Positions 1 through 64,000 of a DNA stretch of 64,000 bases are shown piece by piece. Source of the DNA: a virus; the IMG/VR virus record IMGVR_UViG_3300008886_000001, positions 4,181-68,180 of that record, one strand, 5' to 3'. The notes beneath the pieces were generated by a model, which did not search any database, had not been told where the DNA came from, and saw nothing but the letters and a program-made list of their open reading frames with translations. Every line of letters starts with the position of its first letter. Positions within the stretch are counted from its first letter, which is position 1. Made by a program: the position numbers and the translations under genes.

Positions 1-93
1 TCAGCGGGACGCTTGCAACCATCGACCCAGCCCGCGCGACGATGAGTTGCAGCGCTGGCTCTTGAGTCGGTAGCCGTGTCAATAGCCGATTCG

Positions 94-109
94 GTGTCCC
101 GAAGAAACT
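94..109 (+). promoter_or_regulatory. Putative late promoter GTGTCC-N4-GAAACT, leaderless (ATG 6 nt downstream)
   Basis: Same motif and spacing at 7 virion/packaging gene starts; no SD before ATG 116. Confidence 0.6.
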
Positions 110-115
110 TCGGGC

Positions 116-3100
116 ATGGGACGCAACACCACTTCCACCGCCGCTCCCGCGGACGGCGACGATCCGAAGAAAAAGAAGAATCTTCGCGCCAAAATCGCGG
201 GCCGGAGCCCCACGATTGGGTACCACCCGACCGGGTACGGGTGGTGGGGTTACGGCGCTGCGGCCCTCGACGGCGCGCCGATTTTTACGTGGATCGACAT
301 CCCGCGGATGTTGCGCGATCCGCAGGTGCGGTTCATCGAGCGGTTGTGGCGGGCGCCGTTCCAGAAGGTGAAGTGGACGGTCAAGGCGACCGACAAACGT
401 GTCGCGAACTTCGTTTCCAACACGCTGCGCCGGTTCTGGCGCCAGTCCCTCCCGCGACTCCTCTCGAAATACTGGCGGTTCGGTTTCGCGGCGGGCGGCG
501 CCGAGTTCATCCCGCACCGGGGCCGGCACCGGCTGAACACGGTCCGCGCGCTCGAGTGCCGCGACGTGCAACCGCGCGTGTGGGCGAACGGGGAGCGCCG
601 CGGGGCGTTCGCCGGGTTCACGCTCCGTTCGGCCGAGAGCTCCGAACCGATCTGGGTGGGCGAGCCGCACGCGATGTGGTTCGCGGGCTATCAGGAGTTG
701 GGCGAGTTCTACGATTCGGCCCCGCTCGGGGGCCTCTTCGAGCCGTGGCTCGAGAAGCGGGGCCGCAACGGTGCGGTCCACGCCCGACGGCTCTGGTTCC
801 GCAAGGGGGCCTGGCGCGGCAAGAAGATTTACTACCCGCCAGGGAAGACGAACGTCGGACCGGACGAATCGCCCGTCGAGCGCGACAACCAGGACATCGC
901 GCGCGAGTTGCTCGACTACGCCGAAGCGGGCGGAACATACGCGTTCGAGAACGTGGCCAATGCGGGCATGGAGGGCAAATACGATTGGGACATGGAGGAC
1001 GACGCCCCGCAGGCCGATATCGCGGGGTTCCGCGAGTACCCGCGCGATCTGGACATGGAAATGCTCGACGGGGCCGGCATCCCCCGCGAAGTGGTCCAGT
1101 CGTCGGAATCGGGCAGCGGGTACAACGGCCGGCTCCTCCCCTACCAGGGCTTCCTCGGGACGGTGGACGAACTGTCGGGCCTGATCGTCAACGCCTGTGA
1201 GCCCTGGCTCCGGGGCGCCGTGACGATCAATTTCGGGGCCTCGGTGTGGTACGAGATCCAGCTCCAGTCGCTCGAAGAACAGGCCGAGCAGGAGAACCTC
1301 CAGAACCAGAAGCGGTCGGGTGATCTGCCCGCTGCGGCGGCGAAGGGGATGGGGGCCAAACCGTTCCAGGCCAAGGGCACGAGCGCGGGCGGGGACATCC
1401 CGTTCGATCTCTCGACCACCGATTCGGAACTGCCGGTTCTCCGGACGCTCCTCAACCTCAATGCCAAGGTCGATCACCTCCTCTTCGGTAAGCCGCTCGA
1501 ACTGGCCGCCACGACGACGCCCGACGACGATCCGGGCGTTAAGCAAGCGGCGTTCCAGCAGGTGAACAAGAAGCTGATGCGGTCGCGCAAGTCCACGATC
1601 GCGCAGCTCCTCGCCCTGGCGATGATCCGCACCCAGCAGCGCGCGACGGCCGCGGGTAAACCCGAGGCCGCAGCGGGGAGCCTGGAGGCCCTCGCGAACC
1701 TGGCCGGCGACCCCGTGCAGGTGGCGCAGATCGTCGGGATGAAGGAACTGTCGGCCCTCGAACTGTCCTGGGAGCCGTTCACCGGCGCGAAGGGCGGTCA
1801 GGGCTGGTACAACACGGAAACCAACGAGAAGCGGTACCAGAAGACCAAGCCGGGCGAGCGGAAGGAGAAACAAGAGGCCAGCGAAAAGGCCGGGCTGGAG
1901 ATCATCGCCAAGGTCGCCAAGCGGCGCGCGACCCCGGAGGAGGTGGCCGAACTCGCCACTCACCTGCCGGTGATGCGGGGCCGGGAGCTGGTGAAGGCCC
2001 GCGCGGTGCTGGAGGCCAACCTCCGGGGTGAGCGGCAGAAGACGTTCATGGTCCAGCGGCTCCTCGACCACGTCGCGCGGTCGAAGGAGATCCGGGCGGC
2101 GGTCCCGAAGGAACTCAAGCTCCCCGACGAGGCGGCGGCCAAGAGCCGCGCCGCGAAGAAGTCGAAACTCGCCGGGACGGTCGCACAGTCGGTGATCGAC
2201 TTCGGCGGCATCGATCCCGACGATCACGCCTTCAGGACGGTTTACGGCAGCGTGAAGGAGGCGGTGCAGGATGGCGTGCCCCTCGCCGCGTTCCGCGACT
2301 CGAAGGGCCGGCGCGGGCACAGCGGACTCGACGCGCTGGCGGGCGAACTGCACCACTCCGGCCACATCCGGATTCCCGCCGGGAAGAGGCCGGAAGAGTT
2401 CGTGCTGGACCTGCTCAAAAAGGGAGCGAAGGCCCACGGCGAAGAGAGCGCGGCCGAACAGGACAAGAAGTACGAGGAGTACCTCAAGAACCGACACGGC
2501 CCGCAGGCCGACGAGAAGAAAACCACACCGGAACCGAAACTCAACAGCAAGGGGTACCCCGCCGATTGGGACGAACCCGCGGAAGTAAAAGGCGGCGCCG
2601 AACCCGCACCGGCCACCGAGTCGGCACGTACCGAAGAACCGCCCCCCGCGCCGGTGGCCAAGGAGATCGCGAAGGAAGTCGCCAAGCCCGCTCCGGCCAA
2701 GAAGCGGCCGAAGAACACTCCCGTTCACGTTGCCGAGACCGAGGCGAACGCACTCAAGGCTGCGGTGGCCTACAACGCCGTCGTCGAGGCGACCCGGGAC
2801 GGCGCCAGCCCCGAACAGGTGAAGAAACTCCACGACCGCGCCGCTGCGGCTGCGGACGGGGTGCCCGAGGACAAGCGGGGGCAGTTCCTCGCCCACCTCA
2901 CGAACGCGGCGGCCGGGAAGGGGAAACTTCTCCCGATCCCGAAGGCCCACGAGTCCGAACTCGAGGATGTGCAGCCGGACGAAGAACTGCCACCGGTCGA
3001 GGCCGCACCGGTTCCCGCGGCGACACGCGATGACGACGACGAAACGACCGAGGAACCGGTCGAAAAATCCACCCTGGAAATCAAAGCGGACGCGGCCCGG

Positions 3101-4300
3101 CGCGAGTGGCTCGGCGCCGTGGCGAAGAAGAAGCCCGCGGCGACGATCGCCCGGCTGAAGAAGCGGTCTGACGATCTCAAAACGGCCCTCAGTGGAACCG
3201 CCAAGTCGGCGGTCGCCGGCCTCCTCGACGACCCCGAAACTCAAGCTCTCCTGGCCAAACGGCGGGCGGCCAAATCGGTCGCACCGGCACCCGTTGCAGA
3301 ACCAGCCTCGAATGGCCCTCCCGCGCAAGCGACGGAACCGGAGGCGGCCAAACCCCAGTCGCCACCCAAACGGGAGCCGAAGAAGCCACCGAAAGAGAAG
3401 GCCGCGCCAAAACCCAAAGTGCCGAAGAAGGCCCCGTCGCTCGAACAAGCCGAGAGCGATCCCCACGCGGACCGGAACTACCTGGCTGCGGTCACCGCGC
3501 AGTACCCGGAAGATTCGGACGCGCGCGATTATCTCGACGCGGCGCTACACAACCTGCTCGAACCCGATGCCGACGAAAAGGCCGGTTCGGGAACGCGGCG
3601 GCGCGACACGCTTGACAACCTCGGCGCGCAGTGGCGCGCCGCGTTCAGGGCCGGCAAGGGCGAGGCCGCGGACTCGCTGGCGAAGGTGATCCACTCGTTC
3701 GGCGGCAAACTGAAGGGAGACCCCCGGAAGGTCACGCAGTTCGACGGGCGCCTGTTCGACGGACCGACCGGCGTTTTCACAAACGATCCCGTGGTGGTCG
3801 AACGCCCGGCGGTGGTGCTCACCGACCCAAAAACGGGGCACGAGTACGTTGCGGCGAAGGGCGCCGTGCGGAAAGCGTCGCTGGCAAAACCCGCGCCCGA
3901 AGTGGCCCCGGCTCCTTCCGCGCCACCGAGCGCGGGGTCGGACGAGGATCTCGACGCGGCGGCGGCCCGCGTGGAGGACGAAGCCCGGAAGGACCGCGGG
4001 TGGCGACAGTCGGGCGCGTACCGGATTGCCCTCCTCCGGGGCGAACTGAACAAGACCGGGGACCGCGCGCGGCACCTGGACCTGAACGGGATCGCGGACG
4101 CCCTGCGGAACTACGCCACGACGGAGAAGAACCTGGCCGATCCGGTCGGCGCGACCGTGGACCGGTTGGCCCGCGCGCTGACCGCCCGCATGTCGCCCGA
4201 ACAGAAGGGCGAACTGGTCAAAATTTACCGGCAACTGAACCGGTACAACGAGGACGGGTTCGCCCCGAGTGTCCGCGCGATCGAGCCGCCGGGGGACTGA
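116..4300 (+). CDS. Portal protein (DUF935/Mu gp29-like, about aa 1-430) fused to a long Lys/Ala/Pro-rich C-terminal cargo region
   Basis: N-terminal pattern IPRMLRDPQV...YYPPG...TINFG resembles DUF935 portals; remaining ~960 aa low-complexity with embedded globular segments. Confidence 0.7.
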   Translation: MGRNTTSTAAPADGDDPKKKKNLRAKIAGRSPTIGYHPTGYGWWGYGAAALDGAPIFTWIDIPRMLRDPQVRFIERLWRAPFQKVKWTVKATDKRVANFVSNTLRRFWRQSLPRLLSKYWRFGFAAGGAEFIPHRGRHRLNTVRALECRDVQPRVWANGERRGAFAGFTLRSAESSEPIWVGEPHAMWFAGYQELGEFYDSAPLGGLFEPWLEKRGRNGAVHARRLWFRKGAWRGKKIYYPPGKTNVGPDESPVERDNQDIARELLDYAEAGGTYAFENVANAGMEGKYDWDMEDDAPQADIAGFREYPRDLDMEMLDGAGIPREVVQSSESGSGYNGRLLPYQGFLGTVDELSGLIVNACEPWLRGAVTINFGASVWYEIQLQSLEEQAEQENLQNQKRSGDLPAAAAKGMGAKPFQAKGTSAGGDIPFDLSTTDSELPVLRTLLNLNAKVDHLLFGKPLELAATTTPDDDPGVKQAAFQQVNKKLMRSRKSTIAQLLALAMIRTQQRATAAGKPEAAAGSLEALANLAGDPVQVAQIVGMKELSALELSWEPFTGAKGGQGWYNTETNEKRYQKTKPGERKEKQEASEKAGLEIIAKVAKRRATPEEVAELATHLPVMRGRELVKARAVLEANLRGERQKTFMVQRLLDHVARSKEIRAAVPKELKLPDEAAAKSRAAKKSKLAGTVAQSVIDFGGIDPDDHAFRTVYGSVKEAVQDGVPLAAFRDSKGRRGHSGLDALAGELHHSGHIRIPAGKRPEEFVLDLLKKGAKAHGEESAAEQDKKYEEYLKNRHGPQADEKKTTPEPKLNSKGYPADWDEPAEVKGGAEPAPATESARTEEPPPAPVAKEIAKEVAKPAPAKKRPKNTPVHVAETEANALKAAVAYNAVVEATRDGASPEQVKKLHDRAAAAADGVPEDKRGQFLAHLTNAAAGKGKLLPIPKAHESELEDVQPDEELPPVEAAPVPAATRDDDDETTEEPVEKSTLEIKADAARREWLGAVAKKKPAATIARLKKRSDDLKTALSGTAKSAVAGLLDDPETQALLAKRRAAKSVAPAPVAEPASNGPPAQATEPEAAKPQSPPKREPKKPPKEKAAPKPKVPKKAPSLEQAESDPHADRNYLAAVTAQYPEDSDARDYLDAALHNLLEPDADEKAGSGTRRRDTLDNLGAQWRAAFRAGKGEAADSLAKVIHSFGGKLKGDPRKVTQFDGRLFDGPTGVFTNDPVVVERPAVVLTDPKTGHEYVAAKGAVRKASLAKPAPEVAPAPSAPPSAGSDEDLDAAAARVEDEARKDRGWRQSGAYRIALLRGELNKTGDRARHLDLNGIADALRNYATTEKNLADPVGATVDRLARALTARMSPEQKGELVKIYRQLNRYNEDGFAPSVRAIEPPGD

Positions 4301-4310
4301 GATCCGGCGG

Positions 4311-4325
4311 TGTCCGCCCTAATTT
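4311..4325 (+). promoter_or_regulatory. Putative late promoter TGTCC-N4-TAATTT, leaderless
   Basis: ATG 4332 is 6 nt after the -10-like hexamer; matches motif at 94-109. Confidence 0.6.
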
Positions 4326-4331
4326 CGGGGC

Positions 4332-6440
4332 ATGGCGACGTTCATCAACGGCACCGTTCCCTGCGCCGATCCCGCGACCCTGTACGCGGAATGTGTGGCG
4401 CAGGGGCTCCCCACGGAGCGGTGGAGGGGGAAGGGCAACTCGTTTCGTGTCGCCCCGGGCCGGGACCCGGGGCGCGGCTGGTTCTTGATGACATACGCCA
4501 ACCTGTTTGGCGACGGCACCTCCGCGAACCCCGGCCTCAACGCCGCCACGGACCTCGCTTTCACGTTCTCCGGCGAGGACGCCGACCACCTCCTGACCCT
4601 GTCCCCCGTCACTCTCTTAAACAGCGAGTGCGTCACTCCCGGTTCGGACTCGGACCCGAACTCGGTCTACCTGTGCGAGGTGGTGGACCGCCGGCACCAC
4701 CTCGAGCGCATCCCGTTCCCGGCGACGGACAACGGGTACCTGTCGTACAACCTGTCCACCGCGGACGGTTCGGCGTTCTTCTCGGCGTCGCTCAACGGCG
4801 GCAGCTCGCAGTGGACCTGGCAGGGCGTGGTGAACGATCTCGTCACCCAACTCGGCTTGAGCACGGCGCAGTTCACGCTGCCCTTCGCGCCGACGGGCAA
4901 CCCGGAGAACCTCGTGTTCAACGAGGACGGGCCGTGGGCGGCGCTGTGCGACGTGTGCGACCGCCTGGGCTGCGTGGTCGCCGCCTATCCGGTGAAGGAT
5001 ACGTTCGCGATCGTGCAACTCGGCGCGGCGAAGGACGGCCCGCTGAACGCGATCACGGACGACCGGATCTGGGACGGGTACCCGTCCGAAGAGGTGCGCG
5101 GCTGGCGCCCGGAGAAGGTGCGGGTGCGGTTCCCGCGCCGGCCCGTCGATACGTGGAACAACGGGAACTCGCCGTTTTACATCGTCGATGTGACCCTCCC
5201 GACGACGAGCGGGGTGGTTACCGGGACCGTCGTCCAACTCGACGACGGGTTCACCGCGCAGGGCGCGACCGGGACCCCGACCAACGCCTCCACGCTCGCG
5301 ACGATCGCCACCGAGCGGGCGAACAACTGGCTGCAAAAGCGACAGTTCTACGAACGGCCCGCGCTGCGGGTCTGGCGCGACTTCCAGACCGCCTGGCAAA
5401 CCGTCCTCGCTTATTCGGTGAACCGGGTCGTGCTCGACGATACCGGTGGCCTGATGCAAACGGTCGCAACCGCCGGGCCGGATCTGAAGCTGGAAAAGTG
5501 GAAGCCGCTGGGTCGCTGGCCGGTGTGGTGGCCGTTCGCGGCGAGTACATCGCCTCCACCCCCGCCACCACCTTCGGTCTGTAGCGGAGCCGAATGGCTC
5601 GCGGCACTCACCAAGAATGATTGCCTCGAAGTGAGCCTGAACGGCACCGATGCAGGATTCGCCCTTACGTCGAGTGACGGAACCACCTGGACGAGCCCCA
5701 CGCGCGAGACGTTGACGATCTGCGGCCACACGTATCTGCTCACGCTGACGCTCTCGGCGTGCGGGGTGCCGTGCTTGACACTGACCGGGGTGGGGAGCGG
5801 GTCCGCCAACTACACGGGCACGTTCGGCTGCGCCGCGTGCAACTACCTCGTCTTCGGGTTCCCCACGGTGTCGCTCTGCGGCAGCACCCCGGTCGCCGGC
5901 GGCCCGTGCAACAATCTCACCAAGATCCGCCTCGACTGGCTCTCCTGCACGCCGGACACGACCTGTACCGGGTTCAATTCCGTGACTGGTGCGATATCGT
6001 CGAACGTGTTCACGAACCTCCCGGTACCGGGGTACATCATCGCGGCGACGCCGGGCAGCAGCGCGGCACTGAACGCCGGGTTCGAGTTCATGTGGAACCA
6101 GAACGGCGGCGCCGCGTGGCTCCAGATGTCGAACATGTCGGGCAGTTTCTCCGCGACCAGTCCGGCCGGGTGCGGCCCCTACGGAAATATCCCGGTCAAC
6201 ATCGGGTGCTACACGAACACCGGTTCGCACCTCTACATCGAGTACGCCCCGGCGTACCTGTACGACTGTTCCGGATGCATCGGGTCGGGGGGCGCGCAGA
6301 TACTGCCGTTCTACACGAGCGCGTCCCCGTACACCGCAGCGTTCATGATCCCGTCTTCGTGGGTCGCCGCCGGCATTCCGTGTCACTCTGGCGGCGCGTC
6401 CGCCGAGATGTGCATTATCGTCTTCAACTACCAGGGCTGA
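4332..6440 (+). CDS. Putative virion (tail-associated) protein, Thr/Ser/Gly-rich, poly-Pro linker and Cys-rich C-terminus
   Basis: 702 aa ORF, composition typical of virion proteins, carries late-promoter motif; no family recognised. Confidence 0.5.
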   Translation: MATFINGTVPCADPATLYAECVAQGLPTERWRGKGNSFRVAPGRDPGRGWFLMTYANLFGDGTSANPGLNAATDLAFTFSGEDADHLLTLSPVTLLNSECVTPGSDSDPNSVYLCEVVDRRHHLERIPFPATDNGYLSYNLSTADGSAFFSASLNGGSSQWTWQGVVNDLVTQLGLSTAQFTLPFAPTGNPENLVFNEDGPWAALCDVCDRLGCVVAAYPVKDTFAIVQLGAAKDGPLNAITDDRIWDGYPSEEVRGWRPEKVRVRFPRRPVDTWNNGNSPFYIVDVTLPTTSGVVTGTVVQLDDGFTAQGATGTPTNASTLATIATERANNWLQKRQFYERPALRVWRDFQTAWQTVLAYSVNRVVLDDTGGLMQTVATAGPDLKLEKWKPLGRWPVWWPFAASTSPPPPPPPSVCSGAEWLAALTKNDCLEVSLNGTDAGFALTSSDGTTWTSPTRETLTICGHTYLLTLTLSACGVPCLTLTGVGSGSANYTGTFGCAACNYLVFGFPTVSLCGSTPVAGGPCNNLTKIRLDWLSCTPDTTCTGFNSVTGAISSNVFTNLPVPGYIIAATPGSSAALNAGFEFMWNQNGGAAWLQMSNMSGSFSATSPAGCGPYGNIPVNIGCYTNTGSHLYIEYAPAYLYDCSGCIGSGGAQILPFYTSASPYTAAFMIPSSWVAAGIPCHSGGASAEMCIIVFNYQG

Positions 6441-7672
6441 TGAACACGACTCACCTGCGCTGCAAGTGCGGCGGCACGAAACCCGGCTGTACGACGTGCG
6501 CGATCTTCCGCGCCGCTCACCGTGTGTTGCCACAGGCGTCCCCACCCGGTCGGGTCTCGCTGCCGGACCTGCGTCCGTGCCAGCGACTCGGTCCGCGGGT
6601 GCCTGGCGGTTCGTGCGGGTCACCTCTGTTGATGTGCGAGTTGCACAGAGACGTTACGACACGCATCACCTCTTGCAGCAGCGCGGCCCGTTGCTGTCGT
6701 GAGTGCCCGGATAAGGTTCTCGACGGCGTTGATCCGCTCATTCTGGAGTCTGACCGGTTCGCTCGCTCGATCCCGCCGTATCCCGCGGACCGGTACTCCG
6801 GCCGCGGGGTCGTGATCGTCGGCGGGGGCAAATACTGGCCCTCGGTGTGGGTCACGGTGCGGATGCTGCGCGACATCGGCTGCACGCTGCCCGTCCAGGT
6901 CTGGCACCTCGGGCCGGCCGAGGCGAACGACTGGATCGCCCACCTCCTGTCCGGCTTCGACGTTGACGTGATAGACGCGTTGGCCCATCCGGAAGCGGCC
7001 AAAACGCGCGGACTCACTGGCTTCATCGACACGACCGCACGCCACGGATCCGGCTCACTGCACCCGCCGTTCCAGGTGAAGAGTTTTGCGGCACTGCATA
7101 GTCCGTTCAAGGAGGTTCTGGTACTCGATGCGGACAATTACCCGTGCGCTGACCCCACGGTGCTGTTCGACGAACCGCGCTACCTCCAGACCGGCGCCGT
7201 GTTCTGGCCGGACCGTGCCGAGACGGCCGAATGGACGCGCTGGGCGGATTGGGGCGTCAAGCCGTTCGGTCCGCACGTCGGTCTGGAGGTCGGGCAATAC
7301 CTCGTGAACAAAGCGAAGGTGTGGGAACCACTCAGCCTGATGCGCTGGTACGACGACCGCGGCGACTGGTGCTACGGCTGGGGGCGCCACCACGACCACG
7401 GCGACAAGGGACCGCCCCGGGTGGCGTGGGCCAAGTTCCGGCGCGAATACACGATGTACGCCACCCACTGCAATTGGGACCATGTGGCGTTCGTCCAGCC
7501 CGGTCCGGACGGCGTGTCGCCCATGTTCATCCACCGGTGCCAGTCGAAGTTCGTTCTCGACGAAACCGCGTTCGATTCCACGCCCCAGCTCCGGCCGAAC
7601 ATGCGGTTGGGGTTCGCGGGCGAAGAGACCGCGTTCGGCTTCCTCGACGAACTCCGGAGGCTGTTGACGTGA
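6440..7672 (+). CDS. Glycosyltransferase, GT71/Mannosyl_trans3 (MNN2/MNN5-like) with Cys-rich N-terminal domain
   Basis: GRGVVIVGGGKY...LPVQVWHLG...KSFAALHSPFKEVLVLDADNYP...TGAVFWPD; ATG overlaps upstream TGA (ATGA). Confidence 0.8.
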   Translation: MNTTHLRCKCGGTKPGCTTCAIFRAAHRVLPQASPPGRVSLPDLRPCQRLGPRVPGGSCGSPLLMCELHRDVTTRITSCSSAARCCRECPDKVLDGVDPLILESDRFARSIPPYPADRYSGRGVVIVGGGKYWPSVWVTVRMLRDIGCTLPVQVWHLGPAEANDWIAHLLSGFDVDVIDALAHPEAAKTRGLTGFIDTTARHGSGSLHPPFQVKSFAALHSPFKEVLVLDADNYPCADPTVLFDEPRYLQTGAVFWPDRAETAEWTRWADWGVKPFGPHVGLEVGQYLVNKAKVWEPLSLMRWYDDRGDWCYGWGRHHDHGDKGPPRVAWAKFRREYTMYATHCNWDHVAFVQPGPDGVSPMFIHRCQSKFVLDETAFDSTPQLRPNMRLGFAGEETAFGFLDELRRLLT

Positions 7673-8223
7673 TTTCCCTACTGGTGATCGCCTGCAACGA
7701 AGAGTACCGCCTCGCGGGCTGCATCGAGTCGTGCCGCCCCGCGGTCGATGAGGTGGTTGTCGTCGTGCAGGAGTCACAGGACCGGACGCTTGAGATCGCG
7801 CTGCGCTGCGCCGATGTGGTTGTGCCGGACCGATGCCACGGGATCAGCGAGCCGAGCCGGGCGCTCGGGTTGTCCCACTGCTCCGGTGAGTGGGTGCTGA
7901 GCCTGGACGCCGACGAGGCCCTGACGCACCATGCCCGCGACCACATCGGGGCGCTGTGCGAAATGGATCTGGCGGATGTGTACCTGCTGCCGCATACCAC
8001 GACGATCGGTGGTCAGGTGTTCGAGCGAACGGCCCGGCCGCGACTGTTCCGGCGGGACTGGGTCGATTGTCCGGTGGAGATCCACAGTGTGTTCGCAGCT
8101 CGATCCGGCGCCCGGGTCACCACGGCTCGCGGGCGGGACTGGATCGAACACCGCAAATCGTGGGACGAACAGCACCTCGATGATGCGCGGTACGCCCGCG
8201 TCACATCAGTGACCGCAACGTGA
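7669..8223 (+). CDS. Glycosyltransferase family 2
   Basis: ISLLVIACNEE...SQDRTLEIA...GEWVLSLDADE (DxD); GTG overlaps upstream stop. Confidence 0.85.
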   Translation: MISLLVIACNEEYRLAGCIESCRPAVDEVVVVVQESQDRTLEIALRCADVVVPDRCHGISEPSRALGLSHCSGEWVLSLDADEALTHHARDHIGALCEMDLADVYLLPHTTTIGGQVFERTARPRLFRRDWVDCPVEIHSVFAARSGARVTTARGRDWIEHRKSWDEQHLDDARYARVTSVTAT

Positions 8224-8237
8224 CTCGGGGCGCAGAG

Positions 8238-8266
8238 TTGCGTTGACCCCCAAATCTCGCTATCCT
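8238..8266 (+). promoter_or_regulatory. Sigma70-like promoter for the moron gene
   Basis: TTGCGT-17 nt-TATCCT upstream of 8353. Confidence 0.4.
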
Positions 8267-8352
8267 CGGGCCGAAGGAAAGAGCGGGCCTACCGCGTGCA
8301 TCGACCGCCGACCGATTAGGTCCGGCGGTTCATCAGGTTGTTGTGGTGCAAC

Positions 8353-9018
8353 ATGCCGTTCGTGACGTGCCCGAAGTGTGAAGTCGAATCAATGGCGCCT
8401 CGCGCGCTGATCGGCCTCAACTGGAACTGCCCGAATTGCGGCGCGCAGGTGTTTGTGGCCGAAGAAGGTGCGGCGCCAGCGTACCGGCGCCGCAGGCGGT
8501 CGCATTTTCCGTGGCTCGCGATGAGCGTCGTTGGTGTGCTCGTGCTGATGGGGGGCGGCGGGATCGTGCTCGCGCTCAAGAAGGCCGGCGCGCCGCCCGT
8601 GAAGTCGCAGAAGGAACCCGCGGTTCCGGCCGACTCGAAGACCGCTCACGAGGACGACCCAGGCGAGCAATTACGTGCGCGGGTCGTCGATCACTACCGC
8701 ACCCAGGTCATCTTTGCGATCGGCGTCTGTCTGATCTTCGAAATTGGAACCGTGGGAACGGTGTGCGCTCTTCGGGCACGACCGGCCGATCCGTTCCGCA
8801 CGGGCTTGCTGTGGGGCTGCTCCGGAGGTGCCGTGCTGGGGTTGTTGGGGTTCGTGCTGAGTCAGTTCGCGCCGATTTCTGGCGGCATCATGGAAACCTA
8901 CTTCGCGCAACCGTTCTCGATCGCGCGCCTGCTGACGATGCCGGCCCACGTACTCGGTTTCGGGGCCGTCGGGGTCGTAATTGGCGGAGTCGCGGGCGTC
9001 CTGAAGGCCAAATCGTGA
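8353..9018 (+). CDS. Zn-ribbon membrane protein (moron-like)
   Basis: CPKC...CPNC N-terminus then 4 hydrophobic segments. Confidence 0.7.
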   Translation: MPFVTCPKCEVESMAPRALIGLNWNCPNCGAQVFVAEEGAAPAYRRRRRSHFPWLAMSVVGVLVLMGGGGIVLALKKAGAPPVKSQKEPAVPADSKTAHEDDPGEQLRARVVDHYRTQVIFAIGVCLIFEIGTVGTVCALRARPADPFRTGLLWGCSGGAVLGLLGFVLSQFAPISGGIMETYFAQPFSIARLLTMPAHVLGFGAVGVVIGGVAGVLKAKS

Positions 9019-9040
9019 CGCCCTCGTAGAGCGTCTCTCG

Positions 9041-9979
9041 TTATCTTTCTGGCGGCCGGACCACGCCGAGGGCCGGCACCGGGCCGGGCGCCGGTGGCCC
9101 CTTGAAGTCCCGGAGCGCCTTGAGCCAGTCGCCGAGCACATCTATCTTCCCGCCGCCCGCAAGAATGTCCCGGATCTCGCGGCCGACTTTGGCGATTTCG
9201 TCGCCGCGGGCCAAAATCAACGGGACGAGGATCGGAAACGCGATGGCCACCTTGTCGGCATTTTCGACTAGTGCCAGTATCCCTTTGAGCCCCAATTCGA
9301 GGGTCGTGTTCAACTTACCGAGTAGGAATTCTTGGATCGGTCTCGCGATCGCCGCGAACGTCGCTTCCGCCTTGGCCTGGTTCTCGATGAGTTTCGCCAG
9401 TTGCGGCCCGAGCACATCGGCGTCGCGCTTGTCGCTGCGGAATCGCGACACGTCGGCTGCGGCCGACGCATAGGCCAACTGGCCGTTGAACGCGGCCAAC
9501 TCCCGGCCGCGGGCCGTGAAAGCGCCGACCGTCTCCGTGAACGCCTTGACCGCCAGGGCGCTGGCCCCGAGCGCGGCCCCCGCAACGATACCCGCCGGCC
9601 CGAGGGCCATGAGCGCGCGTGACGCCCCGCCGGCCGCCGCAGAGAACGAGGCCACCCCGCGGTTCTGCGCGAGAGTCGAAGCGGTCTGCCCGGCCACTTC
9701 CGCCGTCTGGCCGACCACCCGCGCCGCTCTGGCCGCCCACGGGGGCTTGGGGGTCTTCGCCTTCGGTGCCGGCACCCCGCCCGGCGCCTTCCCGCCATCG
9801 ATCGTCACCCGGATCGGGACCGGTCCCATGATCACAACGGGGATGGGGCGGTCGAACGCGACCACCGATGACGCGACCGGTGGCGGGGCGGGCGCGGGCG
9901 CCCCGGACGGCGCCGGGGCCGGCGCGGGAGCCGCTCCCGCGCCGGGGTCGTCGATCTCGAGCGTTATTGTTGCGGCCAC
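9041..9979 (-). CDS. Short tape measure protein
   Basis: Ala/Gly/Leu-rich helical protein directly downstream of the frameshifting chaperone pair. Confidence 0.6.
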   Translation of the reverse strand: MAATITLEIDDPGAGAAPAPAPAPSGAPAPAPPPVASSVVAFDRPIPVVIMGPVPIRVTIDGGKAPGGVPAPKAKTPKPPWAARAARVVGQTAEVAGQTASTLAQNRGVASFSAAAGGASRALMALGPAGIVAGAALGASALAVKAFTETVGAFTARGRELAAFNGQLAYASAAADVSRFRSDKRDADVLGPQLAKLIENQAKAEATFAAIARPIQEFLLGKLNTTLELGLKGILALVENADKVAIAFPILVPLILARGDEIAKVGREIRDILAGGGKIDVLGDWLKALRDFKGPPAPGPVPALGVVRPPER

Positions 9980-9989
9980 ACGGCCCCCT

Positions 9990-10253
9990 TCAGATGTCGG
10001 CCACCTCGTCGCGTTTCTGCCGCACCATCAGGCGCTCCGCGTAGGCTTCGCTCGCGCGCTCCTCGGACCCCGTGACGGCGAGCACCAGATCGTACACCTC
10101 GTTGTCGGCGCACCCCCGCGCGAGCCGTTCTTCCGCCTCGAGGATTTTCATGTTCTCGCGCAGGGCGATCTTCTCCCACGGGGTCAGGGGGGAGAGGGGG
10201 AACCCGTAGAAGCGGGCCGCTCGGTGCTCTCCGAGACGATGCCGGGCTTTTTT
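9990..10253 (-). CDS. Tail assembly chaperone T-like extension reached by -1 frameshift
   Basis: -1 frame from the A run is open (KKARHRLGEH...EVADI) to TGA at 9990, ending 10 nt before the tape measure start. Confidence 0.7.
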   Translation of the reverse strand, partial: KKARHRLGEHRAARFYGFPLSPLTPWEKIALRENMKILEAEERLARGCADNEVYDLVLAVTGSEERASEAYAERLMVRQKRDEVADI

Positions 10254-10516
10254 TTTGCGTACTCCTCGACCAGCACGTTCATCCGCCCGGCCAGCGCGAA
10301 CGCGGCGCCGTGGGACACGGGCGGCAGGCCCCGGTTCGCCAGCCACTCCACCCACGCGTTCGCGCGGGCGATGGGGTCCGCGTACTGGGCGTGGAGCGCG
10401 GCGTAGGTGTTCGTCGCCTCGAAGAGGTCGATCTGGACCAACAGGGGCGGCCCGTTCGTTTGTTTCGCCTCGACCGTGAGGTAGCCGTCGTCGGCATCGA
10501 TCACTTCTTTCGGCAT
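10184..10516 (-). CDS. Tail assembly chaperone (G-like, zero-frame product)
   Basis: GAGAGGA SD, ATG 10516; contains A-AAA-AAG slippery site. Confidence 0.75.
   Translation of the reverse strand: MPKEVIDADDGYLTVEAKQTNGPPLLVQIDLFEATNTYAALHAQYADPIARANAWVEWLANRGLPPVSHGAAFALAGRMNVLVEEYAKKKPGIVSESTERPASTGSPSPP
10247..10256 (-). promoter_or_regulatory. Programmed -1 frameshift site (A9 run, heptamer A-AAA-AAG) with downstream CTCGG/CCGAG hairpin
   Basis: Minus strand TAC GCA AAA AAA AAG CCC; canonical position upstream of tape measure. Confidence 0.75.
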
Positions 10517-10527
10517 TGTTGGTCCTC

Positions 10528-12330
10528 TCAACTGATGACGGGGTTGGGCGGGACGGCCAGCGCCAGCGTAACCGACGGTGGTACGGGCAGAACGTACCGG
10601 ATGCGCCACCACGCGCCGTAGACCGGCACGCCACTGAAGCCGCTACTGCTCACGATCTTCTGGGCGAACCCTTCGCCGCGGTCGGTGCGGTTGGCGACCA
10701 CCAGGGGCGCCCCGTTCACGTCACTGAGGGTGGGAACGGGAACGGGGTAACCGATCCGGAGGGCCGAGCCCGTGAGAAACACGTACACGACGGGCAGCGT
10801 GCGCTGCTGGACGAACGTGCCGCCGGCCGACGAGGACTGTGACGCTGATGATCCGTCGCCGGCGACAACATCGGTGGCCGGCGGGAAGAACGACGCATCC
10901 GTGCCGAGCGGCATTGAGACGGTTGCCGTCTTCGCGTTGAACGCTGCGGTCGAGCGGGCCGAGAGCGGCGCCAACGGGAGCGCGGATCCGACGACGACGT
11001 TGGAGGCGACATCGATCTCGATGCCGACATCGTAGTTCAGCCAGGACGTGCGCGGGGTCGGCGGGTCACCCCAATTGATCTTCACGCCGCCCCTGATCTG
11101 GAAGTTTTTCAAGGGGCCTCGTGCCCCCCGCATGATCACGTCCCTTTTCCCCCCCGCGGGCGGAAGTGTCAGACCCGCGCACAGGTCAACGATGGTGTCT
11201 TCGCCCGGGGTGAACCGGAGGCCCGTCGCCCAGCCGCGCGGGCCGACGGGTACGGCCAGGCTCGTCGCCCAGGTGTCCCAATTCGAACCCGGCACCGGGC
11301 GCCACAGGCCGCCCCGCGTGAGAATGGTCGCGAGATCCGGACCCGTGGTGGTGTACTGGAGGACGATGCGCACGGTCGGTTTGTCGTAGATCCTCGCATC
11401 GGACACGTTGAAGTCCAATGGCCAAAACGAGATCGGCTTCGCGAACAGTGCGGCCACCGCCCCGAACCCGGCGCCTCGCGCGGCCAGAATGCGATCGTTC
11501 GCCAGCGCCCAGAACGCGTTGACGGCCGCATCGACCGACGCGTTGAGCGCGACCTCGTAGGTCGCTTCGAGCGTGCCGACCCATTGGAAAATCTTGCCCG
11601 GCCCGGCCATGCGGTAGGTGTGCGACGCCTCGACCGTGACGACGCCCGCGGGCGGATAGTTCGGCCCGATCTGTTCATCGCGGATGTTGAAGTCGAGCCG
11701 GTTCTGGTCCTCGGAAACGTTAAAGACCCGGTCTGTACGCTGGAAACCCGCCAGGAGCGGCGGGTCGATCCGTTCGCGCCACTGGTCGGCGGAACTGGCG
11801 ACGGTGCGATTGCCCGGCGCGATCCGCGTTTGTGCGATGACCAGGTGGCCCTTGTACGTGCGCTTCGAGTACCCACTCTTGTCCACTACCACTTCGACCG
11901 AATACAAGAACTCCGACGGCCCCGAGTACCGACCGTCGTTGCACGTCGGGATCGCGAAACTCACGGTCCACGTCAGCCGGGTGGCGTTCCCGCCGCCGTA
12001 TGGTTTAGCCGTCACCTCGCCGGGCTTCGGTCCCCACGCGCAGTCGTTGGCCCCGTTCACGTTGACGAACACATTGCCGACCCCGCGGCCGTTGTACCGC
12101 AGGGCGCACGCCGGCTGCGTCAGGCGGGCGATCGCGTCGCGCACGATCGCGTCCGTCGGTAACGCCTGGATCACGCAGGTGAGCGTAAGGGTGAAATTGG
12201 TGTAAACGATGGTGCGCCCGGCGCTGTCCCACACCGGGCGCCCGCTGAACAGGAGCGTCTGGGTGGAGTTGTTCCACACGAAGCCGTTGTATGCCGCCTC
12301 GACGCCGGCAGGGATCGCCAGGTTAGCCAC
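10528..12330 (-). CDS. Putative tail structural protein (600 aa)
   Basis: Long beta-rich ORF within the tail operon; family not recognised. Confidence 0.45.
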   Translation of the reverse strand: MANLAIPAGVEAAYNGFVWNNSTQTLLFSGRPVWDSAGRTIVYTNFTLTLTCVIQALPTDAIVRDAIARLTQPACALRYNGRGVGNVFVNVNGANDCAWGPKPGEVTAKPYGGGNATRLTWTVSFAIPTCNDGRYSGPSEFLYSVEVVVDKSGYSKRTYKGHLVIAQTRIAPGNRTVASSADQWRERIDPPLLAGFQRTDRVFNVSEDQNRLDFNIRDEQIGPNYPPAGVVTVEASHTYRMAGPGKIFQWVGTLEATYEVALNASVDAAVNAFWALANDRILAARGAGFGAVAALFAKPISFWPLDFNVSDARIYDKPTVRIVLQYTTTGPDLATILTRGGLWRPVPGSNWDTWATSLAVPVGPRGWATGLRFTPGEDTIVDLCAGLTLPPAGGKRDVIMRGARGPLKNFQIRGGVKINWGDPPTPRTSWLNYDVGIEIDVASNVVVGSALPLAPLSARSTAAFNAKTATVSMPLGTDASFFPPATDVVAGDGSSASQSSSAGGTFVQQRTLPVVYVFLTGSALRIGYPVPVPTLSDVNGAPLVVANRTDRGEGFAQKIVSSSGFSGVPVYGAWWRIRYVLPVPPSVTLALAVPPNPVIS

Positions 12331-12339
12331 GGTCCCTCC

Positions 12340-12837
12340 TCAGCTCGTCGAGAACGCCAGGGTCGAGCCGCCCGAGGTGTATGGCAGCATGATCATCCGG
12401 ATAGGCAGTTCGCGCAGCCGCGAGTCGAGGAGAGTCTTCGGGTTGAACGACGGCGCGGGGAACGCGCCGGGCGCGGTCAGCGTGTTGGGGTTACCCACCG
12501 CCGCCGTGTTCGCCGTCACGGTGAAGACGAGCGACTGTGCGAGGGAGGACGCGAACGTCGCGCACGGGACGCCGGTGGTGAAGATCGTCCCGAGCGTGCC
12601 GCCGCCCAGCGCCCACAGGAGCGCCTTCGAGCCGGCGTTCCACTCCTTCAACATCATCGACACGTAACAGTCGCACCCGCGGAGGATGAGGTCGATGATC
12701 TGGAGCCCGAAGAGGTCGCTCTCCTCGATGTTCTCCTGCTTGAACTGGAACTCCAGTTCGAACCCCTGTTTCGTCATCCCGATGGGGGTCGAGCCCCACG
12801 CGCCGGCGTACCGACCGGCCACGAACGCGCCCAACAT
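12340..12837 (-). CDS. Putative major tail (tube) protein
   Basis: 165 aa, IGMTKQGFELEF pattern and position after neck genes. Confidence 0.5.
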   Translation of the reverse strand: MLGAFVAGRYAGAWGSTPIGMTKQGFELEFQFKQENIEESDLFGLQIIDLILRGCDCYVSMMLKEWNAGSKALLWALGGGTLGTIFTTGVPCATFASSLAQSLVFTVTANTAAVGNPNTLTAPGAFPAPSFNPKTLLDSRLRELPIRMIMLPYTSGGSTLAFSTS

Positions 12838-12840
12838 GCT

Positions 12841-13179
12841 TCACCCGCCTTTCCGCGTCAGGGGAAATTTAGCGACGCCGTTGGACGCCCCGCCGGCCGC
12901 CAGAAACACCTCGGACGCCTTACACGCGGCGCAGTTGACGCTCCCGGGCTCGCTGGTGAACGCCGCCCCCACCGCACCGAACCGGATTTGGGGGTCGCAC
13001 GCCGCGTGCCCCAGCCCGCGCCCGCGCCGCTTGGAGGGCGGGTCGAAGTGGACCGTGACGAGGGGTACCACGATGTCGGCGTCTCGGGGATCGGTCGCGG
13101 GGTCGATCCCGCAGCGGGCGCACGCGGGCTTGTCGGCCTCGAACTCGGCCCGGCACTCCAAGCAGCGGTAGAGCGGCAT
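12841..13179 (-). CDS. Small Cys-rich (CxxC) protein
   Basis: CLEC...CARC...CAAC; translationally coupled in tail operon. Confidence 0.55.
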   Translation of the reverse strand: MPLYRCLECRAEFEADKPACARCGIDPATDPRDADIVVPLVTVHFDPPSKRRGRGLGHAACDPQIRFGAVGAAFTSEPGSVNCAACKASEVFLAAGGASNGVAKFPLTRKGG

Positions 13180-13181
13180 GG

Positions 13182-13754
13182 TCAGCTCCCGATGTATTGC
13201 ACGCGGCGCGCCTCTTTCAGCGTCACCTCGACGTAGTACACGTCGGTCTTGACGGACGAATCCGTCCAGTCGGGCGGCGCCTTGATCACCTTCCCGATGG
13301 GGCCGGCGCGGAGCGGTTCGATGAACCCGTTTTTCGTCACGGTTCCGCCGTTCACCGCGACCCACTCGGCCGTGTTCGGGATCAGCGTGTTCGCGCTGAT
13401 CCGGTGGATGTCGTCCTGGTTGAGCGCCGCCGCCACCATGTCCGCCTGGTCGAGCAGTTGCGCCGGGGTCGTGATCTGGGCGCCGCGCCGGTCCCGGGGC
13501 GCGTATCCCATGCGGACCGTGATCGTCACAACGACGCCGTAGTACCGGTCGAGCCCCTGCGCGTTATCGTCAATATCGCGTTCCCCGCCGGAGGAGATCG
13601 CGTAATACATCTGCCCCGAAAACCCTGGGGGCTTTCCGTCCGGCTGGACGCCGCAGATCGCGCCGGTTCCGAGCGCGCCGGTGGGATTGTCGTTCAGGAC
13701 CGCGGCCGAGCGCAACCGCTGCTCGACCCCCGAAAGTAGCGCCCACATGCTCAC
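13182..13754 (-). CDS. Putative tail terminator/neck protein
   Basis: Position after virion morphogenesis gene; ATGA overlap. Confidence 0.4.
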   Translation of the reverse strand: MSMWALLSGVEQRLRSAAVLNDNPTGALGTGAICGVQPDGKPPGFSGQMYYAISSGGERDIDDNAQGLDRYYGVVVTITVRMGYAPRDRRGAQITTPAQLLDQADMVAAALNQDDIHRISANTLIPNTAEWVAVNGGTVTKNGFIEPLRAGPIGKVIKAPPDWTDSSVKTDVYYVEVTLKEARRVQYIGS

Positions 13755-14308
13755 GGCGTCGGCCCCGCTGCGATCAACACTTCGATCACCTTTTGCAGTG
13801 CCACTTCCATTGCCCGCTCCACCGGCTCGACCCAGGCGTCCGGTAACTCTCCGTTCGGCGGCACGATCGCCCGGGGCGGCATGTGCGGCGTGCCGTACTG
13901 GTGGAAGTCGGCGTACTCCGCGTCCGTGCCGACCGTCACCCCGCGCGCGTCAATCTTGAAAACCTGATCCGGGTGGAGCGACGGCAGTTCGTCCGGTCCC
14001 GGTCGTAGGCTCTGTAGCAACCGCCCCGTCTCGAGGAGGATGTCGCTGTCCGTCCGCCCCGCGCGCCGACGCTTCTGGAGCGTCGCAAGAGCGAGGTCCG
14101 GCCACGCGATACCGTCCGATCCCACGCCACCGGTCGCTTTCGTCAGGTACGCCCCGCGGATCTCGCCGAGTACCGCGTTCCCCACGTAGCCCCAGAAGAT
14201 CGCATGGAGGCCGTGGGGATCGGGGGCGCGCCCGGCGAGGACGGCCGGGAGGCTGCGGAGGGCGGCGGTTAATTGCGCCCTCGTTCCCCTCCAGCGGAGC
14301 GTAGCCAT
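13751..14308 (-). CDS. Phage virion morphogenesis protein (Mu gpG / P2 S-like)
   Basis: W.DLALATLQKR...ILLETGRLLQSL...VTVGTDAEYADFHQYGT.HMPPR. Confidence 0.8.
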   Translation of the reverse strand: MATLRWRGTRAQLTAALRSLPAVLAGRAPDPHGLHAIFWGYVGNAVLGEIRGAYLTKATGGVGSDGIAWPDLALATLQKRRRAGRTDSDILLETGRLLQSLRPGPDELPSLHPDQVFKIDARGVTVGTDAEYADFHQYGTPHMPPRAIVPPNGELPDAWVEPVERAMEVALQKVIEVLIAAGPTP

Positions 14309-14625
14309 CAGCCACCAGAGCCAGCGGGAGCGATGTACGGTTCATTCGGCGCCATCTTCATTACCCGGAGCGGGGCCGGGTGGCGCTCCTTCAGTACCTT
14401 CACCCGTTTCGTCACCGGGTCGATGCGGAACAGGTTGTCTGCGAGGGAATAATCGTACCGCTCCACCTCGCCCGTTTCGGTGTCCGCCGAGAGCAACATG
14501 ATGAGCTGCTTCCCGTTCGCGTCGAACGTCCGGCAGGGCCACGGGAACGGCTCGGACCCCGGAACGGGCGGTTCGCCGCCCGGGATGCCGTCCAACTTTT
14601 TGTGCCTGGCGTCATAAATCGGCAT
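14308..14625 (-). CDS. Hypothetical phage protein (MPIYDAR...)
   Basis: ATG 2 nt after upstream TAG; fills gap between neck genes. Confidence 0.55.
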   Translation of the reverse strand: MPIYDARHKKLDGIPGGEPPVPGSEPFPWPCRTFDANGKQLIMLLSADTETGEVERYDYSLADNLFRIDPVTKRVKVLKERHPAPLRVMKMAPNEPYIAPAGSGG

Positions 14626-14627
14626 CG

Positions 14628-15125
14628 CTACCTCACGTCCGGAGCTGTCTCGTCGATGACTCGCTTGTACCCATCGGCGATGCCCGTGCTGCGGCTGGTA
14701 TCGACCCCCACCTGATCGTTGATCTTGCGCAGATCGACGTGGTAGTTGGTCGTGACGACCGCGCGCCGGGTGGCCGGGAGCCGGAGCTTGGCCTTCCCGG
14801 TGCGGACCTTCTCGAGGAGCTTCTCCCGCCGCTTGCACTCCGCGTCCACCCCGGCCGGCAGGTCGTTCAACCGGTGCAGGCACCACCACCGGACCGCGAA
14901 CCACGTCGCCGACTGTGCCACGTACTCGTCCGTCGCACAGTTCGCCTGGGTGTACCGGATCAGGTACACGTCCGCGTCGGACGTGCCGGCGTTGATCGCG
15001 AGCGTCATGAAATCGCCGGTGGTGTCCGTTTCGTCGTCGTCACGTAACGAGAGCCCCAGCGTGCCGATCAGATCGGTTACGCGGGCGCTCGTGGTGTACG
15101 GGATCGCGACGGACGGGATCGCCAT
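14628..15125 (-). CDS. Head-tail connector (Mu gp36/DUF1320-like)
   Basis: Y.T...V.D...AINAGTSDADVYL.RY...KRREKLLEKVRTGKAKL pattern; ends in TAG. Confidence 0.65.
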   Translation of the reverse strand: MAIPSVAIPYTTSARVTDLIGTLGLSLRDDDETDTTGDFMTLAINAGTSDADVYLIRYTQANCATDEYVAQSATWFAVRWWCLHRLNDLPAGVDAECKRREKLLEKVRTGKAKLRLPATRRAVVTTNYHVDLRKINDQVGVDTSRSTGIADGYKRVIDETAPDVR

Positions 15126-15132
15126 GTCTGGA

Positions 15133-15148
15133 AGTGTGACCGGGACAC
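15133..15148 (-). promoter_or_regulatory. Putative late promoter GTGTCC-N4-CACACT, leaderless
   Basis: ATG 15125 is 7 nt downstream; motif shared with six other starts. Confidence 0.55.
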
Positions 15149-15164
15149 GGGACAGCTCGCAGTA

Positions 15165-16970
15165 TCAGCCGATCTCGACGATGCCACTGCCCCCGCCACC
15201 TGCGAGAGTGCCGGTGTACTGTGTGCCGTTCGTTCCGTACTGCACGCCGGATTTCACGTTGCCCACTGTTGGCAACGTGACGTTGCCTGTCGAGGCCGAC
15301 CCGGGACCGAAAACGACGCCGGAGATTACCTGCCCCGTCGTCGGGAGAACAATAGTGCCGATCGAGCCCCCCCCGGCGCCGAAGGTGATGCCGTTGAGAA
15401 CCTGTGCGGCCGTTGGCAACGTGACGGTTCCCGTGCTGACACCGTTCGGCCCGAAGGTGACGCCGGACAACACCTGCGCGGTTGTCGGCAACGTGATCGT
15501 GCCGGTCGAGCTGCCGCCCGGCCCGAACGTCACGCCCGAAAGTACCTGAGCAGCGGTGGGCAACGTGACGGTCCCGGTGGACGCGGCGCCAGGACCGAAG
15601 GTGATCCCGTTGAGGACCTGCGCGACGGTCGGTAGGGTCACGGTGCCGGTCAGCGCCGAACCGAACCCGAACGCCACTCCGGAAAGCACCTGTGCAACGG
15701 TTGGGAGTACCGCGTCCTGGTGCTGTGCGGCGCCGATGTCGTTGAAGTTCGCTGTGAGACCGCCCGGGTACGTTGCGGGGTAACTCGCGGCCCGGAGCTG
15801 CGCGCCCGCGCCCGCCGTGGTGTTCAGCGCGAAGTTGCCGGCCGCCGCGTTGACGAACGCGGAGCCCGTCAGGTTGATCGCGCCGAGATCCACGGTCGGC
15901 ACGGTTGCCGTGTTGATCCGCCCCGACGAATTGCTGTACGCGCCGCAGGTCTGTAGCACCAGCACGCCCGTACTGGTCGAGGCGAAGGCGTACCCCGAAT
16001 TGGCCTCGGAGTAGCAGTTGACGAGGATCGCGGTGCCGGCGGAACTGAAAGCGAACCCGTGCGACCCGTTACCGTAGGCCACACAGTTGATCGCGGCCGT
16101 GTTAGCCGGCGGTGCGAAACCGGTAGTGGTTGCTCCGGTGTTGGAATACGCAATGCAGTCGATCGAAAAGCCACCGAACGGGGTGCTCGTGTTGCCGTAA
16201 GCGATGCAGAAAATGGATGTGCCCGTTGTGACCGTCGCGCTCCCGTTCCCGGTGAAAATGCAGCCGATACATATGCCACCCTGAACCGCGTTGTTCCGGC
16301 AGTTCTTGACGGTGCTGTTGATCAACACCACGCCGGCACTGTTGACGGCAGAACTGTTGGCGGTCGCGTTCCCGTCGATGACAAAGTTCCACGCGACGCA
16401 GCTCGCCGCCGACGCGGAAAACATGCTCCCGCTATTCACTTGCACTTGAAACGTCGGCTGAAGTGCGTCCGTATTGCCGACCGCGCGCGTCGTGTTGTAC
16501 CCGCACCAGATGATGCCGGCACTTGATTGCACCCGGCCGCCGGCGACGTTGACCGTCGTGGTCGTGTTCGCGAACACGGACAAGTTGTACTTCACGAACA
16601 CGATCATGCCGGGCACGGTCGCGACGGCGGCCGCAACCCCGGGCGACAGCAGCGCGCCGCCGATGTTGATCGTCTGACCCGTGGCCGTGGCGATGGTCCG
16701 GTCCACCACGATCGCCGTCGCGCTCGTCCGCGCGACGATCTGGTACCACGCCGCGCCGATGTAGGCGAGGTTCCCCACGACGTCCGCGCCGAAGTTCGCG
16801 GACGCACTCGTGACGGTGGTCGTTCCGTTCGTCACCACATCGGCCACCGCGTACTGCGGCGCCGCCTGCTGGCTCCAATCGGTCCCGGATGAGCCCGTGA
16901 CGAAGCCGCCGCCGTTGGTGTCGGCGCCGGTCGTGCGGACCTCGAAGACGGTTGATGCCGATAGGGTCAT
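15165..16970 (-). CDS. Putative tail fibre/spike with beta-helix-like core and C-terminal tandem repeats
   Basis: Repeating N/C-x-A-Y-G-N-type turns (pectin-lyase-like) followed by 24-aa repeats. Confidence 0.55.
   Translation of the reverse strand: MTLSASTVFEVRTTGADTNGGGFVTGSSGTDWSQQAAPQYAVADVVTNGTTTVTSASANFGADVVGNLAYIGAAWYQIVARTSATAIVVDRTIATATGQTINIGGALLSPGVAAAVATVPGMIVFVKYNLSVFANTTTTVNVAGGRVQSSAGIIWCGYNTTRAVGNTDALQPTFQVQVNSGSMFSASAASCVAWNFVIDGNATANSSAVNSAGVVLINSTVKNCRNNAVQGGICIGCIFTGNGSATVTTGTSIFCIAYGNTSTPFGGFSIDCIAYSNTGATTTGFAPPANTAAINCVAYGNGSHGFAFSSAGTAILVNCYSEANSGYAFASTSTGVLVLQTCGAYSNSSGRINTATVPTVDLGAINLTGSAFVNAAAGNFALNTTAGAGAQLRAASYPATYPGGLTANFNDIGAAQHQDAVLPTVAQVLSGVAFGFGSALTGTVTLPTVAQVLNGITFGPGAASTGTVTLPTAAQVLSGVTFGPGGSSTGTITLPTTAQVLSGVTFGPNGVSTGTVTLPTAAQVLNGITFGAGGGSIGTIVLPTTGQVISGVVFGPGSASTGNVTLPTVGNVKSGVQYGTNGTQYTGTLAGGGGSGIVEIG
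15204..15707 (-). repeat. Seven tandem 72-bp (24-aa) coding repeats LPT.AQVL.G..FG.G..STGT.T
   Basis: Read directly from the translation. Confidence 0.9.
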
Positions 16971-16973
16971 CGC

Positions 16974-17324
16974 TTAGCTCAGAGCGGATTGGGCGTGAAC
17001 CGAGACCTGTAAGAACTGGTTCAGCATCAGGCTCGATGACGCCTCCAGGTAGCCGACGAGCGTCGTCATGTTCGCGACGAGCGTCTGCACCTGGGCATCC
17101 GTGACGTTGGCCCGGCCGTCGGGGCTCCCGGCGTGCGTGCCGCCCGCGAGTGACCCGTCGTCGATCGGGTTGCTGTCGTTGGGGATGACCGTGCCCACGC
17201 TCTGGCCGTTCCACACCTGGAGCACGCGCTTCATCGTGAGGTAGCAGCTCACGACCGCGTCCGCACCGGGGCGCGCATAGTTGTTGTCGAAGGCAACGGC
17301 CTGGGCATTGGTGTTATTGGCCAT
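16974..17324 (-). CDS. Hypothetical virion protein
   Basis: 116 aa ORF in operon. Confidence 0.55.
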   Translation of the reverse strand: MANNTNAQAVAFDNNYARPGADAVVSCYLTMKRVLQVWNGQSVGTVIPNDSNPIDDGSLAGGTHAGSPDGRANVTDAQVQTLVANMTTLVGYLEASSSLMLNQFLQVSVHAQSALS

Positions 17325-17342
17325 GTGGGTTCTCGGTGTTGG

Positions 17343-17705
17343 TCACCGCAGCATGTGGATGCCGGAGCAGGTTGTTCCGGCGGCGATGATGTAAGCGATT
17401 GGGATCTTGATCGTGCAGGTCGCCGGCACAACCAGGGAGTCCTGTTTTCCGGTCGCCGTGACGAACACGATGGTCCCGGCGGCCTCGATATAGAGCCGCT
17501 TTGCGTACTGCCCCGAGTACGTGAGCGGGCCGGCCACCGCACCGCTCTGTTTCGGTGTGCTGCCGGTCGGACAGGTCAAATCACAGTCGTTGACGTAGGC
17601 ACCGGGCGTGCCCCCCATGAGCGCGTCGAGTTTGTACGACTCGGCGCAGTCGCGCCCGCTGGTGTCGGGCGGAAGGGTCGGGGCCTGGTACAGCGTGATG
17701 GACAT
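17343..17705 (-). CDS. Hypothetical virion protein
   Basis: 120 aa ORF in operon. Confidence 0.55.
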   Translation of the reverse strand: MSITLYQAPTLPPDTSGRDCAESYKLDALMGGTPGAYVNDCDLTCPTGSTPKQSGAVAGPLTYSGQYAKRLYIEAAGTIVFVTATGKQDSLVVPATCTIKIPIAYIIAAGTTCSGIHMLR

Positions 17706-17770
17706 GACGGCCTCGGCGGGTGCGGCCCGCTCTCCTCCGGGTGCTCGCCGCTCCGGCTCATCGGCTGCGG

Positions 17771-18880
17771 TCAGTTCGAGCCGGTGAGCGTGGCCGTTTG
17801 GAGTTTCACGTCGCCGGCGGCGCCGGTCGTGTAACTCGACCCGGTGATGACGATGTTGATGACGGCGTTCTCTGGGAGCGTGAGGGCCTGTCCGATCTGC
17901 ATCCCGGTGTGGGTGTTACCCAGCACGGTGAACGCCTGGCCGGTCATCTGGGTGTTGGACCCCGTCGCCCCGTACTTGGTGATCTGCACGTTGCCGGAGA
18001 AGGCGACGGCGTTGTTGGGCGTGGTGCCGTTGACCCAGGCCCCCGAATCAAGGATCGGTGTGCCGGCCGTGACCGTGCCGCCGGAGATCACGCCGCCCGT
18101 CACCGTTTGGCCCGACATGGTCGGGTTGGCGAACACTTTGAACCGCTTGTTGTTCGTGTTCGCGCCGGTGAGTCCCTGGAACAGGAGGTTGAGTTGCCGG
18201 CTCGGCTGATCGAAGATGCTCGCCGGCACCTGAACGCCCCAGAGGATGTCGTCGGTGGTGTCGGCCCCGTTCCCCGCGACCGGGTTGCCCGCGACCGCGG
18301 CGATGTTCCCCTCTTCGCGGAACACGCCGAGCACGGTGCCGTTGGGCGCCGACCCCATCTGGGTCACTTCGGTACTCTGCATCGTCCCGGCGACGCTGGT
18401 CATCGCGCCGGCGACGCCGATGGAGGTAGCGTTCGTTACGGCGAGTGGGCTGAGCGGGGCCGACCCGAACTCGGCCGTGGTCCCGGCCTCCAGGGTCATC
18501 ACCATCCCGGTGAGAGACCCCGCGCTCAGGACGTAGGCGCGGATTGCCTTTTCTCCGGCGCAGTCGAACCGAAAGCTGCTGATGGCGTTGTCGGGCGGGG
18601 TCGCGGACCCGGAGTTGTATCGGACGCCGGTCTGTTCGTTGTACAGTGCGAGCCCCTGCCACACCGAGGAGTTGCTTATGATCTTTTCGACCACCACGGT
18701 GCAATTCGTGAACCCCTGGTTTGGGGCCGGGCTGACGGTCAGGATGCCCTGCGACGCCGGCCCTTTCCCGTCCGGGACGAGTAAGCAGGTGGTGTTGCCG
18801 TTCTGCGCTTGACTGGTCGTCGTCGCGGCCGTCGCGTTCGTGGCGGTCGCGGTGATGTTGGGCTGACTGATGGACTTCAT
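17771..18880 (-). CDS. Thr/Gly/Asn-rich putative virion protein
   Basis: 369 aa ORF downstream of capsid gene. Confidence 0.55.
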   Translation of the reverse strand: MKSISQPNITATATNATAATTTSQAQNGNTTCLLVPDGKGPASQGILTVSPAPNQGFTNCTVVVEKIISNSSVWQGLALYNEQTGVRYNSGSATPPDNAISSFRFDCAGEKAIRAYVLSAGSLTGMVMTLEAGTTAEFGSAPLSPLAVTNATSIGVAGAMTSVAGTMQSTEVTQMGSAPNGTVLGVFREEGNIAAVAGNPVAGNGADTTDDILWGVQVPASIFDQPSRQLNLLFQGLTGANTNNKRFKVFANPTMSGQTVTGGVISGGTVTAGTPILDSGAWVNGTTPNNAVAFSGNVQITKYGATGSNTQMTGQAFTVLGNTHTGMQIGQALTLPENAVINIVITGSSYTTGAAGDVKLQTATLTGSN

Positions 18881-18938
18881 CGCTGGCTCCCGGCGGACTC
18901 GGGTCTCAAGTTGTGCGTAACAAGGTGCGGTGCGGCGA

Positions 18939-19544
18939 TCAGGCCACGGCCGGTTCCAGGGTTGCCGCTGCGGCAGTCGGTGCGCCCTGGGGTGCCGGGG
19001 TCAATGGGGCCACCGGGGCTGTCATGAAGCCCGGCCGTCCCTTTGGGCGCCCTGGCGGCCGACCCGGCCCGCGGCCGGTCTTGCCCTTGCTGACCGGCCG
19101 CTTGGGCTTGGGCTTCACCTTGGTCAGGCCGATCGGTAGTTCCTCTTTGAACGCCTCTTCGGCCTGCGGATCGAACTCCTCGAGCGCGTCGCCGACCGGG
19201 TCGGGTTCCTCGTCCGGGGGCAGTTCGGTGCCCGCCAGGATGAGTTTCTCGACCGGCACTTCTTCTTCGCGCGGGACCGACAGGTACTGGCCCGTCTCGG
19301 CGATCTGCCGCGCCTTCGCCAGGGTCAACTCCGGCGTCGGCGGGTAGTTCATGCACGAGTGGTGCGTGCCGGCCTTCTCCATCACGTCGAGGATCTCGGT
19401 GGCCGTCGCGATCCGCTTCTCCTTGCGGTGCGTGTGGACCAGGAACAACCGGGGCAACTCGAGCTTGTCCGCGCCGGTGCCGGTCGCCGCCAGGCGCTCG
19501 ATCAACTCCGCCCCGTTCACCGCCGGTTTCTCGATCGGGAGCAT
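18939..19544 (-). CDS. Hypothetical protein with acidic middle and basic GRP-repeat tail
   Basis: GAGGA SD, ATG 19544; KGKTGRGPGRPPGRPKGRPG. Confidence 0.6.
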   Translation of the reverse strand: MLPIEKPAVNGAELIERLAATGTGADKLELPRLFLVHTHRKEKRIATATEILDVMEKAGTHHSCMNYPPTPELTLAKARQIAETGQYLSVPREEEVPVEKLILAGTELPPDEEPDPVGDALEEFDPQAEEAFKEELPIGLTKVKPKPKRPVSKGKTGRGPGRPPGRPKGRPGFMTAPVAPLTPAPQGAPTAAAATLEPAVA

Positions 19545-19604
19545 TCGACTGTCCTCAACGGTCCGTGCCCTGGGTCCGGTTCGACACAATTAACCAAACA
19601 ATTA

Positions 19605-20705
19605 TTACGGCGTCACGTTGGCCTGGAAGTACGCGGCCGGGTTGTGGAGCGACGGGAGGAAGGTGTCGCCGTACACGCCGCTGATGCCGAGCGGGCGCAG
19701 TTCGGGCATCCCGTACCCGTACCGGCCGTACCGCTGTTGGAAGTTGGCCCACTGGCTCATCACGTCGCCGGTGATGTTGAACGCGGTGGGCACCGGGTAC
19801 GAGCCCTCGTAGATGCCGTACACCATCGGGTCGGCCGGGTCGGGGGTGAACATGATGGTGTCGCCGTTCCACATCTCGACCGCGGCGTCCGTGTTGGGGT
19901 CGCCGAAGAAGATGTTCTGCATCGGCACCCACTCGAGGTCGAACAGGCCCGGCGGGATCTGGTTCGACTTCAAGAAGTACCCGGCGCGGTCCGGCCCGAT
20001 CTGGTACCGCAGGTATTCCTTGACCGTGTCGTTGGTCACGAGGTACCGCATGATGTTCTTGCCGCACAGCGCGTACTTGAGCGGGTAGCCGGTCGTGTAG
20101 ACGGCCTGCTGTTTGATGTTGTTGATGTGCTGGACGATGTTCGTGGACGCGTTGGCCCACGAGGCGTCGATGATGCCGCCCAACTGGTTCTGGTTGTTGG
20201 CCGGGAGCCCGTAGTTGATGGTCAGATCGGCCCCGTTCGGCGAGGAGAGCAGGTTGCCCGCGGCGTCGAACCACAACTGCCCGTTGGCGAGCATCGCGTG
20301 GACGGTGGACGACTCCAGGTTGACCTGGCGGACCGTCGCGTTCTGCACCTGCCGGGCGGCCTCCTCGCGGAACCGCTCCTGCACGGTGTAGGAGTCGAAC
20401 TCGCGGATCTGGAGGAACAGCTCGTGCTGGAACTGGATCACCTCCTCCGTGTGGAGCAGGCGGATGTCACGGCCGGACAAGGGCATGTGCTGGATCTGTC
20501 GGGGCGGCGCGCCGTATGGCACGATGCGGGCGTTTTTACGCGTCCCGGTGTACTCGATCCGGCGCGTCTTGTCGCCCAGTACGCGGAACGACGGGTTGCG
20601 GTTGTAGAACGCCGGGGGCAGCACGCGCGGCACGCCCGCCTTGACCGTCTCGATGGCCTTGGTCAGGGGCACCCAGCCGAGGATTTCTTCGATGCTCAGG
20701 GACAT
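19605..20705 (-). CDS. Major capsid protein (lambda E-like)
   Basis: 366 aa after protease and decoration genes; ARIVPYGAP...ANGQLWF...INYGLP...W pattern. Confidence 0.8.
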   Translation of the reverse strand: MSLSIEEILGWVPLTKAIETVKAGVPRVLPPAFYNRNPSFRVLGDKTRRIEYTGTRKNARIVPYGAPPRQIQHMPLSGRDIRLLHTEEVIQFQHELFLQIREFDSYTVQERFREEAARQVQNATVRQVNLESSTVHAMLANGQLWFDAAGNLLSSPNGADLTINYGLPANNQNQLGGIIDASWANASTNIVQHINNIKQQAVYTTGYPLKYALCGKNIMRYLVTNDTVKEYLRYQIGPDRAGYFLKSNQIPPGLFDLEWVPMQNIFFGDPNTDAAVEMWNGDTIMFTPDPADPMVYGIYEGSYPVPTAFNITGDVMSQWANFQQRYGRYGYGMPELRPLGISGVYGDTFLPSLHNPAAYFQANVTP

Positions 20706-20800
20706 CTGTCTGCTCCGAAGGTGGGTCGCGCTGCGGTCGGGTGTGCGGAACGGAACCGGGGCCGAGCCCGCTCCATAGGGAGCGGGCGGTCACGCACGCA

Positions 20801-21514
20801 TCAGCCGGTGGTCAGGATGTCGGAGAACACGAACTTGCCGCCCGGGATCGTCGAGAGCGACGTGCGGACGTAGTTCTGGAGGGTCGTGTCGGTGGGCCAG
20901 TTGATCAGGTTGGCCGAATCGATGACGCACGAGATCGGGATGCGTGGGAACGTCTCGTCGGTGCCATCCGGCGGGATCACGCAGTTGTACCCGTCCGGGA
21001 TGAAGCTCAGGATCGTCTGGCTCCCGTCGAGCGGCTGCACGAACGCCCCGGCGATCACGTTGGCCCCGATGTTCGTGACCGTCACCACCCCGGTCGCCAG
21101 GTTCACCGCCGAGAAGGTGACCGTGAACGTCGCGTTGCTCCCGCCCGAGGTCGGCGGCCCGACCAGTTGGAACGTGCCGGAGGTGCCGATCCGGCGCACC
21201 AGTTCGGCCGCCCCGGCGAGCGAGAGCGTGAGGCTCGTACCGCCCGAGGTGTACGCGGCCTGGGTCACATCGATGATGGAGTTGGCCCAGTACCCGACCG
21301 GCCCGATGCTCGTGAGCCGGCCCATCAGGAGCCCCGGCCGGAGCGACAGCGCACTCGCCGCGGCGTTCCCCGGGTCCCGGGTCATCAGCCCCGAGATGGT
21401 GCCCCCGCCCGGCAGGAAGCCCATCATCCCGTCGCGGCTCACGTTCAAGCGCTGCGACGTGACGGGGGCGCCGATGCCCGGTCGGCCGAATACGGGAACG
21501 ATGCCGGTCGCCAT
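20801..21514 (-). CDS. Head decoration protein (D-like)
   Basis: Position between protease/scaffold and capsid; LRPGLLMGRL motif. Confidence 0.55.
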   Translation of the reverse strand: MATGIVPVFGRPGIGAPVTSQRLNVSRDGMMGFLPGGGTISGLMTRDPGNAAASALSLRPGLLMGRLTSIGPVGYWANSIIDVTQAAYTSGGTSLTLSLAGAAELVRRIGTSGTFQLVGPPTSGGSNATFTVTFSAVNLATGVVTVTNIGANVIAGAFVQPLDGSQTILSFIPDGYNCVIPPDGTDETFPRIPISCVIDSANLINWPTDTTLQNYVRTSLSTIPGGKFVFSDILTTG

Positions 21515-21573
21515 GTTTCAGCCCTCAAATCGCGGGTACTCGGTGCGGGGTCTCGCGCGGTCGGAAGCGGCGG

Positions 21574-22905
21574 TTACTTGGGGCACACCTTGTCGGGGTG
21601 GTCGCCGCGGCCCAGGAGCCAATCGCTCGTAGCGCTGGCCCGCTTGTCGTTCGGCTGATCTTTCTGTTCGGGGGGCTCGATCGGGTTCGTCGTGGACAGG
21701 TCAACCGGCTTGGCCGGGGCCTTTGCGTTCCAGGCCGAGTTGGCGGCCTTCTTCTCGGCCGCAGCCACGTCCCCAACGAGCTTCTTCCACTTCTTCCCGG
21801 TCGGCTCGCCGTCGGTGAACGACATCTCGACCGCTTCCGCCTGGCGCAGGAGCTTCCGCTGCGTCGGGCCGTCGATCCGGCCGGTGGCGAACGCGCCCTT
21901 GATCCGCTTGCCGAGTTCGGTCCGCTCGACCGCAGCCTCTTTGATCGCCTTCTTCCGCTTCACCGGGTCGGTGTCGGTGGTGGACATGAGCATCGGCGGC
22001 CCACCCGGCGCCGCGGTCGTTTCCCCGTCGTCCGTGTCGTCTTCCGGTTCGGGGGTCTCGTCGGGCGGCGGGGTCTCTTCCTCCGGACCGGCCGAGGACT
22101 CGACGGCGATGACCAGCTCCTTGAGGTTGCACACCTTGTCGCTGATGGTCATGCCCTTGGCCTTGAGGGCGTCGATCAGTTCCTTCAGGTCTTCGGGGCA
22201 CTTGCCCTTGCCCTCGCCGTCACCCTTCGGCTTCTCTTCGGTTTTCTTCTCTTCGGGCACGGGTGATTCCTCCGGCGCGTCGGTGGTACTCAGCTCGACC
22301 GAGCGATCGAGCTCGTTGAGCCAGTCGCTGAAGGACCAATTGAAGGGGGGACACGATTCGTCCGGATCGGCGCCTTCGAGGTGCTCGCCGTCGGGTAGCG
22401 CGAACGAGAGGAACACCGCATCGTCGGCGCTGAGATCCGCAAACGGTTTCTGCCAGAATTGGACCGGGGTCGGCGTGGCCGCGACGTGTGCGACGGTGGT
22501 ACCGTCGTAGGTGCCGCCCTGCGAGTCCCAATACCCGTGCCGGTACACTTTCGGGCTGACGAACTTGACCCGCTTGAGTTGTTCGGCCTCTTCGGGCGTG
22601 TGTACCGGCAGCAGCATGTCGAGGTTGCCGCGCTCGTTGATGCGCGAGTCGGCCGCGTGCGCGAACGTGTACCGGGCGTACCGGCGCTTCCACTCGGCGA
22701 CCGCGTCGGCCCCTGCGGGCGCGTCAGCGGCCTCGATCTTTTGGTGTTCCCATACCGCTGGCAGTGGAACCCCGCGCGCTCTCATGCGCTGGAAGTTCTT
22801 GTGCGCGCGGCGGATGTTCTGCGGCTTGAATTCGAACCACTCGCCGTCTTTCGACTGCTGGCGGCCGACGCAGAGCACTTCTTTCCAGACCGGGATGGGT
22901 GGCAT
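21574..22905 (-). CDS. Prohead protease/scaffold (Mu gpI-like)
   Basis: LPAVWEHQ...KFVSP...HVAATPTP N-terminal domain plus charged scaffold C-terminus. Confidence 0.7.
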   Translation of the reverse strand: MPPIPVWKEVLCVGRQQSKDGEWFEFKPQNIRRAHKNFQRMRARGVPLPAVWEHQKIEAADAPAGADAVAEWKRRYARYTFAHAADSRINERGNLDMLLPVHTPEEAEQLKRVKFVSPKVYRHGYWDSQGGTYDGTTVAHVAATPTPVQFWQKPFADLSADDAVFLSFALPDGEHLEGADPDESCPPFNWSFSDWLNELDRSVELSTTDAPEESPVPEEKKTEEKPKGDGEGKGKCPEDLKELIDALKAKGMTISDKVCNLKELVIAVESSAGPEEETPPPDETPEPEDDTDDGETTAAPGGPPMLMSTTDTDPVKRKKAIKEAAVERTELGKRIKGAFATGRIDGPTQRKLLRQAEAVEMSFTDGEPTGKKWKKLVGDVAAAEKKAANSAWNAKAPAKPVDLSTTNPIEPPEQKDQPNDKRASATSDWLLGRGDHPDKVCPK

Positions 22906-22911
22906 GTCCCG

Positions 22912-22964
22912 ATTGAAAAGGGGACACTATTTTGGATTTGATCTACGCATGTCCCGCCTACCCT
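22912..22964. promoter_or_regulatory. Divergent pair of putative late promoters (minus: GTGTCC-N4-TTCAAT at 22927-22912; plus: TGTCC-N4-TACCCT at 22950-22964)
   Basis: Back-to-back copies of the motif in the 86-bp divergent gap. Confidence 0.6.
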
Positions 22965-22991
22965 CGTGACCTACCTCACGAGGGCGCGGAA

Positions 22992-24233
22992 ATGGCTCTG
23001 AAACAGTGGAACGGACAGGCTTCGACCGTCTCCCAAGTGGACACCGTGATCATCGGTTCGAACACGACCGGGCAGACGTTCTCGTACACCGTGAACGGTA
23101 AGACCTACACCTACACCGCGCTGTCGTCGGACACCTCGACCACCATCCTGGCAGCGAGTTTTCAGGTGTTTCTCTCGGCCGTGTCGGAGCCCGAGTTCCA
23201 GGAACTCAAATTCACCCCATCCACGAACACGGTAATCGTTACCGGGCCGGCTGACGGGGCGCCGTTCACGGGCACGGTGGGCGGAACGGGCACGATCAGC
23301 ACCTCGACGACGACCGCGCCGCTCTCGCCGCACGATGTGGGCCGGGCCGCGAACTGGACCGGTGGCGTGCTGCCCACGACCGGCGACACGGTGGTGTTCG
23401 ATCTGGGCTCGACGGACGCGAAATACAACCTCGCCGCACTCGCGGCCGTCGCGATCGGCTCGTTCACCCGTCGCCCCACGTTCACCGGTGTGATCGGGTT
23501 GCCCGACATCAACCCGTTCAACGGCGGGTACGAAGAATACCGACCGACGCACTTCTCCCTCAACACCGCAAACATCCGCGTGGAGCAAGCGGCAACGGAC
23601 CTGGCGAACCAGGTCCGCATCCTCTCGACGCTCACCGGGGCGCCGGTGACGGTGACGGTGGTCGGCCAGAGTGCAATTGGTGCGGGCGGCAGCCAGGGCT
23701 GGCCGTGTGATGTGTACGGCCTACCCAGCGGGCAGGCCAACGTGGTGAACGTGACCAACGGTGCGGTCGCGGTCGCGAACCTGACCGGTCAGACGGCGAC
23801 GGTCGGCACCTTCCGTTCGGCTAGCGGGACGTTCTTGCTCGGATCTGCGGTGACGCTCACGACCGCGACGGTGGTCGGCGGCACGGGCGAGATCGATTGC
23901 GGGTTCACGACGGTGACGCTCGACCAAAGTGCGGTTGTGGTGGTGTCGGAAACGGCCGCGGCGGGAACCGGGGTGACGGCCCAGAACGGCGCCGCGCTCT
24001 CGTGGCAGTCCACCGGCACACCGGGCGCCGTTCTCATCGGTAACAACGCGACGTTCGACTTGTCGAGCTGCCCCGCTCCGGTGGCCGTTGGGACCATCAC
24101 CCGCAACGCGGGGTCCACGCTGAACGACCCGCTGGGCCGGATCACCCGCCCGTACACCGAGGTGTACTCGAACTGCGGCCAGGAATCGTGTACCACGGTG
24201 CGCGGGACAGGCTTCCAGGCCGTGATCAGTTAA
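22992..24233 (+). CDS. Thr/Gly/Val-rich putative virion protein
   Basis: MALKQWNG...AANWTGGVLPTTGDTVVF; divergent from head operon; stop overlaps convergent stop (TTAA). Confidence 0.6.
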   Translation: MALKQWNGQASTVSQVDTVIIGSNTTGQTFSYTVNGKTYTYTALSSDTSTTILAASFQVFLSAVSEPEFQELKFTPSTNTVIVTGPADGAPFTGTVGGTGTISTSTTTAPLSPHDVGRAANWTGGVLPTTGDTVVFDLGSTDAKYNLAALAAVAIGSFTRRPTFTGVIGLPDINPFNGGYEEYRPTHFSLNTANIRVEQAATDLANQVRILSTLTGAPVTVTVVGQSAIGAGGSQGWPCDVYGLPSGQANVVNVTNGAVAVANLTGQTATVGTFRSASGTFLLGSAVTLTTATVVGGTGEIDCGFTTVTLDQSAVVVVSETAAAGTGVTAQNGAALSWQSTGTPGAVLIGNNATFDLSSCPAPVAVGTITRNAGSTLNDPLGRITRPYTEVYSNCGQESCTTVRGTGFQAVIS

Positions 24234-25399
24234 ATTGGCCGTTCTGCTTGCCTCATCAGATCGCGTGCTTTCCGTAATTCGCCTAACCGGTTCCTTAGTG
24301 TGCGTTCGCGGTCCGTACTGAGATCCATCGGGCCAACGTATCTCAGGTATTCCGTCAGTTCACTTTCCGTTAGTTCCAAGGCGCGGTCGAGTTCTTCGCG
24401 GCGCGTTGTCGGCGATGTACTTAGGCTGCCGCTGATCACCACGAAATCGGCGAGTGGCGCTTCATCCATCCATGTCGCGTAGGATTCTCCCGGCGCGGTA
24501 AACTTGATCCCGGGCCACCGGGCCTTCAGGTAACCGAATAGCGAGCAGGCGTCTACGACGTGAGCACGGTGTTTGTGTCTTATGTAATCTATTGGCTCGC
24601 GACTCAGTACCAAATCTTGCTCCGTTAAGGCCGTTTCCACTTCCATCGGGATCGTCACACCGTATGCCGCTGCGTTCCATCTTGATCGCAACTTCACGCC
24701 GTTTTGTTTTTCTCGGACTTGTTCCGATTGATTTATTTGCCCCATACGTATGATGGGACGATCTGTGAGCGTGACGTGTCGAACCGGTTGCTCGGTACGA
24801 ATTCGGTCCGCATACCTGAACCAGTCTTCGGCCGGGCTGGTGACAAATTCTACGAATCCGCGCCGGAACCACGGTAGGTGCGATGTCCATTCGCTGCCGG
24901 CGCGGCATACATCGTGAACGGCACCCATCCACAAGTGCTGACTCGCACTGTTGGCGAGGAACAGTTTCCATGCGCGCTGACGCAGTTCGTTTTCCCTTGG
25001 GTATCCCGTCCAGTTATTTATGATCTGCACTTCAACTGATATCTGACCCGGGCGCGGCCGTTTTGTGTACTCGCCGCTAAAAGACACGATCATCCCGTAA
25101 TGAAACGGGGTTCCGGGTCCCGGCCGGTAGCACACCACACGCCGCATTACTTCGTTGGTCAACAGCTCCGATCGCATCGTAATTTGCTGTACCCCGTCTC
25201 TTGCTACCGGGCCGCCGAGTGGCTGCACGTCACCGATGTCGATCGTGCAGAACTTTTCGTATTCACATTGCACGCGGATAAACTCGGCCCGCTCGCGCTG
25301 TTCGGCACGCTCTTCGAGCCAATCTGCGTACACGAGACGCACGGTGTCGTCGTCCGGGTTGGCGAGGATGTCGGCCAGGAATGTTTGCTCGTCGGTCAT
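24230..25399 (-). CDS. TIGR02996 domain-containing protein
   Basis: [30 protein letters not shown]; FRRGFVE motif. Confidence 0.85.
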   Translation of the reverse strand: MTDEQTFLADILANPDDDTVRLVYADWLEERAEQRERAEFIRVQCEYEKFCTIDIGDVQPLGGPVARDGVQQITMRSELLTNEVMRRVVCYRPGPGTPFHYGMIVSFSGEYTKRPRPGQISVEVQIINNWTGYPRENELRQRAWKLFLANSASQHLWMGAVHDVCRAGSEWTSHLPWFRRGFVEFVTSPAEDWFRYADRIRTEQPVRHVTLTDRPIIRMGQINQSEQVREKQNGVKLRSRWNAAAYGVTIPMEVETALTEQDLVLSREPIDYIRHKHRAHVVDACSLFGYLKARWPGIKFTAPGESYATWMDEAPLADFVVISGSLSTSPTTRREELDRALELTESELTEYLRYVGPMDLSTDRERTLRNRLGELRKARDLMRQAERPI

Positions 25400-25560
25400 G
25401 ACTGATCTCACTTGTCCGGAAACGCAACCGCCCATCCGTCCTGACCCAATTCCGACCACAACGTGCCGAACCCACTGTCGGCCAACTCGACCCGGTCGCC
25501 GATCACCGGCCCCGGATCGTCTTCACCATTGAACTCATACCGAACACGGTGTGGGAACGC

Positions 25561-26070
25561 TCACCGGCCGACCCGCGGCCATTCGGCCCTCAGAAGCCGG
25601 AGTGTTTGTAGCGGCCCGGTTTCGCTCCACGGTGCGACCGCGTGAAACCTGTCTCGTCCGAGTAGACGTAGGTGCTTGTGACGGATCTCGCCAAGGATAC
25701 GCGTCGTTAAGATTACTTCGGGTAGTGGCCGCGACGCTAGGATACTGTCCGATTCCTTCGCCCACCGGTCGAACGCGCACTCTGCGCTGAGTATTAGTCC
25801 CTTGTACGTCGTCCATCTCAACCCCGTCACGCCAGTTGCCACTTTTGCCGAGACGAGCTCGTTCAGATCCGATCGCGTGCCTGTATACGAAATGACCGCG
25901 TCTTTTCCTTCACCGAACGTGAACCGCTTGGGCTTCCGCACCCCGCGTCGGATCGCGTTCCCGAAGCGGACGCGATCGTGTTCCTCCAGCCAATCGGCAA
26001 ACGCGAGCCGTGTGGCATCGTCATCCGGTTCCGCTGCGATGGCTGCGAGGAATGTCTCTTCGTCGATCAC
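25561..26070 (-). CDS. TIGR02996 domain-containing protein (frame stays open 50 codons past TGA to 25408)
   Basis: MIDEETFLAAIAAEPDDDATRLAFADWLEE. Confidence 0.8.
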   Translation of the reverse strand: MIDEETFLAAIAAEPDDDATRLAFADWLEEHDRVRFGNAIRRGVRKPKRFTFGEGKDAVISYTGTRSDLNELVSAKVATGVTGLRWTTYKGLILSAECAFDRWAKESDSILASRPLPEVILTTRILGEIRHKHLRLLGRDRFHAVAPWSETGPLQTLRLLRAEWPRVGR

Positions 26071-26294
26071 GTTGGTACCTCGATCGGCCCGCACCATTCG
26101 CCACCGCTGTTCTCTACGTACCACTCATCATCTGATCCAACCATGAGGTATGATAACGGAGCCACCCCTTTACACTCGATCACCTGTACGCAACTCGTGC
26201 CGCATTTTGGGTGCCGCCACCAGTACCAACCCGGAACGGTCGGTACCAGCACTGTGAAGGTTGTGACCATCCTTGCACTTTCCTTTCCACTCAT
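26067..26294 (-). CDS. Small hypothetical phage protein
   Basis: ATGA overlap with terL stop; PTVPGWYWWR motif. Confidence 0.55.
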   Translation of the reverse strand: MSGKESARMVTTFTVLVPTVPGWYWWRHPKCGTSCVQVIECKGVAPLSYLMVGSDDEWYVENSGGEWCGPIEVPT

Positions 26295-27772
26295 TTTAAC
26301 CCGTCGTACTGTCCGCGCCTTGATTGATAGATGAACGGCGCCGCACCGCTCCCCGCGCCGCCCGTCACCCGCACACTCGGTAGGCACTCGCACGCGTAGC
26401 TGAATGTATCGACAATATCGTCTTGTTCATCGTCAGTTAAACCCGTGAACCTGACGAGTTCGCCGCGCACGTCTTCGAGCGGGAAGAGCGGGTGGTCATC
26501 TGGGAGGAACAACCGTCCCGATGCGGCGAGACTGATCGCGCCGAGCGCCCGGTCCAGTTTGTCCCGACTCTTCGGGTTCACGCTCCGCACGATCATGACC
26601 GGAGCTGTGCTCTTCCGCAAGAATTGTGCGTGCGCCCGCTGGTTCAGCACTTCTTCCACCGCGATGAACTGCGGCTTGTGCTGCCGGTACAACGACTGGC
26701 ATATTCCCAACTGCTCTGGGATCTCCATTTTGTCGCGGTAACAGTCCCACCACACCAGCCGCGCTTCGGGCGTCACCTTCCACGTCGAGACCACGAAGTG
26801 GTCTGCCGCGTTCGAGGCCGACGCTGATGGGTCATACGTCTGGAACGTCGCCGCATTTCGCCACTTGAACCGTTCGAGCACTTCCGCCTTCCCGGTCGGT
26901 CCGAATCCCGTCAACACGCACCAGTCCTTCCATGTCGGGTCTTTGGTCCAGGTGTTCCGTAACCACTCTGCCCGGAACTTTCCGCCCGCAACGGCGTCCC
27001 AATCCCCTTTCTCGCGCTGGGCTCGCGTCAGCGGGTCCAATTTCGCCAGTGCGTTCGTCCGGTACTCCTCGACGTCGAGGTTTCCTTTGTTGTCTTCCAG
27101 CCGGGCCGGAACGAACACCGCGCCCGGCTCGCGTTTCTTCGCGTCCACGAACCGCCTTTTGACCCACTCGTGCCCGCTGTTGCCCGGGTTCGACGTCGAG
27201 CGCATCCGGATCGGCACTTGCGACAACGGTCCCGTCGCTGGGCGCCGCAACCGTCCGAACATGAACTGGTATCGCCACTCCGTGTGCTGCGTGAGTTCGT
27301 CGATTGCGATGAACTGAAACGCCGCCGAGTCGTACTGGTAAACGGCTTTGTCGCTGTCGAGATACCCGAACGTGATTGTTGCGCCGCTCGGAAATGTCCA
27401 TCGCCGGTCCCGCTCGTTCCAGTTCACACCCTTTCCGTACCACCAACTCCGCGACAGATCGATCCACGCCTTCGCCTGATTTAAGTCCGCAAAATTTTCG
27501 CGCAGCAGAAGTGCCGAGTAACCCGGCACGTCCACGTACTGTGCTGCGGCAATTAGCGTTGCATACGTTTTCCCACCGCCCGCAGCCCCGCCGTAAAACA
27601 CCTCCTGCACGTCTGACAGCAACAAGAATTGCCGCTGCTTCGGGTTCTCACTCAACCCACGGTTTCGGGAGTCTTCGGGTATCCACGGATTCTGTTCGAC
27701 GGTCGCCTTGTACGTTGCGACGCGCCATTCCCATGACCTGTATGCCGCCGTTCCACTCGTGATGGCTTCCAT
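26291..27772 (-). CDS. terL: Terminase large subunit (Terminase_6-like)
   Basis: FYGGAAGGGKT Walker A, FIAIDELTQ Walker B, RMRSTSNPG, C-terminal nuclease YDP and DDIVDTFSY. Confidence 0.92.
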   Translation of the reverse strand: MEAITSGTAAYRSWEWRVATYKATVEQNPWIPEDSRNRGLSENPKQRQFLLLSDVQEVFYGGAAGGGKTYATLIAAAQYVDVPGYSALLLRENFADLNQAKAWIDLSRSWWYGKGVNWNERDRRWTFPSGATITFGYLDSDKAVYQYDSAAFQFIAIDELTQHTEWRYQFMFGRLRRPATGPLSQVPIRMRSTSNPGNSGHEWVKRRFVDAKKREPGAVFVPARLEDNKGNLDVEEYRTNALAKLDPLTRAQREKGDWDAVAGGKFRAEWLRNTWTKDPTWKDWCVLTGFGPTGKAEVLERFKWRNAATFQTYDPSASASNAADHFVVSTWKVTPEARLVWWDCYRDKMEIPEQLGICQSLYRQHKPQFIAVEEVLNQRAHAQFLRKSTAPVMIVRSVNPKSRDKLDRALGAISLAASGRLFLPDDHPLFPLEDVRGELVRFTGLTDDEQDDIVDTFSYACECLPSVRVTGGAGSGAAPFIYQSRRGQYDGLK

Positions 27773-27779
27773 TCGTCCG

Positions 27780-27795
27780 AAACTACGTCGGACAC
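27780..27795 (-). promoter_or_regulatory. Putative late promoter GTGTCC-N4-TAGTTT, leaderless
   Basis: ATG 27772 is 7 nt downstream. Confidence 0.6.
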
Positions 27796-28195
27796 CTCGC
27801 GCCCTACCTTCCGCTTCACCCCGTACAACCGGCCCCTTTTTAAACTTGGAAAATCGGATGGGAGACTCCGCCGCCCCTTTCGCCCCTTCTCGCTAAAAAC
27901 GCGCGGCGATCTGCACACTTGGCCACTATCCCCGGATCACTACCCCTGCGGGGCACTCTCTCGCTCCGGCCTGTCTGCATCCGGTTGTTAGCACGCAGTG
28001 TTCGGCCTGGTGTGAGTCTGTGTGGAGGTGGTGCTGATGGGGCGTCGCAACCTGGTGAGTTGGTATTAGCCCGGCTGGCTGCGCTGGTATCGCGCCGGTG
28101 GCGCTCGGCGCGGTCCAGATAGGCATTTGCTGCGCCTGGCCTCCCGATCGCGCCAGGACGCACGCCAGGGGCCAAGGACGGGCATGTGGAGGTTA

Positions 28196-28756
28196 TTACC
28201 TGTCGCTCACTCCGGGCGTTGCGTCGGTGCTGGGGTTCGGTGGTGCTGGTGTGGTGGGCTCTGGCAGAGCTGGTGAGGTCTCTGTCACACTGCCGCGAGC
28301 CGTGGGGAGTTGGCGCACTCCCGCAAGGAGTTCCTTGGCCGCTTCGATGTCCGCCGGCGTGAGTGTCAGGGATGGGGGATTCACGTTCACCGTCACATTG
28401 GCCTCGACCGCCCCTTTCCCGGTCTCGCCGCGGAGCATGGCCGACTTGTCCAGCAGGACGGCACCGGCAATCACAGCGTCCCGGCCGGACATGTCCTTCA
28501 CCTTCCGCTGAGCCTGGGCGAACATCTTCTTCGCCAGGCGGTCCAGGGAGTCCGCCAGCGCAAGTTTCTTTTGTTGGCGGAGTTCGGCGGGGGGAGGGTG
28601 AATGCTCCCATCCTTCCACGCTTGGATTGTGGTTCGGGGGATGCCGGTTGCACGGGCGGTAGCAACCACGTTGCCACCGTTGGCGTCGAGCGCGGCAAGT
28701 GCTTCGGCCTGATCGGCGTCTGAGTACCGACGGTGTTTTCGGCGTGGCGTGTCCAT
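28196..28756 (-). CDS. terS: Terminase small subunit-like HTH protein
   Basis: N-terminal HTH (YSDADQAEALAAL...ATARATGIPRTTIQAW), upstream of terL. Confidence 0.65.
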   Translation of the reverse strand: MDTPRRKHRRYSDADQAEALAALDANGGNVVATARATGIPRTTIQAWKDGSIHPPPAELRQQKKLALADSLDRLAKKMFAQAQRKVKDMSGRDAVIAGAVLLDKSAMLRGETGKGAVEANVTVNVNPPSLTLTPADIEAAKELLAGVRQLPTARGSVTETSPALPEPTTPAPPNPSTDATPGVSDR

Positions 28757-28763
28757 ACCGGCA

Positions 28764-28779
28764 AGTATGGACCGGACAA
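28764..28779 (-). promoter_or_regulatory. Putative late promoter TTGTCC-N4-CATACT, leaderless
   Basis: ATG 28756 is 7 nt downstream. Confidence 0.55.
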
Positions 28780-28785
28780 GGATTA

Positions 28786-29010
28786 TCAGGGTGTGCCGGG
28801 CTTACCTTTGCGTTTGCGGAACCTCCTATTGTGTTCCGCAGTGATGAGTCGGCGAATCAGCTTGGTACGGTCCAGTTTGATCCCCTCTTCCTCGAGAACA
28901 TCGGCGGCTATGTCCGAGAGTCGTTGCAGATCTGTGCCGGTGAATCGGATTGTGGAGGCGGGGGGATTCACCTCCGGTGTCTCTTCGGGTTCGCGCTGGG
29001 GGTGTGCCAT
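28786..29010 (-). CDS. Small putative DNA-binding protein (ribbon-helix-helix-like)
   Basis: STIRF...LQRLSDIA...DRTKLIRRLI; divergent from early promoter array. Confidence 0.45.
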   Translation of the reverse strand: MAHPQREPEETPEVNPPASTIRFTGTDLQRLSDIAADVLEEEGIKLDRTKLIRRLITAEHNRRFRKRKGKPGTP

Positions 29011-29093
29011 TGTGTTGCCCGGTGTCGGGTAAAGGAGCGTATGTCACTGCAATATACAGTGTTCGCGGGCAAGGGATCGGGATTTTGGAATAA

Positions 29094-29366
29094 CGTATTG
29101 CTTAATGGTATACGTATGGTAGATTCGGTTCGGGGTGAGAAACACTAACGGGAGATGGTGATGATAACGGTCCTTTGGACGGAAGTGGTTTCGGTGAGCT
29201 TCAAGCGGTTCGGGTGGTGCTTGTGGCACTACAGCAGTGAGGCCGGATTGACGGTGGTTCAAGTGGGTGGAATGGTAATTGAAGTTTCGTGGTAGCGTAT
29301 TGCTTCAAGATATACTTATGGTAGATTCGGTTCGGGGTGAGAAACACTAACGGGAGATGGTGATGA
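29094..29366 (+). repeat. Two ~71-bp direct repeats (29094-29164, 29296-29366), each promoter + leader + SD + start
   Basis: ATGGTAGATTCGGTTCGGGGTGAGAAACACTAACGGGAGATGGTGATGA identical in both. Confidence 0.9.
29155..29295 (+). CDS. 46-aa hypothetical early protein
   Basis: GGAG SD, between promoter repeats; ends in TAG. Confidence 0.5.
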   Translation: MVMITVLWTEVVSVSFKRFGWCLWHYSSEAGLTVVQVGGMVIEVSW

Positions 29367-29602
29367 GTGCGGTACAAATGCGGGTTGCGGTACAAGTGCG
29401 AACGGTGGAGCGAGGGTCATGGAGATGGCAGGATGCGTTCCGGGTCCAGCTCGTTCAGTGCCCGGTGGGTGAGTCGCCGGACTGTCGGAGGAGGAGTCAC
29501 ACGCTGGTCAGTGTGATCGCGAAGAAGACAGCCCATCCTCGGCAATATCTGGAGATGGCGGAGATGAAGGCGAACGAGCTGACAGCGGAGATGAAGCGGT
29601 AA
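29357..29602 (+). CDS. Hypothetical early protein
   Basis: GGAG SD after second promoter repeat. Confidence 0.55.
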   Translation: MVMSAVQMRVAVQVRTVERGSWRWQDAFRVQLVQCPVGESPDCRRRSHTLVSVIAKKTAHPRQYLEMAEMKANELTAEMKR

Positions 29603-29612
29603 TCGGGTCGTA

Positions 29613-29653
29613 GGTCCGACAAGCGGCAGGTGAGTGCAAGCCTCACCCGGACC
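29613..29653 (+). ncRNA. T-loop-like structured RNA element, copy A
   Basis: GGTCCG/CGGACC stem, 10-nt bulge ACAAGCGGCA, GGTGAG/CTCACC stem, loop TGCAAGC. Confidence 0.6.
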
Positions 29654-29693
29654 ACTCCGAGCAATCCCGCTCGGTACCACTGGAGGATATGTG

Positions 29694-29996
29694 ATGAGTG
29701 TGCGTCTTGATCTGTCCCTGACGAACGTGATCCTGTACCGCGACTGTCAAATTGAGACAGTCGCGGGGCGCCAAAACCTCACGACCCCTATACCCGACGC
29801 GGTCAACCTGGTCGGCCGCAACGTGAACGAGTGGGTACAGACTATCCCTACCGACGCGCGGACCGACATTACCCTGACCGGCCCGATGGCCGTGTGGGCA
29901 TACCTGATCGTGTTCCACGCGGTCGTTCACGCCTTCGGTCGGGTGTACTACGACGACGGGCGTAACGGGCCGGTGCTAATCGCTGCGCACGGATAA
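29694..29996 (+). CDS. Csx3/Crn3-like protein (putative cyclic oligoadenylate ring nuclease)
   Basis: ITLTGPMAVWAYLIVFHAVVH...YYDDGRNGPVLIAAH matches the Csx3 G-x4-W-x6-H-x3-H-x6-YD..R.G.V....H pattern; 100 aa; GGAGGA SD. Confidence 0.65.
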   Translation: MSVRLDLSLTNVILYRDCQIETVAGRQNLTTPIPDAVNLVGRNVNEWVQTIPTDARTDITLTGPMAVWAYLIVFHAVVHAFGRVYYDDGRNGPVLIAAHG

Positions 29997-30003
29997 CGTC
30001 ACA

Positions 30004-30044
30004 TCCCCGTCAAGCGGCTGACCGGTGCAAGCCCGGTCCGGGGA
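30004..30044 (+). ncRNA. T-loop-like structured RNA element, copy B
   Basis: TCCCCG/CGGGGA stem, bulge TCAAGCGGCT, GACCGG/CCGGTC stem, loop TGCAAGC. Confidence 0.6.
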
Positions 30045-30073
30045 ACTGTCTCAAATCTATGGGAGGATCGGTA

Positions 30074-30364
30074 ATGGAAACGTGCAACGCAATCGATGTG
30101 AAGCCGGTGCCGAAGTCCACTCCGAAGGGTGCAGTGCGATTAGTTCGCGCTCGGGCTGTTAGAGCCTTAACCTACACGAGTTTCGGGGGCCGATGCGAGA
30201 CCTGGCTACCGGTTGGATACTGGCGGGTGGAAGGTGACTGTCTCGTTCGAGCGGGGCGCGATGGTGGGGAACTGGTTCCAGCCCTAATACTTCTGAGGCC
30301 GGCCCCACTCACGCAAGACGGTGTATGGTATGTGGCACCGGCAGCTCTGGGGTTGGGGAAGTAA
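30074..30364 (+). CDS. Hypothetical early protein
   Basis: GGAGGA SD. Confidence 0.5.
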   Translation: METCNAIDVKPVPKSTPKGAVRLVRARAVRALTYTSFGGRCETWLPVGYWRVEGDCLVRAGRDGGELVPALILLRPAPLTQDGVWYVAPAALGLGK

Positions 30365-30453
30365 CATATGGATACGTATTGCTTACTGACATACGTATGG
30401 TACATTCGGGCGGTCGGGTTGAGGAGTCCAACACACACGAACGAGGTCACATA

Positions 30454-30714
30454 ATGAGCGCGTTCAGCTATGCACCGGGGCTGCCACTGGTGCCGAAGGT
30501 CTACACTGCGAAGAGGTTCAGTGATGGGAGCCGAACCGTGTATACGTGCGGGATGAATCTGGGCGTTGGACGGTCTGGGCAGGTGTACTGGATGGACGAT
30601 TGGGGCCGGGTGGAAGAGTTAGTATCGGCTGGTGTGCTGGTCCGCGAGATCCATAACGGAGAGGGCACCACCGGACACGACACGTACCGGCTTGACGACT
30701 GGTTCATTGAGTAG
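30454..30714 (+). CDS. Hypothetical early protein
   Basis: Follows promoter copy 3, GAGG SD; ends in TAG. Confidence 0.55.
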   Translation: MSAFSYAPGLPLVPKVYTAKRFSDGSRTVYTCGMNLGVGRSGQVYWMDDWGRVEELVSAGVLVREIHNGEGTTGHDTYRLDDWFIE

Positions 30715-30809
30715 ATTTTATTCAACCTAATGTATTGCTTAAAGACATACGTCAGGGTAGTATCTCCCTCAGTTACGCGGTTCACAAACCACACGCACAA
30801 GGGGTTAAC

Positions 30810-31325
30810 ATGGCACGCACAAAGACGACAGTTTCGGGTCTGTTCGGTTCCCTGCTACGGCCGTTGACGGATGCGGTCTACGCGGAGACGGGTAAGCGGG
30901 TGACAGTTGCCGGGTGGGGCCGTGTTCTGCGGTCCCTGGTCGCTACCGGGCTGCGGATGATCGCCGATGCTCTCCAGCCAGCTCCCGTGGCCATGAAGAC
31001 CGAACCCCGCCCGGCCGATCCGGTGGGGCAACACCCGCGAGGGCTACCACATGCGGGCCTTCAACGTCGAACGGTTGCCCGAGGGTGCCTACCGCGCCCC
31101 GACCGACGAGGAGCGAGCCGTGTTCGCCACGGTAGTGACGGAACGCAAGGCAAAGGAGAAAGCCGACAAGGGCGCGGTGCCGTCGCTGATCAACCCGACC
31201 GATGCCGACGCGGAGAAGCTACAAGCGCGGTGGAACGCGACGGCCAAAGCCAGGGACGCACGCACCCCGGAATCAGCCGTGCTCCGCATGACGCAAGCGG
31301 AATACTCGGCGCGCAGCAAGGGTGA
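30810..31325 (+). CDS. Hypothetical protein (3' half overlaps next ORF; true extent uncertain)
   Basis: Follows promoter copy 4. Confidence 0.3.
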   Translation: MARTKTTVSGLFGSLLRPLTDAVYAETGKRVTVAGWGRVLRSLVATGLRMIADALQPAPVAMKTEPRPADPVGQHPRGLPHAGLQRRTVARGCLPRPDRRGASRVRHGSDGTQGKGESRQGRGAVADQPDRCRRGEATSAVERDGQSQGRTHPGISRAPHDASGILGAQQG

Positions 31326-31764
31326 CGGCCCGTGCGAGACGTCCGACATCTCGGAGCAATTGCGCATCCGTCGGACGGATTACACGGGTCGCGATGGGGG
31401 CGGGCGGGTGACTGTGTTCAAGGTTCGCACGGGGATCGCGGGCGGCTACTCGTACTCCGCAGCGCGCAGGGTGATCGTCCTGACCGACAAGCCGCAAAAG
31501 GCGTTGCCCTGGAGCACGGCCGAAGCTATCCGCGAAACGATGCCGACCGTCGAGATGTTGCGCTCGCGGCTCGCCGAGTTGGCCGAGTTGATCCGCTCCC
31601 ACCGGTTGTCGATGGAGTACACAGCGGAGGAAAAGCAACTCCTCGCCGACGCGGCCTATGTCGGGTGGGCCTATGAGGCGTCCGCATCTCAGCGCGGGTG
31701 GACGGAAGTGGGCGCGGCGGTCTACAAGATGTTCGCGGCACAGGTTGAAGCGGTCGTGGTCTGA
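31051..31764 (+). CDS. Hypothetical protein (mobile-element type, precedes methyltransferase)
   Basis: 237 aa ORF, YRAPTDEE motif. Confidence 0.55.
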   Translation: MRAFNVERLPEGAYRAPTDEERAVFATVVTERKAKEKADKGAVPSLINPTDADAEKLQARWNATAKARDARTPESAVLRMTQAEYSARSKGDGPCETSDISEQLRIRRTDYTGRDGGGRVTVFKVRTGIAGGYSYSAARRVIVLTDKPQKALPWSTAEAIRETMPTVEMLRSRLAELAELIRSHRLSMEYTAEEKQLLADAAYVGWAYEASASQRGWTEVGAAVYKMFAAQVEAVVV

Positions 31765-31813
31765 TCCCATTCACCCGGCCGGATGTCCGGCCGGGTTCCT
31801 CAGAGTGTTTCCG

Positions 31814-32455
31814 ATGAGCGAACGCGACTCCCGCCGCACCGGCATTCTCCGGTTACGGCATCTGAAGGAAGTGAACGAAGCAAAAGGTGAAGAGATGGTA
31901 GCACAGCAGGAGCGATTCGCCCGGCTCGCCGATCCGGCGAGCGCTCCCCGGGTGGTCACGGCCTTCAATCTCTTTCAAACGCCCGAGCCTTTGGCCGAAC
32001 GACTGGCCGGGATGTTCGACCGGTTCGGCCGCACACTGGAACCGTCCGCCGGTCTGGGCCGACTCTACCAGACCGTGCGGGTGCGGTCTGGCGAGTGCCC
32101 GATAACTCTGGTGGACAGCTCGCCAGCGTGCTGTGGAGAGCTGTACCGGGTGACTTCGACGGACCCGGCCGTGAGACTGGTGCAGGGCGATTTCCTGACG
32201 ATGGGTGTGGGTCGGTTGGGGCTGTTTGATTCGATCATCATGAACCCACCATTCCGTTTAGGAGCGGACATCAAACACATTCGGCACGCGCTCGAGTTGC
32301 TCGCCCCAGGTGGGCAACTGGTTGCGATTTGTGCGGCAGGGATCAAACGTCGGATTGCGCTCGAGGACGCGACCGAATGGATTGACCTGCCAGATGGGAG
32401 CTTCAAGAGTGAGGGGACGGCGGTCGGCACAGCAGTCGTCGTGTTCAGAAAGTAA
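31814..32455 (+). CDS. SAM-dependent methyltransferase, N6-adenine type (NPPF)
   Basis: LFQTP...LEPSAGLG (motif I)...GDFL...IIMNPPF (motif IV). Confidence 0.85.
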   Translation: MSERDSRRTGILRLRHLKEVNEAKGEEMVAQQERFARLADPASAPRVVTAFNLFQTPEPLAERLAGMFDRFGRTLEPSAGLGRLYQTVRVRSGECPITLVDSSPACCGELYRVTSTDPAVRLVQGDFLTMGVGRLGLFDSIIMNPPFRLGADIKHIRHALELLAPGGQLVAICAAGIKRRIALEDATEWIDLPDGSFKSEGTAVGTAVVVFRK

Positions 32456-32530
32456 TTTCAACTGTCGTATTGCTTGTTGCACTACGCATGGTAGAACGGT
32501 GGCGGGTCGGTACACATGCCACACACGGAG

Positions 32531-33025
32531 ATGGTCATGGTTGATACACGGTGGATGATCCGGCGAGATATTCCGCAAATTATCGCGCTTGAGAAGGCGG
32601 CCGCTGGTGTGTGGCGGGAAGCGGCCTTTCTGGCCGCTCTCAAGAAACGCAACTGTATCGGAATGGTAGCTACAGAAGGTGACCAGATCACGGGGTTCGT
32701 CGTGTACCGACTTCGCCGCGATGATTTGAGTGTGGTGAAGTTCGTGGCACCGAGTGCGGAGGCCAAAACCGTTCTTGGCGAGAAGTTAGTTTTCAAATGT
32801 AACTCACACCGGCGCCCGCGCTTGAAAGTTACATCGTCGCGGAAGTGGGTGACGGACACGGTGCGGCAATTATGCCGAGTTAAAGAGGGATCGCCGCCCG
32901 CGATCCTCGCCGACGCATTGGATGATGCGCGTTGCCCACACACATGGCTCACGAAGATCCTGCGTGGCGACGAAGATACGGCATGGGCGATGTACACCGT
33001 TCTCGCACCGACATTGCGAGTGTGA
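32531..33025 (+). CDS. Degenerate RimI-like GNAT fragment fused to Gemmata-type ILADALxDAxC domain
   Basis: TRWMIRRDI...KKRNCIGMVA.EG..I.GF.VY resembles planctomycete RimI; acetyl-CoA RxxGxG loop absent; PAILADALDDARC. Confidence 0.6.
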   Translation: MVMVDTRWMIRRDIPQIIALEKAAAGVWREAAFLAALKKRNCIGMVATEGDQITGFVVYRLRRDDLSVVKFVAPSAEAKTVLGEKLVFKCNSHRRPRLKVTSSRKWVTDTVRQLCRVKEGSPPAILADALDDARCPHTWLTKILRGDEDTAWAMYTVLAPTLRV

Positions 33026-33076
33026 ACCACACTGGCCGTGGCAATCGGCTGCGGTCCTTACTAGGAGGATAATTCG

Positions 33077-33373
33077 ATGGCAAACATGATGCCTTATGGA
33101 GAGCAGCCCGCGCATCCCTGTGATGTTCCCGTTGAACGTCACGATGGTGGGGAAACAAAGCGGCGTGCGTCCGGTCTCACGATTCGCGACCACTTCGCCG
33201 GCGTCGCCCTAACGGGGTTACTCGCGGCAGAGAGCGATAGTGAGGGGACGGGCATACCTTTCGGCAACTGCGACAAGTTCGCGCCATCGGCCGCAATATT
33301 CGCCCAAATGGCATATATGCTGGCGGACGCAATGATCTCGGCCCGCGATGTGAACCAGGAGTGCCCGTTTTGA
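33077..33373 (+). CDS. Conserved small phage protein (GLTIRDHFAG...AYMLADAMI family)
   Basis: Recognisable motif, GGAGGA SD. Confidence 0.7.
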   Translation: MANMMPYGEQPAHPCDVPVERHDGGETKRRASGLTIRDHFAGVALTGLLAAESDSEGTGIPFGNCDKFAPSAAIFAQMAYMLADAMISARDVNQECPF

Positions 33374-33418
33374 TCGCGCTGTGGCCCGTGGCGTGAAACA
33401 GGAGTAGATGTCGTGTAC

Positions 33419-33553
33419 ATGTGCATTGAATGTCGCCTGACCCCCGCCGAGCTGTTCGCGTTCGGCGGCCTGTTGCTTCTGACCGTCGCCCACCTGGTCC
33501 GCACCTGGCGCGGGCCGGTCTTCAGCGACGACGATTTACCCGAGGTGCTGTGA
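33419..33553 (+). CDS. 44-aa single-TM protein
   Basis: MCIECRLTPAELFAFGGLLLLTVAHL..., TGA overlaps next ATG. Confidence 0.4.
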   Translation: MCIECRLTPAELFAFGGLLLLTVAHLVRTWRGPVFSDDDLPEVL

Positions 33554-33756
33554 TGTGTGAGCGATTCACTGTGATTTGCATTCCCGGCCCTGACAGTGAA
33601 CCGGATCATTGTGGCAACTGGTTTGTGCACGACACGGTCACGGACACTTACGAGGAGTTCCCGGACCGCAGCGCCGCCTATCAAGCGGCGCGGGAACGGA
33701 ACGCGGCGCAGGGGCAAAGCGACACCGCAGCGGAGGGCGCCGACGATGCTCCTTGA
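33553..33756 (+). CDS. Hypothetical protein
   Basis: TGATG coupling. Confidence 0.5.
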   Translation: MCERFTVICIPGPDSEPDHCGNWFVHDTVTDTYEEFPDRSAAYQAARERNAAQGQSDTAAEGADDAP

Positions 33757-34153
33757 TGAATTACTCAAGGCGCCGACCGGATCGGATGACCCGGTTCCCG
33801 CCCAACCGCTGCTCGAAGTGCTGCCCGAGCGGGACGGCAAGCGGAACGCGATCCGCTGGTTTGCTGCTACCGATGATCACACGCCGCAAGCCGGGTTCGT
33901 GGTGATCGATACGCCCGATGCGAGCACCTGTTACGTCGTCACCGAGTTCCCGACCGTGTGGCCGGGCCGAGGGTTCTACTTGCGAAAATGGGTGAGCCGA
34001 TCGGGCAGGGACAAGGACGTTGAAGCGTATTCTGTGCTCTGCGCTAAGGCCGGGGCACGGGCCGATACTTGCGAATGCCGGGGGTTCGTCCGCTGGTCGC
34101 ACTGCAAACATGCGGACGCGATGCGGGCACTTGTTGAAAATCGGTGGGTGTGA
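33746..34153 (+). CDS. SWIM zinc-finger protein
   Basis: TCECRGF...HCKH. Confidence 0.75.
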   Translation: MLLDELLKAPTGSDDPVPAQPLLEVLPERDGKRNAIRWFAATDDHTPQAGFVVIDTPDASTCYVVTEFPTVWPGRGFYLRKWVSRSGRDKDVEAYSVLCAKAGARADTCECRGFVRWSHCKHADAMRALVENRWV

Positions 34154-34155
34154 TC

Positions 34156-34482
34156 ATGATGACAACAAAGCCACGCGCGACCGCAACACCATCGACCGCT
34201 CTCGCGCTCTGGTGGGCGATCCCGCAACCTGTTCGCACGGAGCTGCGGGCTCGCTGCCCGCTCGATTCGACCACTGTTCGAGGTGACTGCCTGATTGTCG
34301 CTGTGGGCTCTGGCACGCCGCTTCGTTGGCTGTGCGTGGAGTCGCTGCCCGATGGGCTTCTTCGTGTGCGGTTGTGGGAGGTAGGGCCGAAACTGAAGGA
34401 GCTGGGACATGCGACCGTCCCAGCTGATGGACTGATCGCCACGCTTCAGGTATTCGCTCGTGAGTTCGCGTTGAGCGAATGA
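34156..34482 (+). CDS. Hypothetical protein
   Basis: Operonic ORF. Confidence 0.5.
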   Translation: MMTTKPRATATPSTALALWWAIPQPVRTELRARCPLDSTTVRGDCLIVAVGSGTPLRWLCVESLPDGLLRVRLWEVGPKLKELGHATVPADGLIATLQVFAREFALSE

Positions 34483-34706
34483 GAGGTTTGGAGGGCATCG
34501 AGTGTCGTGTCGAGGGCACTCGCGATCTTGGCTGCGAGTACCAGTGAGACGTTGAGTTTGCCCCGTTCGATTTTGCTGAGCGCGGCAAGCTGTACTCCCA
34601 CATGTGGGGAGAGATCTGCCAGTGTCATGCCCAGCGATTCCCGGCGAGTGCGGACCGCCGCCCCGAACCGAGCCAAAATCACATCTACGGTGGTTGTGCT
34701 GTCCAT
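34446..34706 (-). CDS. XRE-family HTH regulator
   Basis: FGAAVRTRRESLGMTLADLS...LSKIERGKLNVSL..AAKIASAL. Confidence 0.9.
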   Translation of the reverse strand: MDSTTTVDVILARFGAAVRTRRESLGMTLADLSPHVGVQLAALSKIERGKLNVSLVLAAKIASALDTTLDALQTSHSLNANSRANT

Positions 34707-34722
34707 GATTACATTGTACCAC

Positions 34723-34792
34723 TTATCCTGACGGGAAAATCGCTTTCAGGAAATATGCGATTTCTTCTTGATTTAGTTTCCTGATAGGATAA
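34723..34792. promoter_or_regulatory. Divergent promoter with two inverted operator-like sites TTATCCTNNCRGGAAA (34723-34738, 34777-34792)
   Basis: TTATCCTGACGGGAAA and reverse complement TTATCCTATCAGGAAA, between XRE gene and divergent operon. Confidence 0.55.
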
Positions 34793-34845
34793 TATACCTA
34801 CATGAACGCGACGCACGCTGCGACGCGGCAACGGGAGACGAGATC

Positions 34846-35262
34846 ATGGCGACGATTGCTCCTATCAGTGAGGTTGTCTTTTACCGCGAATCAACGTTCG
34901 GGCCAGCGATCCGGCATGCTGGTGACACCCTTCATCAGGCTCGGTCCGTGGTCTCAGCTCACGAGGGTCACGGTCCGCTGTTGGTTGTGCGATTCGACCG
35001 ATGGGTGGAAGTGATCCCGGTTCGCCTGCGCGAGTACCCCGACGCTCAGCGAAACGAGCGTCGCGATGGATTCAATCTCAGCTACTCCTGCGATCTCGAG
35101 CCCACCGGGCGGACATGGCCGGTATCTCTGACGCGTCTCGGCGCGGTGATTGATGGCGTCGAGTACCGTCGTGAATTCGCGGCGTGGCCGCTTGAGCAAC
35201 CGCTCTTTGCCACGGAAGAGGATGCAGAGGAGTACAGCCGGCGCCGTGCAGCGGCCGTTTGA
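34846..35262 (+). CDS. Hypothetical protein
   Basis: GGAG SD. Confidence 0.55.
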   Translation: MATIAPISEVVFYRESTFGPAIRHAGDTLHQARSVVSAHEGHGPLLVVRFDRWVEVIPVRLREYPDAQRNERRDGFNLSYSCDLEPTGRTWPVSLTRLGAVIDGVEYRREFAAWPLEQPLFATEEDAEEYSRRRAAAV

Positions 35263-35270
35263 TTTTCTCG

Positions 35271-35327
35271 AGCCCGACCAGCGGCATCACGGTGCAAGCC
35301 CGTGACGGTGCAAGCCCGTGGCGGGTT
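35271..35327 (+). ncRNA. T-loop-like structured RNA element, copy C, with internal 16-bp tandem duplication
   Basis: AGCCCG/CGGGTT stem, bulge ACCAGCGGCA, TCACGG stem, loop TGCAAGC; ACGGTGCAAGCCCGTG twice. Confidence 0.55.
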
Positions 35328-35371
35328 CCTTCACGCGACGCACATCGCGACGCAACAACGGAGGGATGACG

Positions 35372-36211
35372 ATGGCAACTTCCAGTTTGAACCGCCGAGA
35401 ACTGAGTATTCGCCTCCACCCGCAGATGGAGGCGGCACTCAATCCAGAGGCCAGCACTGACCGCCTGCTCGACGTGTACGCTCGGTGGGTGTCGGTGTCG
35501 CAGCAGGGCACGGGCGCCGCGACGGAACAGGACTGGACCGACTACCTGCGTGCGGCCGAGCGCCTCGAAGCCGACGCGGCCAGACTGGACGCCCTGGTCA
35601 CCAAACCGATCGACATGCAACGGTTGCGACGGCACATCAGGCATGTGGCCGTCATGCACGAGTACCCGAGCGGTCCGGTTTGGGTTTACACATACTGTGG
35701 CAAGGGGTTTTACAAGATCTACAAAACCTCGAATCCGAATGTGGTGGCGCAATTGACGGACCAACTGGAGGCCGAGTTGGATGAGGCTCTTGTCGCGAAA
35801 GCGATTGGTGAGGCGGTGTTGGTCCGGCGACGGGTCAAAAACTGCCGGGAGGACGACCGCCGTAACCCGCACTACAGTCGTCGGACCGACGACGATCTCA
35901 AAGCCATCGTCACCCGGGCACTGGACGAAGGGTGGGCGGACGGCGGCCTGTGCTACGCAGCGATGGGTGCCATCGAGATTATCCGCCGCCGTTTGCGGGC
36001 GGTGGGGGTGACGGACTTCGCCGAGGCCCTCCGCGAGCGGATCGCTCGCATTGAAGCCCGGAAGCGGGCAAAGAGCGAGTTGCCCGCGGCCCGTGCCCGT
36101 CTGGCAGTCTACCGCCAGAATGAGGCCACATACCGGGCCAACGGCCACGACATTGACGAACTGATCCGCCAAGAAGAGACGCGGGTTCGTGAATGCGAAG
36201 CCGCGTTGTGA
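35372..36211 (+). CDS. Hypothetical helical protein
   Basis: GGAGG SD, 279 aa. Confidence 0.6.
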   Translation: MATSSLNRRELSIRLHPQMEAALNPEASTDRLLDVYARWVSVSQQGTGAATEQDWTDYLRAAERLEADAARLDALVTKPIDMQRLRRHIRHVAVMHEYPSGPVWVYTYCGKGFYKIYKTSNPNVVAQLTDQLEAELDEALVAKAIGEAVLVRRRVKNCREDDRRNPHYSRRTDDDLKAIVTRALDEGWADGGLCYAAMGAIEIIRRRLRAVGVTDFAEALRERIARIEARKRAKSELPAARARLAVYRQNEATYRANGHDIDELIRQEETRVRECEAAL

Positions 36212-36277
36212 TCTTAACTAGCTCCCTTCACGCCGTCGGCACGGTGCCGGCGGCTCACCCCGAACCTGGAGAAGAAT

Positions 36278-36592
36278 TTGGTCACCCATATCATTTATTT
36301 CGAGACGTATGATTTCTCCGTCCCGGCACGCGACCGTCGCTCGGTCCTCATCCGAGCAACGGCCGCTCCCGAACACGACGACATCGAGCGGGCCGTGCGC
36401 CTGTGGACCGCAGACGGACCCGGACGACGGTGCGGTCCGGCGACGATAGGCGGCCTAGGTTCGTTCCTGGATTCGCGATTCTGTTACGCGGACGGGGTCC
36501 GCGCGGGGGAGATATCCACCGTCACGGCCGATGTGTACGACAGGGACCAGCGGATTTTCGCGTCCCTACCCCGCACGCTGGAAACGTGTTGA
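36278..36592 (+). CDS. Hypothetical protein
   Basis: GGAG SD, TTG start. Confidence 0.45.
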   Translation: MVTHIIYFETYDFSVPARDRRSVLIRATAAPEHDDIERAVRLWTADGPGRRCGPATIGGLGSFLDSRFCYADGVRAGEISTVTADVYDRDQRIFASLPRTLETC

Positions 36593-36617
36593 ATACCCGA
36601 CGATTGGCGGGTATAAC
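36589..36617 (+). promoter_or_regulatory. Sigma70-like promoter with overlapping inverted repeat ATACCCG-N8-CGGGTAT
   Basis: TTGAAT-17 nt-TATAAC. Confidence 0.55.
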
Positions 36618-36676
36618 TATCTACATGAGGCAACAGCCTCACCCGATCCCGCCGGTCGCGGGGCAAAGGGTCTCTG

Positions 36677-37021
36677 ATGAAAACGCTACAGCAATGGACG
36701 GGCGAGGGGTACGAGCGGGTCATGAGTCGGGGCCAGCGCCGGGATCTCGTGCAGGGGCGCCAGCACCGCATCATTCTGACGAACGGGGTGGACGGGTCCG
36801 GCCTCCAGACCGGTTGCGTCGCCGTCGTCCTGCTCGGGCGAGACGAGGTCTATGGCGGATGGACCCGGATCGAGTCGCGTCCGGTCGCCGTGGTGGAGGA
36901 TTTCGTCTCCGACGTTCTGCGTCGCGGCGGAGATGGGCCGGGAATTCTCTCGTTCGCCCGCACGGCGGAAATCAACGCGGCGGCGGCCGAAATGAGGGCT
37001 CTCGTGGGAGAATGGGCATGA
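36677..37021 (+). CDS. Hypothetical protein
   Basis: Operonic ORF. Confidence 0.5.
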   Translation: MKTLQQWTGEGYERVMSRGQRRDLVQGRQHRIILTNGVDGSGLQTGCVAVVLLGRDEVYGGWTRIESRPVAVVEDFVSDVLRRGGDGPGILSFARTAEINAAAAEMRALVGEWA

Positions 37022-37296
37022 ACATCACCCACACAATCGCTGGTCGCCCCGCCCTGCGATATCTACCTCATCATCACCGCGGCCCGGTCCTGAATCGCAC
37101 CCATGCGGTGAGCACCCCGACACAGGCGATCTACACCGGCGCGATCGCGCGAACGATCTGCGGTGCAGCAATCGGTGTGGAGGAGTTGCCCGAACGACTC
37201 GCGGCCGCGAACGGTGGGCCGCTCTACAACTGTCTCCCGGCGAGTGCGGGCGCCCGCGTTACCTGCCGAGACTGTTTCAAAAAACTCCGGGGATGA
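37018..37296 (+). CDS. Hypothetical protein with C-terminal CxxC
   Basis: ATGA overlap; VTCRDC. Confidence 0.5.
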   Translation: MNITHTIAGRPALRYLPHHHRGPVLNRTHAVSTPTQAIYTGAIARTICGAAIGVEELPERLAAANGGPLYNCLPASAGARVTCRDCFKKLRG

Positions 37297-37302
37297 CGAC
37301 TC

Positions 37303-37740
37303 GTGCGTAACACCACCTGGGACCTGGGTCGGGCGGGACTACTGCTCGACCTCCTCCGCTCGCTCGGGGTCACCGGGCGACCCGTCAACGACCTCATGCG
37401 GGCAATCGCCGCCAAGTCTCCCGCGATCGAACAGCGGTGCATTGCCGCGTGCGATCTAGCGGCGCGGGACCTGCGTGATGCTCCCGAGGAGTCCGAGTGG
37501 AAATCCGGTCTGGCAGCCATTATCACCGACACTGGCGGCGACCTCGCCGACTGGATTCAAGACGCAGTTATCGCCCGTGCCGATACACTTGGCCTGACCG
37601 CCTACGCAATCGCCCAGCGGTCCGCCGGCGGGGTGAGTGAGGACCACGTCCAGGCGTATCTCACTCGCAAAAAATCGATGGGATCGCACAAACTCCAGCA
37701 CGTCCTACGTGCGCTGGGGCTGACGGTCACTCCGGTATAA
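37303..37740 (+). CDS. Protein with C-terminal XRE-like HTH
   Basis: LGLTAYAIAQRS...VQAYL...LQHVLRALGL. Confidence 0.6.
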   Translation: MRNTTWDLGRAGLLLDLLRSLGVTGRPVNDLMRAIAAKSPAIEQRCIAACDLAARDLRDAPEESEWKSGLAAIITDTGGDLADWIQDAVIARADTLGLTAYAIAQRSAGGVSEDHVQAYLTRKKSMGSHKLQHVLRALGLTVTPV

Positions 37741-37840
37741 TTTCACCGTTGTCGCCGTTGATCGATTGTGTCTTAATTCGTCGAACTCCACTCTTCGGCT
37801 CGGAACTACTCCCGTCCTCACCTCACACGGGAGCCTTCTC

Positions 37841-38125
37841 ATGAACCGCGAACAGCAGCAGCTCACTCACCTCGCCGCCCGTGCTTCGCAGCGCGCGTCT
37901 TTTCTCGGCTTCCAGCTCGCCATTTACGCCCGTCTCCATACGCTCACCGACGACCAACTTGCCGAACGGCTCAGCATCGCAGTGGAACGGCTGGCGAATC
38001 TACGACTGTGCGGGCGCATCCGCGTAGAGGTCCCGGAGACGTGTGCCGCTGACGTGCGAGCGATCGCGGACAAATTCGGATGTAATGCGGCCGTGCTGGC
38101 GCAGATCGTGAAAGGAGATGTGTAG
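37841..38125 (+). CDS. Small HTH-like protein (planctomycete type)
   Basis: LTDDQLAERL...LANLRLC...IADKFG; ends in TAG. Confidence 0.55.
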   Translation: MNREQQQLTHLAARASQRASFLGFQLAIYARLHTLTDDQLAERLSIAVERLANLRLCGRIRVEVPETCAADVRAIADKFGCNAAVLAQIVKGDV

Positions 38126-38128
38126 CGG

Positions 38129-38851
38129 GTGATCGCGCTGATCGCGTATTACCGGGTTTCTACGAAGAAACAGGGCGAAAGCAAGCTGGGTCTGGAGGGC
38201 CAGCAGGCGTCCGTCCGGGACTACGCGCGCCGGCTCAATGTACCGATCGCGGCCGAGTTCACCGAAGTGGAAAGTGGGTGGTTGACGGCTGATCGTCCCC
38301 AATTAGCCGCCGCCTTGGAGCGCGCCCGGGTGTGCGGTGGGACGATCGTCGTCGCGAAACTGGACCGGCTCGCCCGTGATGTGCGACTCACGATGGACCT
38401 GATGGACGGGGACGTCCCGCATGTCTACCTGGACTACCCCCAGGCTGACCCCACGACCGCGTCAGGCTGGCTGATGGTCGTCATGGCTTCGGTCATGGCC
38501 GAGTATGAGAGCCGGCGGGGTAGCGAGAGGGTCAAGGCTGCGCTCGCCCGTCGGCACGCGCGGCTCGTCGCCGAGGGTAAGGCCGAACCGAAGCCGCCGC
38601 CGTCGCCCCCGAAGGGACGCAACCGGGTACACACCCGGAGTCATCAGCAGCACGCCTGCGCGGCCTGGCATGCGCAGGACCGCACGGCCAGCGCAGAGTT
38701 CCGGAAGAACTATTTCCCATTGGTCGAGGCCCTGCGCGAAAAGCACGGCACACTGGAAGCGGTTGCCGACCATCTGAACGCGTGCGGCATTCGGACGCGG
38801 CGCGGTCGCAAGTGGTCGGCGGGAACCGTTCACTGGCTCCTAAAGAAATGA
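38129..38851 (+). CDS. Small serine recombinase (resolvase/invertase family)
   Basis: AYYRVSTKKQ (catalytic Ser), VVAKLDRLAR, MAEYESRRGSERVKAAL, C-terminal LNACGIRTRRGRKW. Confidence 0.92.
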   Translation: MIALIAYYRVSTKKQGESKLGLEGQQASVRDYARRLNVPIAAEFTEVESGWLTADRPQLAAALERARVCGGTIVVAKLDRLARDVRLTMDLMDGDVPHVYLDYPQADPTTASGWLMVVMASVMAEYESRRGSERVKAALARRHARLVAEGKAEPKPPPSPPKGRNRVHTRSHQQHACAAWHAQDRTASAEFRKNYFPLVEALREKHGTLEAVADHLNACGIRTRRGRKWSAGTVHWLLKK

Positions 38852-39052
38852 CTCTCGCAGTGTGATTTAGAGGTCGTGTTCAGGTAGCCGCACTTGCGCA
38901 CGACGCGTTTGCATGGTAGGTTACAAACATCGGGCAGGCGACTCCAACAAGTTGCCATCCAAAAATAATACCTGTTGCGTGTGCGACTGAACCCGGAGAC
39001 GAAGACCGCCTTCATAAAGCGGAGATCACTTTCCGGTGGACGACGCAGCGAT

Positions 39053-39090
39053 TCAGCCCGGCCGATCCCGCAAGGGAGAAGCCGGGCTGA
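39053..39090. terminator. Hairpin between convergent arms
   Basis: TCAGCCCGGC/GCCGGGCTGA stem with TCCC-GCAA-GGGA cap, followed by GTTGTTTT. Confidence 0.55.
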
Positions 39091-39097
39091 GTTGTTT

Positions 39098-40081
39098 TCA
39101 GGGAGTCGTATCGGAGTTGATGATGTGTGAGGGGATGCCCGCGGCTCGCATCACCTGATCAATGGCGTCCTGGTGGGCATCTACGATATCATTAGTCGGC
39201 ATCTCCAGCATTTCTCCCATCTCTTCCCATTCTGCTATTTCAGCATCGAACTGTTGTGCGATTACCTCGGTCGGTCGTTTCAGTGCCTCTCCCATCCAGC
39301 GCGAAATTTCCCGGCCGATTGCAGACCGCGTGAGGGCCGTGACGGGATGGTGAATCACATCGTGGGGTTGTGTCTCGTAGGTCCGCTTGTCCCAACCCAA
39401 TCGCCAGTACGGAACCGGCGTTGGGCTTTCCGATACCAACTTCCCCAGATGGGCCGAAAGTGTGATTGGAGAATCCTCAAAGTTCACGGTGAAACCGGTG
39501 AGGGGGTTGTGCCGAAAGATCGCTTCAACGGATTGCGCGAACCGTTCGGCCCTCTGCATTTTACTCACGGTAATGCCGTTTGGGCCGTTGCGTTCCAAGA
39601 TTACGGCCAAGCCGACGCCGACCGTCTCCGGGAAGCCTCGGCCGAAGCGAATGTAGCCGTTCGGAACATCCAAGAACACTATGTCGCCGTGAACGTGGAA
39701 GTGCGCGTGCTCGCCGCGCAAACACTTCGGCAGCCAACTCGCGCCCCACTTCTTCAACAACGCCTGTTCGCGCTGGGCCAACTCGACGTGCTGCGGGTTC
39801 ACCGGTCCATCTTTGTCGGCGATGCCGATCGGCGCCCGATCGGAAGTGATTGGTAAGTATGGCACGAGCCGGCCCGTGTCCGCTTTGGTCGTCAGGGGCG
39901 TGCCGCGGAGGTACAGCAGCCGTGGCGTGTTGACCAGTTCGCACTGAACACGGATGAACTCGGCGCGAGCGGCGCCCCTGACGCCACCGAACTCGCTGAG
40001 CCAGTCCGCGTACACGAGACGCGCGGTATCGTCGTCGGGGTTGTTTAAAATCGTATCAAGCAACAGATCCCGTTCGGTCAT
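39098..40081 (-). CDS. TIGR02996 domain-containing protein
   Basis: [30 protein letters not shown]...[10 protein letters not shown]...FGRGFPE. Confidence 0.85.
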
Positions 40082-40746
40082 GTTTGCCCCCAGATATTCC
40101 TTGCATTGAAGTGACCCATCACAAACGCCGCTGGATCGCCCCATTTGGACACGACCGCTTCGAACTCGTATTTGCACCGCGCGAGGTAGTCCAGTGCCTT
40201 GCCGAGTTGAACGTCAGTGGCAACAGTCTGTTCGATCTGACTATCAACGGCGGTGAGATGGTGCCGGGCCGCTGCGGCGAGAAGCGCCTCTTCGCCTTCT
40301 GGTTCCTGGAACCGCCCATCGGTCACAGCGAACGCAGCGCGAGCCTTCTCCAGTTTCTCGAGGTGGTGTTTCAGTTCTTTCCGTTCCGACTCGATCACTC
40401 GGCGCATGTACGCGACCACGTTCGTCTTCTCGGGTCGTTCGCCCATGCTCACCATCTGGTTCAGCGCTTCGGCCATCACCGGCACGAGTACCGCCATCAG
40501 TGCCACTTTCGGATCGGTCCGCGTTCGCGGGTCGTCGATCTCCCCGGTCGCATCGTAGTGGGCGCGGCGCCCCGGTTCGCTGAGGACGGAGTACGCGTTA
40601 TCCACGGCGGCATAGGCGACTTTGGCCTCCTCGTCACCGGGGTTACGGTCCGGGTGGTACTTCTTCGCCAACAGGCGGTAGGCCGCCGTGATCTCGTCCG
40701 CGGTCGCGGTCCGGGATACTCCCAGAACGGTGTACAGATCCCTCAC
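40078..40746 (-). CDS. J-domain (DnaJ-type) protein, N-terminal J
   Basis: [36 protein letters not shown]. Confidence 0.9.
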
Positions 40747-40964
40747 GATAATCCCCTCAATTTGCGCCCGGCCGAACACGCGCACGGTTCCTGCAAGACA
40801 TTCAGCCCGGTGTTGTGACACGACCGGCACACGGCAGCAGCCTGGGATGTTGTTTCGATCCGCATCTGAGCCGGCGGCTGACGGCACCCGAAACAGCGGT
40901 GCAGCGCGATCGACTCGGGATCGAATAGGAACGCGGGGCACAGCCCGCACAACGGTACGCTCAT
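40743..40964 (-). CDS. Small Cys-rich protein
   Basis: CGLC, CFGC, CRSC, CAC. Confidence 0.55.
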
Positions 40965-41569
40965 AGTCCCCGTTCCTTCTTGAATACGTCGTAGGCCGCA
41001 TCGACTTCGGTGTACTTGCTGACGGCCTCCGGGTCACCCGGGTTGCGATCTGGGTGATACTTCTTGGCGAGCTGACGGTAGGCGAACGTCACAGAGTCGG
41101 TGTCGGCGTGCGCCGCAACGCCGATCACCTCGTGCCAGGGTCGCGAAGCGGCGCCAGCCGTCTTCGGTGGAGAGAGTTGTGCGAAGCCCGCAAACGCGGC
41201 GTCCACCATGTCTCCGGTCCCGCGACGCTCGATCGTTCGGATGCACTCGATCGCGTCGGTGATAGCGCGGAGGTTCTCCTCGACACTGACCCACCGATCA
41301 CATTGCATCGCGAGGGATCGACCCTTCCGGGTGAAGTACACCGCGACGCCCGGATCATCGGGGTTGCGGCGCCCGGAGTATGGTAGTCCGTCGAGCCGCA
41401 ACTCCACGTTGGTCGAGAGAATGACGCCGGTTGCTCCAAGACGGCGCAATTCCGCGAGGAGGCCGTCCCGGGCCTGGGCGAAGCTCGGCGCCGTGAACTT
41501 CGGCCGTTGGCGTTTATGGGTCGGCGTCCGGCCAACGCTGGCTGGCCAAGTGAGCGGGTATCGGGTCAT
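40961..41569 (-). CDS. Phage J-domain protein, C-terminal J
   Basis: YPLTWP...DPGVAVYF...CDRW...ENLRAI and WHEVIGV...[17 protein letters not shown]. Confidence 0.9.
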
Positions 41570-41597
41570 GTCGGGTCTCAATAAGATTCGGCAGGGA

Positions 41598-41945
41598 TTA
41601 TGGTTTCTTCTCGTGGTCCTCGGGAGCCGGTTCGACCAGTGGTTCGTATTCGTCGGTGTCGTCGCTCAGGGGCTTTGCCGGGCCGGGTGCGATGGTAGTG
41701 GTTGGCGGAGGGTTGTAGAGCAACCCGCTCTCCAGCCAGTGCGTGAGGAACAGGACCAGCTCCCGGACCTGGCTTCGGCTCAGGTGGTGTTCACCCACCC
41801 AGAGGAACTCGGCATTGCGCCGGGCAACCAGATCCAGGTTGCACCCGTTGGCACTGGATTGGGCAAGTAGGACACCGATGGCCGCGGAGGCGTAGTACGG
41901 GAACAGCACCTGCTGAACGCCCTTCGCTGTGGTCTCGGTTTTCAC
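41598..41945 (-). CDS. Conserved hypothetical phage protein
   Basis: C.L...S...EFLWVG...HLSRSQVRELV..L..W..G pattern. Confidence 0.55.
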   Translation of the reverse strand: MKTETTAKGVQQVLFPYYASAAIGVLLAQSSANGCNLDLVARRNAEFLWVGEHHLSRSQVRELVLFLTHWLESGLLYNPPPTTTIAPGPAKPLSDDTDEYEPLVEPAPEDHEKKP

Positions 41946-41964
41946 ACGGGTCTCCGTTGAGGGT

Positions 41965-42855
41965 TCAGCCGAGTTTCTGGAGCGCGGCGAGGAGCGGGAG
42001 CAAGTCGTCGGCTTTGCCGAGCGTCTTCAGCCGTTCGGCCTCCAACTGTTCGGCGGATTCCAGTTCCTTGCGGGCGGCCTCAAGCGCGAGGAACGCCGGT
42101 TCGTACTGTTTGGTCACCGCCTCCAAGCATTCGATGGCGGCTCCTCGTTCCCTCATCAACCGGTCCCGTTCCGTAACGGCATCGGCCAGTTTCTTGTTCA
42201 GTTCATCCACCTTTTCCTGCGCGGTTGCGACGGTAAGAATCGATTCGTTGGCAGCCGTCGTTGCGGATTCGTGTCGGTAGCGAAGCGGGGCGGCAACCGC
42301 TTCTGCCGATGCTACCTTGGCTTCGATTTCGCGCTTGAGTTCGGCTGCCGTCTGCACATCTTTGCCGACACTGATGAGCTGGTCGAAGCCGTCGCGCATC
42401 TTCAGGAGCTTCGCGAGATCGAGGCCGCCGAGGATCTGCTCCCGCGGGGTCGGCGCGGGTTGTTGAGACGACTCCGTCGTCTCCGGTTTCGCCGGCCGAG
42501 CACTGGAAATTGCGAGAGGGATGCACGCTGAGCGAAAGAGACCAACGATTGCCGGGAACGGCGGTTCGGCCAAGTCTGTGGCGAGATCGACCTCGAACGT
42601 GTACTTCGAGCCCAGGGGTTGGAGCGTGACCTCGATCCGGCGCGTGTTCTCGTGGACGCCACTCACGCGGGGAGGCGCGCCCTTCTTCGCCTGGGGCCGG
42701 TAGTGGCAGTCCCGGACGAACACCTTCCAGGCCCCGGTGTCTGCTCGGGCTTTCAACCCCGTGTGATCGAACAGGGCTAGGAGCGCGGGCCGACCGTAGT
42801 AGTTCCAGTCGTTGATCGCTTCGGCCTTCTTCAGGTTGGATCGCTCTTCTATCAC
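41965..42855 (-). CDS. Coiled-coil hypothetical protein
   Basis: Ala/Glu/Lys-rich C-terminal half. Confidence 0.6.
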   Translation of the reverse strand: MIEERSNLKKAEAINDWNYYGRPALLALFDHTGLKARADTGAWKVFVRDCHYRPQAKKGAPPRVSGVHENTRRIEVTLQPLGSKYTFEVDLATDLAEPPFPAIVGLFRSACIPLAISSARPAKPETTESSQQPAPTPREQILGGLDLAKLLKMRDGFDQLISVGKDVQTAAELKREIEAKVASAEAVAAPLRYRHESATTAANESILTVATAQEKVDELNKKLADAVTERDRLMRERGAAIECLEAVTKQYEPAFLALEAARKELESAEQLEAERLKTLGKADDLLPLLAALQKLG

Positions 42856-43715
42856 TGCACCTTCTCCTTTGTTGCTGGTCCGTTCACGAGCAACAGTTCC
42901 GTTGCCTTGGTGACACCGACGGCGCGCGTGTTTGTGTTGCGGATCGACTTGTTCACCACTCGAGTGACCCGGCGCCACTTGTCGGCCGGGTACAGCTCGT
43001 CGAGCAGCGGGTGCGGGTAGTAGCTGATGACCACGCGGGCCTTCTCGAACCGCCCGGCGATCTTGGCCAAGCGCTCGTGGTCCGCCCGCACGAAGTCGTG
43101 TTCGTACTCCAGGTTCTTCTCGACGTACGGCGGGTCGAAGTAGACCGCGGCCCCGGCCTCGTCGTCGATCTTTTCGGCCACCTCGAAGGCATCGCGGTTG
43201 AGCACGTCCACGCGCTCGAGCCTGCGACTGAAGAACGGCACGCTATTGACCATGTTGCGGAACCGCACGCCGCCGCTGCCGCCGCGCTTCGTGAACCGCG
43301 CGCTGAACGAGGTCCGCGACCTCCGCGTGCCCGCTATTCCGTTGCGGCCCAGCCACCAGGTGACCATCGTGTGGTACGCCCGGTCCACGTCCCCGAGCCG
43401 GCCCACGAACCGGCTCAGCACCCGCTCCCGCGAGTCCCGGTACAACTCCTCGCTAGCGAGTGTCAGGTGCAGGCGCACGAGCAGTTCGGCCGCGAGGTGG
43501 CGGGTTTGGAGCACGACCGCGATGTTCGTCAGGTCGCGGTTGAGGTCGTTCACCACCTCGTGCCGAACGGGCGGCTTCTGGAACAGCACCGCACACGACC
43601 CGCAGAACGGCTCGTAGTAGGCGTCGTGGGGACCGAGTTCCCCCACAATGAGCGGGGCCAGCGTCCGCTTGGCCCCGGCCCACGGGGCTATGGCCTTGAT
43701 CTGTGAGTCCTTCAC
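42852..43715 (-). CDS. DNA adenine methyltransferase (D12/Dam class)
   Basis: PWAGAKR, YYEPFCGS, EVVNDLN, YFDPPY. Confidence 0.92.
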   Translation of the reverse strand: MKDSQIKAIAPWAGAKRTLAPLIVGELGPHDAYYEPFCGSCAVLFQKPPVRHEVVNDLNRDLTNIAVVLQTRHLAAELLVRLHLTLASEELYRDSRERVLSRFVGRLGDVDRAYHTMVTWWLGRNGIAGTRRSRTSFSARFTKRGGSGGVRFRNMVNSVPFFSRRLERVDVLNRDAFEVAEKIDDEAGAAVYFDPPYVEKNLEYEHDFVRADHERLAKIAGRFEKARVVISYYPHPLLDELYPADKWRRVTRVVNKSIRNTNTRAVGVTKATELLLVNGPATKEKVQ

Positions 43716-44176
43716 GAGGCCTCTCCCTTGGCCTTGATCGTCAGTTCCCGGATGTGGGCGACCAGTTTTTCGTATTTCTGGCCGCAACCGCCCACAAATT
43801 CCGCGGTCTTCATGATCAGGTTGATCAGGTCTAAGAACTGGTCAATTTCTTCGTTGCGGCACTCGATGGCCTTGCGGTTGATCGGCCAGGACCCGGCATA
43901 CTGGTAGTTGGGGTCGCTCTCCAACTTCTCCAGCCTGGCCAGCGCGCCGAGAACGATGTCCAGCCGGCCCCCGATCCGACAGCCTTCCGCCTTGTGAACC
44001 GAGTCCGGATCGGTCTGCACGCCGGCGGCATCCAACCGGCCGTGGACGTAGTCTTTGAACTTCTGGAGCTTCTCGCGCTCCGCCAGCAGGTCGATTACCT
44101 GCCGGGCCTGCGTGCTGCCGGCCGGGGCGTGTGACTCGGCCCATGCCCGGAGTGCTGCGCGATCAGTGGGGCTCAC
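43712..44176 (-). CDS. Hypothetical phage protein
   Basis: Coupled ORF. Confidence 0.55.
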   Translation of the reverse strand: MSPTDRAALRAWAESHAPAGSTQARQVIDLLAEREKLQKFKDYVHGRLDAAGVQTDPDSVHKAEGCRIGGRLDIVLGALARLEKLESDPNYQYAGSWPINRKAIECRNEEIDQFLDLINLIMKTAEFVGGCGQKYEKLVAHIRELTIKAKGEAS

Positions 44177-44352
44177 AGGTACTCCTCGAATATGTCCAGA
44201 ACCAATTCGTTCGCCTCATCACGCTCGTCCAGATCCATTTCATCCCACAGATCGTTCCGCTCATGGATGAGCGATTCGTACTCGTCTTGGTCCAAGGACT
44301 CGCAGTGCTCCTTGGCAACGAGTCGCATATACTTCTTGACCTTCTCGCTCAT
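44173..44352 (-). CDS. Small acidic protein
   Basis: ATGA overlaps at both ends. Confidence 0.55.
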   Translation of the reverse strand: MSEKVKKYMRLVAKEHCESLDQDEYESLIHERNDLWDEMDLDERDEANELVLDIFEEYL

Positions 44353-44864
44353 GGCCTGCGCCCCCGGCCCCAGAGCGTGGGCTTGGTCGAATCGAGCTGA
44401 TAGAGCGGGTGGGCCGGGTACCCGTCCTTGGACAGCTTGAGGTAGTGGAGCGGAACGTCGGCGAGCAACTCCAGCACTTCCTGTTGCCGCAGCAGCATGG
44501 GTTTCGCGCCCCAAGCGGCAACCACCAGTGCCGCGCCGGCCACGGTGTCGATAATGGCGCGGTCGTTGTTCGGCCCAACGGGGTCGCCGGACTCGTAGTA
44601 GCGTTTGAAGACCTCTTTCGGGTCCGTGGCCCGCAGCGCGAACAGGTTGACCACGTCCAGGCGACCGTAGCCCCACCCTTGTGCAAATTTGACGCACTTG
44701 CGGATGGTCTGGTCGTCTTGGGCGCCGTCGGCCGTGCTCGGGTTGAGCATCACGAACACACACTTGGGTTGCTCGCAGTTCCACACACGCGTGAGGGTGT
44801 ACCGGAAGGTGCCACAGTCGCTGATCTGGGCGGCGGCTTCGAGGTAATTAATGGACTTGCTCAC
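44349..44864 (-). CDS. DUF1643 family protein
   Basis: SDCGTFRYTL.R.W...FVMLNPSTADG..DDQTIRKC...VVNLFALRATDP. Confidence 0.9.
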   Translation of the reverse strand: MSKSINYLEAAAQISDCGTFRYTLTRVWNCEQPKCVFVMLNPSTADGAQDDQTIRKCVKFAQGWGYGRLDVVNLFALRATDPKEVFKRYYESGDPVGPNNDRAIIDTVAGAALVVAAWGAKPMLLRQQEVLELLADVPLHYLKLSKDGYPAHPLYQLDSTKPTLWGRGRRP

Positions 44865-45400
44865 GACAGTTCCTTCACGAGTTCGTCGGGCACATCGAAC
44901 AGCCCTTGGGTGCCGCGGAAGGGGATCGGTTTTTCGAACACAACCGGGTTCTTGCAGAACCATGCGAATCGACCTGGGGAAAAGTCGCCGAGTGTGTGTT
45001 CCGTTGCGTTAATGAACAGCCAACGCGTGAGGACACTGTTGTGCCATCCTTCGAAAAAGCCGATGTCACCATTTGGGCGGTTGATGACCGAATGCATCGG
45101 TACACACTCTTTGAGTTCCACCCGGCCGATGATCGCCCCAAAGTGCATGTCCCAGCCTTTCTTGCGGCGGGCGATGTCCGTAACCGTCCAGGAGTGAGGT
45201 TCCTGTGGAACGCCCATCGGGCCAAGCAAACTGCGGAACGGTGGCTTGAGGCACACATCGATCAACTTGCCGTCCCACTTCTTGGCTGCGTGGATTAGGA
45301 GCGACCCGGTGTACTTGGTGTCCCAGGAGCGCGTCTCCACGCGCTTGTGACCGTCAACCATGAGCGTTGCCCACGGGTTCCAGAGGCTCAGGGCTTTCAT
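44861..45400 (-). CDS. ASCH domain protein
   Basis: MKALSLWNPWA.LMVDGHKRVETRSW...LLIHAAK. Confidence 0.9.
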   Translation of the reverse strand: MKALSLWNPWATLMVDGHKRVETRSWDTKYTGSLLIHAAKKWDGKLIDVCLKPPFRSLLGPMGVPQEPHSWTVTDIARRKKGWDMHFGAIIGRVELKECVPMHSVINRPNGDIGFFEGWHNSVLTRWLFINATEHTLGDFSPGRFAWFCKNPVVFEKPIPFRGTQGLFDVPDELVKELS

Positions 45401-45419
45401 GCCAGCTCCTTATTTCGGG

Positions 45420-46748
45420 TTACGCTTTCTCGGCCCAGAACCGCGAGAGCGCGATACGCGCGCACCGGTCCTCGAACTGCGCGCCGGAATCGGCCCCGCC
45501 AGCCGCAACCGCCGCACCGATCAGGTCAGCACAGTCAGCGAGAATGCGGGTCGCGATTTTGTGGCGTGCGGCCTCGTCCAGGTCCGGCAACAACACCGCG
45601 CGATCCACACGCCCCGGCCGTGTGGAAGTGCCGCTAGCGGTGGGTTTGCCGATTGCGTCGTCCAGCCGTTCCACACGGTTCGTCGTGATGCACACGAGAA
45701 CGCCGGACGCATCGGCCACACCCGAAATGGAGTTCAGGAGGCAGTCGAACGTGAGCGCGCTGCCGTCGTCGCCGGCGGTCACGTTCGTGCGCCCATCGAA
45801 CACGGCGTCGATGTCCTCCATGAGCGCGATGCACGGCGCGAACCCGAGCATGTCCTCCCACTTGCGGCTGAAGCTGGAGTTGGTGAAGGTGCTCAGGTCG
45901 TAACTGTAGACGGGCAAATCGAGAGACTGTGCGAGCGCGCGAATCAGGCTACTCTTGCCGGTCCCGGGCTTGCCGTAGAGGAGGACGCCGAACCGCCACG
46001 GGATGCGGTTGCGCTCGTACCAGTCCTTCGACTGGAGCCAGCGTCGCACGTCCGCAACGACGCCCCAGACCGACGGCGGGAAGGCCAACGCGCCGAGCGG
46101 GTCAGGTGGGCACGGTTGGCCCAGATCGCTCAGTGAGACGCCAACGGGACGCAAGTCGGGGCGGTCGGCGATTGAGATCGGTTTGCCGCTTTCTTTGGGA
46201 CTATCGGTGTCTAAAGAGTAACTGTGCGAGCCGCCCTGCGTCCGTCCCCGGCCGCCCGATAACCGGATCACTTTGTAGCGGCGGCCGCCCTCGCGATCGA
46301 CCCCGCGCCCGATGGCGTTGAACAGGTCCATCGCTTCGATCACGAGCGCGTCGATGTCGAACGTGCCCCGGACGAAAGACAGGTGAAAAGTGCTCTCGTA
46401 AATGGAACTGGTGTCGTGGGAACTGGTCAGTGCGACCAGGAGTACCGGACGCCAGCCACTCCAAAATACGAGTGGCTCGGAGCCGGGTGCTTCCCACGCG
46501 ATCTGCTCGTGGCGGCCACGGGACCGGACGTACTCGGAGAGAGCCCCGTACCGGCGACCGCCGAAGGGCGAGCGACGGAACCGCGTCCACAGCAGGTGCG
46601 ACACGGCGCGGGCGGCTGTGTCCTCGATGCGGACGGTCACCACGAAGAAACTGGCGAGCCGCCCGGCCAACATTTTGACCCGCGACCACAGCGCGGCTAC
46701 GATGCCCGCTACAAATCCGCCCGCAAGTAGAACGCTCGAATCCATCAC
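45420..46748 (-). CDS. BCS1-like AAA+ ATPase with N-terminal TM segment
   Basis: GVLLYGKPGTGKSS, ALMEDID, LTFDCLLNSISG, ITTNR...LDDA...RPGRVD. Confidence 0.8.
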   Translation of the reverse strand: MMDSSVLLAGGFVAGIVAALWSRVKMLAGRLASFFVVTVRIEDTAARAVSHLLWTRFRRSPFGGRRYGALSEYVRSRGRHEQIAWEAPGSEPLVFWSGWRPVLLVALTSSHDTSSIYESTFHLSFVRGTFDIDALVIEAMDLFNAIGRGVDREGGRRYKVIRLSGGRGRTQGGSHSYSLDTDSPKESGKPISIADRPDLRPVGVSLSDLGQPCPPDPLGALAFPPSVWGVVADVRRWLQSKDWYERNRIPWRFGVLLYGKPGTGKSSLIRALAQSLDLPVYSYDLSTFTNSSFSRKWEDMLGFAPCIALMEDIDAVFDGRTNVTAGDDGSALTFDCLLNSISGVADASGVLVCITTNRVERLDDAIGKPTASGTSTRPGRVDRAVLLPDLDEAARHKIATRILADCADLIGAAVAAGGADSGAQFEDRCARIALSRFWAEKA

Positions 46749-47086
46749 TCCAGCTCCTTCTTGATTTCGAACCAGTCGGTTTCACGCCACCGGAACACCC
46801 GGGCGCCAACCCCCTCGAACAACTGGAGCCACTTTTCCTGAGCCGGTGTGATCGTGTTTTTCTTGACCTTCAGTTCCGCCACGAGCAGGACGGGACCCCG
46901 GATCATCACCAGATCCGGGAACCCCTCATCGGAACGACGGGAGTCGTGCGTGTGGTACGCCTCCCACCCGCACCGCTTGGCCTCCGCTTTTACATGGGCC
47001 TGGAACTCGCGCTCGCTCATGCCCTCGCACGGGTTGACCCCGATCTGTTCGAGGATCTGAGCTTGGAGCGCGCGAGGGACCTTCAC
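46745..47086 (-). CDS. VRR-NUC domain nuclease
   Basis: SEREFQ...YHTHDSRRSDEGFPDLVMIR...AELK...QEKW. Confidence 0.85.
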   Translation of the reverse strand: MKVPRALQAQILEQIGVNPCEGMSEREFQAHVKAEAKRCGWEAYHTHDSRRSDEGFPDLVMIRGPVLLVAELKVKKNTITPAQEKWLQLFEGVGARVFRWRETDWFEIKKELE

Positions 47087-47310
47087 GCTTTGGGCTCCGT
47101 CGCGGCTGGCGGGAAGATGCTCCAGCCCCTGCCTTTGCCGTTCCAGTTCAACCCGGCCAGATACATCGTCTTGCAGAACGAACAGAACCCGACCGCGTCG
47201 TTCGGAATCGCGCGCTGTCCGCATCGGCAAAAGGGGGCGCCGGGCTGGTCTCCCGTCTCCGGGCAGTAATCGACTTCCGTTATCACACCTGGCTCCTGGG
47301 TTCGGGGCAT
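47083..47310 (-). CDS. Small Cys-rich protein
   Basis: CRCG...CSFC. Confidence 0.45.
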   Translation of the reverse strand: MPRTQEPGVITEVDYCPETGDQPGAPFCRCGQRAIPNDAVGFCSFCKTMYLAGLNWNGKGRGWSIFPPAATEPKA

Positions 47311-47370
47311 CACACCACGAGCGGCGGCCGGCGCGCGATGCCCGTTGCGCGCCAAATGCCTACCCAGGAA

Positions 47371-47961
47371 TCAGCCCTCACCACCGAATTCGTGGGTTGG
47401 TTCAAAATCGTCGTCATCCAACGCGCCACCAATGCACCAGTGACCAACAAACAGCGTGTCGTACTCCCGCGTGAGTTCATAAAATTCATCAAGATATCCA
47501 CTCATCGCCAGTTCGGGATAATCGGCGCGTGCGCGATTGAGATAATCCTGTGCGTGGTCGCTCTCCCACATCGCCTCGCGCAACTGGCCGTAGGCGGGTC
47601 GTGCCTCGGCGCCGGTGCAACCGTCCTCTTCCTCGACACGCTGAATCGCATTGAGGAACTTGGAGCATTCCTCACAGATGCGGTGATAATCCGACTCGCC
47701 GTAATCGCACTTGCCCTCTTCGCAGGGCTCTACCGGTTCATCTGAGTTGCTCGAAGAGTCGTAATCGGACGCCTCAGCGCGTGTCTCGGGATCGCACACC
47801 TTGCACTCCTCCCACTCGCGCATTTCGATGTGCGTGTAGGGAACGCCGGCCCGAATGGGGTTGAAGCACTCCAGGCACTTCACCGCCTTCTCGGCGACGG
47901 TGGTGTTCGACTCATGGAACCGCGCGAGCCAGTCGTAATCGCCATCGTGGTAAAAGCACAC
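47371..47961 (-). CDS. Zn-ribbon phage protein
   Basis: AEKAVKCLECFNPIRAG...CEEC. Confidence 0.6.
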   Translation of the reverse strand: MCFYHDGDYDWLARFHESNTTVAEKAVKCLECFNPIRAGVPYTHIEMREWEECKVCDPETRAEASDYDSSSNSDEPVEPCEEGKCDYGESDYHRICEECSKFLNAIQRVEEEDGCTGAEARPAYGQLREAMWESDHAQDYLNRARADYPELAMSGYLDEFYELTREYDTLFVGHWCIGGALDDDDFEPTHEFGGEG

Positions 47962-47964
47962 CGC

Positions 47965-48177
47965 TCAGCCCTCCGTGGTTATTGGCGGTACCAGCCCCAT
48001 GCCAGTGGTCACCCGTCGCTCGAATTCGTCCAACGCCTCGCTGGCATCGGCGCACCCATTGAACCGCTCTGCCAAATCGGGGAGAGCGGGACACTCGAAA
48101 TACCGCTTGCCTCGGATGATGCGCACAATGAGCGTGTGCCCGTTGCACGAGTGGTACATGGTCTGCACCTTTGCCAT
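47965..48177 (-). CDS. Small hypothetical protein (weakly HicB-like)
   Basis: YFECPALPDL...G...EAL pattern. Confidence 0.35.
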   Translation of the reverse strand: MAKVQTMYHSCNGHTLIVRIIRGKRYFECPALPDLAERFNGCADASEALDEFERRVTTGMGLVPPITTEG

Positions 48178-48194
48178 CTCTGATTCCTCCGTCA

Positions 48195-48506
48195 TCAGTG
48201 AGATCTTGGACACGGGGGCTCATCGGACAACTGAGCCAGGCGGAGCACTTGGCCCGGGGGTTGGGGGGCGGGAGCCGGGTCGGTGACGCCGAGTACACAC
48301 TCTTCGGCCACGGCCCGCTCGATGGTTGCGCGTTTCGCCGCGTCCGCAGCCCGGTCCGCATGGTACCTGGCGTCGTTCGTGTAACTCGCGGCGTTCTGGG
48401 AAAAGTCGTGGCTCAGATCGGCACTCTTGGACGATCTGCGGGCCGCATAGAACCCGGCCAGAACGAACAAGCCGTTCACAACGGTCATGATCACATAGGC
48501 AGTCAT
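48195..48506 (-). CDS. Small membrane-anchored protein
   Basis: N-terminal hydrophobic helix, GGAG SD. Confidence 0.5.
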   Translation of the reverse strand: MTAYVIMTVVNGLFVLAGFYAARRSSKSADLSHDFSQNAASYTNDARYHADRAADAAKRATIERAVAEECVLGVTDPAPAPQPPGQVLRLAQLSDEPPCPRSH

Positions 48507-48527
48507 GGGGGTCTCCTTGGGTTCGGA

Positions 48528-49522
48528 TCATACGCCACAAATGCCATCGGGCTCCTGGCTGAACAGCCCACCGCAGCCCATGCGGTCGTTGAGCGGTTCG
48601 GTCAGATCCACCATGTCCAGGGGCACGAGTGTTCGATGGACATAGGGCACTCCGGCCAGCACGCCTCGCGCGTGCTGGCCGTCCGCATAAGCGGTGCGGA
48701 TCTCGCGGTCGAACGTCACGCCTTTGCGAACTCGGCCGGCTCGTGGGTCTTCATCTCCAGCCATTCGGCGTTGGTGCGGTAGGGGCAGAACACGCACGCC
48801 GAACGGGGCACTTTGATGCCGGGAAATCGCTTCTTGAGCCAGTTAATGCAGTCGTCACGGTCCCAGCCGGTGATCTCTGAGAATTCGGGGCGCAGCTTGC
48901 GAGTCCGTTCCGGCGTGAGGCTATAACCCAGGAGCGGGAAGGACTTCTGTTGCCAGATAACCGGCTCCCACTTTTTGACGTCCTTGAACACCGGTTCGCC
49001 GAGAAGATCGTCCCCGACCTTTACCTTGTGTGTTCGCCAGACCCCGGGTGGTGTGGCCCGACGCTCCTCGTTGGCCGAGATGCCGATCCACACATCGACG
49101 ACGATCTCCTTTGGGGCGCGCTGTCTTGGCTTCAAGCCCAAGACGACGCGCCGGTGGTACTGTTCGATGGGCTCCAGCTTGTACTCACTGGTGCATTGCC
49201 GCGGCAGGGCCGACGCTTCCTTTTGGCCCTCTTTCTTCACGAACAAGGGAATGGATGCGTACCGCTTGATGCCCGCGTTTTCGCGCCTCCGTGCAAACGT
49301 GAGCGCGTCCTCGTAGATGTTCCCCGCGCTGACCATCACCACTTTCATCCCGTGCTTGTCGGCGAGCTCCATGCACCATTGAGCGTGCCGGTAGGTCGCT
49401 TCGCTCTCGGCGCCCGGGTCCGAGAACACGATGTGATCCGGCTTGGGAATGACCCCGTCGCACGCCAGACCGAGAATCGTGGTGCTCTGAACGCCCATGC
49501 CGCAACTGAACACCGTCTTCAT
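48528..49522 (-). pseudogene. PP-loop / PAPS-reductase-like phage protein split by an apparent 1-bp deletion near 48718
   Basis: SCGMGVQS, FSDPGAE, RQCTSEYKL, SACVFCPY; TGA at 48716 while the expected C-terminus (TFDREIR...YVHR.L.PL...CGV) continues in the adjacent frame to 48528. Confidence 0.7.
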
Positions 49523-49968
49523 GAACCCTCCTGCGTCGATTCCTTCTTGGGCCTCAGTTCGAGCGGAACGAGTAATTCGGTTTGCTGTTTCACTCCCAGC
49601 CCCGCGAAAACTTTGGCCGCTGCATCTTCCGCCTCGCGGCGCGTCGGGAACACTTCGCCGCATAGGGCTTTTCCGTCCAACAATTTCCAGGTCATCCATT
49701 CGTGCGACAGAACAGCGTGCGGGTGCTTTCTGTCCGAATAGGCCCATGAGTAGCCTTTGATGGACACCATTTCAGGATTGTGATGCCAGCCAAGTATCAA
49801 GCGAGGATATCGTTCCCCAATTGCCAGCGCGCGGTAGCCGAGGGCCATCTTCGCGAATACGCCAGCCACTTCCTCGTAGGCGTCGGCCAGGATCAAACGC
49901 GTCTGGTACGCGCGGGGGTGCTTGTCCAATTCGCGGGGCAGCACGTCGATTGTGGCTATGATGCTCAC
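49519..49968 (-). CDS. Divergent TIGR02996-like protein
   Basis: LDKHPRAYQTRLILADAYEE; FPTRREAEDAAA. Confidence 0.5.
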   Translation of the reverse strand: MSIIATIDVLPRELDKHPRAYQTRLILADAYEEVAGVFAKMALGYRALAIGERYPRLILGWHHNPEMVSIKGYSWAYSDRKHPHAVLSHEWMTWKLLDGKALCGEVFPTRREAEDAAAKVFAGLGVKQQTELLVPLELRPKKESTQEGS

Positions 49969-50327
49969 GCCTTGGTCCCCACCAATCTCCAAATGCGGCC
50001 ACCCGAGCAACCGTGGCCCTTGGCACGGAGAACCACGCCGCACTGCTCGATCAGTCCGGCCCGTTTGAGCCGCATAAACACCGGTCCGAACGCGCGGCCA
50101 TCGTGCGGCGGGTTGTCGCGGCTGGCCTCCGTCACCAACACCTCGCCCGCGGTCGGCCCGTTGATCTTCAACCATGCCAGGATGAAATCGCCCGCAGCAT
50201 GACTGTCCCACCCGCGCCGCTCGGCCGCCTCCTCGCAGAGCGAGGCTTGTGCGCGGCCCTCGGCCAGTGCCACGGGGAGTGGTGGCGGCTCGGGCGGCTC
50301 GTCGAAGAGAGAGCGTTGGGTGGTCAT
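49965..50327 (-). CDS. Winged-helix-like phage protein
   Basis: PPHDGRAFGPVF..L...GLI...G motif. Confidence 0.55.
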   Translation of the reverse strand: MTTQRSLFDEPPEPPPLPVALAEGRAQASLCEEAAERRGWDSHAAGDFILAWLKINGPTAGEVLVTEASRDNPPHDGRAFGPVFMRLKRAGLIEQCGVVLRAKGHGCSGGRIWRLVGTKA

Positions 50328-50578
50328 TTGCGACGCCCCCGCAGAACATCCAGAGCACTGTGTGCGCGCGGGTCCGTTGTGAAGTATGGCCACCATGCCG
50401 AAGCCACAATGTGCGTATCTACCGCCACGTCCCAACTGCCACCGACGCTGAAGCGATCCACATCTGCACTACCACCGATGCGGGCGATGAGAGCATGCGC
50501 TGCGGCAACGCAGTCAGCCCCAAATGCGAGGTAGAGTTTCCCACCGGGTTCCGTGTCATCGAGCAAAAAACACTTCAT
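50324..50578 (-). CDS. Hypothetical protein
   Basis: ATGA overlaps. Confidence 0.45.
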   Translation of the reverse strand: MKCFLLDDTEPGGKLYLAFGADCVAAAHALIARIGGSADVDRFSVGGSWDVAVDTHIVASAWWPYFTTDPRAHSALDVLRGRRK

Positions 50579-50961
50579 GCCGCCTGCCTCCTTTGCGCCA
50601 CCAGTTTGCGAACCCTGTTTTCGATGAGGGCACATGCCGCGCGCACCCCGGCCATGTCGTGAACCCAATGCGCCGCTTCGCCCTTCGTAGCGTGCTCCTG
50701 AATCTCGCCATCTGTCCCGCTCACCCCTGACGTTGCAACCGCCTCATCCGCCTCGAACATCAGGATCAGGGCAATCACCAGATCCCATTGCGCCAGCCTT
50801 TCCATTAGCTCGGGCTTGTTCGCCACAATTAACGATTGAAGTTGATGGCTAATCGCATTGGGCGAGCGGTAGTGAACCTTCCCGTCGTGCGGCCAAAGAC
50901 GGGCGCCCTCTGCGTCGGCGAGGGCCAACGCCTCGGCGACGGTTCCGGTGGCACCGGTCAT
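50575..50961 (-). CDS. Primase-adjacent small protein (TubC N-terminal docking-like)
   Basis: L...G.RLW..DGKVHYRSP...L...I..NKPELM..L. Confidence 0.5.
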   Translation of the reverse strand: MTGATGTVAEALALADAEGARLWPHDGKVHYRSPNAISHQLQSLIVANKPELMERLAQWDLVIALILMFEADEAVATSGVSGTDGEIQEHATKGEAAHWVHDMAGVRAACALIENRVRKLVAQRRQAA

Positions 50962-53510
50962 ATGGCCCCCTCGCCGCTGTCGCGGGCCAGTCTGTCCACT
51001 TGTGTCGTGGGGGGTATACCCTGGAAAGACTGGTAAGACTGGTCAGACTGGAAGATGGGCTGGTCGTAACGATTGTCCGATCCACCCCCCTCCCCCTCCT
51101 TACTCTCTCTCTTAAGAGAGAGAGTAGAGTTACCAGACTGACCAGACTGGCGGGGGTGACCAGTCTGACCAGACTGGCGGGCGGGGAGGGTGGTGGGGCG
51201 GGGCTCGGGGCGGAGGTACTGGGACCCTATCCAGAGCCACCACGCGCCGCCGGCTTCGATTGGTAAACCCGAGAGCCGCGTGGGGTCGTTCTTGTCGTCG
51301 GTGCGCATGGAAGCCTTGGCTTGGCGATAGACGCTGAAGCTGAACCCGGCCTTTTTGCTGGCGTCCTCGACCTCCTTCTCGGGCCACGCCCAGCGGTCGA
51401 GGAACTCGCGCAGGAAACTCACACACTCGTTAACCCCGCGACTCTGCGCGGCCTTGTTCGATCGCGCGCCGGAGATCGCGTTGGCATCGACCGCGGTCCC
51501 GCCCTCCCATTGGGGCCGGAACAATTGCGAGGCCAGCGCCGCGGCGTCGCCGGGCCGCATGTCGGGCCACTCGCGGAGGAGGAGCGCGGTGCCCTCGGCC
51601 GGGGGCACGTCGGTCATGCGGTAGGCGAGCCCGGTCATGCCCGACTTGAGGACGTTGGTCTTGAGCGGGAGCATGAGCTTCTTGTCGTGGTCGTCCGGGT
51701 CCGGCGCGACCATGTAAGAGAACCGGACCGCGTTCACATAGGCGCCGCCGCCGCCGACCCGCTGGACGGCCGACACGCCCGCCGACTTGTTCAGGTGCTT
51801 GATGAGGAGGACCGTCGCCCCGGTCCGGTTGGCGGACTCGGAAAGTGGTCCCAGCACGCTCCGCAGTTCGGCGTCTTGGTTCTCGTTGACTCCGGCGCGC
51901 CCGATGTACGCGCCGGCCGGGTCAATTACGATGAGCATGATGTCGGGGTTGGAGACCAGCGCCCGTTCGAGCTGTGCGTAATGGCCCATGTGGAAATCGA
52001 GGATCTTGACCTTACCGTCCTTCTTCATCCGCACCCCCTCGACGCGCAGGACGTTCCGCCGGTCCGCCCCTAGGGCCGCGAGCCGCGGGAGGATGGTGCG
52101 TTGCCAATCGTCCTCGCAACTGATGAGGAGGGTCTTGCCCTTGATGGGCTTGGGGTATGAGAGCCCGAACGCGCACCGCCCGGATGACAGCGCCGAAGCG
52201 AGTTCGAGGGTGATCATCGATTTGCCGTGGCCGCCATCCCCGGCGATCATCCCGATCATCCCACGCGGCACATAGCCCGGCACAAGGTAGTGGACGGCCT
52301 CTGGAACGATCCCGGCCACGTCCCCGAACACCAATTCGCCGTCGCCCTCGTCTCCGGTCAGGGTCTGGTTCGGGGTGTACCCCTCCTGACCCGGCTTGGG
52401 CGCGGGCTTCTTCTTCACGCGGGTTCCGAATCCCGCCTCGTACAACTTGCTGTTGGATTCTTTGAAGTCGCCATTGTGTTCAAGAATGGCGACCAGGGCG
52501 GCCGGTGCGTACCCGGTCATGGGCTTGAGGGGCGGGGCCGCGTCGGTGAAACAGAAGAACACCGGCGTACCGTCAACAACCAGCAGGTTGCCGCCCTGAC
52601 CGTCCCGCCCGCGCTTGCCGGGGCGAACGAACTCAACCGCCCCGTCGGTTCTGCTCCGCCCCTTCGTCCACCCCTGCTTTTCGAGGACCGCACCGATCGA
52701 GTCGAGCGTCGCCTGTTTGTTAAAATCTTCCCACGCGAAGACCAGCCCTGTTGGTCGCTCCGTTTTTGCCGATCCGCCGCTCTGCACCTCGATGCCGTGA
52801 ACTGCGGCGGCCGACGGGATCAACTCGGGATCGGACCCCGAGAGCGATAGGACGTGAGTGACAGCGGTGTCGCCACGGACCCATTCCGTTCCGGACCACA
52901 CACGGGGCCACACATCGCGCGTGTGGTGGCGCCCGGGCAGCCGGACCCAATTGCCCCATTCGGTGTCGCCGTCGCTCTTGGGGAACACCTCGGGCGGTTT
53001 GGCAAAGCCCCACTCGCCCGAGTCTGCAACGAGCCAGTTCCCCAACGCGCGCAACACTGATGCGACAACGGCTCCGTCGAACAGCACCCAGAGGTGAAAA
53101 CCGCCCTTACCGTTTGATTCGTAGAGAAGCGAACACAGGCCGAGCCCGGCGAGCTTTCGCGCGACATGAACGGCATAGAGTTCGTTGGCTTGCGGGTCAC
53201 CGTCATCGTGGTTATCGATGTCGATGCAGGTCCACTTACCGAATTTGTCGGCCCCATAGGAATACACCCCGACGACGGCCCGGGTTTCGGTAGCGCGGAA
53301 GTGCTGAACCAGACGCGCGTTACTGAGATAACCGACGCGGACATTTTCGAGCTTGGCCGGGTCCGCGAAGGGCTTCGCGCGCTGCGATTCCGCGTCAAAG
53401 AAGTAACGCCCGCACCGGTCGGTGCGGTTGACCAGCCGGACCATCGCCCAGCCGGCGAGTGCTTCGGCCTGGGCGCGCCAGGCGTTCGGGATCAATGCCG
53501 CGTCGCTCAT
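50958..53510 (-). CDS. AEP primase (TOTE-like) fused to RepA/AAA_25 helicase
   Basis: CIDIDNHD, ESNGKGGFHLW, EVFPK, GNWVRLPG; AGDGGHGKS, IVIDP, IKHLNK. Confidence 0.85.
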   Translation of the reverse strand: MSDAALIPNAWRAQAEALAGWAMVRLVNRTDRCGRYFFDAESQRAKPFADPAKLENVRVGYLSNARLVQHFRATETRAVVGVYSYGADKFGKWTCIDIDNHDDGDPQANELYAVHVARKLAGLGLCSLLYESNGKGGFHLWVLFDGAVVASVLRALGNWLVADSGEWGFAKPPEVFPKSDGDTEWGNWVRLPGRHHTRDVWPRVWSGTEWVRGDTAVTHVLSLSGSDPELIPSAAAVHGIEVQSGGSAKTERPTGLVFAWEDFNKQATLDSIGAVLEKQGWTKGRSRTDGAVEFVRPGKRGRDGQGGNLLVVDGTPVFFCFTDAAPPLKPMTGYAPAALVAILEHNGDFKESNSKLYEAGFGTRVKKKPAPKPGQEGYTPNQTLTGDEGDGELVFGDVAGIVPEAVHYLVPGYVPRGMIGMIAGDGGHGKSMITLELASALSSGRCAFGLSYPKPIKGKTLLISCEDDWQRTILPRLAALGADRRNVLRVEGVRMKKDGKVKILDFHMGHYAQLERALVSNPDIMLIVIDPAGAYIGRAGVNENQDAELRSVLGPLSESANRTGATVLLIKHLNKSAGVSAVQRVGGGGAYVNAVRFSYMVAPDPDDHDKKLMLPLKTNVLKSGMTGLAYRMTDVPPAEGTALLLREWPDMRPGDAAALASQLFRPQWEGGTAVDANAISGARSNKAAQSRGVNECVSFLREFLDRWAWPEKEVEDASKKAGFSFSVYRQAKASMRTDDKNDPTRLSGLPIEAGGAWWLWIGSQYLRPEPRPTTLPARQSGQTGHPRQSGQSGNSTLSLKRESKEGEGGGSDNRYDQPIFQSDQSYQSFQGIPPTTQVDRLARDSGEGAI

Positions 53511-53544
53511 AGATCGCAGTTCACAATCTTGTTTTCGAATGAGG

Positions 53545-53943
53545 TCACGCCGCCGGCGCGGTCCGCCTGGCCAGTTCCCGCTCGACTTCCGGGAGCAACT
53601 CGCGGAACACCTCCGCCCGCGACGTCTCATCGAACCAGTTGAGGAACCACCGGCACGCTGCGGGCTCACCGAGCCGCTGATCCGCCTCGAAACACGCCCG
53701 CTGAAAGAACTCATTCACTTCGCCGACTGTTTCCAGTTCGTCGCCCTGCCAGCCACAGAAGCCCAAAGCGCATGCGGCCTCGACCGGCCAGTCCTGCACA
53801 CACATGAGTGGGGGCGGGTTTGTGGTATTGCCCTGCGTCAGCCGGGGGTCATCACCGCTGATCGCGTCACGGAGTGATTCCAGTGCGACCGTCGAGAGGA
53901 CCGGCGCGAATCCGTTGCGCCAGGTCAAACGCCACGATTCCAT
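53545..53943 (-). CDS. Conserved Gemmataceae-type hypothetical protein
   Basis: MESWRLTWRNGFAP...PPPLMCVQDWPVEAACALGFCGW...ACRWFLNWFD recognised from memory as planctomycete-conserved. Confidence 0.65.
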   Translation of the reverse strand: MESWRLTWRNGFAPVLSTVALESLRDAISGDDPRLTQGNTTNPPPLMCVQDWPVEAACALGFCGWQGDELETVGEVNEFFQRACFEADQRLGEPAACRWFLNWFDETSRAEVFRELLPEVERELARRTAPAA

Positions 53944-53969
53944 GTGCTCCTCCTGAAAGTGAGACGGGG

Positions 53970-54893
53970 TCACCGCTTCGGCGATGCCAGAACTGCGCTG
54001 CGGTCCCTAGCGGCCGCCCGCAGCTCGACCATCTGGGGCTCGGTGAACGCGCCGTTGCGGAACCCGGCCTCGATGTCCTGCAACTCGTGGGTAAGTGTGG
54101 GCTGGGAACCGGATGCGTTGATGGCTGCGAGGGCGTTGATGAAGTCCGCCTGCTGCTGTGGGGTCGGCGGCTTGGCCTTGGCCCTCTGTTGGTCGATGAA
54201 CGCCTGGGCCTGCTGCACCGGATCGACGGGACGGGACGGTGCGGTTGGCGATTGTGGAATCGGCGCTGGTGAATGGACCGGCTTGCTTGACTGCTGCTGG
54301 GGCGCAGGGGCCGTGGGGGCCGGCGCGCCGCTCTTGGCCTCGGCCCAACGCACGAACTTCTTCTTCGGGATCGTGTACGCCTTGTTGGCCGCCTTCGTGG
54401 CTTGGGCCTCGGCCTCGCTGTACTTCGGGTTCGGTGCGTGGACGGCCGCGAACGGCCGGCGGACCCTGATCACGAGCGCGTCGGTCTGGGCCTTCTTGCC
54501 CTTCTCGATTCGACCTTCGCCCACGTATTCGGGTAGGTTCGCCACGTCGAGGCCGCTCGCGGCCTCGAACGCCTGGATGTCCTCGCGGGTGTTCAGATAG
54601 ACAACCAAGAACGGTTTGGTCCAACCCGCGTTGGTCGAGTACAAGTGGAGCACGTTCACGGTGCCACTTCGCCCGTCCTTCGTGGTGCGAACCACCCAGC
54701 CCACATCTTCCCTTGATTCCCCGGCGTCTAGGGATGCGGCCCCGGACACCCGCCACCCGGCCTCGATGGCTCGCGCCGCCTCGGAGTTGGCGAGGGCAAG
54801 CAGGGCGATGAAGTCAGGACCGGCCTCTCCCTCGCCCAGGCGAGGGAGAGGCACAAGCACTTCAGCGCCGTTCGCGGTATATAGGCGCAACAT
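53970..54893 (-). CDS. Hypothetical protein in replication module (possible ssDNA-binding/recombination)
   Basis: Position upstream of primase; Pro/Ala/Gln linker; family not recognised. Confidence 0.45.
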   Translation of the reverse strand: MLRLYTANGAEVLVPLPRLGEGEAGPDFIALLALANSEAARAIEAGWRVSGAASLDAGESREDVGWVVRTTKDGRSGTVNVLHLYSTNAGWTKPFLVVYLNTREDIQAFEAASGLDVANLPEYVGEGRIEKGKKAQTDALVIRVRRPFAAVHAPNPKYSEAEAQATKAANKAYTIPKKKFVRWAEAKSGAPAPTAPAPQQQSSKPVHSPAPIPQSPTAPSRPVDPVQQAQAFIDQQRAKAKPPTPQQQADFINALAAINASGSQPTLTHELQDIEAGFRNGAFTEPQMVELRAAARDRSAVLASPKR

Positions 54894-54901
54894 GGAGCCC
54901 C

Positions 54902-56035
54902 TCACGACTCACCGCCCTTCTTCGAATTCGAGGAACGCCTTGATGAACGCTGCCGCGACTTGCGGCACAATTGCATTGCCCGAGCCCCGCAGGAGGCCCA
55001 CTCTGTCCTGTAACCCATCAACCAGAGGGAAAAGAGCGGGTTCAATCGGTACCCGGCGGTACTTCCCGTCCCGGCATAGGATGGGGACGGCACTGGCCCA
55101 GAATGCTGGACCTGGTTCGGGAGCTGTTCCCCCTTGGCCCCGCCCCCGCGGTCCGCGTAACTCTTCACGTTCGGCGTCCGATAGTCCCGGTGTGCCGGCG
55201 TCGCCCAGGGCGACGCCGGCACACTTTCCGCCATCATCGCCAGGTTTGGTTGCCCCCCGCTCTTGCGCTTCTTGTACATCAACTTGGGCTGCGATTCGCG
55301 AGTGTTCCCGAGCGGTGTCGCCCACGCCACCACCGTCGGGAGATTCTTCCCGGTCGCCTTGTTGGCGTTTGAGCCCGAGTCGCTGTCCCCCGCTCGTGCG
55401 GTCGGCCACGGTGCCATCTGGGCCGCAACCGCCAGATTCAATCCCGCATGGGCGCCTCGCGCCACCTTCTTTTCGCTGCTCTCCTTTTGTTCGATCGCAG
55501 TCGGTGTGGGCCACCCAGAACACTCGGAGTCGGATGTGGTCCGCGCCCGCGCTGTGTGCGCCGAGTACCGAAAACCAGAAGGTGTAACTCTCTCTCTCCA
55601 CGTCTGAACGAACACGATCGATCCACCGGAGAGCAAGTTCTTCAAGTGACTCGCCATCGTGTCGCTTGGCGATCCGATCGGCGAGTTTGTTGGCCCGGTC
55701 GTACTTGCCCCCTTGAACCGCGGTGATGAAAGCAGCCTCAAGCTCAGTTCCGACAACGTCGCTGCTGGCGACCTGCTCGCCGAAGACGACCGGCGGCCGA
55801 CACGCGCGGATGAGCCGGAAGAGGTCGGGCCAGAGGTTGCGGGGATCCGCGTCCCCGAGCCCTTTGCCCGCCGAGCTGTACGGCTGGCACGGGCAGGAGC
55901 CGGTCCAGACGGGGCGATCATCGGGCCAACCGGCGAGTCGGAGCGCGAGGGGCCAGCCACCAATTCCGGCGAACCAGTGACAAGTTCCAAATCGGCGAAC
56001 GTCATCTGGCGCCACGGCCTTGATGCTCCGCTCAT
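54902..56035 (-). CDS. C5 methyltransferase beta polypeptide in overlapping frame (TRD repeats + motif IX); true start may be internal
   Basis: Four W(P/A)T(P/A) repeats and RLNPLFSLWLMGYRTEW. Confidence 0.75.
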   Translation of the reverse strand: MSGASRPWRQMTFADLELVTGSPELVAGPSRSDSPVGPMIAPSGPAPARASRTARRAKGSGTRIPATSGPTSSGSSARVGRRSSSASRSPAATLSELSLRLLSSPRFKGASTTGPTNSPIGSPSDTMASHLKNLLSGGSIVFVQTWRERVTPSGFRYSAHTARARTTSDSECSGWPTPTAIEQKESSEKKVARGAHAGLNLAVAAQMAPWPTARAGDSDSGSNANKATGKNLPTVVAWATPLGNTRESQPKLMYKKRKSGGQPNLAMMAESVPASPWATPAHRDYRTPNVKSYADRGGGAKGEQLPNQVQHSGPVPSPSYAGTGSTAGYRLNPLFSLWLMGYRTEWASCGARAMQLCRKSRQRSSRRSSNSKKGGES

Positions 56036-56138
56036 CGATCTTGCCCCCAGGAATGTGGCCGTCCTTGATCAACTCGCGCAGCCACATAGCCGCGCCCGGA
56101 TCGAACTCGTTCAGGTAGTGGGTGCCACGAGCTTCCAA
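54909..56138 (-). CDS. C5 cytosine DNA methyltransferase, catalytic (alpha) polypeptide
   Basis: FAGIGG (I), GSCPCQPYS (IV), GEQV (VI), H.RLRVFW (VIII), GSGNAIVPQVA (X); motif IX absent from this frame. Confidence 0.88.
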   Translation of the reverse strand: MEARGTHYLNEFDPGAAMWLRELIKDGHIPGGKIDERSIKAVAPDDVRRFGTCHWFAGIGGWPLALRLAGWPDDRPVWTGSCPCQPYSSAGKGLGDADPRNLWPDLFRLIRACRPPVVFGEQVASSDVVGTELEAAFITAVQGGKYDRANKLADRIAKRHDGESLEELALRWIDRVRSDVERESYTFWFSVLGAHSAGADHIRLRVFWVAHTDCDRTKGEQRKEGGARRPCGIESGGCGPDGTVADRTSGGQRLGLKRQQGDREESPDGGGVGDTAREHSRIAAQVDVQEAQERGATKPGDDGGKCAGVALGDAGTPGLSDAEREELRGPRGRGQGGTAPEPGPAFWASAVPILCRDGKYRRVPIEPALFPLVDGLQDRVGLLRGSGNAIVPQVAAAFIKAFLEFEEGR

Positions 56139-56216
56139 ACCAACCCTCCGCTGGTGCCGCCGTCGAGTGCCGCTTCCACTGGGATGGTTCGTCCAGCTCG
56201 TCGAACAATGACCGCG

Positions 56217-56573
56217 TCATGCCTGCTCACTGCAAAACCGTTCCCACAACATCTCGGCGAGAATCTGCGCGTGACACACAACGGGCGAACCGTCGCCGGC
56301 GGTCGCGTTCACGCACCAACAGCCCAAGGGCTTCTTCCCCTGCTCGCACTCGTCCCACAGCGCCGCCAGCGCCCCATCAAGGTCATCGATCCACTTCTCC
56401 AGATGCGCGCGGTACTCGCGGAGGCACTCGTCGAGTGAGACAAACTTGGTCGGCCGGTGCGGGTTGCAGAGCGGGTGCCGGGGCCAGCCCGCGAACGCGC
56501 GACCGACGTAACACACGCCGGCCCGCTGCGCGGCCTTGTTCAGACCCCGAACATCCACAACGCGCACGCACAT
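56217..56573 (-). CDS. DUF4326 family protein
   Basis: YVGR...NP...LGCWC...CHAQIL. Confidence 0.8.
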   Translation of the reverse strand: MCVRVVDVRGLNKAAQRAGVCYVGRAFAGWPRHPLCNPHRPTKFVSLDECLREYRAHLEKWIDDLDGALAALWDECEQGKKPLGCWCVNATAGDGSPVVCHAQILAEMLWERFCSEQA

Positions 56574-56602
56574 CGATCACTCTCCGCGAGACACCGCCAC
56601 CG

Positions 56603-57028
56603 CTACTTCTTGGCCTGGTGCTTGCCGTTGCCGTTGACCGACGGCTCGACGATCGGCAGACGCAGCTCTTCGCGCACACGCTTGCGGATCTTCTTCGGTC
56701 CCGTTGGATCGGCCTTGACGGCGTTGCCTTTGGTCGGCGCGTCGAGGTGCCCGGCCGGGATCTCCGGGACCGCTGGCATGACGGTTTCGATCGTGCAGGT
56801 GAACACCGGGAACGGGCGCTGGGTGATTGACCCGTCTGACTGTATGAGCGTCTGCGCGAGGATGGTGGTACACCCGCATCGGCAGTGCCCGACGACGGGG
56901 AACTGCATCGGGAGGCACCCGCGGATGCGGACCAAGCCGCCCGGCTGAACGAGGGTAATGGGGTCGCGGTCACCGCCGTCGTCGTGCATGGGCGCGGACT
57001 CCCCGCCGCACGGTTCCGTGCGCTTCAT
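56603..57028 (-). CDS. Hypothetical protein (start uncertain, alternative 56989)
   Basis: ORF fills gap; ends in TAG. Confidence 0.45.
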   Translation of the reverse strand: MKRTEPCGGESAPMHDDGGDRDPITLVQPGGLVRIRGCLPMQFPVVGHCRCGCTTILAQTLIQSDGSITQRPFPVFTCTIETVMPAVPEIPAGHLDAPTKGNAVKADPTGPKKIRKRVREELRLPIVEPSVNGNGKHQAKK

Positions 57029-57152
57029 TGCTGGCTCCGAACTGTTTGTGTCAGACTGTCAGCGGCGAAGTGCCGCACTGGTCCTGCCGGGAGTTGCACC
57101 CGGATCTCCCCTTGTGGGGGCGTCCTTACTTGTTCGACCACAGGACCAACTT

Positions 57153-64000: not shown

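What the first reader, a model, noticed from the sequence alone, without database searches (positions are those of the whole stretch)
94..28779. Seven-copy TGTCC-N4-(-10) promoter motif giving mostly leaderless transcripts of virion and packaging genes
Seen: TGTCC + 4 nt + hexamer ending in T (GAAACT 104, TAATTT 4320, CACACT 15138, TTCAAT 22917, TACCCT 22959, TAGTTT 27785, CATACT 28769). In six of seven the ATG follows 6-7 nt later with no SD (portal, 4332 gene, gp36, protease, terL, terS). Established: leaderless mRNAs start at the AUG about 6-7 nt after a -10 box; Mu C and P2 Ogr are activators that compensate for missing -35 elements. Inference: a late regulon read by an activator or alternative sigma factor binding TGTCC, which would explain how the structural genes work while split into oppositely oriented blocks.
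Basis: partly seen in the sequence, partly recalled or inferred. Interest (0 to 1): 0.75.

Follow-up and report, generated by a model that had tools for sequence, protein, structure and literature searches.

The report
Leaderless late promoters of a planctomycete prophage
A short DNA signal (TGTCC, four bases, then a -10-like box) sits six or seven bases before the start codon of every virion and packaging gene block of this Gemmataceae prophage. It is most likely a phage-specific late promoter that makes mRNAs with no leader, a known phage strategy seen here in a new host group and with an unusually placed upstream element.

Summary
All seven sites exist at the stated coordinates. The composite TGTCC-N9-T-N6/7-ATG occurs 7 times in the window against 0.47 expected, and six of those hits are true gene starts. 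TGTCC at -22/-21 is the second strongest positional word before gene starts, after the Shine-Dalgarno sequence.

The same architecture stands before orthologous genes (terS, terL, the 443-aa head gene, its divergent neighbour and a 165-aa gene) in about 18 related Gemmataceae phage contigs. The family consensus is g-YGT-n-C-C-N3-(T)AnnnT-CGGgg-ATG, with no conserved -35.

It is phage-specific. In a 7.9-Mb Gemmataceae genome the composite is not enriched, except inside that genome's own related prophage. The leaderless signature itself is barely above control there.

Best reading (about 0.65): these are -35-less late promoters, made of a -10 box, a G-rich discriminator and an upstream 5-mer at the "Z-element" position. 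They start transcription at the A of the ATG. Site 5 is the one member with a leader and a Shine-Dalgarno sequence.

The reading factor is not identified. No sigma gene was found. A ribbon-helix-helix-like gene directly upstream of terS is only a weak candidate. No RNA data could test the transcription start sites.

The closest known case is the leaderless late promoters of Thermus phages. This scan has reported similar promoter classes before, on other phage DNA. I file it as a new variant of a known kind, of moderate interest.

The parts
95..118 (+). Site 1: TGTCC (95-99), N4, GAAACT (104-109), N6, ATG 116. It heads the 1394-aa Mu-type portal fusion gene (116-4300).
   Evidence: The N-terminal 495 aa resemble Portal_Mu clusters (Atlas score 0.96).
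4311..4334 (+). Site 2: TGTCC, N4, TAATTT, N6, ATG 4332. It heads the 702-aa gene and is followed by two glycosyltransferase genes.
   Evidence: Mannosyl_trans3 and Glycos_transf_2 hits.
15123..15154 (-). Site 3: tandem TGTCC-cg-TGTCC, N4, CACACT, N7, ATG 15125. It heads the 165-aa gene and the leftward block down to 9041.
   Evidence: Orthologues of the 165-aa gene carry the motif in L003, L002, L005, L018 and L019.
22903..22926 (-). Site 4: TGTCC, N4, TTCAAT, N6, ATG 22905. It heads the 443-aa head gene, the 237-aa gene, the major capsid gene (19605-20705) and the block down to 15165.
   Evidence: Phage_cap_E hit. The same architecture stands before the orthologue in 18 loci.
22950..22994 (+). 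Site 5: TGTCC, N4, TACCCT, then a 27-nt leader with a 9-bp inverted repeat and a GAGGG Shine-Dalgarno-like sequence, then ATG 22992 (413-aa virion-type gene). This is the only member with a leader.
   Evidence: Orthologues keep a 24-26-nt leader after a YGT-N6-hexamer. The 413-aa protein matches viral structural clusters.
27770..27794 (-). Site 6: TGTCC, N4, TAGTTT, N7, ATG 27772. It heads terL (26291-27772).
   Evidence: Terminase_6N/6C and phrog_979 hits.
28754..28778 (-). Site 7: TGTCC, N4, CATACT, N7, ATG 28756. It heads the terS-like HTH gene (28196-28756).
   Evidence: The terS of L003/L014, L042 and L040 also starts 6-7 nt after a -10-like box.
28786..29010 (-). A 74-aa ribbon-helix-helix-like gene that ends 8 nt before the TGTCC of site 7. 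It is a weak candidate for the factor that reads the motif.
   Evidence: Homologues hold the same position upstream of terS in L002, L014, L040 and L042. The fold assignment is only moderately supported.
57704..58108 (-). A 134-aa protein with a weak excisionase-type HTH, next to the integrase and tRNA region.
   Evidence: HTH_17 at E = 0.011 and TIGR01764 at E = 0.045. Both are below the curated cut-offs.

Best explanation
The seven sites, plus an eighth just outside the window, are the late promoters of this Gemmataceae prophage.

Each promoter lacks a -35 element and has three short parts:
- a 5-mer TGTCC (family-wide YGTnCC) at about -21 to -17;
- exactly 4 bp downstream, a degenerate sigma-70-type -10 box NANNNT, with A at position 2 and T at position 6;
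- then a G-rich discriminator (CGGG).

RNA polymerase carrying the host primary sigma opens the -10 box and starts at the A of the ATG 6-7 nt downstream. The first gene of each late transcription unit is therefore translated from a leaderless mRNA. Downstream genes of the unit use ordinary Shine-Dalgarno sites. Site 5 is the exception, with a leader of about 20 nt and a Shine-Dalgarno-like sequence.

The -10 boxes are weak and there is no -35, so activity should depend on TGTCC. I infer that TGTCC is read by a phage-specified factor bound to or beside RNA polymerase. This would give one on-switch for all late units in both orientations.

Shown here: the motif, its geometry, its statistics, its conservation and its phage specificity. 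Inferred: the transcription start at the ATG, the late timing and the existence of a factor.
For: - Statistics: the composite occurs 7 times against 0.47 expected. TGTCC at -22/-21 occurs before 6 of 81 gene starts, p = 9e-9.
- The -10 signature: in the 13 TGTCC sites of this phage and L003, the hexamer ends in T 13 of 13 times and has A at position 2 in 11 of 13. All six close sites use ATG and lack a Shine-Dalgarno sequence.
- Coverage: one site heads every late unit. There are none in the early region 29000-60000. No canonical -35/-10 promoter is found in 14000-30000 (0 against 2.4 expected).
- Conservation: L003/L014 has six TGTCC sites of identical geometry before terS, terL, the 443-aa orthologue, its divergent neighbour, the 165-aa orthologue and a 621-aa gene.
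- In 33 sites from 18 loci, C at position -5 from the hexamer occurs 29 of 33 times although it was not used for selection. G dominates just after the hexamer. No position upstream of the YGT core exceeds 0.3 bits.
- Phage specificity: in a 7.9-Mb Gemmataceae genome, YGT-N6-TANNNT-N6-ATG has 9 hits against 3 in the control, and 3 of the 9 lie inside its 21-kb related prophage. YGTNCC-N3-TANNNT has 41 hits against 62 in the control, again with 3 in the prophage. TANNNT-N6-ATG has 204 against 185.
- Precedent: Thermus phages (Lalka27a; YS40 as cited in that paper) make mostly leaderless transcripts that start 6 nt after TANNNT. The Lalka27a late promoters carry one extra conserved upstream base, and an unknown phage factor is proposed to read them (bioRxiv 10.64898/2026.04.20.719267).
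- Precedent: a 5-bp spacer element 4 bp upstream of the -10 box (the Z-element) can replace the -35 element (PMC3173786).
Against: - There is no experimental 5' end. The only raw RNA run had no reads on the stretch, and the other runs show flat DNA-like depth.
- The Gemmataceae genome tested barely uses leaderless starts, so efficient leaderless translation in this host is assumed, not shown.
- No regulator or sigma gene was identified.
- Many sites carry inverted symmetry around the hexamer, slightly above shuffled pairings (3.39 against 2.99 bp, p about 0.001). A pure promoter model does not need this.
- At site 5 and its close relatives an inverted repeat with compensating changes overlaps the -10 box. 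This is unexplained if the transcript starts downstream of it.
- Late timing is inferred from gene content only.
Confidence: 0.65

Rival explanations
1. Host RNA polymerase alone reads the sites as -10/Z-type promoters. In this view TGTCC is a spacer element contacted by the beta-prime zipper or sigma domain 3, and no sequence-specific phage activator exists. Timing would come from something else, such as a phage protein that disables -35 recognition (like Thermus phage P23-45 gp39) or repression in the lysogen.
For: - The geometry is exactly that of the Z-element: 5 bp, placed 4 bp upstream of the -10 box, and able to replace -35.
- The family-wide core YGTnCC is kept across phages of different Gemmataceae hosts.
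- No activator gene was found.
- gp39-type specificity switching is documented (PMC3950348, listed).
Against: - The composite is not enriched in a Gemmataceae genome outside its prophage (41 against 62 in the control). The host itself therefore does not seem to use this promoter type.
- The sequence differs from the known Z-elements (AACCT, AACAT).
- Each phage is strikingly uniform in its own variant: TGTCC 7 of 7 here and 6 of 6 in L003, CGTCCCC in L002. This suggests a co-evolving reader.
Confidence: 0.2
2. The element acts in RNA. A stem-loop ending at the AUG on read-through transcripts would serve as a translation control or processing site, and cleavage might generate the AUG 5' end.
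For: - Inverted symmetry flanks the hexamer at many sites, for example TGTCCC...GGGACA at site 4 and CCCGAA...TTCGGG at site 1.
- Sites 2, 3, 6 and 7 lie 11-70 nt after a co-directional gene, so read-through RNA is possible.
- The site 5 inverted repeat shows compensating changes in relatives.
Against: - The invariant T and near-invariant A of the hexamer, and its fixed 6-7 nt distance to the ATG, are what a -10 box needs and not what a loop needs.
- Stems are short (1-6 bp), differ from site to site, and are absent in many relatives.
- The divergent pairs (sites 4 and 5, and site 1 with the eighth site) have no upstream co-directional transcript.
- No Rfam family matches.
Confidence: 0.07
3. 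TGTCC...GGACA is a palindromic operator for a dimeric repressor that sits on the -10 region and keeps late genes off in the lysogen.
For: - Partial dyads are centred on the hexamer at sites 1, 4, 6 and 7.
- Small DNA-binding-like proteins are encoded nearby.
Against: - The right half-site is not conserved.
- The spacing between the halves varies (11-18 nt).
- The dyad is absent in most relatives, while the left half and the hexamer are kept.
Confidence: 0.04
4. The sites are sigma-dependent pause and loading sites for a Q-like antiterminator rather than promoters. They would consist of a binding element next to a -10-like pause box.
For: - A protein-binding element directly upstream of a -10-like hexamer is the layout of lambdoid Q loading sites (my own knowledge).
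- Z-like elements also enhance sigma-dependent pausing.
Against: - There are eight sites in both orientations, two of them back-to-back pairs within 87-220 bp with no room for upstream promoters.
- The fixed distance to the ATG is unexplained by this model.
- No canonical promoters are found upstream.
- No Q-like gene was detected.
Confidence: 0.03

Closest known systems
Leaderless promoters of Thermus phages: Lalka27a (bioRxiv 10.64898/2026.04.20.719267) and phiYS40 as cited there
   Same: - The -10 box is TANNNT and transcription starts 6 nt downstream, at the A or G of the start codon.
- There is no -35 element.
- Many late promoters are spread through the structural region, including divergent pairs.
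- The Lalka27a late class is marked by an extra conserved upstream position, proposed to be read by an unidentified phage factor.
   Different: - There the late -10 box itself is distinctive (TAGGGT) and the extra signal is a single C at -25. Here the -10 box is degenerate and specificity lies in a 5-mer at -21 to -17.
- Thermus hosts use leaderless mRNAs widely (my own knowledge, not tested here). The Gemmataceae genome tested here barely does.
- The Thermus case has mapped transcription starts; this one has none.
Z-element or -10/Z promoters (Yuzenkova et al. 2011, PMC3173786)
   Same: A 5-bp element lies exactly 4 bp upstream of the -10 hexamer (-22 to -18) and can substitute for the -35 element.
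   Different: - The sequence differs: AACCT or AACAT against TGTCC.
- The Z-element is read by the RNA polymerase core and has modest effects.
- Here the element is phage-specific and not enriched in host DNA, so an added factor is more likely.
Activator-dependent late promoters of temperate phages: Mu C, and P2 Ogr with TGT-N12-ACA
   Same: A single small phage regulator turns on several late promoters that have poor or absent -35 elements.
   Different: - Those binding sites are dyads centred at about -35 to -55, not a 5-mer at -19.
- No Mor/C- or Ogr-type gene is present.
Leaderless promoters of Actinomycetota (mycobacterial TANNNT-N6/7-AUG)
   Same: The same -10 geometry and AUG-start mRNAs.
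   Different: That is a host-wide habit with no upstream 5-mer. Here it is a phage-restricted class in a Planctomycetota host.

Membership tests
Leaderless sigma-70-type promoter (-10 box placed to start at the AUG) | A -10 hexamer with A at position 2 and T at position 6 | tested here: met
   T at position 6 in 13 of 13 and A at position 2 in 11 of 13 TGTCC sites of this phage and L003. In the relatives the usual box is TACGCT or TACACT.
Leaderless sigma-70-type promoter (-10 box placed to start at the AUG) | 6-8 nt from the hexamer to the first base of an ATG, with no Shine-Dalgarno sequence | tested here: met
   N6 at three sites and N7 at three sites, all with ATG and none with a Shine-Dalgarno sequence. 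Site 5 is the exception, with a 27-nt leader.
Leaderless sigma-70-type promoter (-10 box placed to start at the AUG) | A mapped primary 5' end at the A of the AUG | not testable with these tools
   The only raw RNA run gave 0 reads on the stretch. The other runs are contigs with flat depth.
-35-less promoter class | No conserved element at about -35 | tested here: met
   No position in the 30 nt upstream of the YGT core (-39 to -10 from the hexamer) exceeds 0.3 bits in 33 aligned sites. No canonical promoter is found in 14000-30000.
Z-element (-10/Z) promoters | A 5-bp element 4 bp upstream of the -10 hexamer | tested here: met
   TGTCC-N4-hexamer at all 7 sites here and all 6 sites in L003. 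The definition is taken from PMC3173786.
Z-element (-10/Z) promoters | A sequence resembling AACCT or AACAT, with dependence on the beta-prime zipper | tested here: not met
   The sequence is TGTCC (family YGTnCC). Zipper dependence cannot be tested here.
Alternative-sigma regulon | A sigma gene in the phage and a distinctive, conserved -10 box | tested here: not met
   There is no Sigma70 or gp55-type hit among about 60 phage proteins in Pfam, PHROGs or NCBIfam. A very divergent sigma cannot be excluded. The hexamers are degenerate.
Mu C / P2 Ogr-type late activation | A dyad activator site at -35 to -55 and a Mor/C or Ogr zinc-finger gene | tested here: not met
   Nothing is conserved upstream of -22. 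No such gene is present.
Ribbon-helix-helix DNA-binding proteins (for the gene at 28786-29010) | A beta-strand followed by two helices, and membership of the RHH sequence family | tested here: inconclusive
   - The protein itself has no Pfam hit.
- 2 of 30 profile-search relatives hit RHH_1 at E = 0.001.
- Atlas features resemble MetJ and RHH_1 at 0.92.
- The AlphaFold model has two confident helices after an extended N-terminal segment (pLDDT 84).
- Foldseek gave no significant PDB match. Ribbon-helix-helix proteins (pCXC100 ParB, NikR) appear only among weak rows.

The most novel reading that the evidence does not exclude
YGTnCC at -21 to -17 is a new kind of promoter-specificity element, read by a so far unknown phage-encoded partner of RNA polymerase. 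The conserved ribbon-helix-helix protein upstream of terS might be that partner. The phage would then switch its whole late programme to leaderless mRNAs in a host phylum (Planctomycetota) that hardly uses them. This would imply phage control of both transcription specificity and translation mode, and would be the first described regulatory circuit of planctomycete phages.
Probability: 0.3. Interest if true: 0.6.

Novelty: new variant of a known kind. Interest (0 to 1): 0.45.

Why it matters
Promoter architecture and phage biology are almost undescribed in Planctomycetota. My literature searches found nothing on leaderless transcripts or phage promoters in this phylum.

If the sites are confirmed, three things follow:
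- They would provide a defined, compact (about 25-bp) and probably inducible promoter set for a phylum that lacks genetic tools.
- They would give a further natural example in which a short spacer element replaces the -35 box.
- They would raise a clear question: how does a phage get leaderless mRNAs translated in a host that rarely makes them?

The finding also adds to a pattern this scan keeps meeting. Unrelated phage families place a private upstream box and a -10 element directly against the start codons of their late operons.

Tried and rejected
- RNA evidence. Two run searches listed no holder on record as RNA for the head-gene stretch. Laying four runs gave 0 reads from the only raw RNA run. 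The others were contigs with flat depth, most likely DNA. No transcription start information was obtained.
- Close relatives by DNA. Megablast against the phage collection found nothing. Single-protein locus searches in viral contigs found 0-1 loci.
- Chance. Rejected.
- ECF-type promoter with YGTC as the -10 box. Rejected because there is no conserved -35 element 16-17 nt upstream.
- Sigma-54. Rejected because there are no GG/GC elements and the hexamer is of the TANNNT type.
- Phage RNA polymerase promoter. Rejected because there is no polymerase gene and only 5-6 conserved bases.
- Host-wide promoter type. Rejected.
- Terminator hairpins upstream of the sites. No consistent pattern.
- A TGT-N7-ACA palindrome. 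It exists where the divergent promoters overlap in L005, L013 and L018, but at only 1 of 7 sites here, so it does not define the motif.
- The ribbon-helix-helix gene as a universal regulator. Its position upstream of terS holds only in the clade with HTH-type terS (this phage, L002, L014, L040, L042). More distant relatives with Terminase_2-type terS still carry the motif but show no such gene there.
- The word-based homologue search for the 74-aa protein found only the protein itself. A PDB profile search found nothing.
- The J-domain idea for the gene after terL was wrong. That gene carries a TIGR02996 domain.
Full report
**What the window is**

The window is bases 4181-68180 of a 72,227-bp virus record with 65% G+C. 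Five observations place it as a prophage of a Gemmataceae (Planctomycetota) host:
- Homologues of its head genes are found in a Gemmataceae isolate genome and in Urbifossiella MAGs.
- Two of its proteins carry the Gemmata hallmark domain TIGR02996.
- A tyrosine integrase (59347-60660) is followed by a tRNA (60759-60832).
- To the right of that tRNA lies a BatA/VWA host-type gene.
- Earlier notes of this scan on the same genome also call it a temperate phage.

The left 29 kb holds the virion and packaging genes:
- a Mu-type portal fusion at 116-4300 (Atlas lead);
- the major capsid protein at 19605-20705 (Phage_cap_E);
- terL at 26291-27772;
- an HTH-type terS at 28196-28756.

TGTCC alone is unremarkable: 119 copies, below expectation. 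The composite TGTCC-N9-T-N6/7-ATG is not: 7 hits against 0.47 expected. Six of these hits are starts of genes of 165-1394 aa. The seventh is antisense inside terL.

I also tested every 5-mer at every offset before 81 independently called gene starts. TGTCC at -22/-21 came out second (6 of 81, p = 9e-9), behind only the Shine-Dalgarno word AGGAG at -11. Most genes of this phage therefore use a Shine-Dalgarno sequence. The first gene of each late block instead has TGTCC-N4-hexamer-N6/7-ATG and no Shine-Dalgarno sequence.

Site 5 keeps TGTCC-N4-TACCCT but has a 27-nt leader with a GAGGG Shine-Dalgarno-like sequence. An eighth copy (TGTCT-N4-TACCTT-N6-ATG) lies just left of the window, back-to-back with site 1.

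Every late transcription unit, in both orientations, begins with a site. The 31-kb early region has no strict site.

**Comparative evidence**

The 443-aa head gene has 72 homologues. From these and from locus searches I obtained about 20 related contigs.

L003/L014 is the nearest usable relative (about 50-70% protein identity). It has six TGTCC sites with identical geometry. They stand before terS, terL, the 443-aa orthologue, its divergent neighbour (again with a leader), the 165-aa orthologue and a 621-aa gene. L004 and L010 also have TGTCC before the orthologue.

More distant relatives keep the architecture but vary the box:
- CGTCCCC in L002;
- CGTTCC or TGTAGC in L005;
- CGTACC in L009, L011 and L008;
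- TGTCG in L042.

I aligned 33 sites on the hexamer. This gives g-YGT-n-C-C-N3-(T)A-n-n-n-T-C-G-G-g-g. C at -5 occurs in 29 of 33 sites and G at +7 in 23 of 33, although neither position was used to select the sites. Nothing above 0.3 bits is seen anywhere further upstream. The class therefore has a -10 box, a G-rich discriminator and an upstream 5-6-mer, but no -35.

**It is a phage signal, not a host one**

I tested the 7.9-Mb genome of Gemmataceae isolate CJuql4, which carries a related prophage.
- The TGTCC version occurs twice.
- YGT-N6-TANNNT-N6-ATG occurs 9 times against 3 in the reversed-pattern control, and 3 of the 9 fall inside the 21-kb prophage.
- YGTNCC-N3-TANNNT occurs 41 times against 62 in the control, again with 3 in the prophage.
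- The bare leaderless signature TANNNT-N6-ATG occurs 204 times against 185.
- In 230 kb of host DNA I found only about 4 plausible leaderless genes among roughly 170 called genes, none with the YGT box.

The host, unlike Thermus or mycobacteria, hardly uses leaderless starts. The phage does so systematically for the heads of its late units.

**Mechanism**

The invariant T, the near-invariant A of the hexamer and the 6-7 nt distance to the ATG are the signature of sigma-70-family -10 recognition with initiation at the A of the AUG (established knowledge of mycobacterial and Thermus promoters). The hexamers are otherwise degenerate and there is no -35. Such promoters should be weak unless something else helps.

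TGTCC lies exactly 4 bp upstream of the hexamer. This is the position of the Z-element, a 5-bp spacer element that can replace the -35 element through the beta-prime zipper (PMC3173786). The sequence differs, however. The element is also not used by host genes and is uniform within each phage. I therefore favour a phage-specified reader (an activator or sigma-appropriation type factor) over recognition by polymerase alone. I keep the latter as the main rival.

G-rich discriminators are known, from my own knowledge of E. coli and Thermus work, to stabilise open complexes at -35-less promoters. This fits the CGGG seen here.

The closest documented case is the Thermus phages Lalka27a and YS40. 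Their transcripts are leaderless and start 6 nt after TANNNT. The Lalka27a late promoters are dense and carry an extra conserved upstream base, and an unknown phage factor is invoked to read them.

**The reader of the motif is not identified**

Pfam, PHROGs and NCBIfam scans of about 60 phage proteins show no sigma, Mor/C, Ogr or Q-like protein.

The 74-aa gene at 28786-29010 ends 8 nt before the TGTCC of site 7. Its sequence pattern resembles a ribbon-helix-helix protein. Support for that fold is moderate:
- Atlas features match MetJ and RHH_1 clusters at 0.92.
- 2 of 30 profile-search relatives hit RHH_1.
- The AlphaFold model is confident and shows two helices after an extended N-terminal segment.
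- Foldseek found no significant PDB match.

Homologues hold the same place, directly upstream of a leaderless-type terS start, in L002, L014, L040 and L042. More distant relatives with another terS type still have the motif but no such gene at that place. I give this candidate only about 0.15-0.2.

**Loose ends**

Many sites have short inverted symmetry around the hexamer, because GTCCC on the left and GGGAC on the right are complementary. Per-site complementarity is only slightly above shuffled pairings, and it is not kept in relatives.

At site 5 a 9-bp inverted repeat overlaps the last four bases of the -10 box and the Shine-Dalgarno-like sequence. L003 and L002 keep it with changed letters. 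A transcript that starts 7 nt after the hexamer would not contain the left arm, so this repeat is unexplained.

In some relatives the two divergent promoters overlap, so that the YGT of one is the complement of the ACR in the other's hexamer.

**Verdict**

The promoter, leaderless-start and late-regulon reading is the best-supported explanation, but it rests on sequence logic and conservation, not on transcription start data. Its alternative-sigma branch and the Mu C and Ogr analogies are not borne out.

This scan has already reported similar late-promoter boxes abutting start codons in other phage families. I therefore file this as a new variant of a known kind. It is notable for the host phylum, for the Z-position of the box and for the contrast with the host's own near-absence of leaderless genes.

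Noticed in passing
window 29091-29171 and 29293-29373; also 29368-29400: An 81-nt direct repeat (90% identical) lies in the 500-nt gap between the ribbon-helix-helix-like gene and the rightward early operon. Each copy carries, on the + strand, TTGCTT-N16-TAGATT (a canonical -35/-10-like pair). A tandem TGCGGTACAA(A/G)TGCG follows. These are probably early promoters or operators, of a different class from the late sites.
   Followed up: partly
window 25561-26124 (-) and 39098-40081 (-): Two phage proteins carry the TIGR02996 'rpt_mate_G_obs' domain, typical of Gemmata proteins (E = 1e-13 and 9e-19). A homologue sits just downstream of terL in at least nine related phage contigs. Its function is unknown.
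   Followed up: partly
window 22959-22991 and orthologous leaders in L003 and L002: An inverted repeat (CCCTCGTGA / TCACGAGGG) overlaps the end of the -10 box and the Shine-Dalgarno-like GAGGG of the 413-aa gene. Relatives keep the pairing with changed letters. It is unexplained under a start 7 nt after the hexamer.
   Followed up: partly
window 40078-40785 (-) and 40961-41569 (-): Two separate J-domain (DnaJ) proteins are encoded in the leftward early operon (E = 1e-22 and 2e-15).
   Followed up: no
window 19100-29000: Near-identical DNA of this stretch is held by 20 or more public runs from 10 or more studies with different organism labels, including plant metagenomes. In two of the runs that were laid (X7, X8), depth over the late region is flat. 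The phage or its host may be a widespread environmental or contaminant organism.
   Followed up: partly
window 60759-60832 (-): A tRNA gene lies directly beyond the integrase (59347-60660). It is the probable attachment site and right end of the prophage. Host-type BatA/VWA genes follow.
   Followed up: no
L003:962-3460 and L014:3863 onward: The terL of the nearest relative is 832 aa, against 493 aa here. Similarity covers only the ends, which suggests an inserted element such as an intein.
   Followed up: no
L005, L013/L016 and L018, in the divergent region before the 443-aa orthologue: The two divergent late promoters overlap on about 17 bp. The YGT box of one strand is the complement of the ACR inside the -10 hexamer of the other, giving a TGT-N7-ACA-like palindrome.
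   Followed up: partly
window 56573-56597 (-) and 24576-24590 (+): Two one-mismatch copies exist (TGTCT-N4-GAGAGT-N5-ATG before the 118-aa early gene, and TGTCT-N4-TAATCT in an intergenic gap). Their significance is unknown.
   Followed up: no

Follow-up and report, generated by a model that had tools for sequence, protein, structure and literature searches.

A small plus-strand gene of viral origin, gene X (P0001; 29694..29996, stop codon included), encodes a 100-residue protein whose remote homology to the ring nuclease Csx3/Crn3 is well supported and, in our estimation, very probable. The gene lies in the window, by which is meant the whole 64,000-nucleotide stretch that was analysed (positions 4,181 to 68,180 of IMG/VR record IMGVR_UViG_3300008886_000001). 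Judged from its sequence, gene X is a member of a sister family of Csx3, distinct and mostly viral, that stands outside curated Csx3. By analogy with the characterised Csx3 proteins, we propose that it is a viral cyclic-oligoadenylate (cOA) ring nuclease serving as an anti-defence protein, a reading to which we give even chances.

The reading frame runs from an ATG at 29694 to a TAA at 29994-29996, as the first-pass annotation had it, and is preceded on the plus strand by a Shine-Dalgarno-like GGAGGA (29682..29687), read from the sequence 6 nt 5' of the start. An alternative GTG at 29634 would lengthen the frame; the ATG is favoured, being the common start point in all homologues (M-x-x-(L/I)-D-L-S-L). 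Alignments to AfCsx3 and to canonical Csx3 delimit a C-terminal Csx3-like core at residues 62-99 (29877..29990, plus strand), which includes T62-G63 (29877-29882), W68, H75 (29916-29918), H79 (29928-29930), D88 (29955-29957), R90 (29961-29963) and H99 (29988-29990). The peptide quoted in the first-pass annotation, LTGPMAVWAYLIVFHAVVHAFGRVYYDDGRNGPVLIAAH, corresponds to residues 61-99.

Several searches, partly interdependent, point to Csx3. The single gene X protein matches the PADLOC Csx3 profile at E 5.1e-5 (in a library without curated cut-off), the CARF_HEPN_CSX3 profile at E 8e-4 and NCBIfam TIGR02579 at E 0.04, where its 14.2 bits fall below the curated cut-off of 55.4 bits. TIGR02579 is matched at E <= 0.01 by 12 of 78 diverse family members (best 1.7e-5), and no other NCBIfam family is matched by any of the 78. 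Among 1.84 billion proteins, the family profile retrieves P0242 (E 6.5e-5) and P0249 (E 3.9e-4), which match TIGR02579 at 1e-11 and 2e-9 respectively. A canonical reference set was gathered from seeds in two Desulfobacterota genomes (100 and 95 bits), yielding 177 PF09620 relatives, M. mazei Csx3 included, of which 32 were aligned. Comparison by hhalign of the diverse family alignment with these 32 proteins gave a probability of 91% and E 9.5e-7, over 49 columns confined to the C-terminal half. The close-family alignment alone gave 4%, and its profile found no PDB chain, because that alignment is little diverse (Neff 1.8); the diverse alignment is required. The sole PDB sequence match of gene X is AfCsx3 (E 1.3). 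No Pfam match was found at E up to 10, PF09620 included, and the only PHROGs match, to 'minor tail protein' (E 0.013), is at chance level. The PADLOC and hhalign values place the Csx3 likeness claimed in the first-pass annotation beyond chance. By curated thresholds, gene X is nevertheless outside Csx3 (TIGR02579/PF09620) membership on its sequence. Since the sequence profiles agree with the structural aligners, each with a moderate score, remote homology to Csx3 is taken as well supported.

The AF2 model of gene X (pLDDT 94) supports a predicted Csx3-type alpha/beta fold, with scores that are moderate. A Foldseek search of the PDB returned AfCsx3 chains as its top 11 matches (E ~0.02, probability up to 1.0), and clusters named Csx3 ranked second and third in the AlphaFold DB (E 2e-4 and 6e-4; TM 0.59 and 0.57), while the viral structures of BFVD gave nothing under E 0.01. 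In VIA-align, an independent all-against-all aligner, the best match was AfCsx3 3wzh (rmsd 2.2 Å over 72 residues) with a Z of 6.6, to be read knowing that best Z values of 7-8 are common with this aligner even for models without a clear match. The next matches were cOA sensors (Cap5 SAVED, Cat1, AcrIII-2, Csm6, Can2 and Cad1), the SAVED proteins being weak fold matches at Z 5.0-6.2; RuvC, pantothenate kinase and MinC represented other folds at Z 5.5-5.7. Kinship with STAS or anti-sigma-antagonist proteins was considered and rejected, no such protein standing within the 50 best fold matches. The claim that the fold differs from that of the known viral ring nuclease AcrIII-1 also stands, as gene X has no Pfam match and a DUF1874 structure is absent from its fold matches.

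These scores bear on the least probable of the alternatives, that gene X has nothing to do with nucleotide signalling and is an RNA exonuclease/deadenylase (the activity for which Csx3 was first described), a STAS-like regulator or some other phage protein with a common alpha/beta fold. Such a reading would fit the modest structural scores, with a Foldseek E in the PDB of only ~0.02 and a VIA-align Z of 6.6 beside 5.5-5.7 for RuvC, pantothenate kinase and MinC, and the restriction of the sequence link to the C-terminal half. However, sequence profiles, which are independent of fold, point to Csx3 alone, the remaining fold matches are mostly cOA sensors (SAVED, CARF, Cat1, AcrIII-2), STAS proteins are missing from the top 50 and the conserved residues coincide with those that contact cA4 or are catalytic in AfCsx3. 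We consider it very unlikely.

Modelled as a pair, as the first-pass annotation had suggested, gene X is predicted to form a homodimer with an ipSAE of 0.62 against 0.00 for the best control, a value that may owe something to Csx3 structures on which the model was trained. In calibration, 20 of 30 true homodimers and 1 of 23 single chains passed the mark, rates that are approximate here because a custom alignment was supplied. The predicted interface takes in the helix-2 residues 70-72, 74-75 and 78 and would therefore bring H75 near the two-fold axis, as for H57 and H60 of AfCsx3.

In AfCsx3, cA4 is contacted by S44, G45, R46, I49 and R71; two essential residues are D69 on one face of the dimer and H60 on the other, H60 and H57 being the probable Mn2+ ligands at the two-fold axis, and H80 pins the ribose (PMC7371418). 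With the AfCsx3 register confirmed by the chain numbering of 6vjg (offset 6), S44-G45 correspond to T62-G63 of gene X, R46 to P64, I49 to V67, W50 to W68, H57 to H75, D69 to D88 (or D87), R71 to R90 and H80 to H99. The D/R register is uncertain by one residue, D87-D88-G89-R90 standing where AfCsx3 has D-P-R. The counterparts of the cA4-binding face are thus kept in T62, G63, V67, D88 and R90, with the replacement of R46 by Pro64 as the exception, and T62, G63, V67, W68, H75, H79, D88, R90 and H99 are invariant or nearly so among the close family. Y70 is the tyrosine of most canonical Csx3 (WLY), where AfCsx3 itself has a histidine. The spacing reported in the first-pass annotation is correct, with 12 residues separating both G63 from H75 and G45 from H57, and 9 residues separating both R90 from H99 and R71 from H80; the one extra residue that it noted before the arginine is located somewhere between H75 and R90.

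The placement of that residue matters for the histidine site, where gene X has H-A-V-V-H (HxxxH) and Csx3 has HxxH. In the HMMER and the ungapped hhalign alignments H60 stands opposite V78, and H79 opposite the non-conserved H61, whereas a gapped hhalign alignment pairs H79 with H60. The distances from H79 to D88, R90 and H99 (9, 11 and 20 residues) are exactly those of H60, so the extra residue may sit between the two histidines, and the end of helix 2 at residue 78 (DSSP) leaves room for it; H79 would be the equivalent of H60 only if the one-residue insertion falls inside the helix. The A. fulgidus sequence that the first-pass annotation gave for this comparison is real, but it is that of the H60A mutant in 6yud (AHKYAHTP) rather than the wild type (AHKYHHTP; 6vjg, 3wzi). 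Its matching 'two His' are consequently H57 and H61, not the catalytic H60, and for the same reason they appeared to fit without a gap.

Across the 78 diverse members, the histidine triad (75, 78 or 79, and 99) is complete in 24, wholly missing in 38 and mixed in 16, counts that are inflated by shared ancestry, while G63, W68, Y70, Y86, D88 and G89 are far more widely kept. Read from the alignments, this pattern is consistent with a ring-binding face shared by the entire superfamily and a histidine site whose residues are retained or lost together; gene X falls within a subfamily retaining H75, H79 and H99. It also raises the alternative that gene X binds cyclic oligonucleotides without turnover, as a sponge or very slow nuclease with filament stacking of the kind described for Csx15, itself a good cA4 sponge and a slow nuclease (PMC13148439). 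The wider conservation of the ring-binding face (G63, D88, G89, R/K90) than of the triad would suit a sponge, as would the missing counterpart of H60 at its aligned column, and with about half of the diverse members lacking all three histidines, binding without catalysis would seem ancestral or common. Against this, the triad is invariant in the gene X subfamily, and its co-variation as a unit would be difficult to account for if there were no catalytic or metal site; sponging has moreover been called a poor answer to the large amounts of cOA made by type III systems (PMC13148439). On balance, a sponge is unlikely.

The N-terminal half of gene X has invariant residues of its own (N11, Y15, G25, R26, N28 and T31) that are missing from canonical Csx3, which suggests that its ligand may differ. 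That gene X acts on a signal other than type III cA4, whether a CBASS-type cyclic trinucleotide or some unknown nucleotide, with any type III link incidental, would be in keeping with these foreign residues and with the report in the Csx15 preprint that a CRISPR ring nuclease also cuts CBASS signals. Yet every characterised Csx3 is cA4-specific (PMC7371418), and the conserved residues of gene X are those contacting cA4 in AfCsx3. We regard another signal as distinctly unlikely, and the genomic contexts of the homologues, discussed below, bear further on it.

The homologue family is large and almost without annotation. A word-seeded search found at least 688 clusters at 90% identity, with lengths of ~98-100 aa; none carries a Pfam domain, and the few that are named are 'hypothetical'. 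The family profile collected 130 clusters at 50% identity from 1.84 billion representatives, and the 40 closest relatives of gene X share 24 invariant columns. The gene X protein is itself present in the ESM Atlas, where the name 'Csx3 family' is assigned automatically to its cluster and to the one after it, and where the commonest taxon is Uroviricota. No match was obtained when 50,697 deposited phage genomes were searched by tblastn with three family members, so the family seems so far to be limited to uncultivated phages. Close relatives, at 52-70% protein identity, were found on 11 IMG/VR contigs and 24 genome contigs, at loci whose GC content ranges from 23 to 56% (64% in the window); Gemmataceae and other NCBI or Logan contigs are among the carriers of close homologues. 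The retention of such identity across this spread fits a universal small molecule as the target. In five proteins two Csx3-like domains are fused in tandem (P0176, P0191 and P0208, of ~205-214 aa, and P0242 and P0249); the first three lack the histidine triad in both halves, and the arrangement recalls the origin of SAVED from fused CARF-like units. The family is also duplicated on two phage contigs, with adjacent copies at L008:~6001-6600 and copies 4 kb apart at L061:927-1223 and 5395-5691.

The source record is a 72,227-base linear IMG/VR virus contig, 79% complete, and not a phage inside a host genome, so the 'prophage' of the first-pass annotation goes further than the record supports. 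A temperate phage is nonetheless suggested by a serine recombinase gene (Resolvase domain, E 3e-24; 38129-38851, plus strand), which closes the plus-strand early block. Gene X is the first gene of this ~9-kb block, which consists mostly of small unannotated genes and includes a DNA methyltransferase and a GNAT-like protein; the large terminase (26291-27772) is encoded on the opposite strand. Neither Cas10 nor a CRISPR array was found in the 72-kb record, nor any cas gene in the homologous phage contigs read, which agrees with the earlier statement that none is nearby. Elsewhere in the window, at 59131-59285 and 60758-60832, ARAGORN called three minus-strand tRNAs: one labelled Pyl (anticodon CUA), its neighbour labelled Phe (aaa) with an odd anticodon loop, and a tRNA-Pro (cgg).

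A 36-nt motif, CGTATTGCTT...ATACGTATGGTAGATTCGG, occurs in five copies (repeat family D1; 29093-29128, 29295-29330, 30374-30409, 30730-30765 and 32465-32500), all of them upstream of plus-strand genes. The copy nearest gene X, CGTATTGCTT-N-ATAC-N-TATGGTAGATTCGG (29295..29330, plus strand), is a possible promoter; it lies 364 nt before the gene X ATG, and a single 81-codon frame without family match (29357..29602, plus strand) stands between them. The first two copies fall within an 81-nt stretch, leader and start codon included, that is present twice (29091-29171 and 29293-29373, 90% identical). The 'early promoter' of the first-pass annotation thus has a repeated upstream motif in its favour, at some distance, but a sigma-70 consensus scan called none of the five copies; the motif is promoter-like in its placement, and a promoter role is possible. 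Gene X is also bracketed by two copies of a plus-strand stem-loop (repeat family D3), one just upstream (29613..29653) and one just past its stop codon (30004..30044), with a third copy at 35271-35327. The three share a predicted two-stem fold with the common loop UGCAAGC and a 10-nt bulge, (A/U)C(A/C)AGCGGC; their folding z-scores are modest (-0.9 to -1.7, with -1.7 for copy 1), and an Rfam search of 28500-36000 gave no match. As modelled, these hairpins might mark gene X off as a cassette, with a role in processing or regulation.

Similar surroundings are found in other phages. At L003, L005, L021 and L022 the homologue is flanked on one side by a Cro/CI-type repressor region and on the other by a replication module (AAA_24, DUF669, helicase and methylase genes), and the contigs of P0005, P0118, P0050, P0028 and P0098 carry one-directional arrays of small unannotated genes together with RNR, ligase, HNH, YqaJ/RecT or Rad52 genes. 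No cas genes were present at any of the homologue contexts read, phage contigs included. Gene X is thus phage-borne, without cas neighbours and in a phage early-gene context. An apparent conserved neighbour ('cluster 1') was discarded, being an antisense shadow frame of the gene X homologue itself. The candidate anti-type III, Csx3/Crn3-like protein of the first-pass annotation can accordingly be kept for its fold, its remote homology and its phage-borne position away from cas genes, but not for curated membership or for H60 at the aligned column.

Family members are also found in cellular genomes. The small carriers tested comprised four Patescibacteria lineages, two uncultured bacteria, one Gammaproteobacteria and one Bdellovibrionales. 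Cas10 above the cut-off was found in none of seven carrier genomes of at most 1.3 Mb, the four Patescibacteria among them, with one weak sub-threshold match, and a SMODS cyclase in none of five (four shared with those seven), all of these being MAGs that may be incomplete. The Patescibacteria copies without detected Cas10 weaken the case for a role against type III systems only. Synteny with a glmM-like gene (a likeness judged by eye) is kept in four Saccharibacteria loci, so these copies look chromosomal. Patescibacteria copies are found near a TrmB-like regulator (L015:6662-8300, L018, L016:2775-5171, L017 and L033), and five loci have a radical-SAM gene within two genes of the family member, with best matches that are NrdG-like and weaker ones that are viperin-like, all below cut-off. 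At L015 and L018, a 159-aa stand-alone SAVED protein (PADLOC SAVED4, E 5e-16; NCBIfam SAVED, 33.4 bits against a cut-off of 33) is encoded directly upstream of the family member, and neither Cas10 nor a SMODS cyclase was found in the L015, L016 and L018 genomes. Going by these sequence matches, the SAVED neighbour appears to keep the cyclic-nucleotide theme at the Patescibacteria loci, and the TrmB-like, radical-SAM, SAVED and gene X-like set may form an undescribed nucleotide-signalling or anti-defence cassette.

These cellular copies are the other ground for a signal unlike type III cA4: they occur in genomes of at most 1.3 Mb, mostly Patescibacteria, without Cas10 above the cut-off, a SAVED gene directly precedes two of them, and a radical-SAM gene is close by in five loci. 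The five carrier genomes tested for a SMODS cyclase, however, yielded none, which counts against this reading. In Desulfobacterota, Csm1 above the cut-off was present in both carriers as compared with 60 of 301 genomes in a sample of the phylum (20%), an association that at n=2 is only a hint; two carriers against such a background are too few, and Cas10 association was dropped as support. A separate Csx3-like family of ~80 aa (L043-L054; 21-34 bits to TIGR02579, below cut-off) shares a contig with Csm1 in at least four Desulfobacterota genomes, at a distance of 5-12 kb (for example G049:C17:28023-28154 and G157:C23:285279-285431). Its sequence, LTGxAPVWLYLKIAHALHGK...SPVTGDVVIFDH, shares with gene X the C-terminal core LTG-x-(A/G)P(I/V)WLY, the helix histidine pair and the terminal D-H. 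These proteins differ in keeping HxxH, in having S-P-V-T-G for D-x-R and in being cas-linked, unlike gene X.

If gene X is a ring nuclease, as proposed, its mechanism can be modelled on AfCsx3 by analogy. The product would be a small dimeric protein of Csx3/Crn3 fold whose dimers, early in infection, would enclose a cyclic oligoadenylate in a head-to-tail stack; the ligand would most likely be cA4, the product of Cas10 in a host type III CRISPR system. The ring would be bound by the face formed by T62-G63, V67, D88 and R90, and the opposite face of the next dimer would contribute the histidine cluster H75, H79 and H99 and a divalent metal. Cutting of the ring to linear products would then silence cOA-activated effectors, making this an anti-CRISPR aimed at the signal and not at a host protein. 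The ligand, the catalytic step and its need for metal, the stacking and the anti-defence function are all inferred from this analogy.

The closest known system is Crn3/Csx3 itself, which is type III CRISPR-associated, cA4-specific and Mn2+-dependent (PMC7371418), and which is represented by AfCsx3 (PDB 3wzg, 3wzh, 3wzi, 6yud and 6vjg) and M. mazei Csx3. Gene X resembles it in its length of ~100 aa, its fold, its predicted homodimer with helix-2 histidines at the two-fold axis, and the motifs (S/T)-G-x3-(I/V)-W-x-Y, helix His, Y-D-x-R and terminal His, with spacing equal but for one residue. It differs in scoring below every curated threshold, in having HxxxH for HxxH and proline for R46, in its N-terminal half, which is unrelated in sequence, and in the distribution of its family, which is found in phages and other non-cas contexts whereas Csx3 is found at type III CRISPR loci. 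The likeness to AcrIII-1/Crn2 (DUF1874) lies in the proposed role, that of a small viral enzyme destroying cA4 rather than binding a host protein, and in conservation across viruses of very different hosts; the fold of AcrIII-1 is, in contrast, unrelated and its chemistry metal-independent (PMC7371418), and gene X has no DUF1874 match.

Only that one viral ring nuclease had been identified before AcrIII-2, of SAVED fold, which is now known as the second (PMC12751052). AcrIII-2 (PDB 9r8s) is likewise viral, belongs to the CARF/SAVED superfamily, sandwiches cA4 head to tail and is a weak fold match of gene X (Z 5.6), but it is a fused, pseudo-dimeric SAVED protein of 238 aa, whereas gene X is a single domain of 100 aa that would need to dimerise, and a Pfam search found no PF18145 (SAVED) match in it. 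When Crn1-3, Csx15, Csx16 and Csx20 models were run on 28,114 phage genomes in a 2025 survey, AcrIII-1 was found in 36 genomes, Csx20 in 4, Csx16 in 2 and Crn3 in none (PMC12409355), and our literature search found no paper on a viral Csx3.

With only two characterised families of viral ring nuclease, AcrIII-1 and AcrIII-2, the gene X family would be a third kind. We suggest, tentatively and with somewhat less than even confidence, that it is a third and possibly the most widespread viral class ('AcrIII-3'), with a Csx3 fold and a metal site of HxxxH type, which uncultivated phages of many phyla would carry and which published surveys would have overlooked for scoring below Csx3 thresholds. 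Were the family active, phages would have taken up the Csx3 fold in the way they did DUF1874 and SAVED, a function could be given to hundreds of unannotated phage genes from metagenomes, the unusual active site shared between two dimers could be studied in an HxxxH variant, and a compact tool for switching off cOA signalling would become available. The presence of the family in genomes without detectable Cas10 or CD-NTase would also raise the question of which signal it meets there; its Patescibacteria relatives may be part of an undescribed nucleotide-signalling system that has neither.
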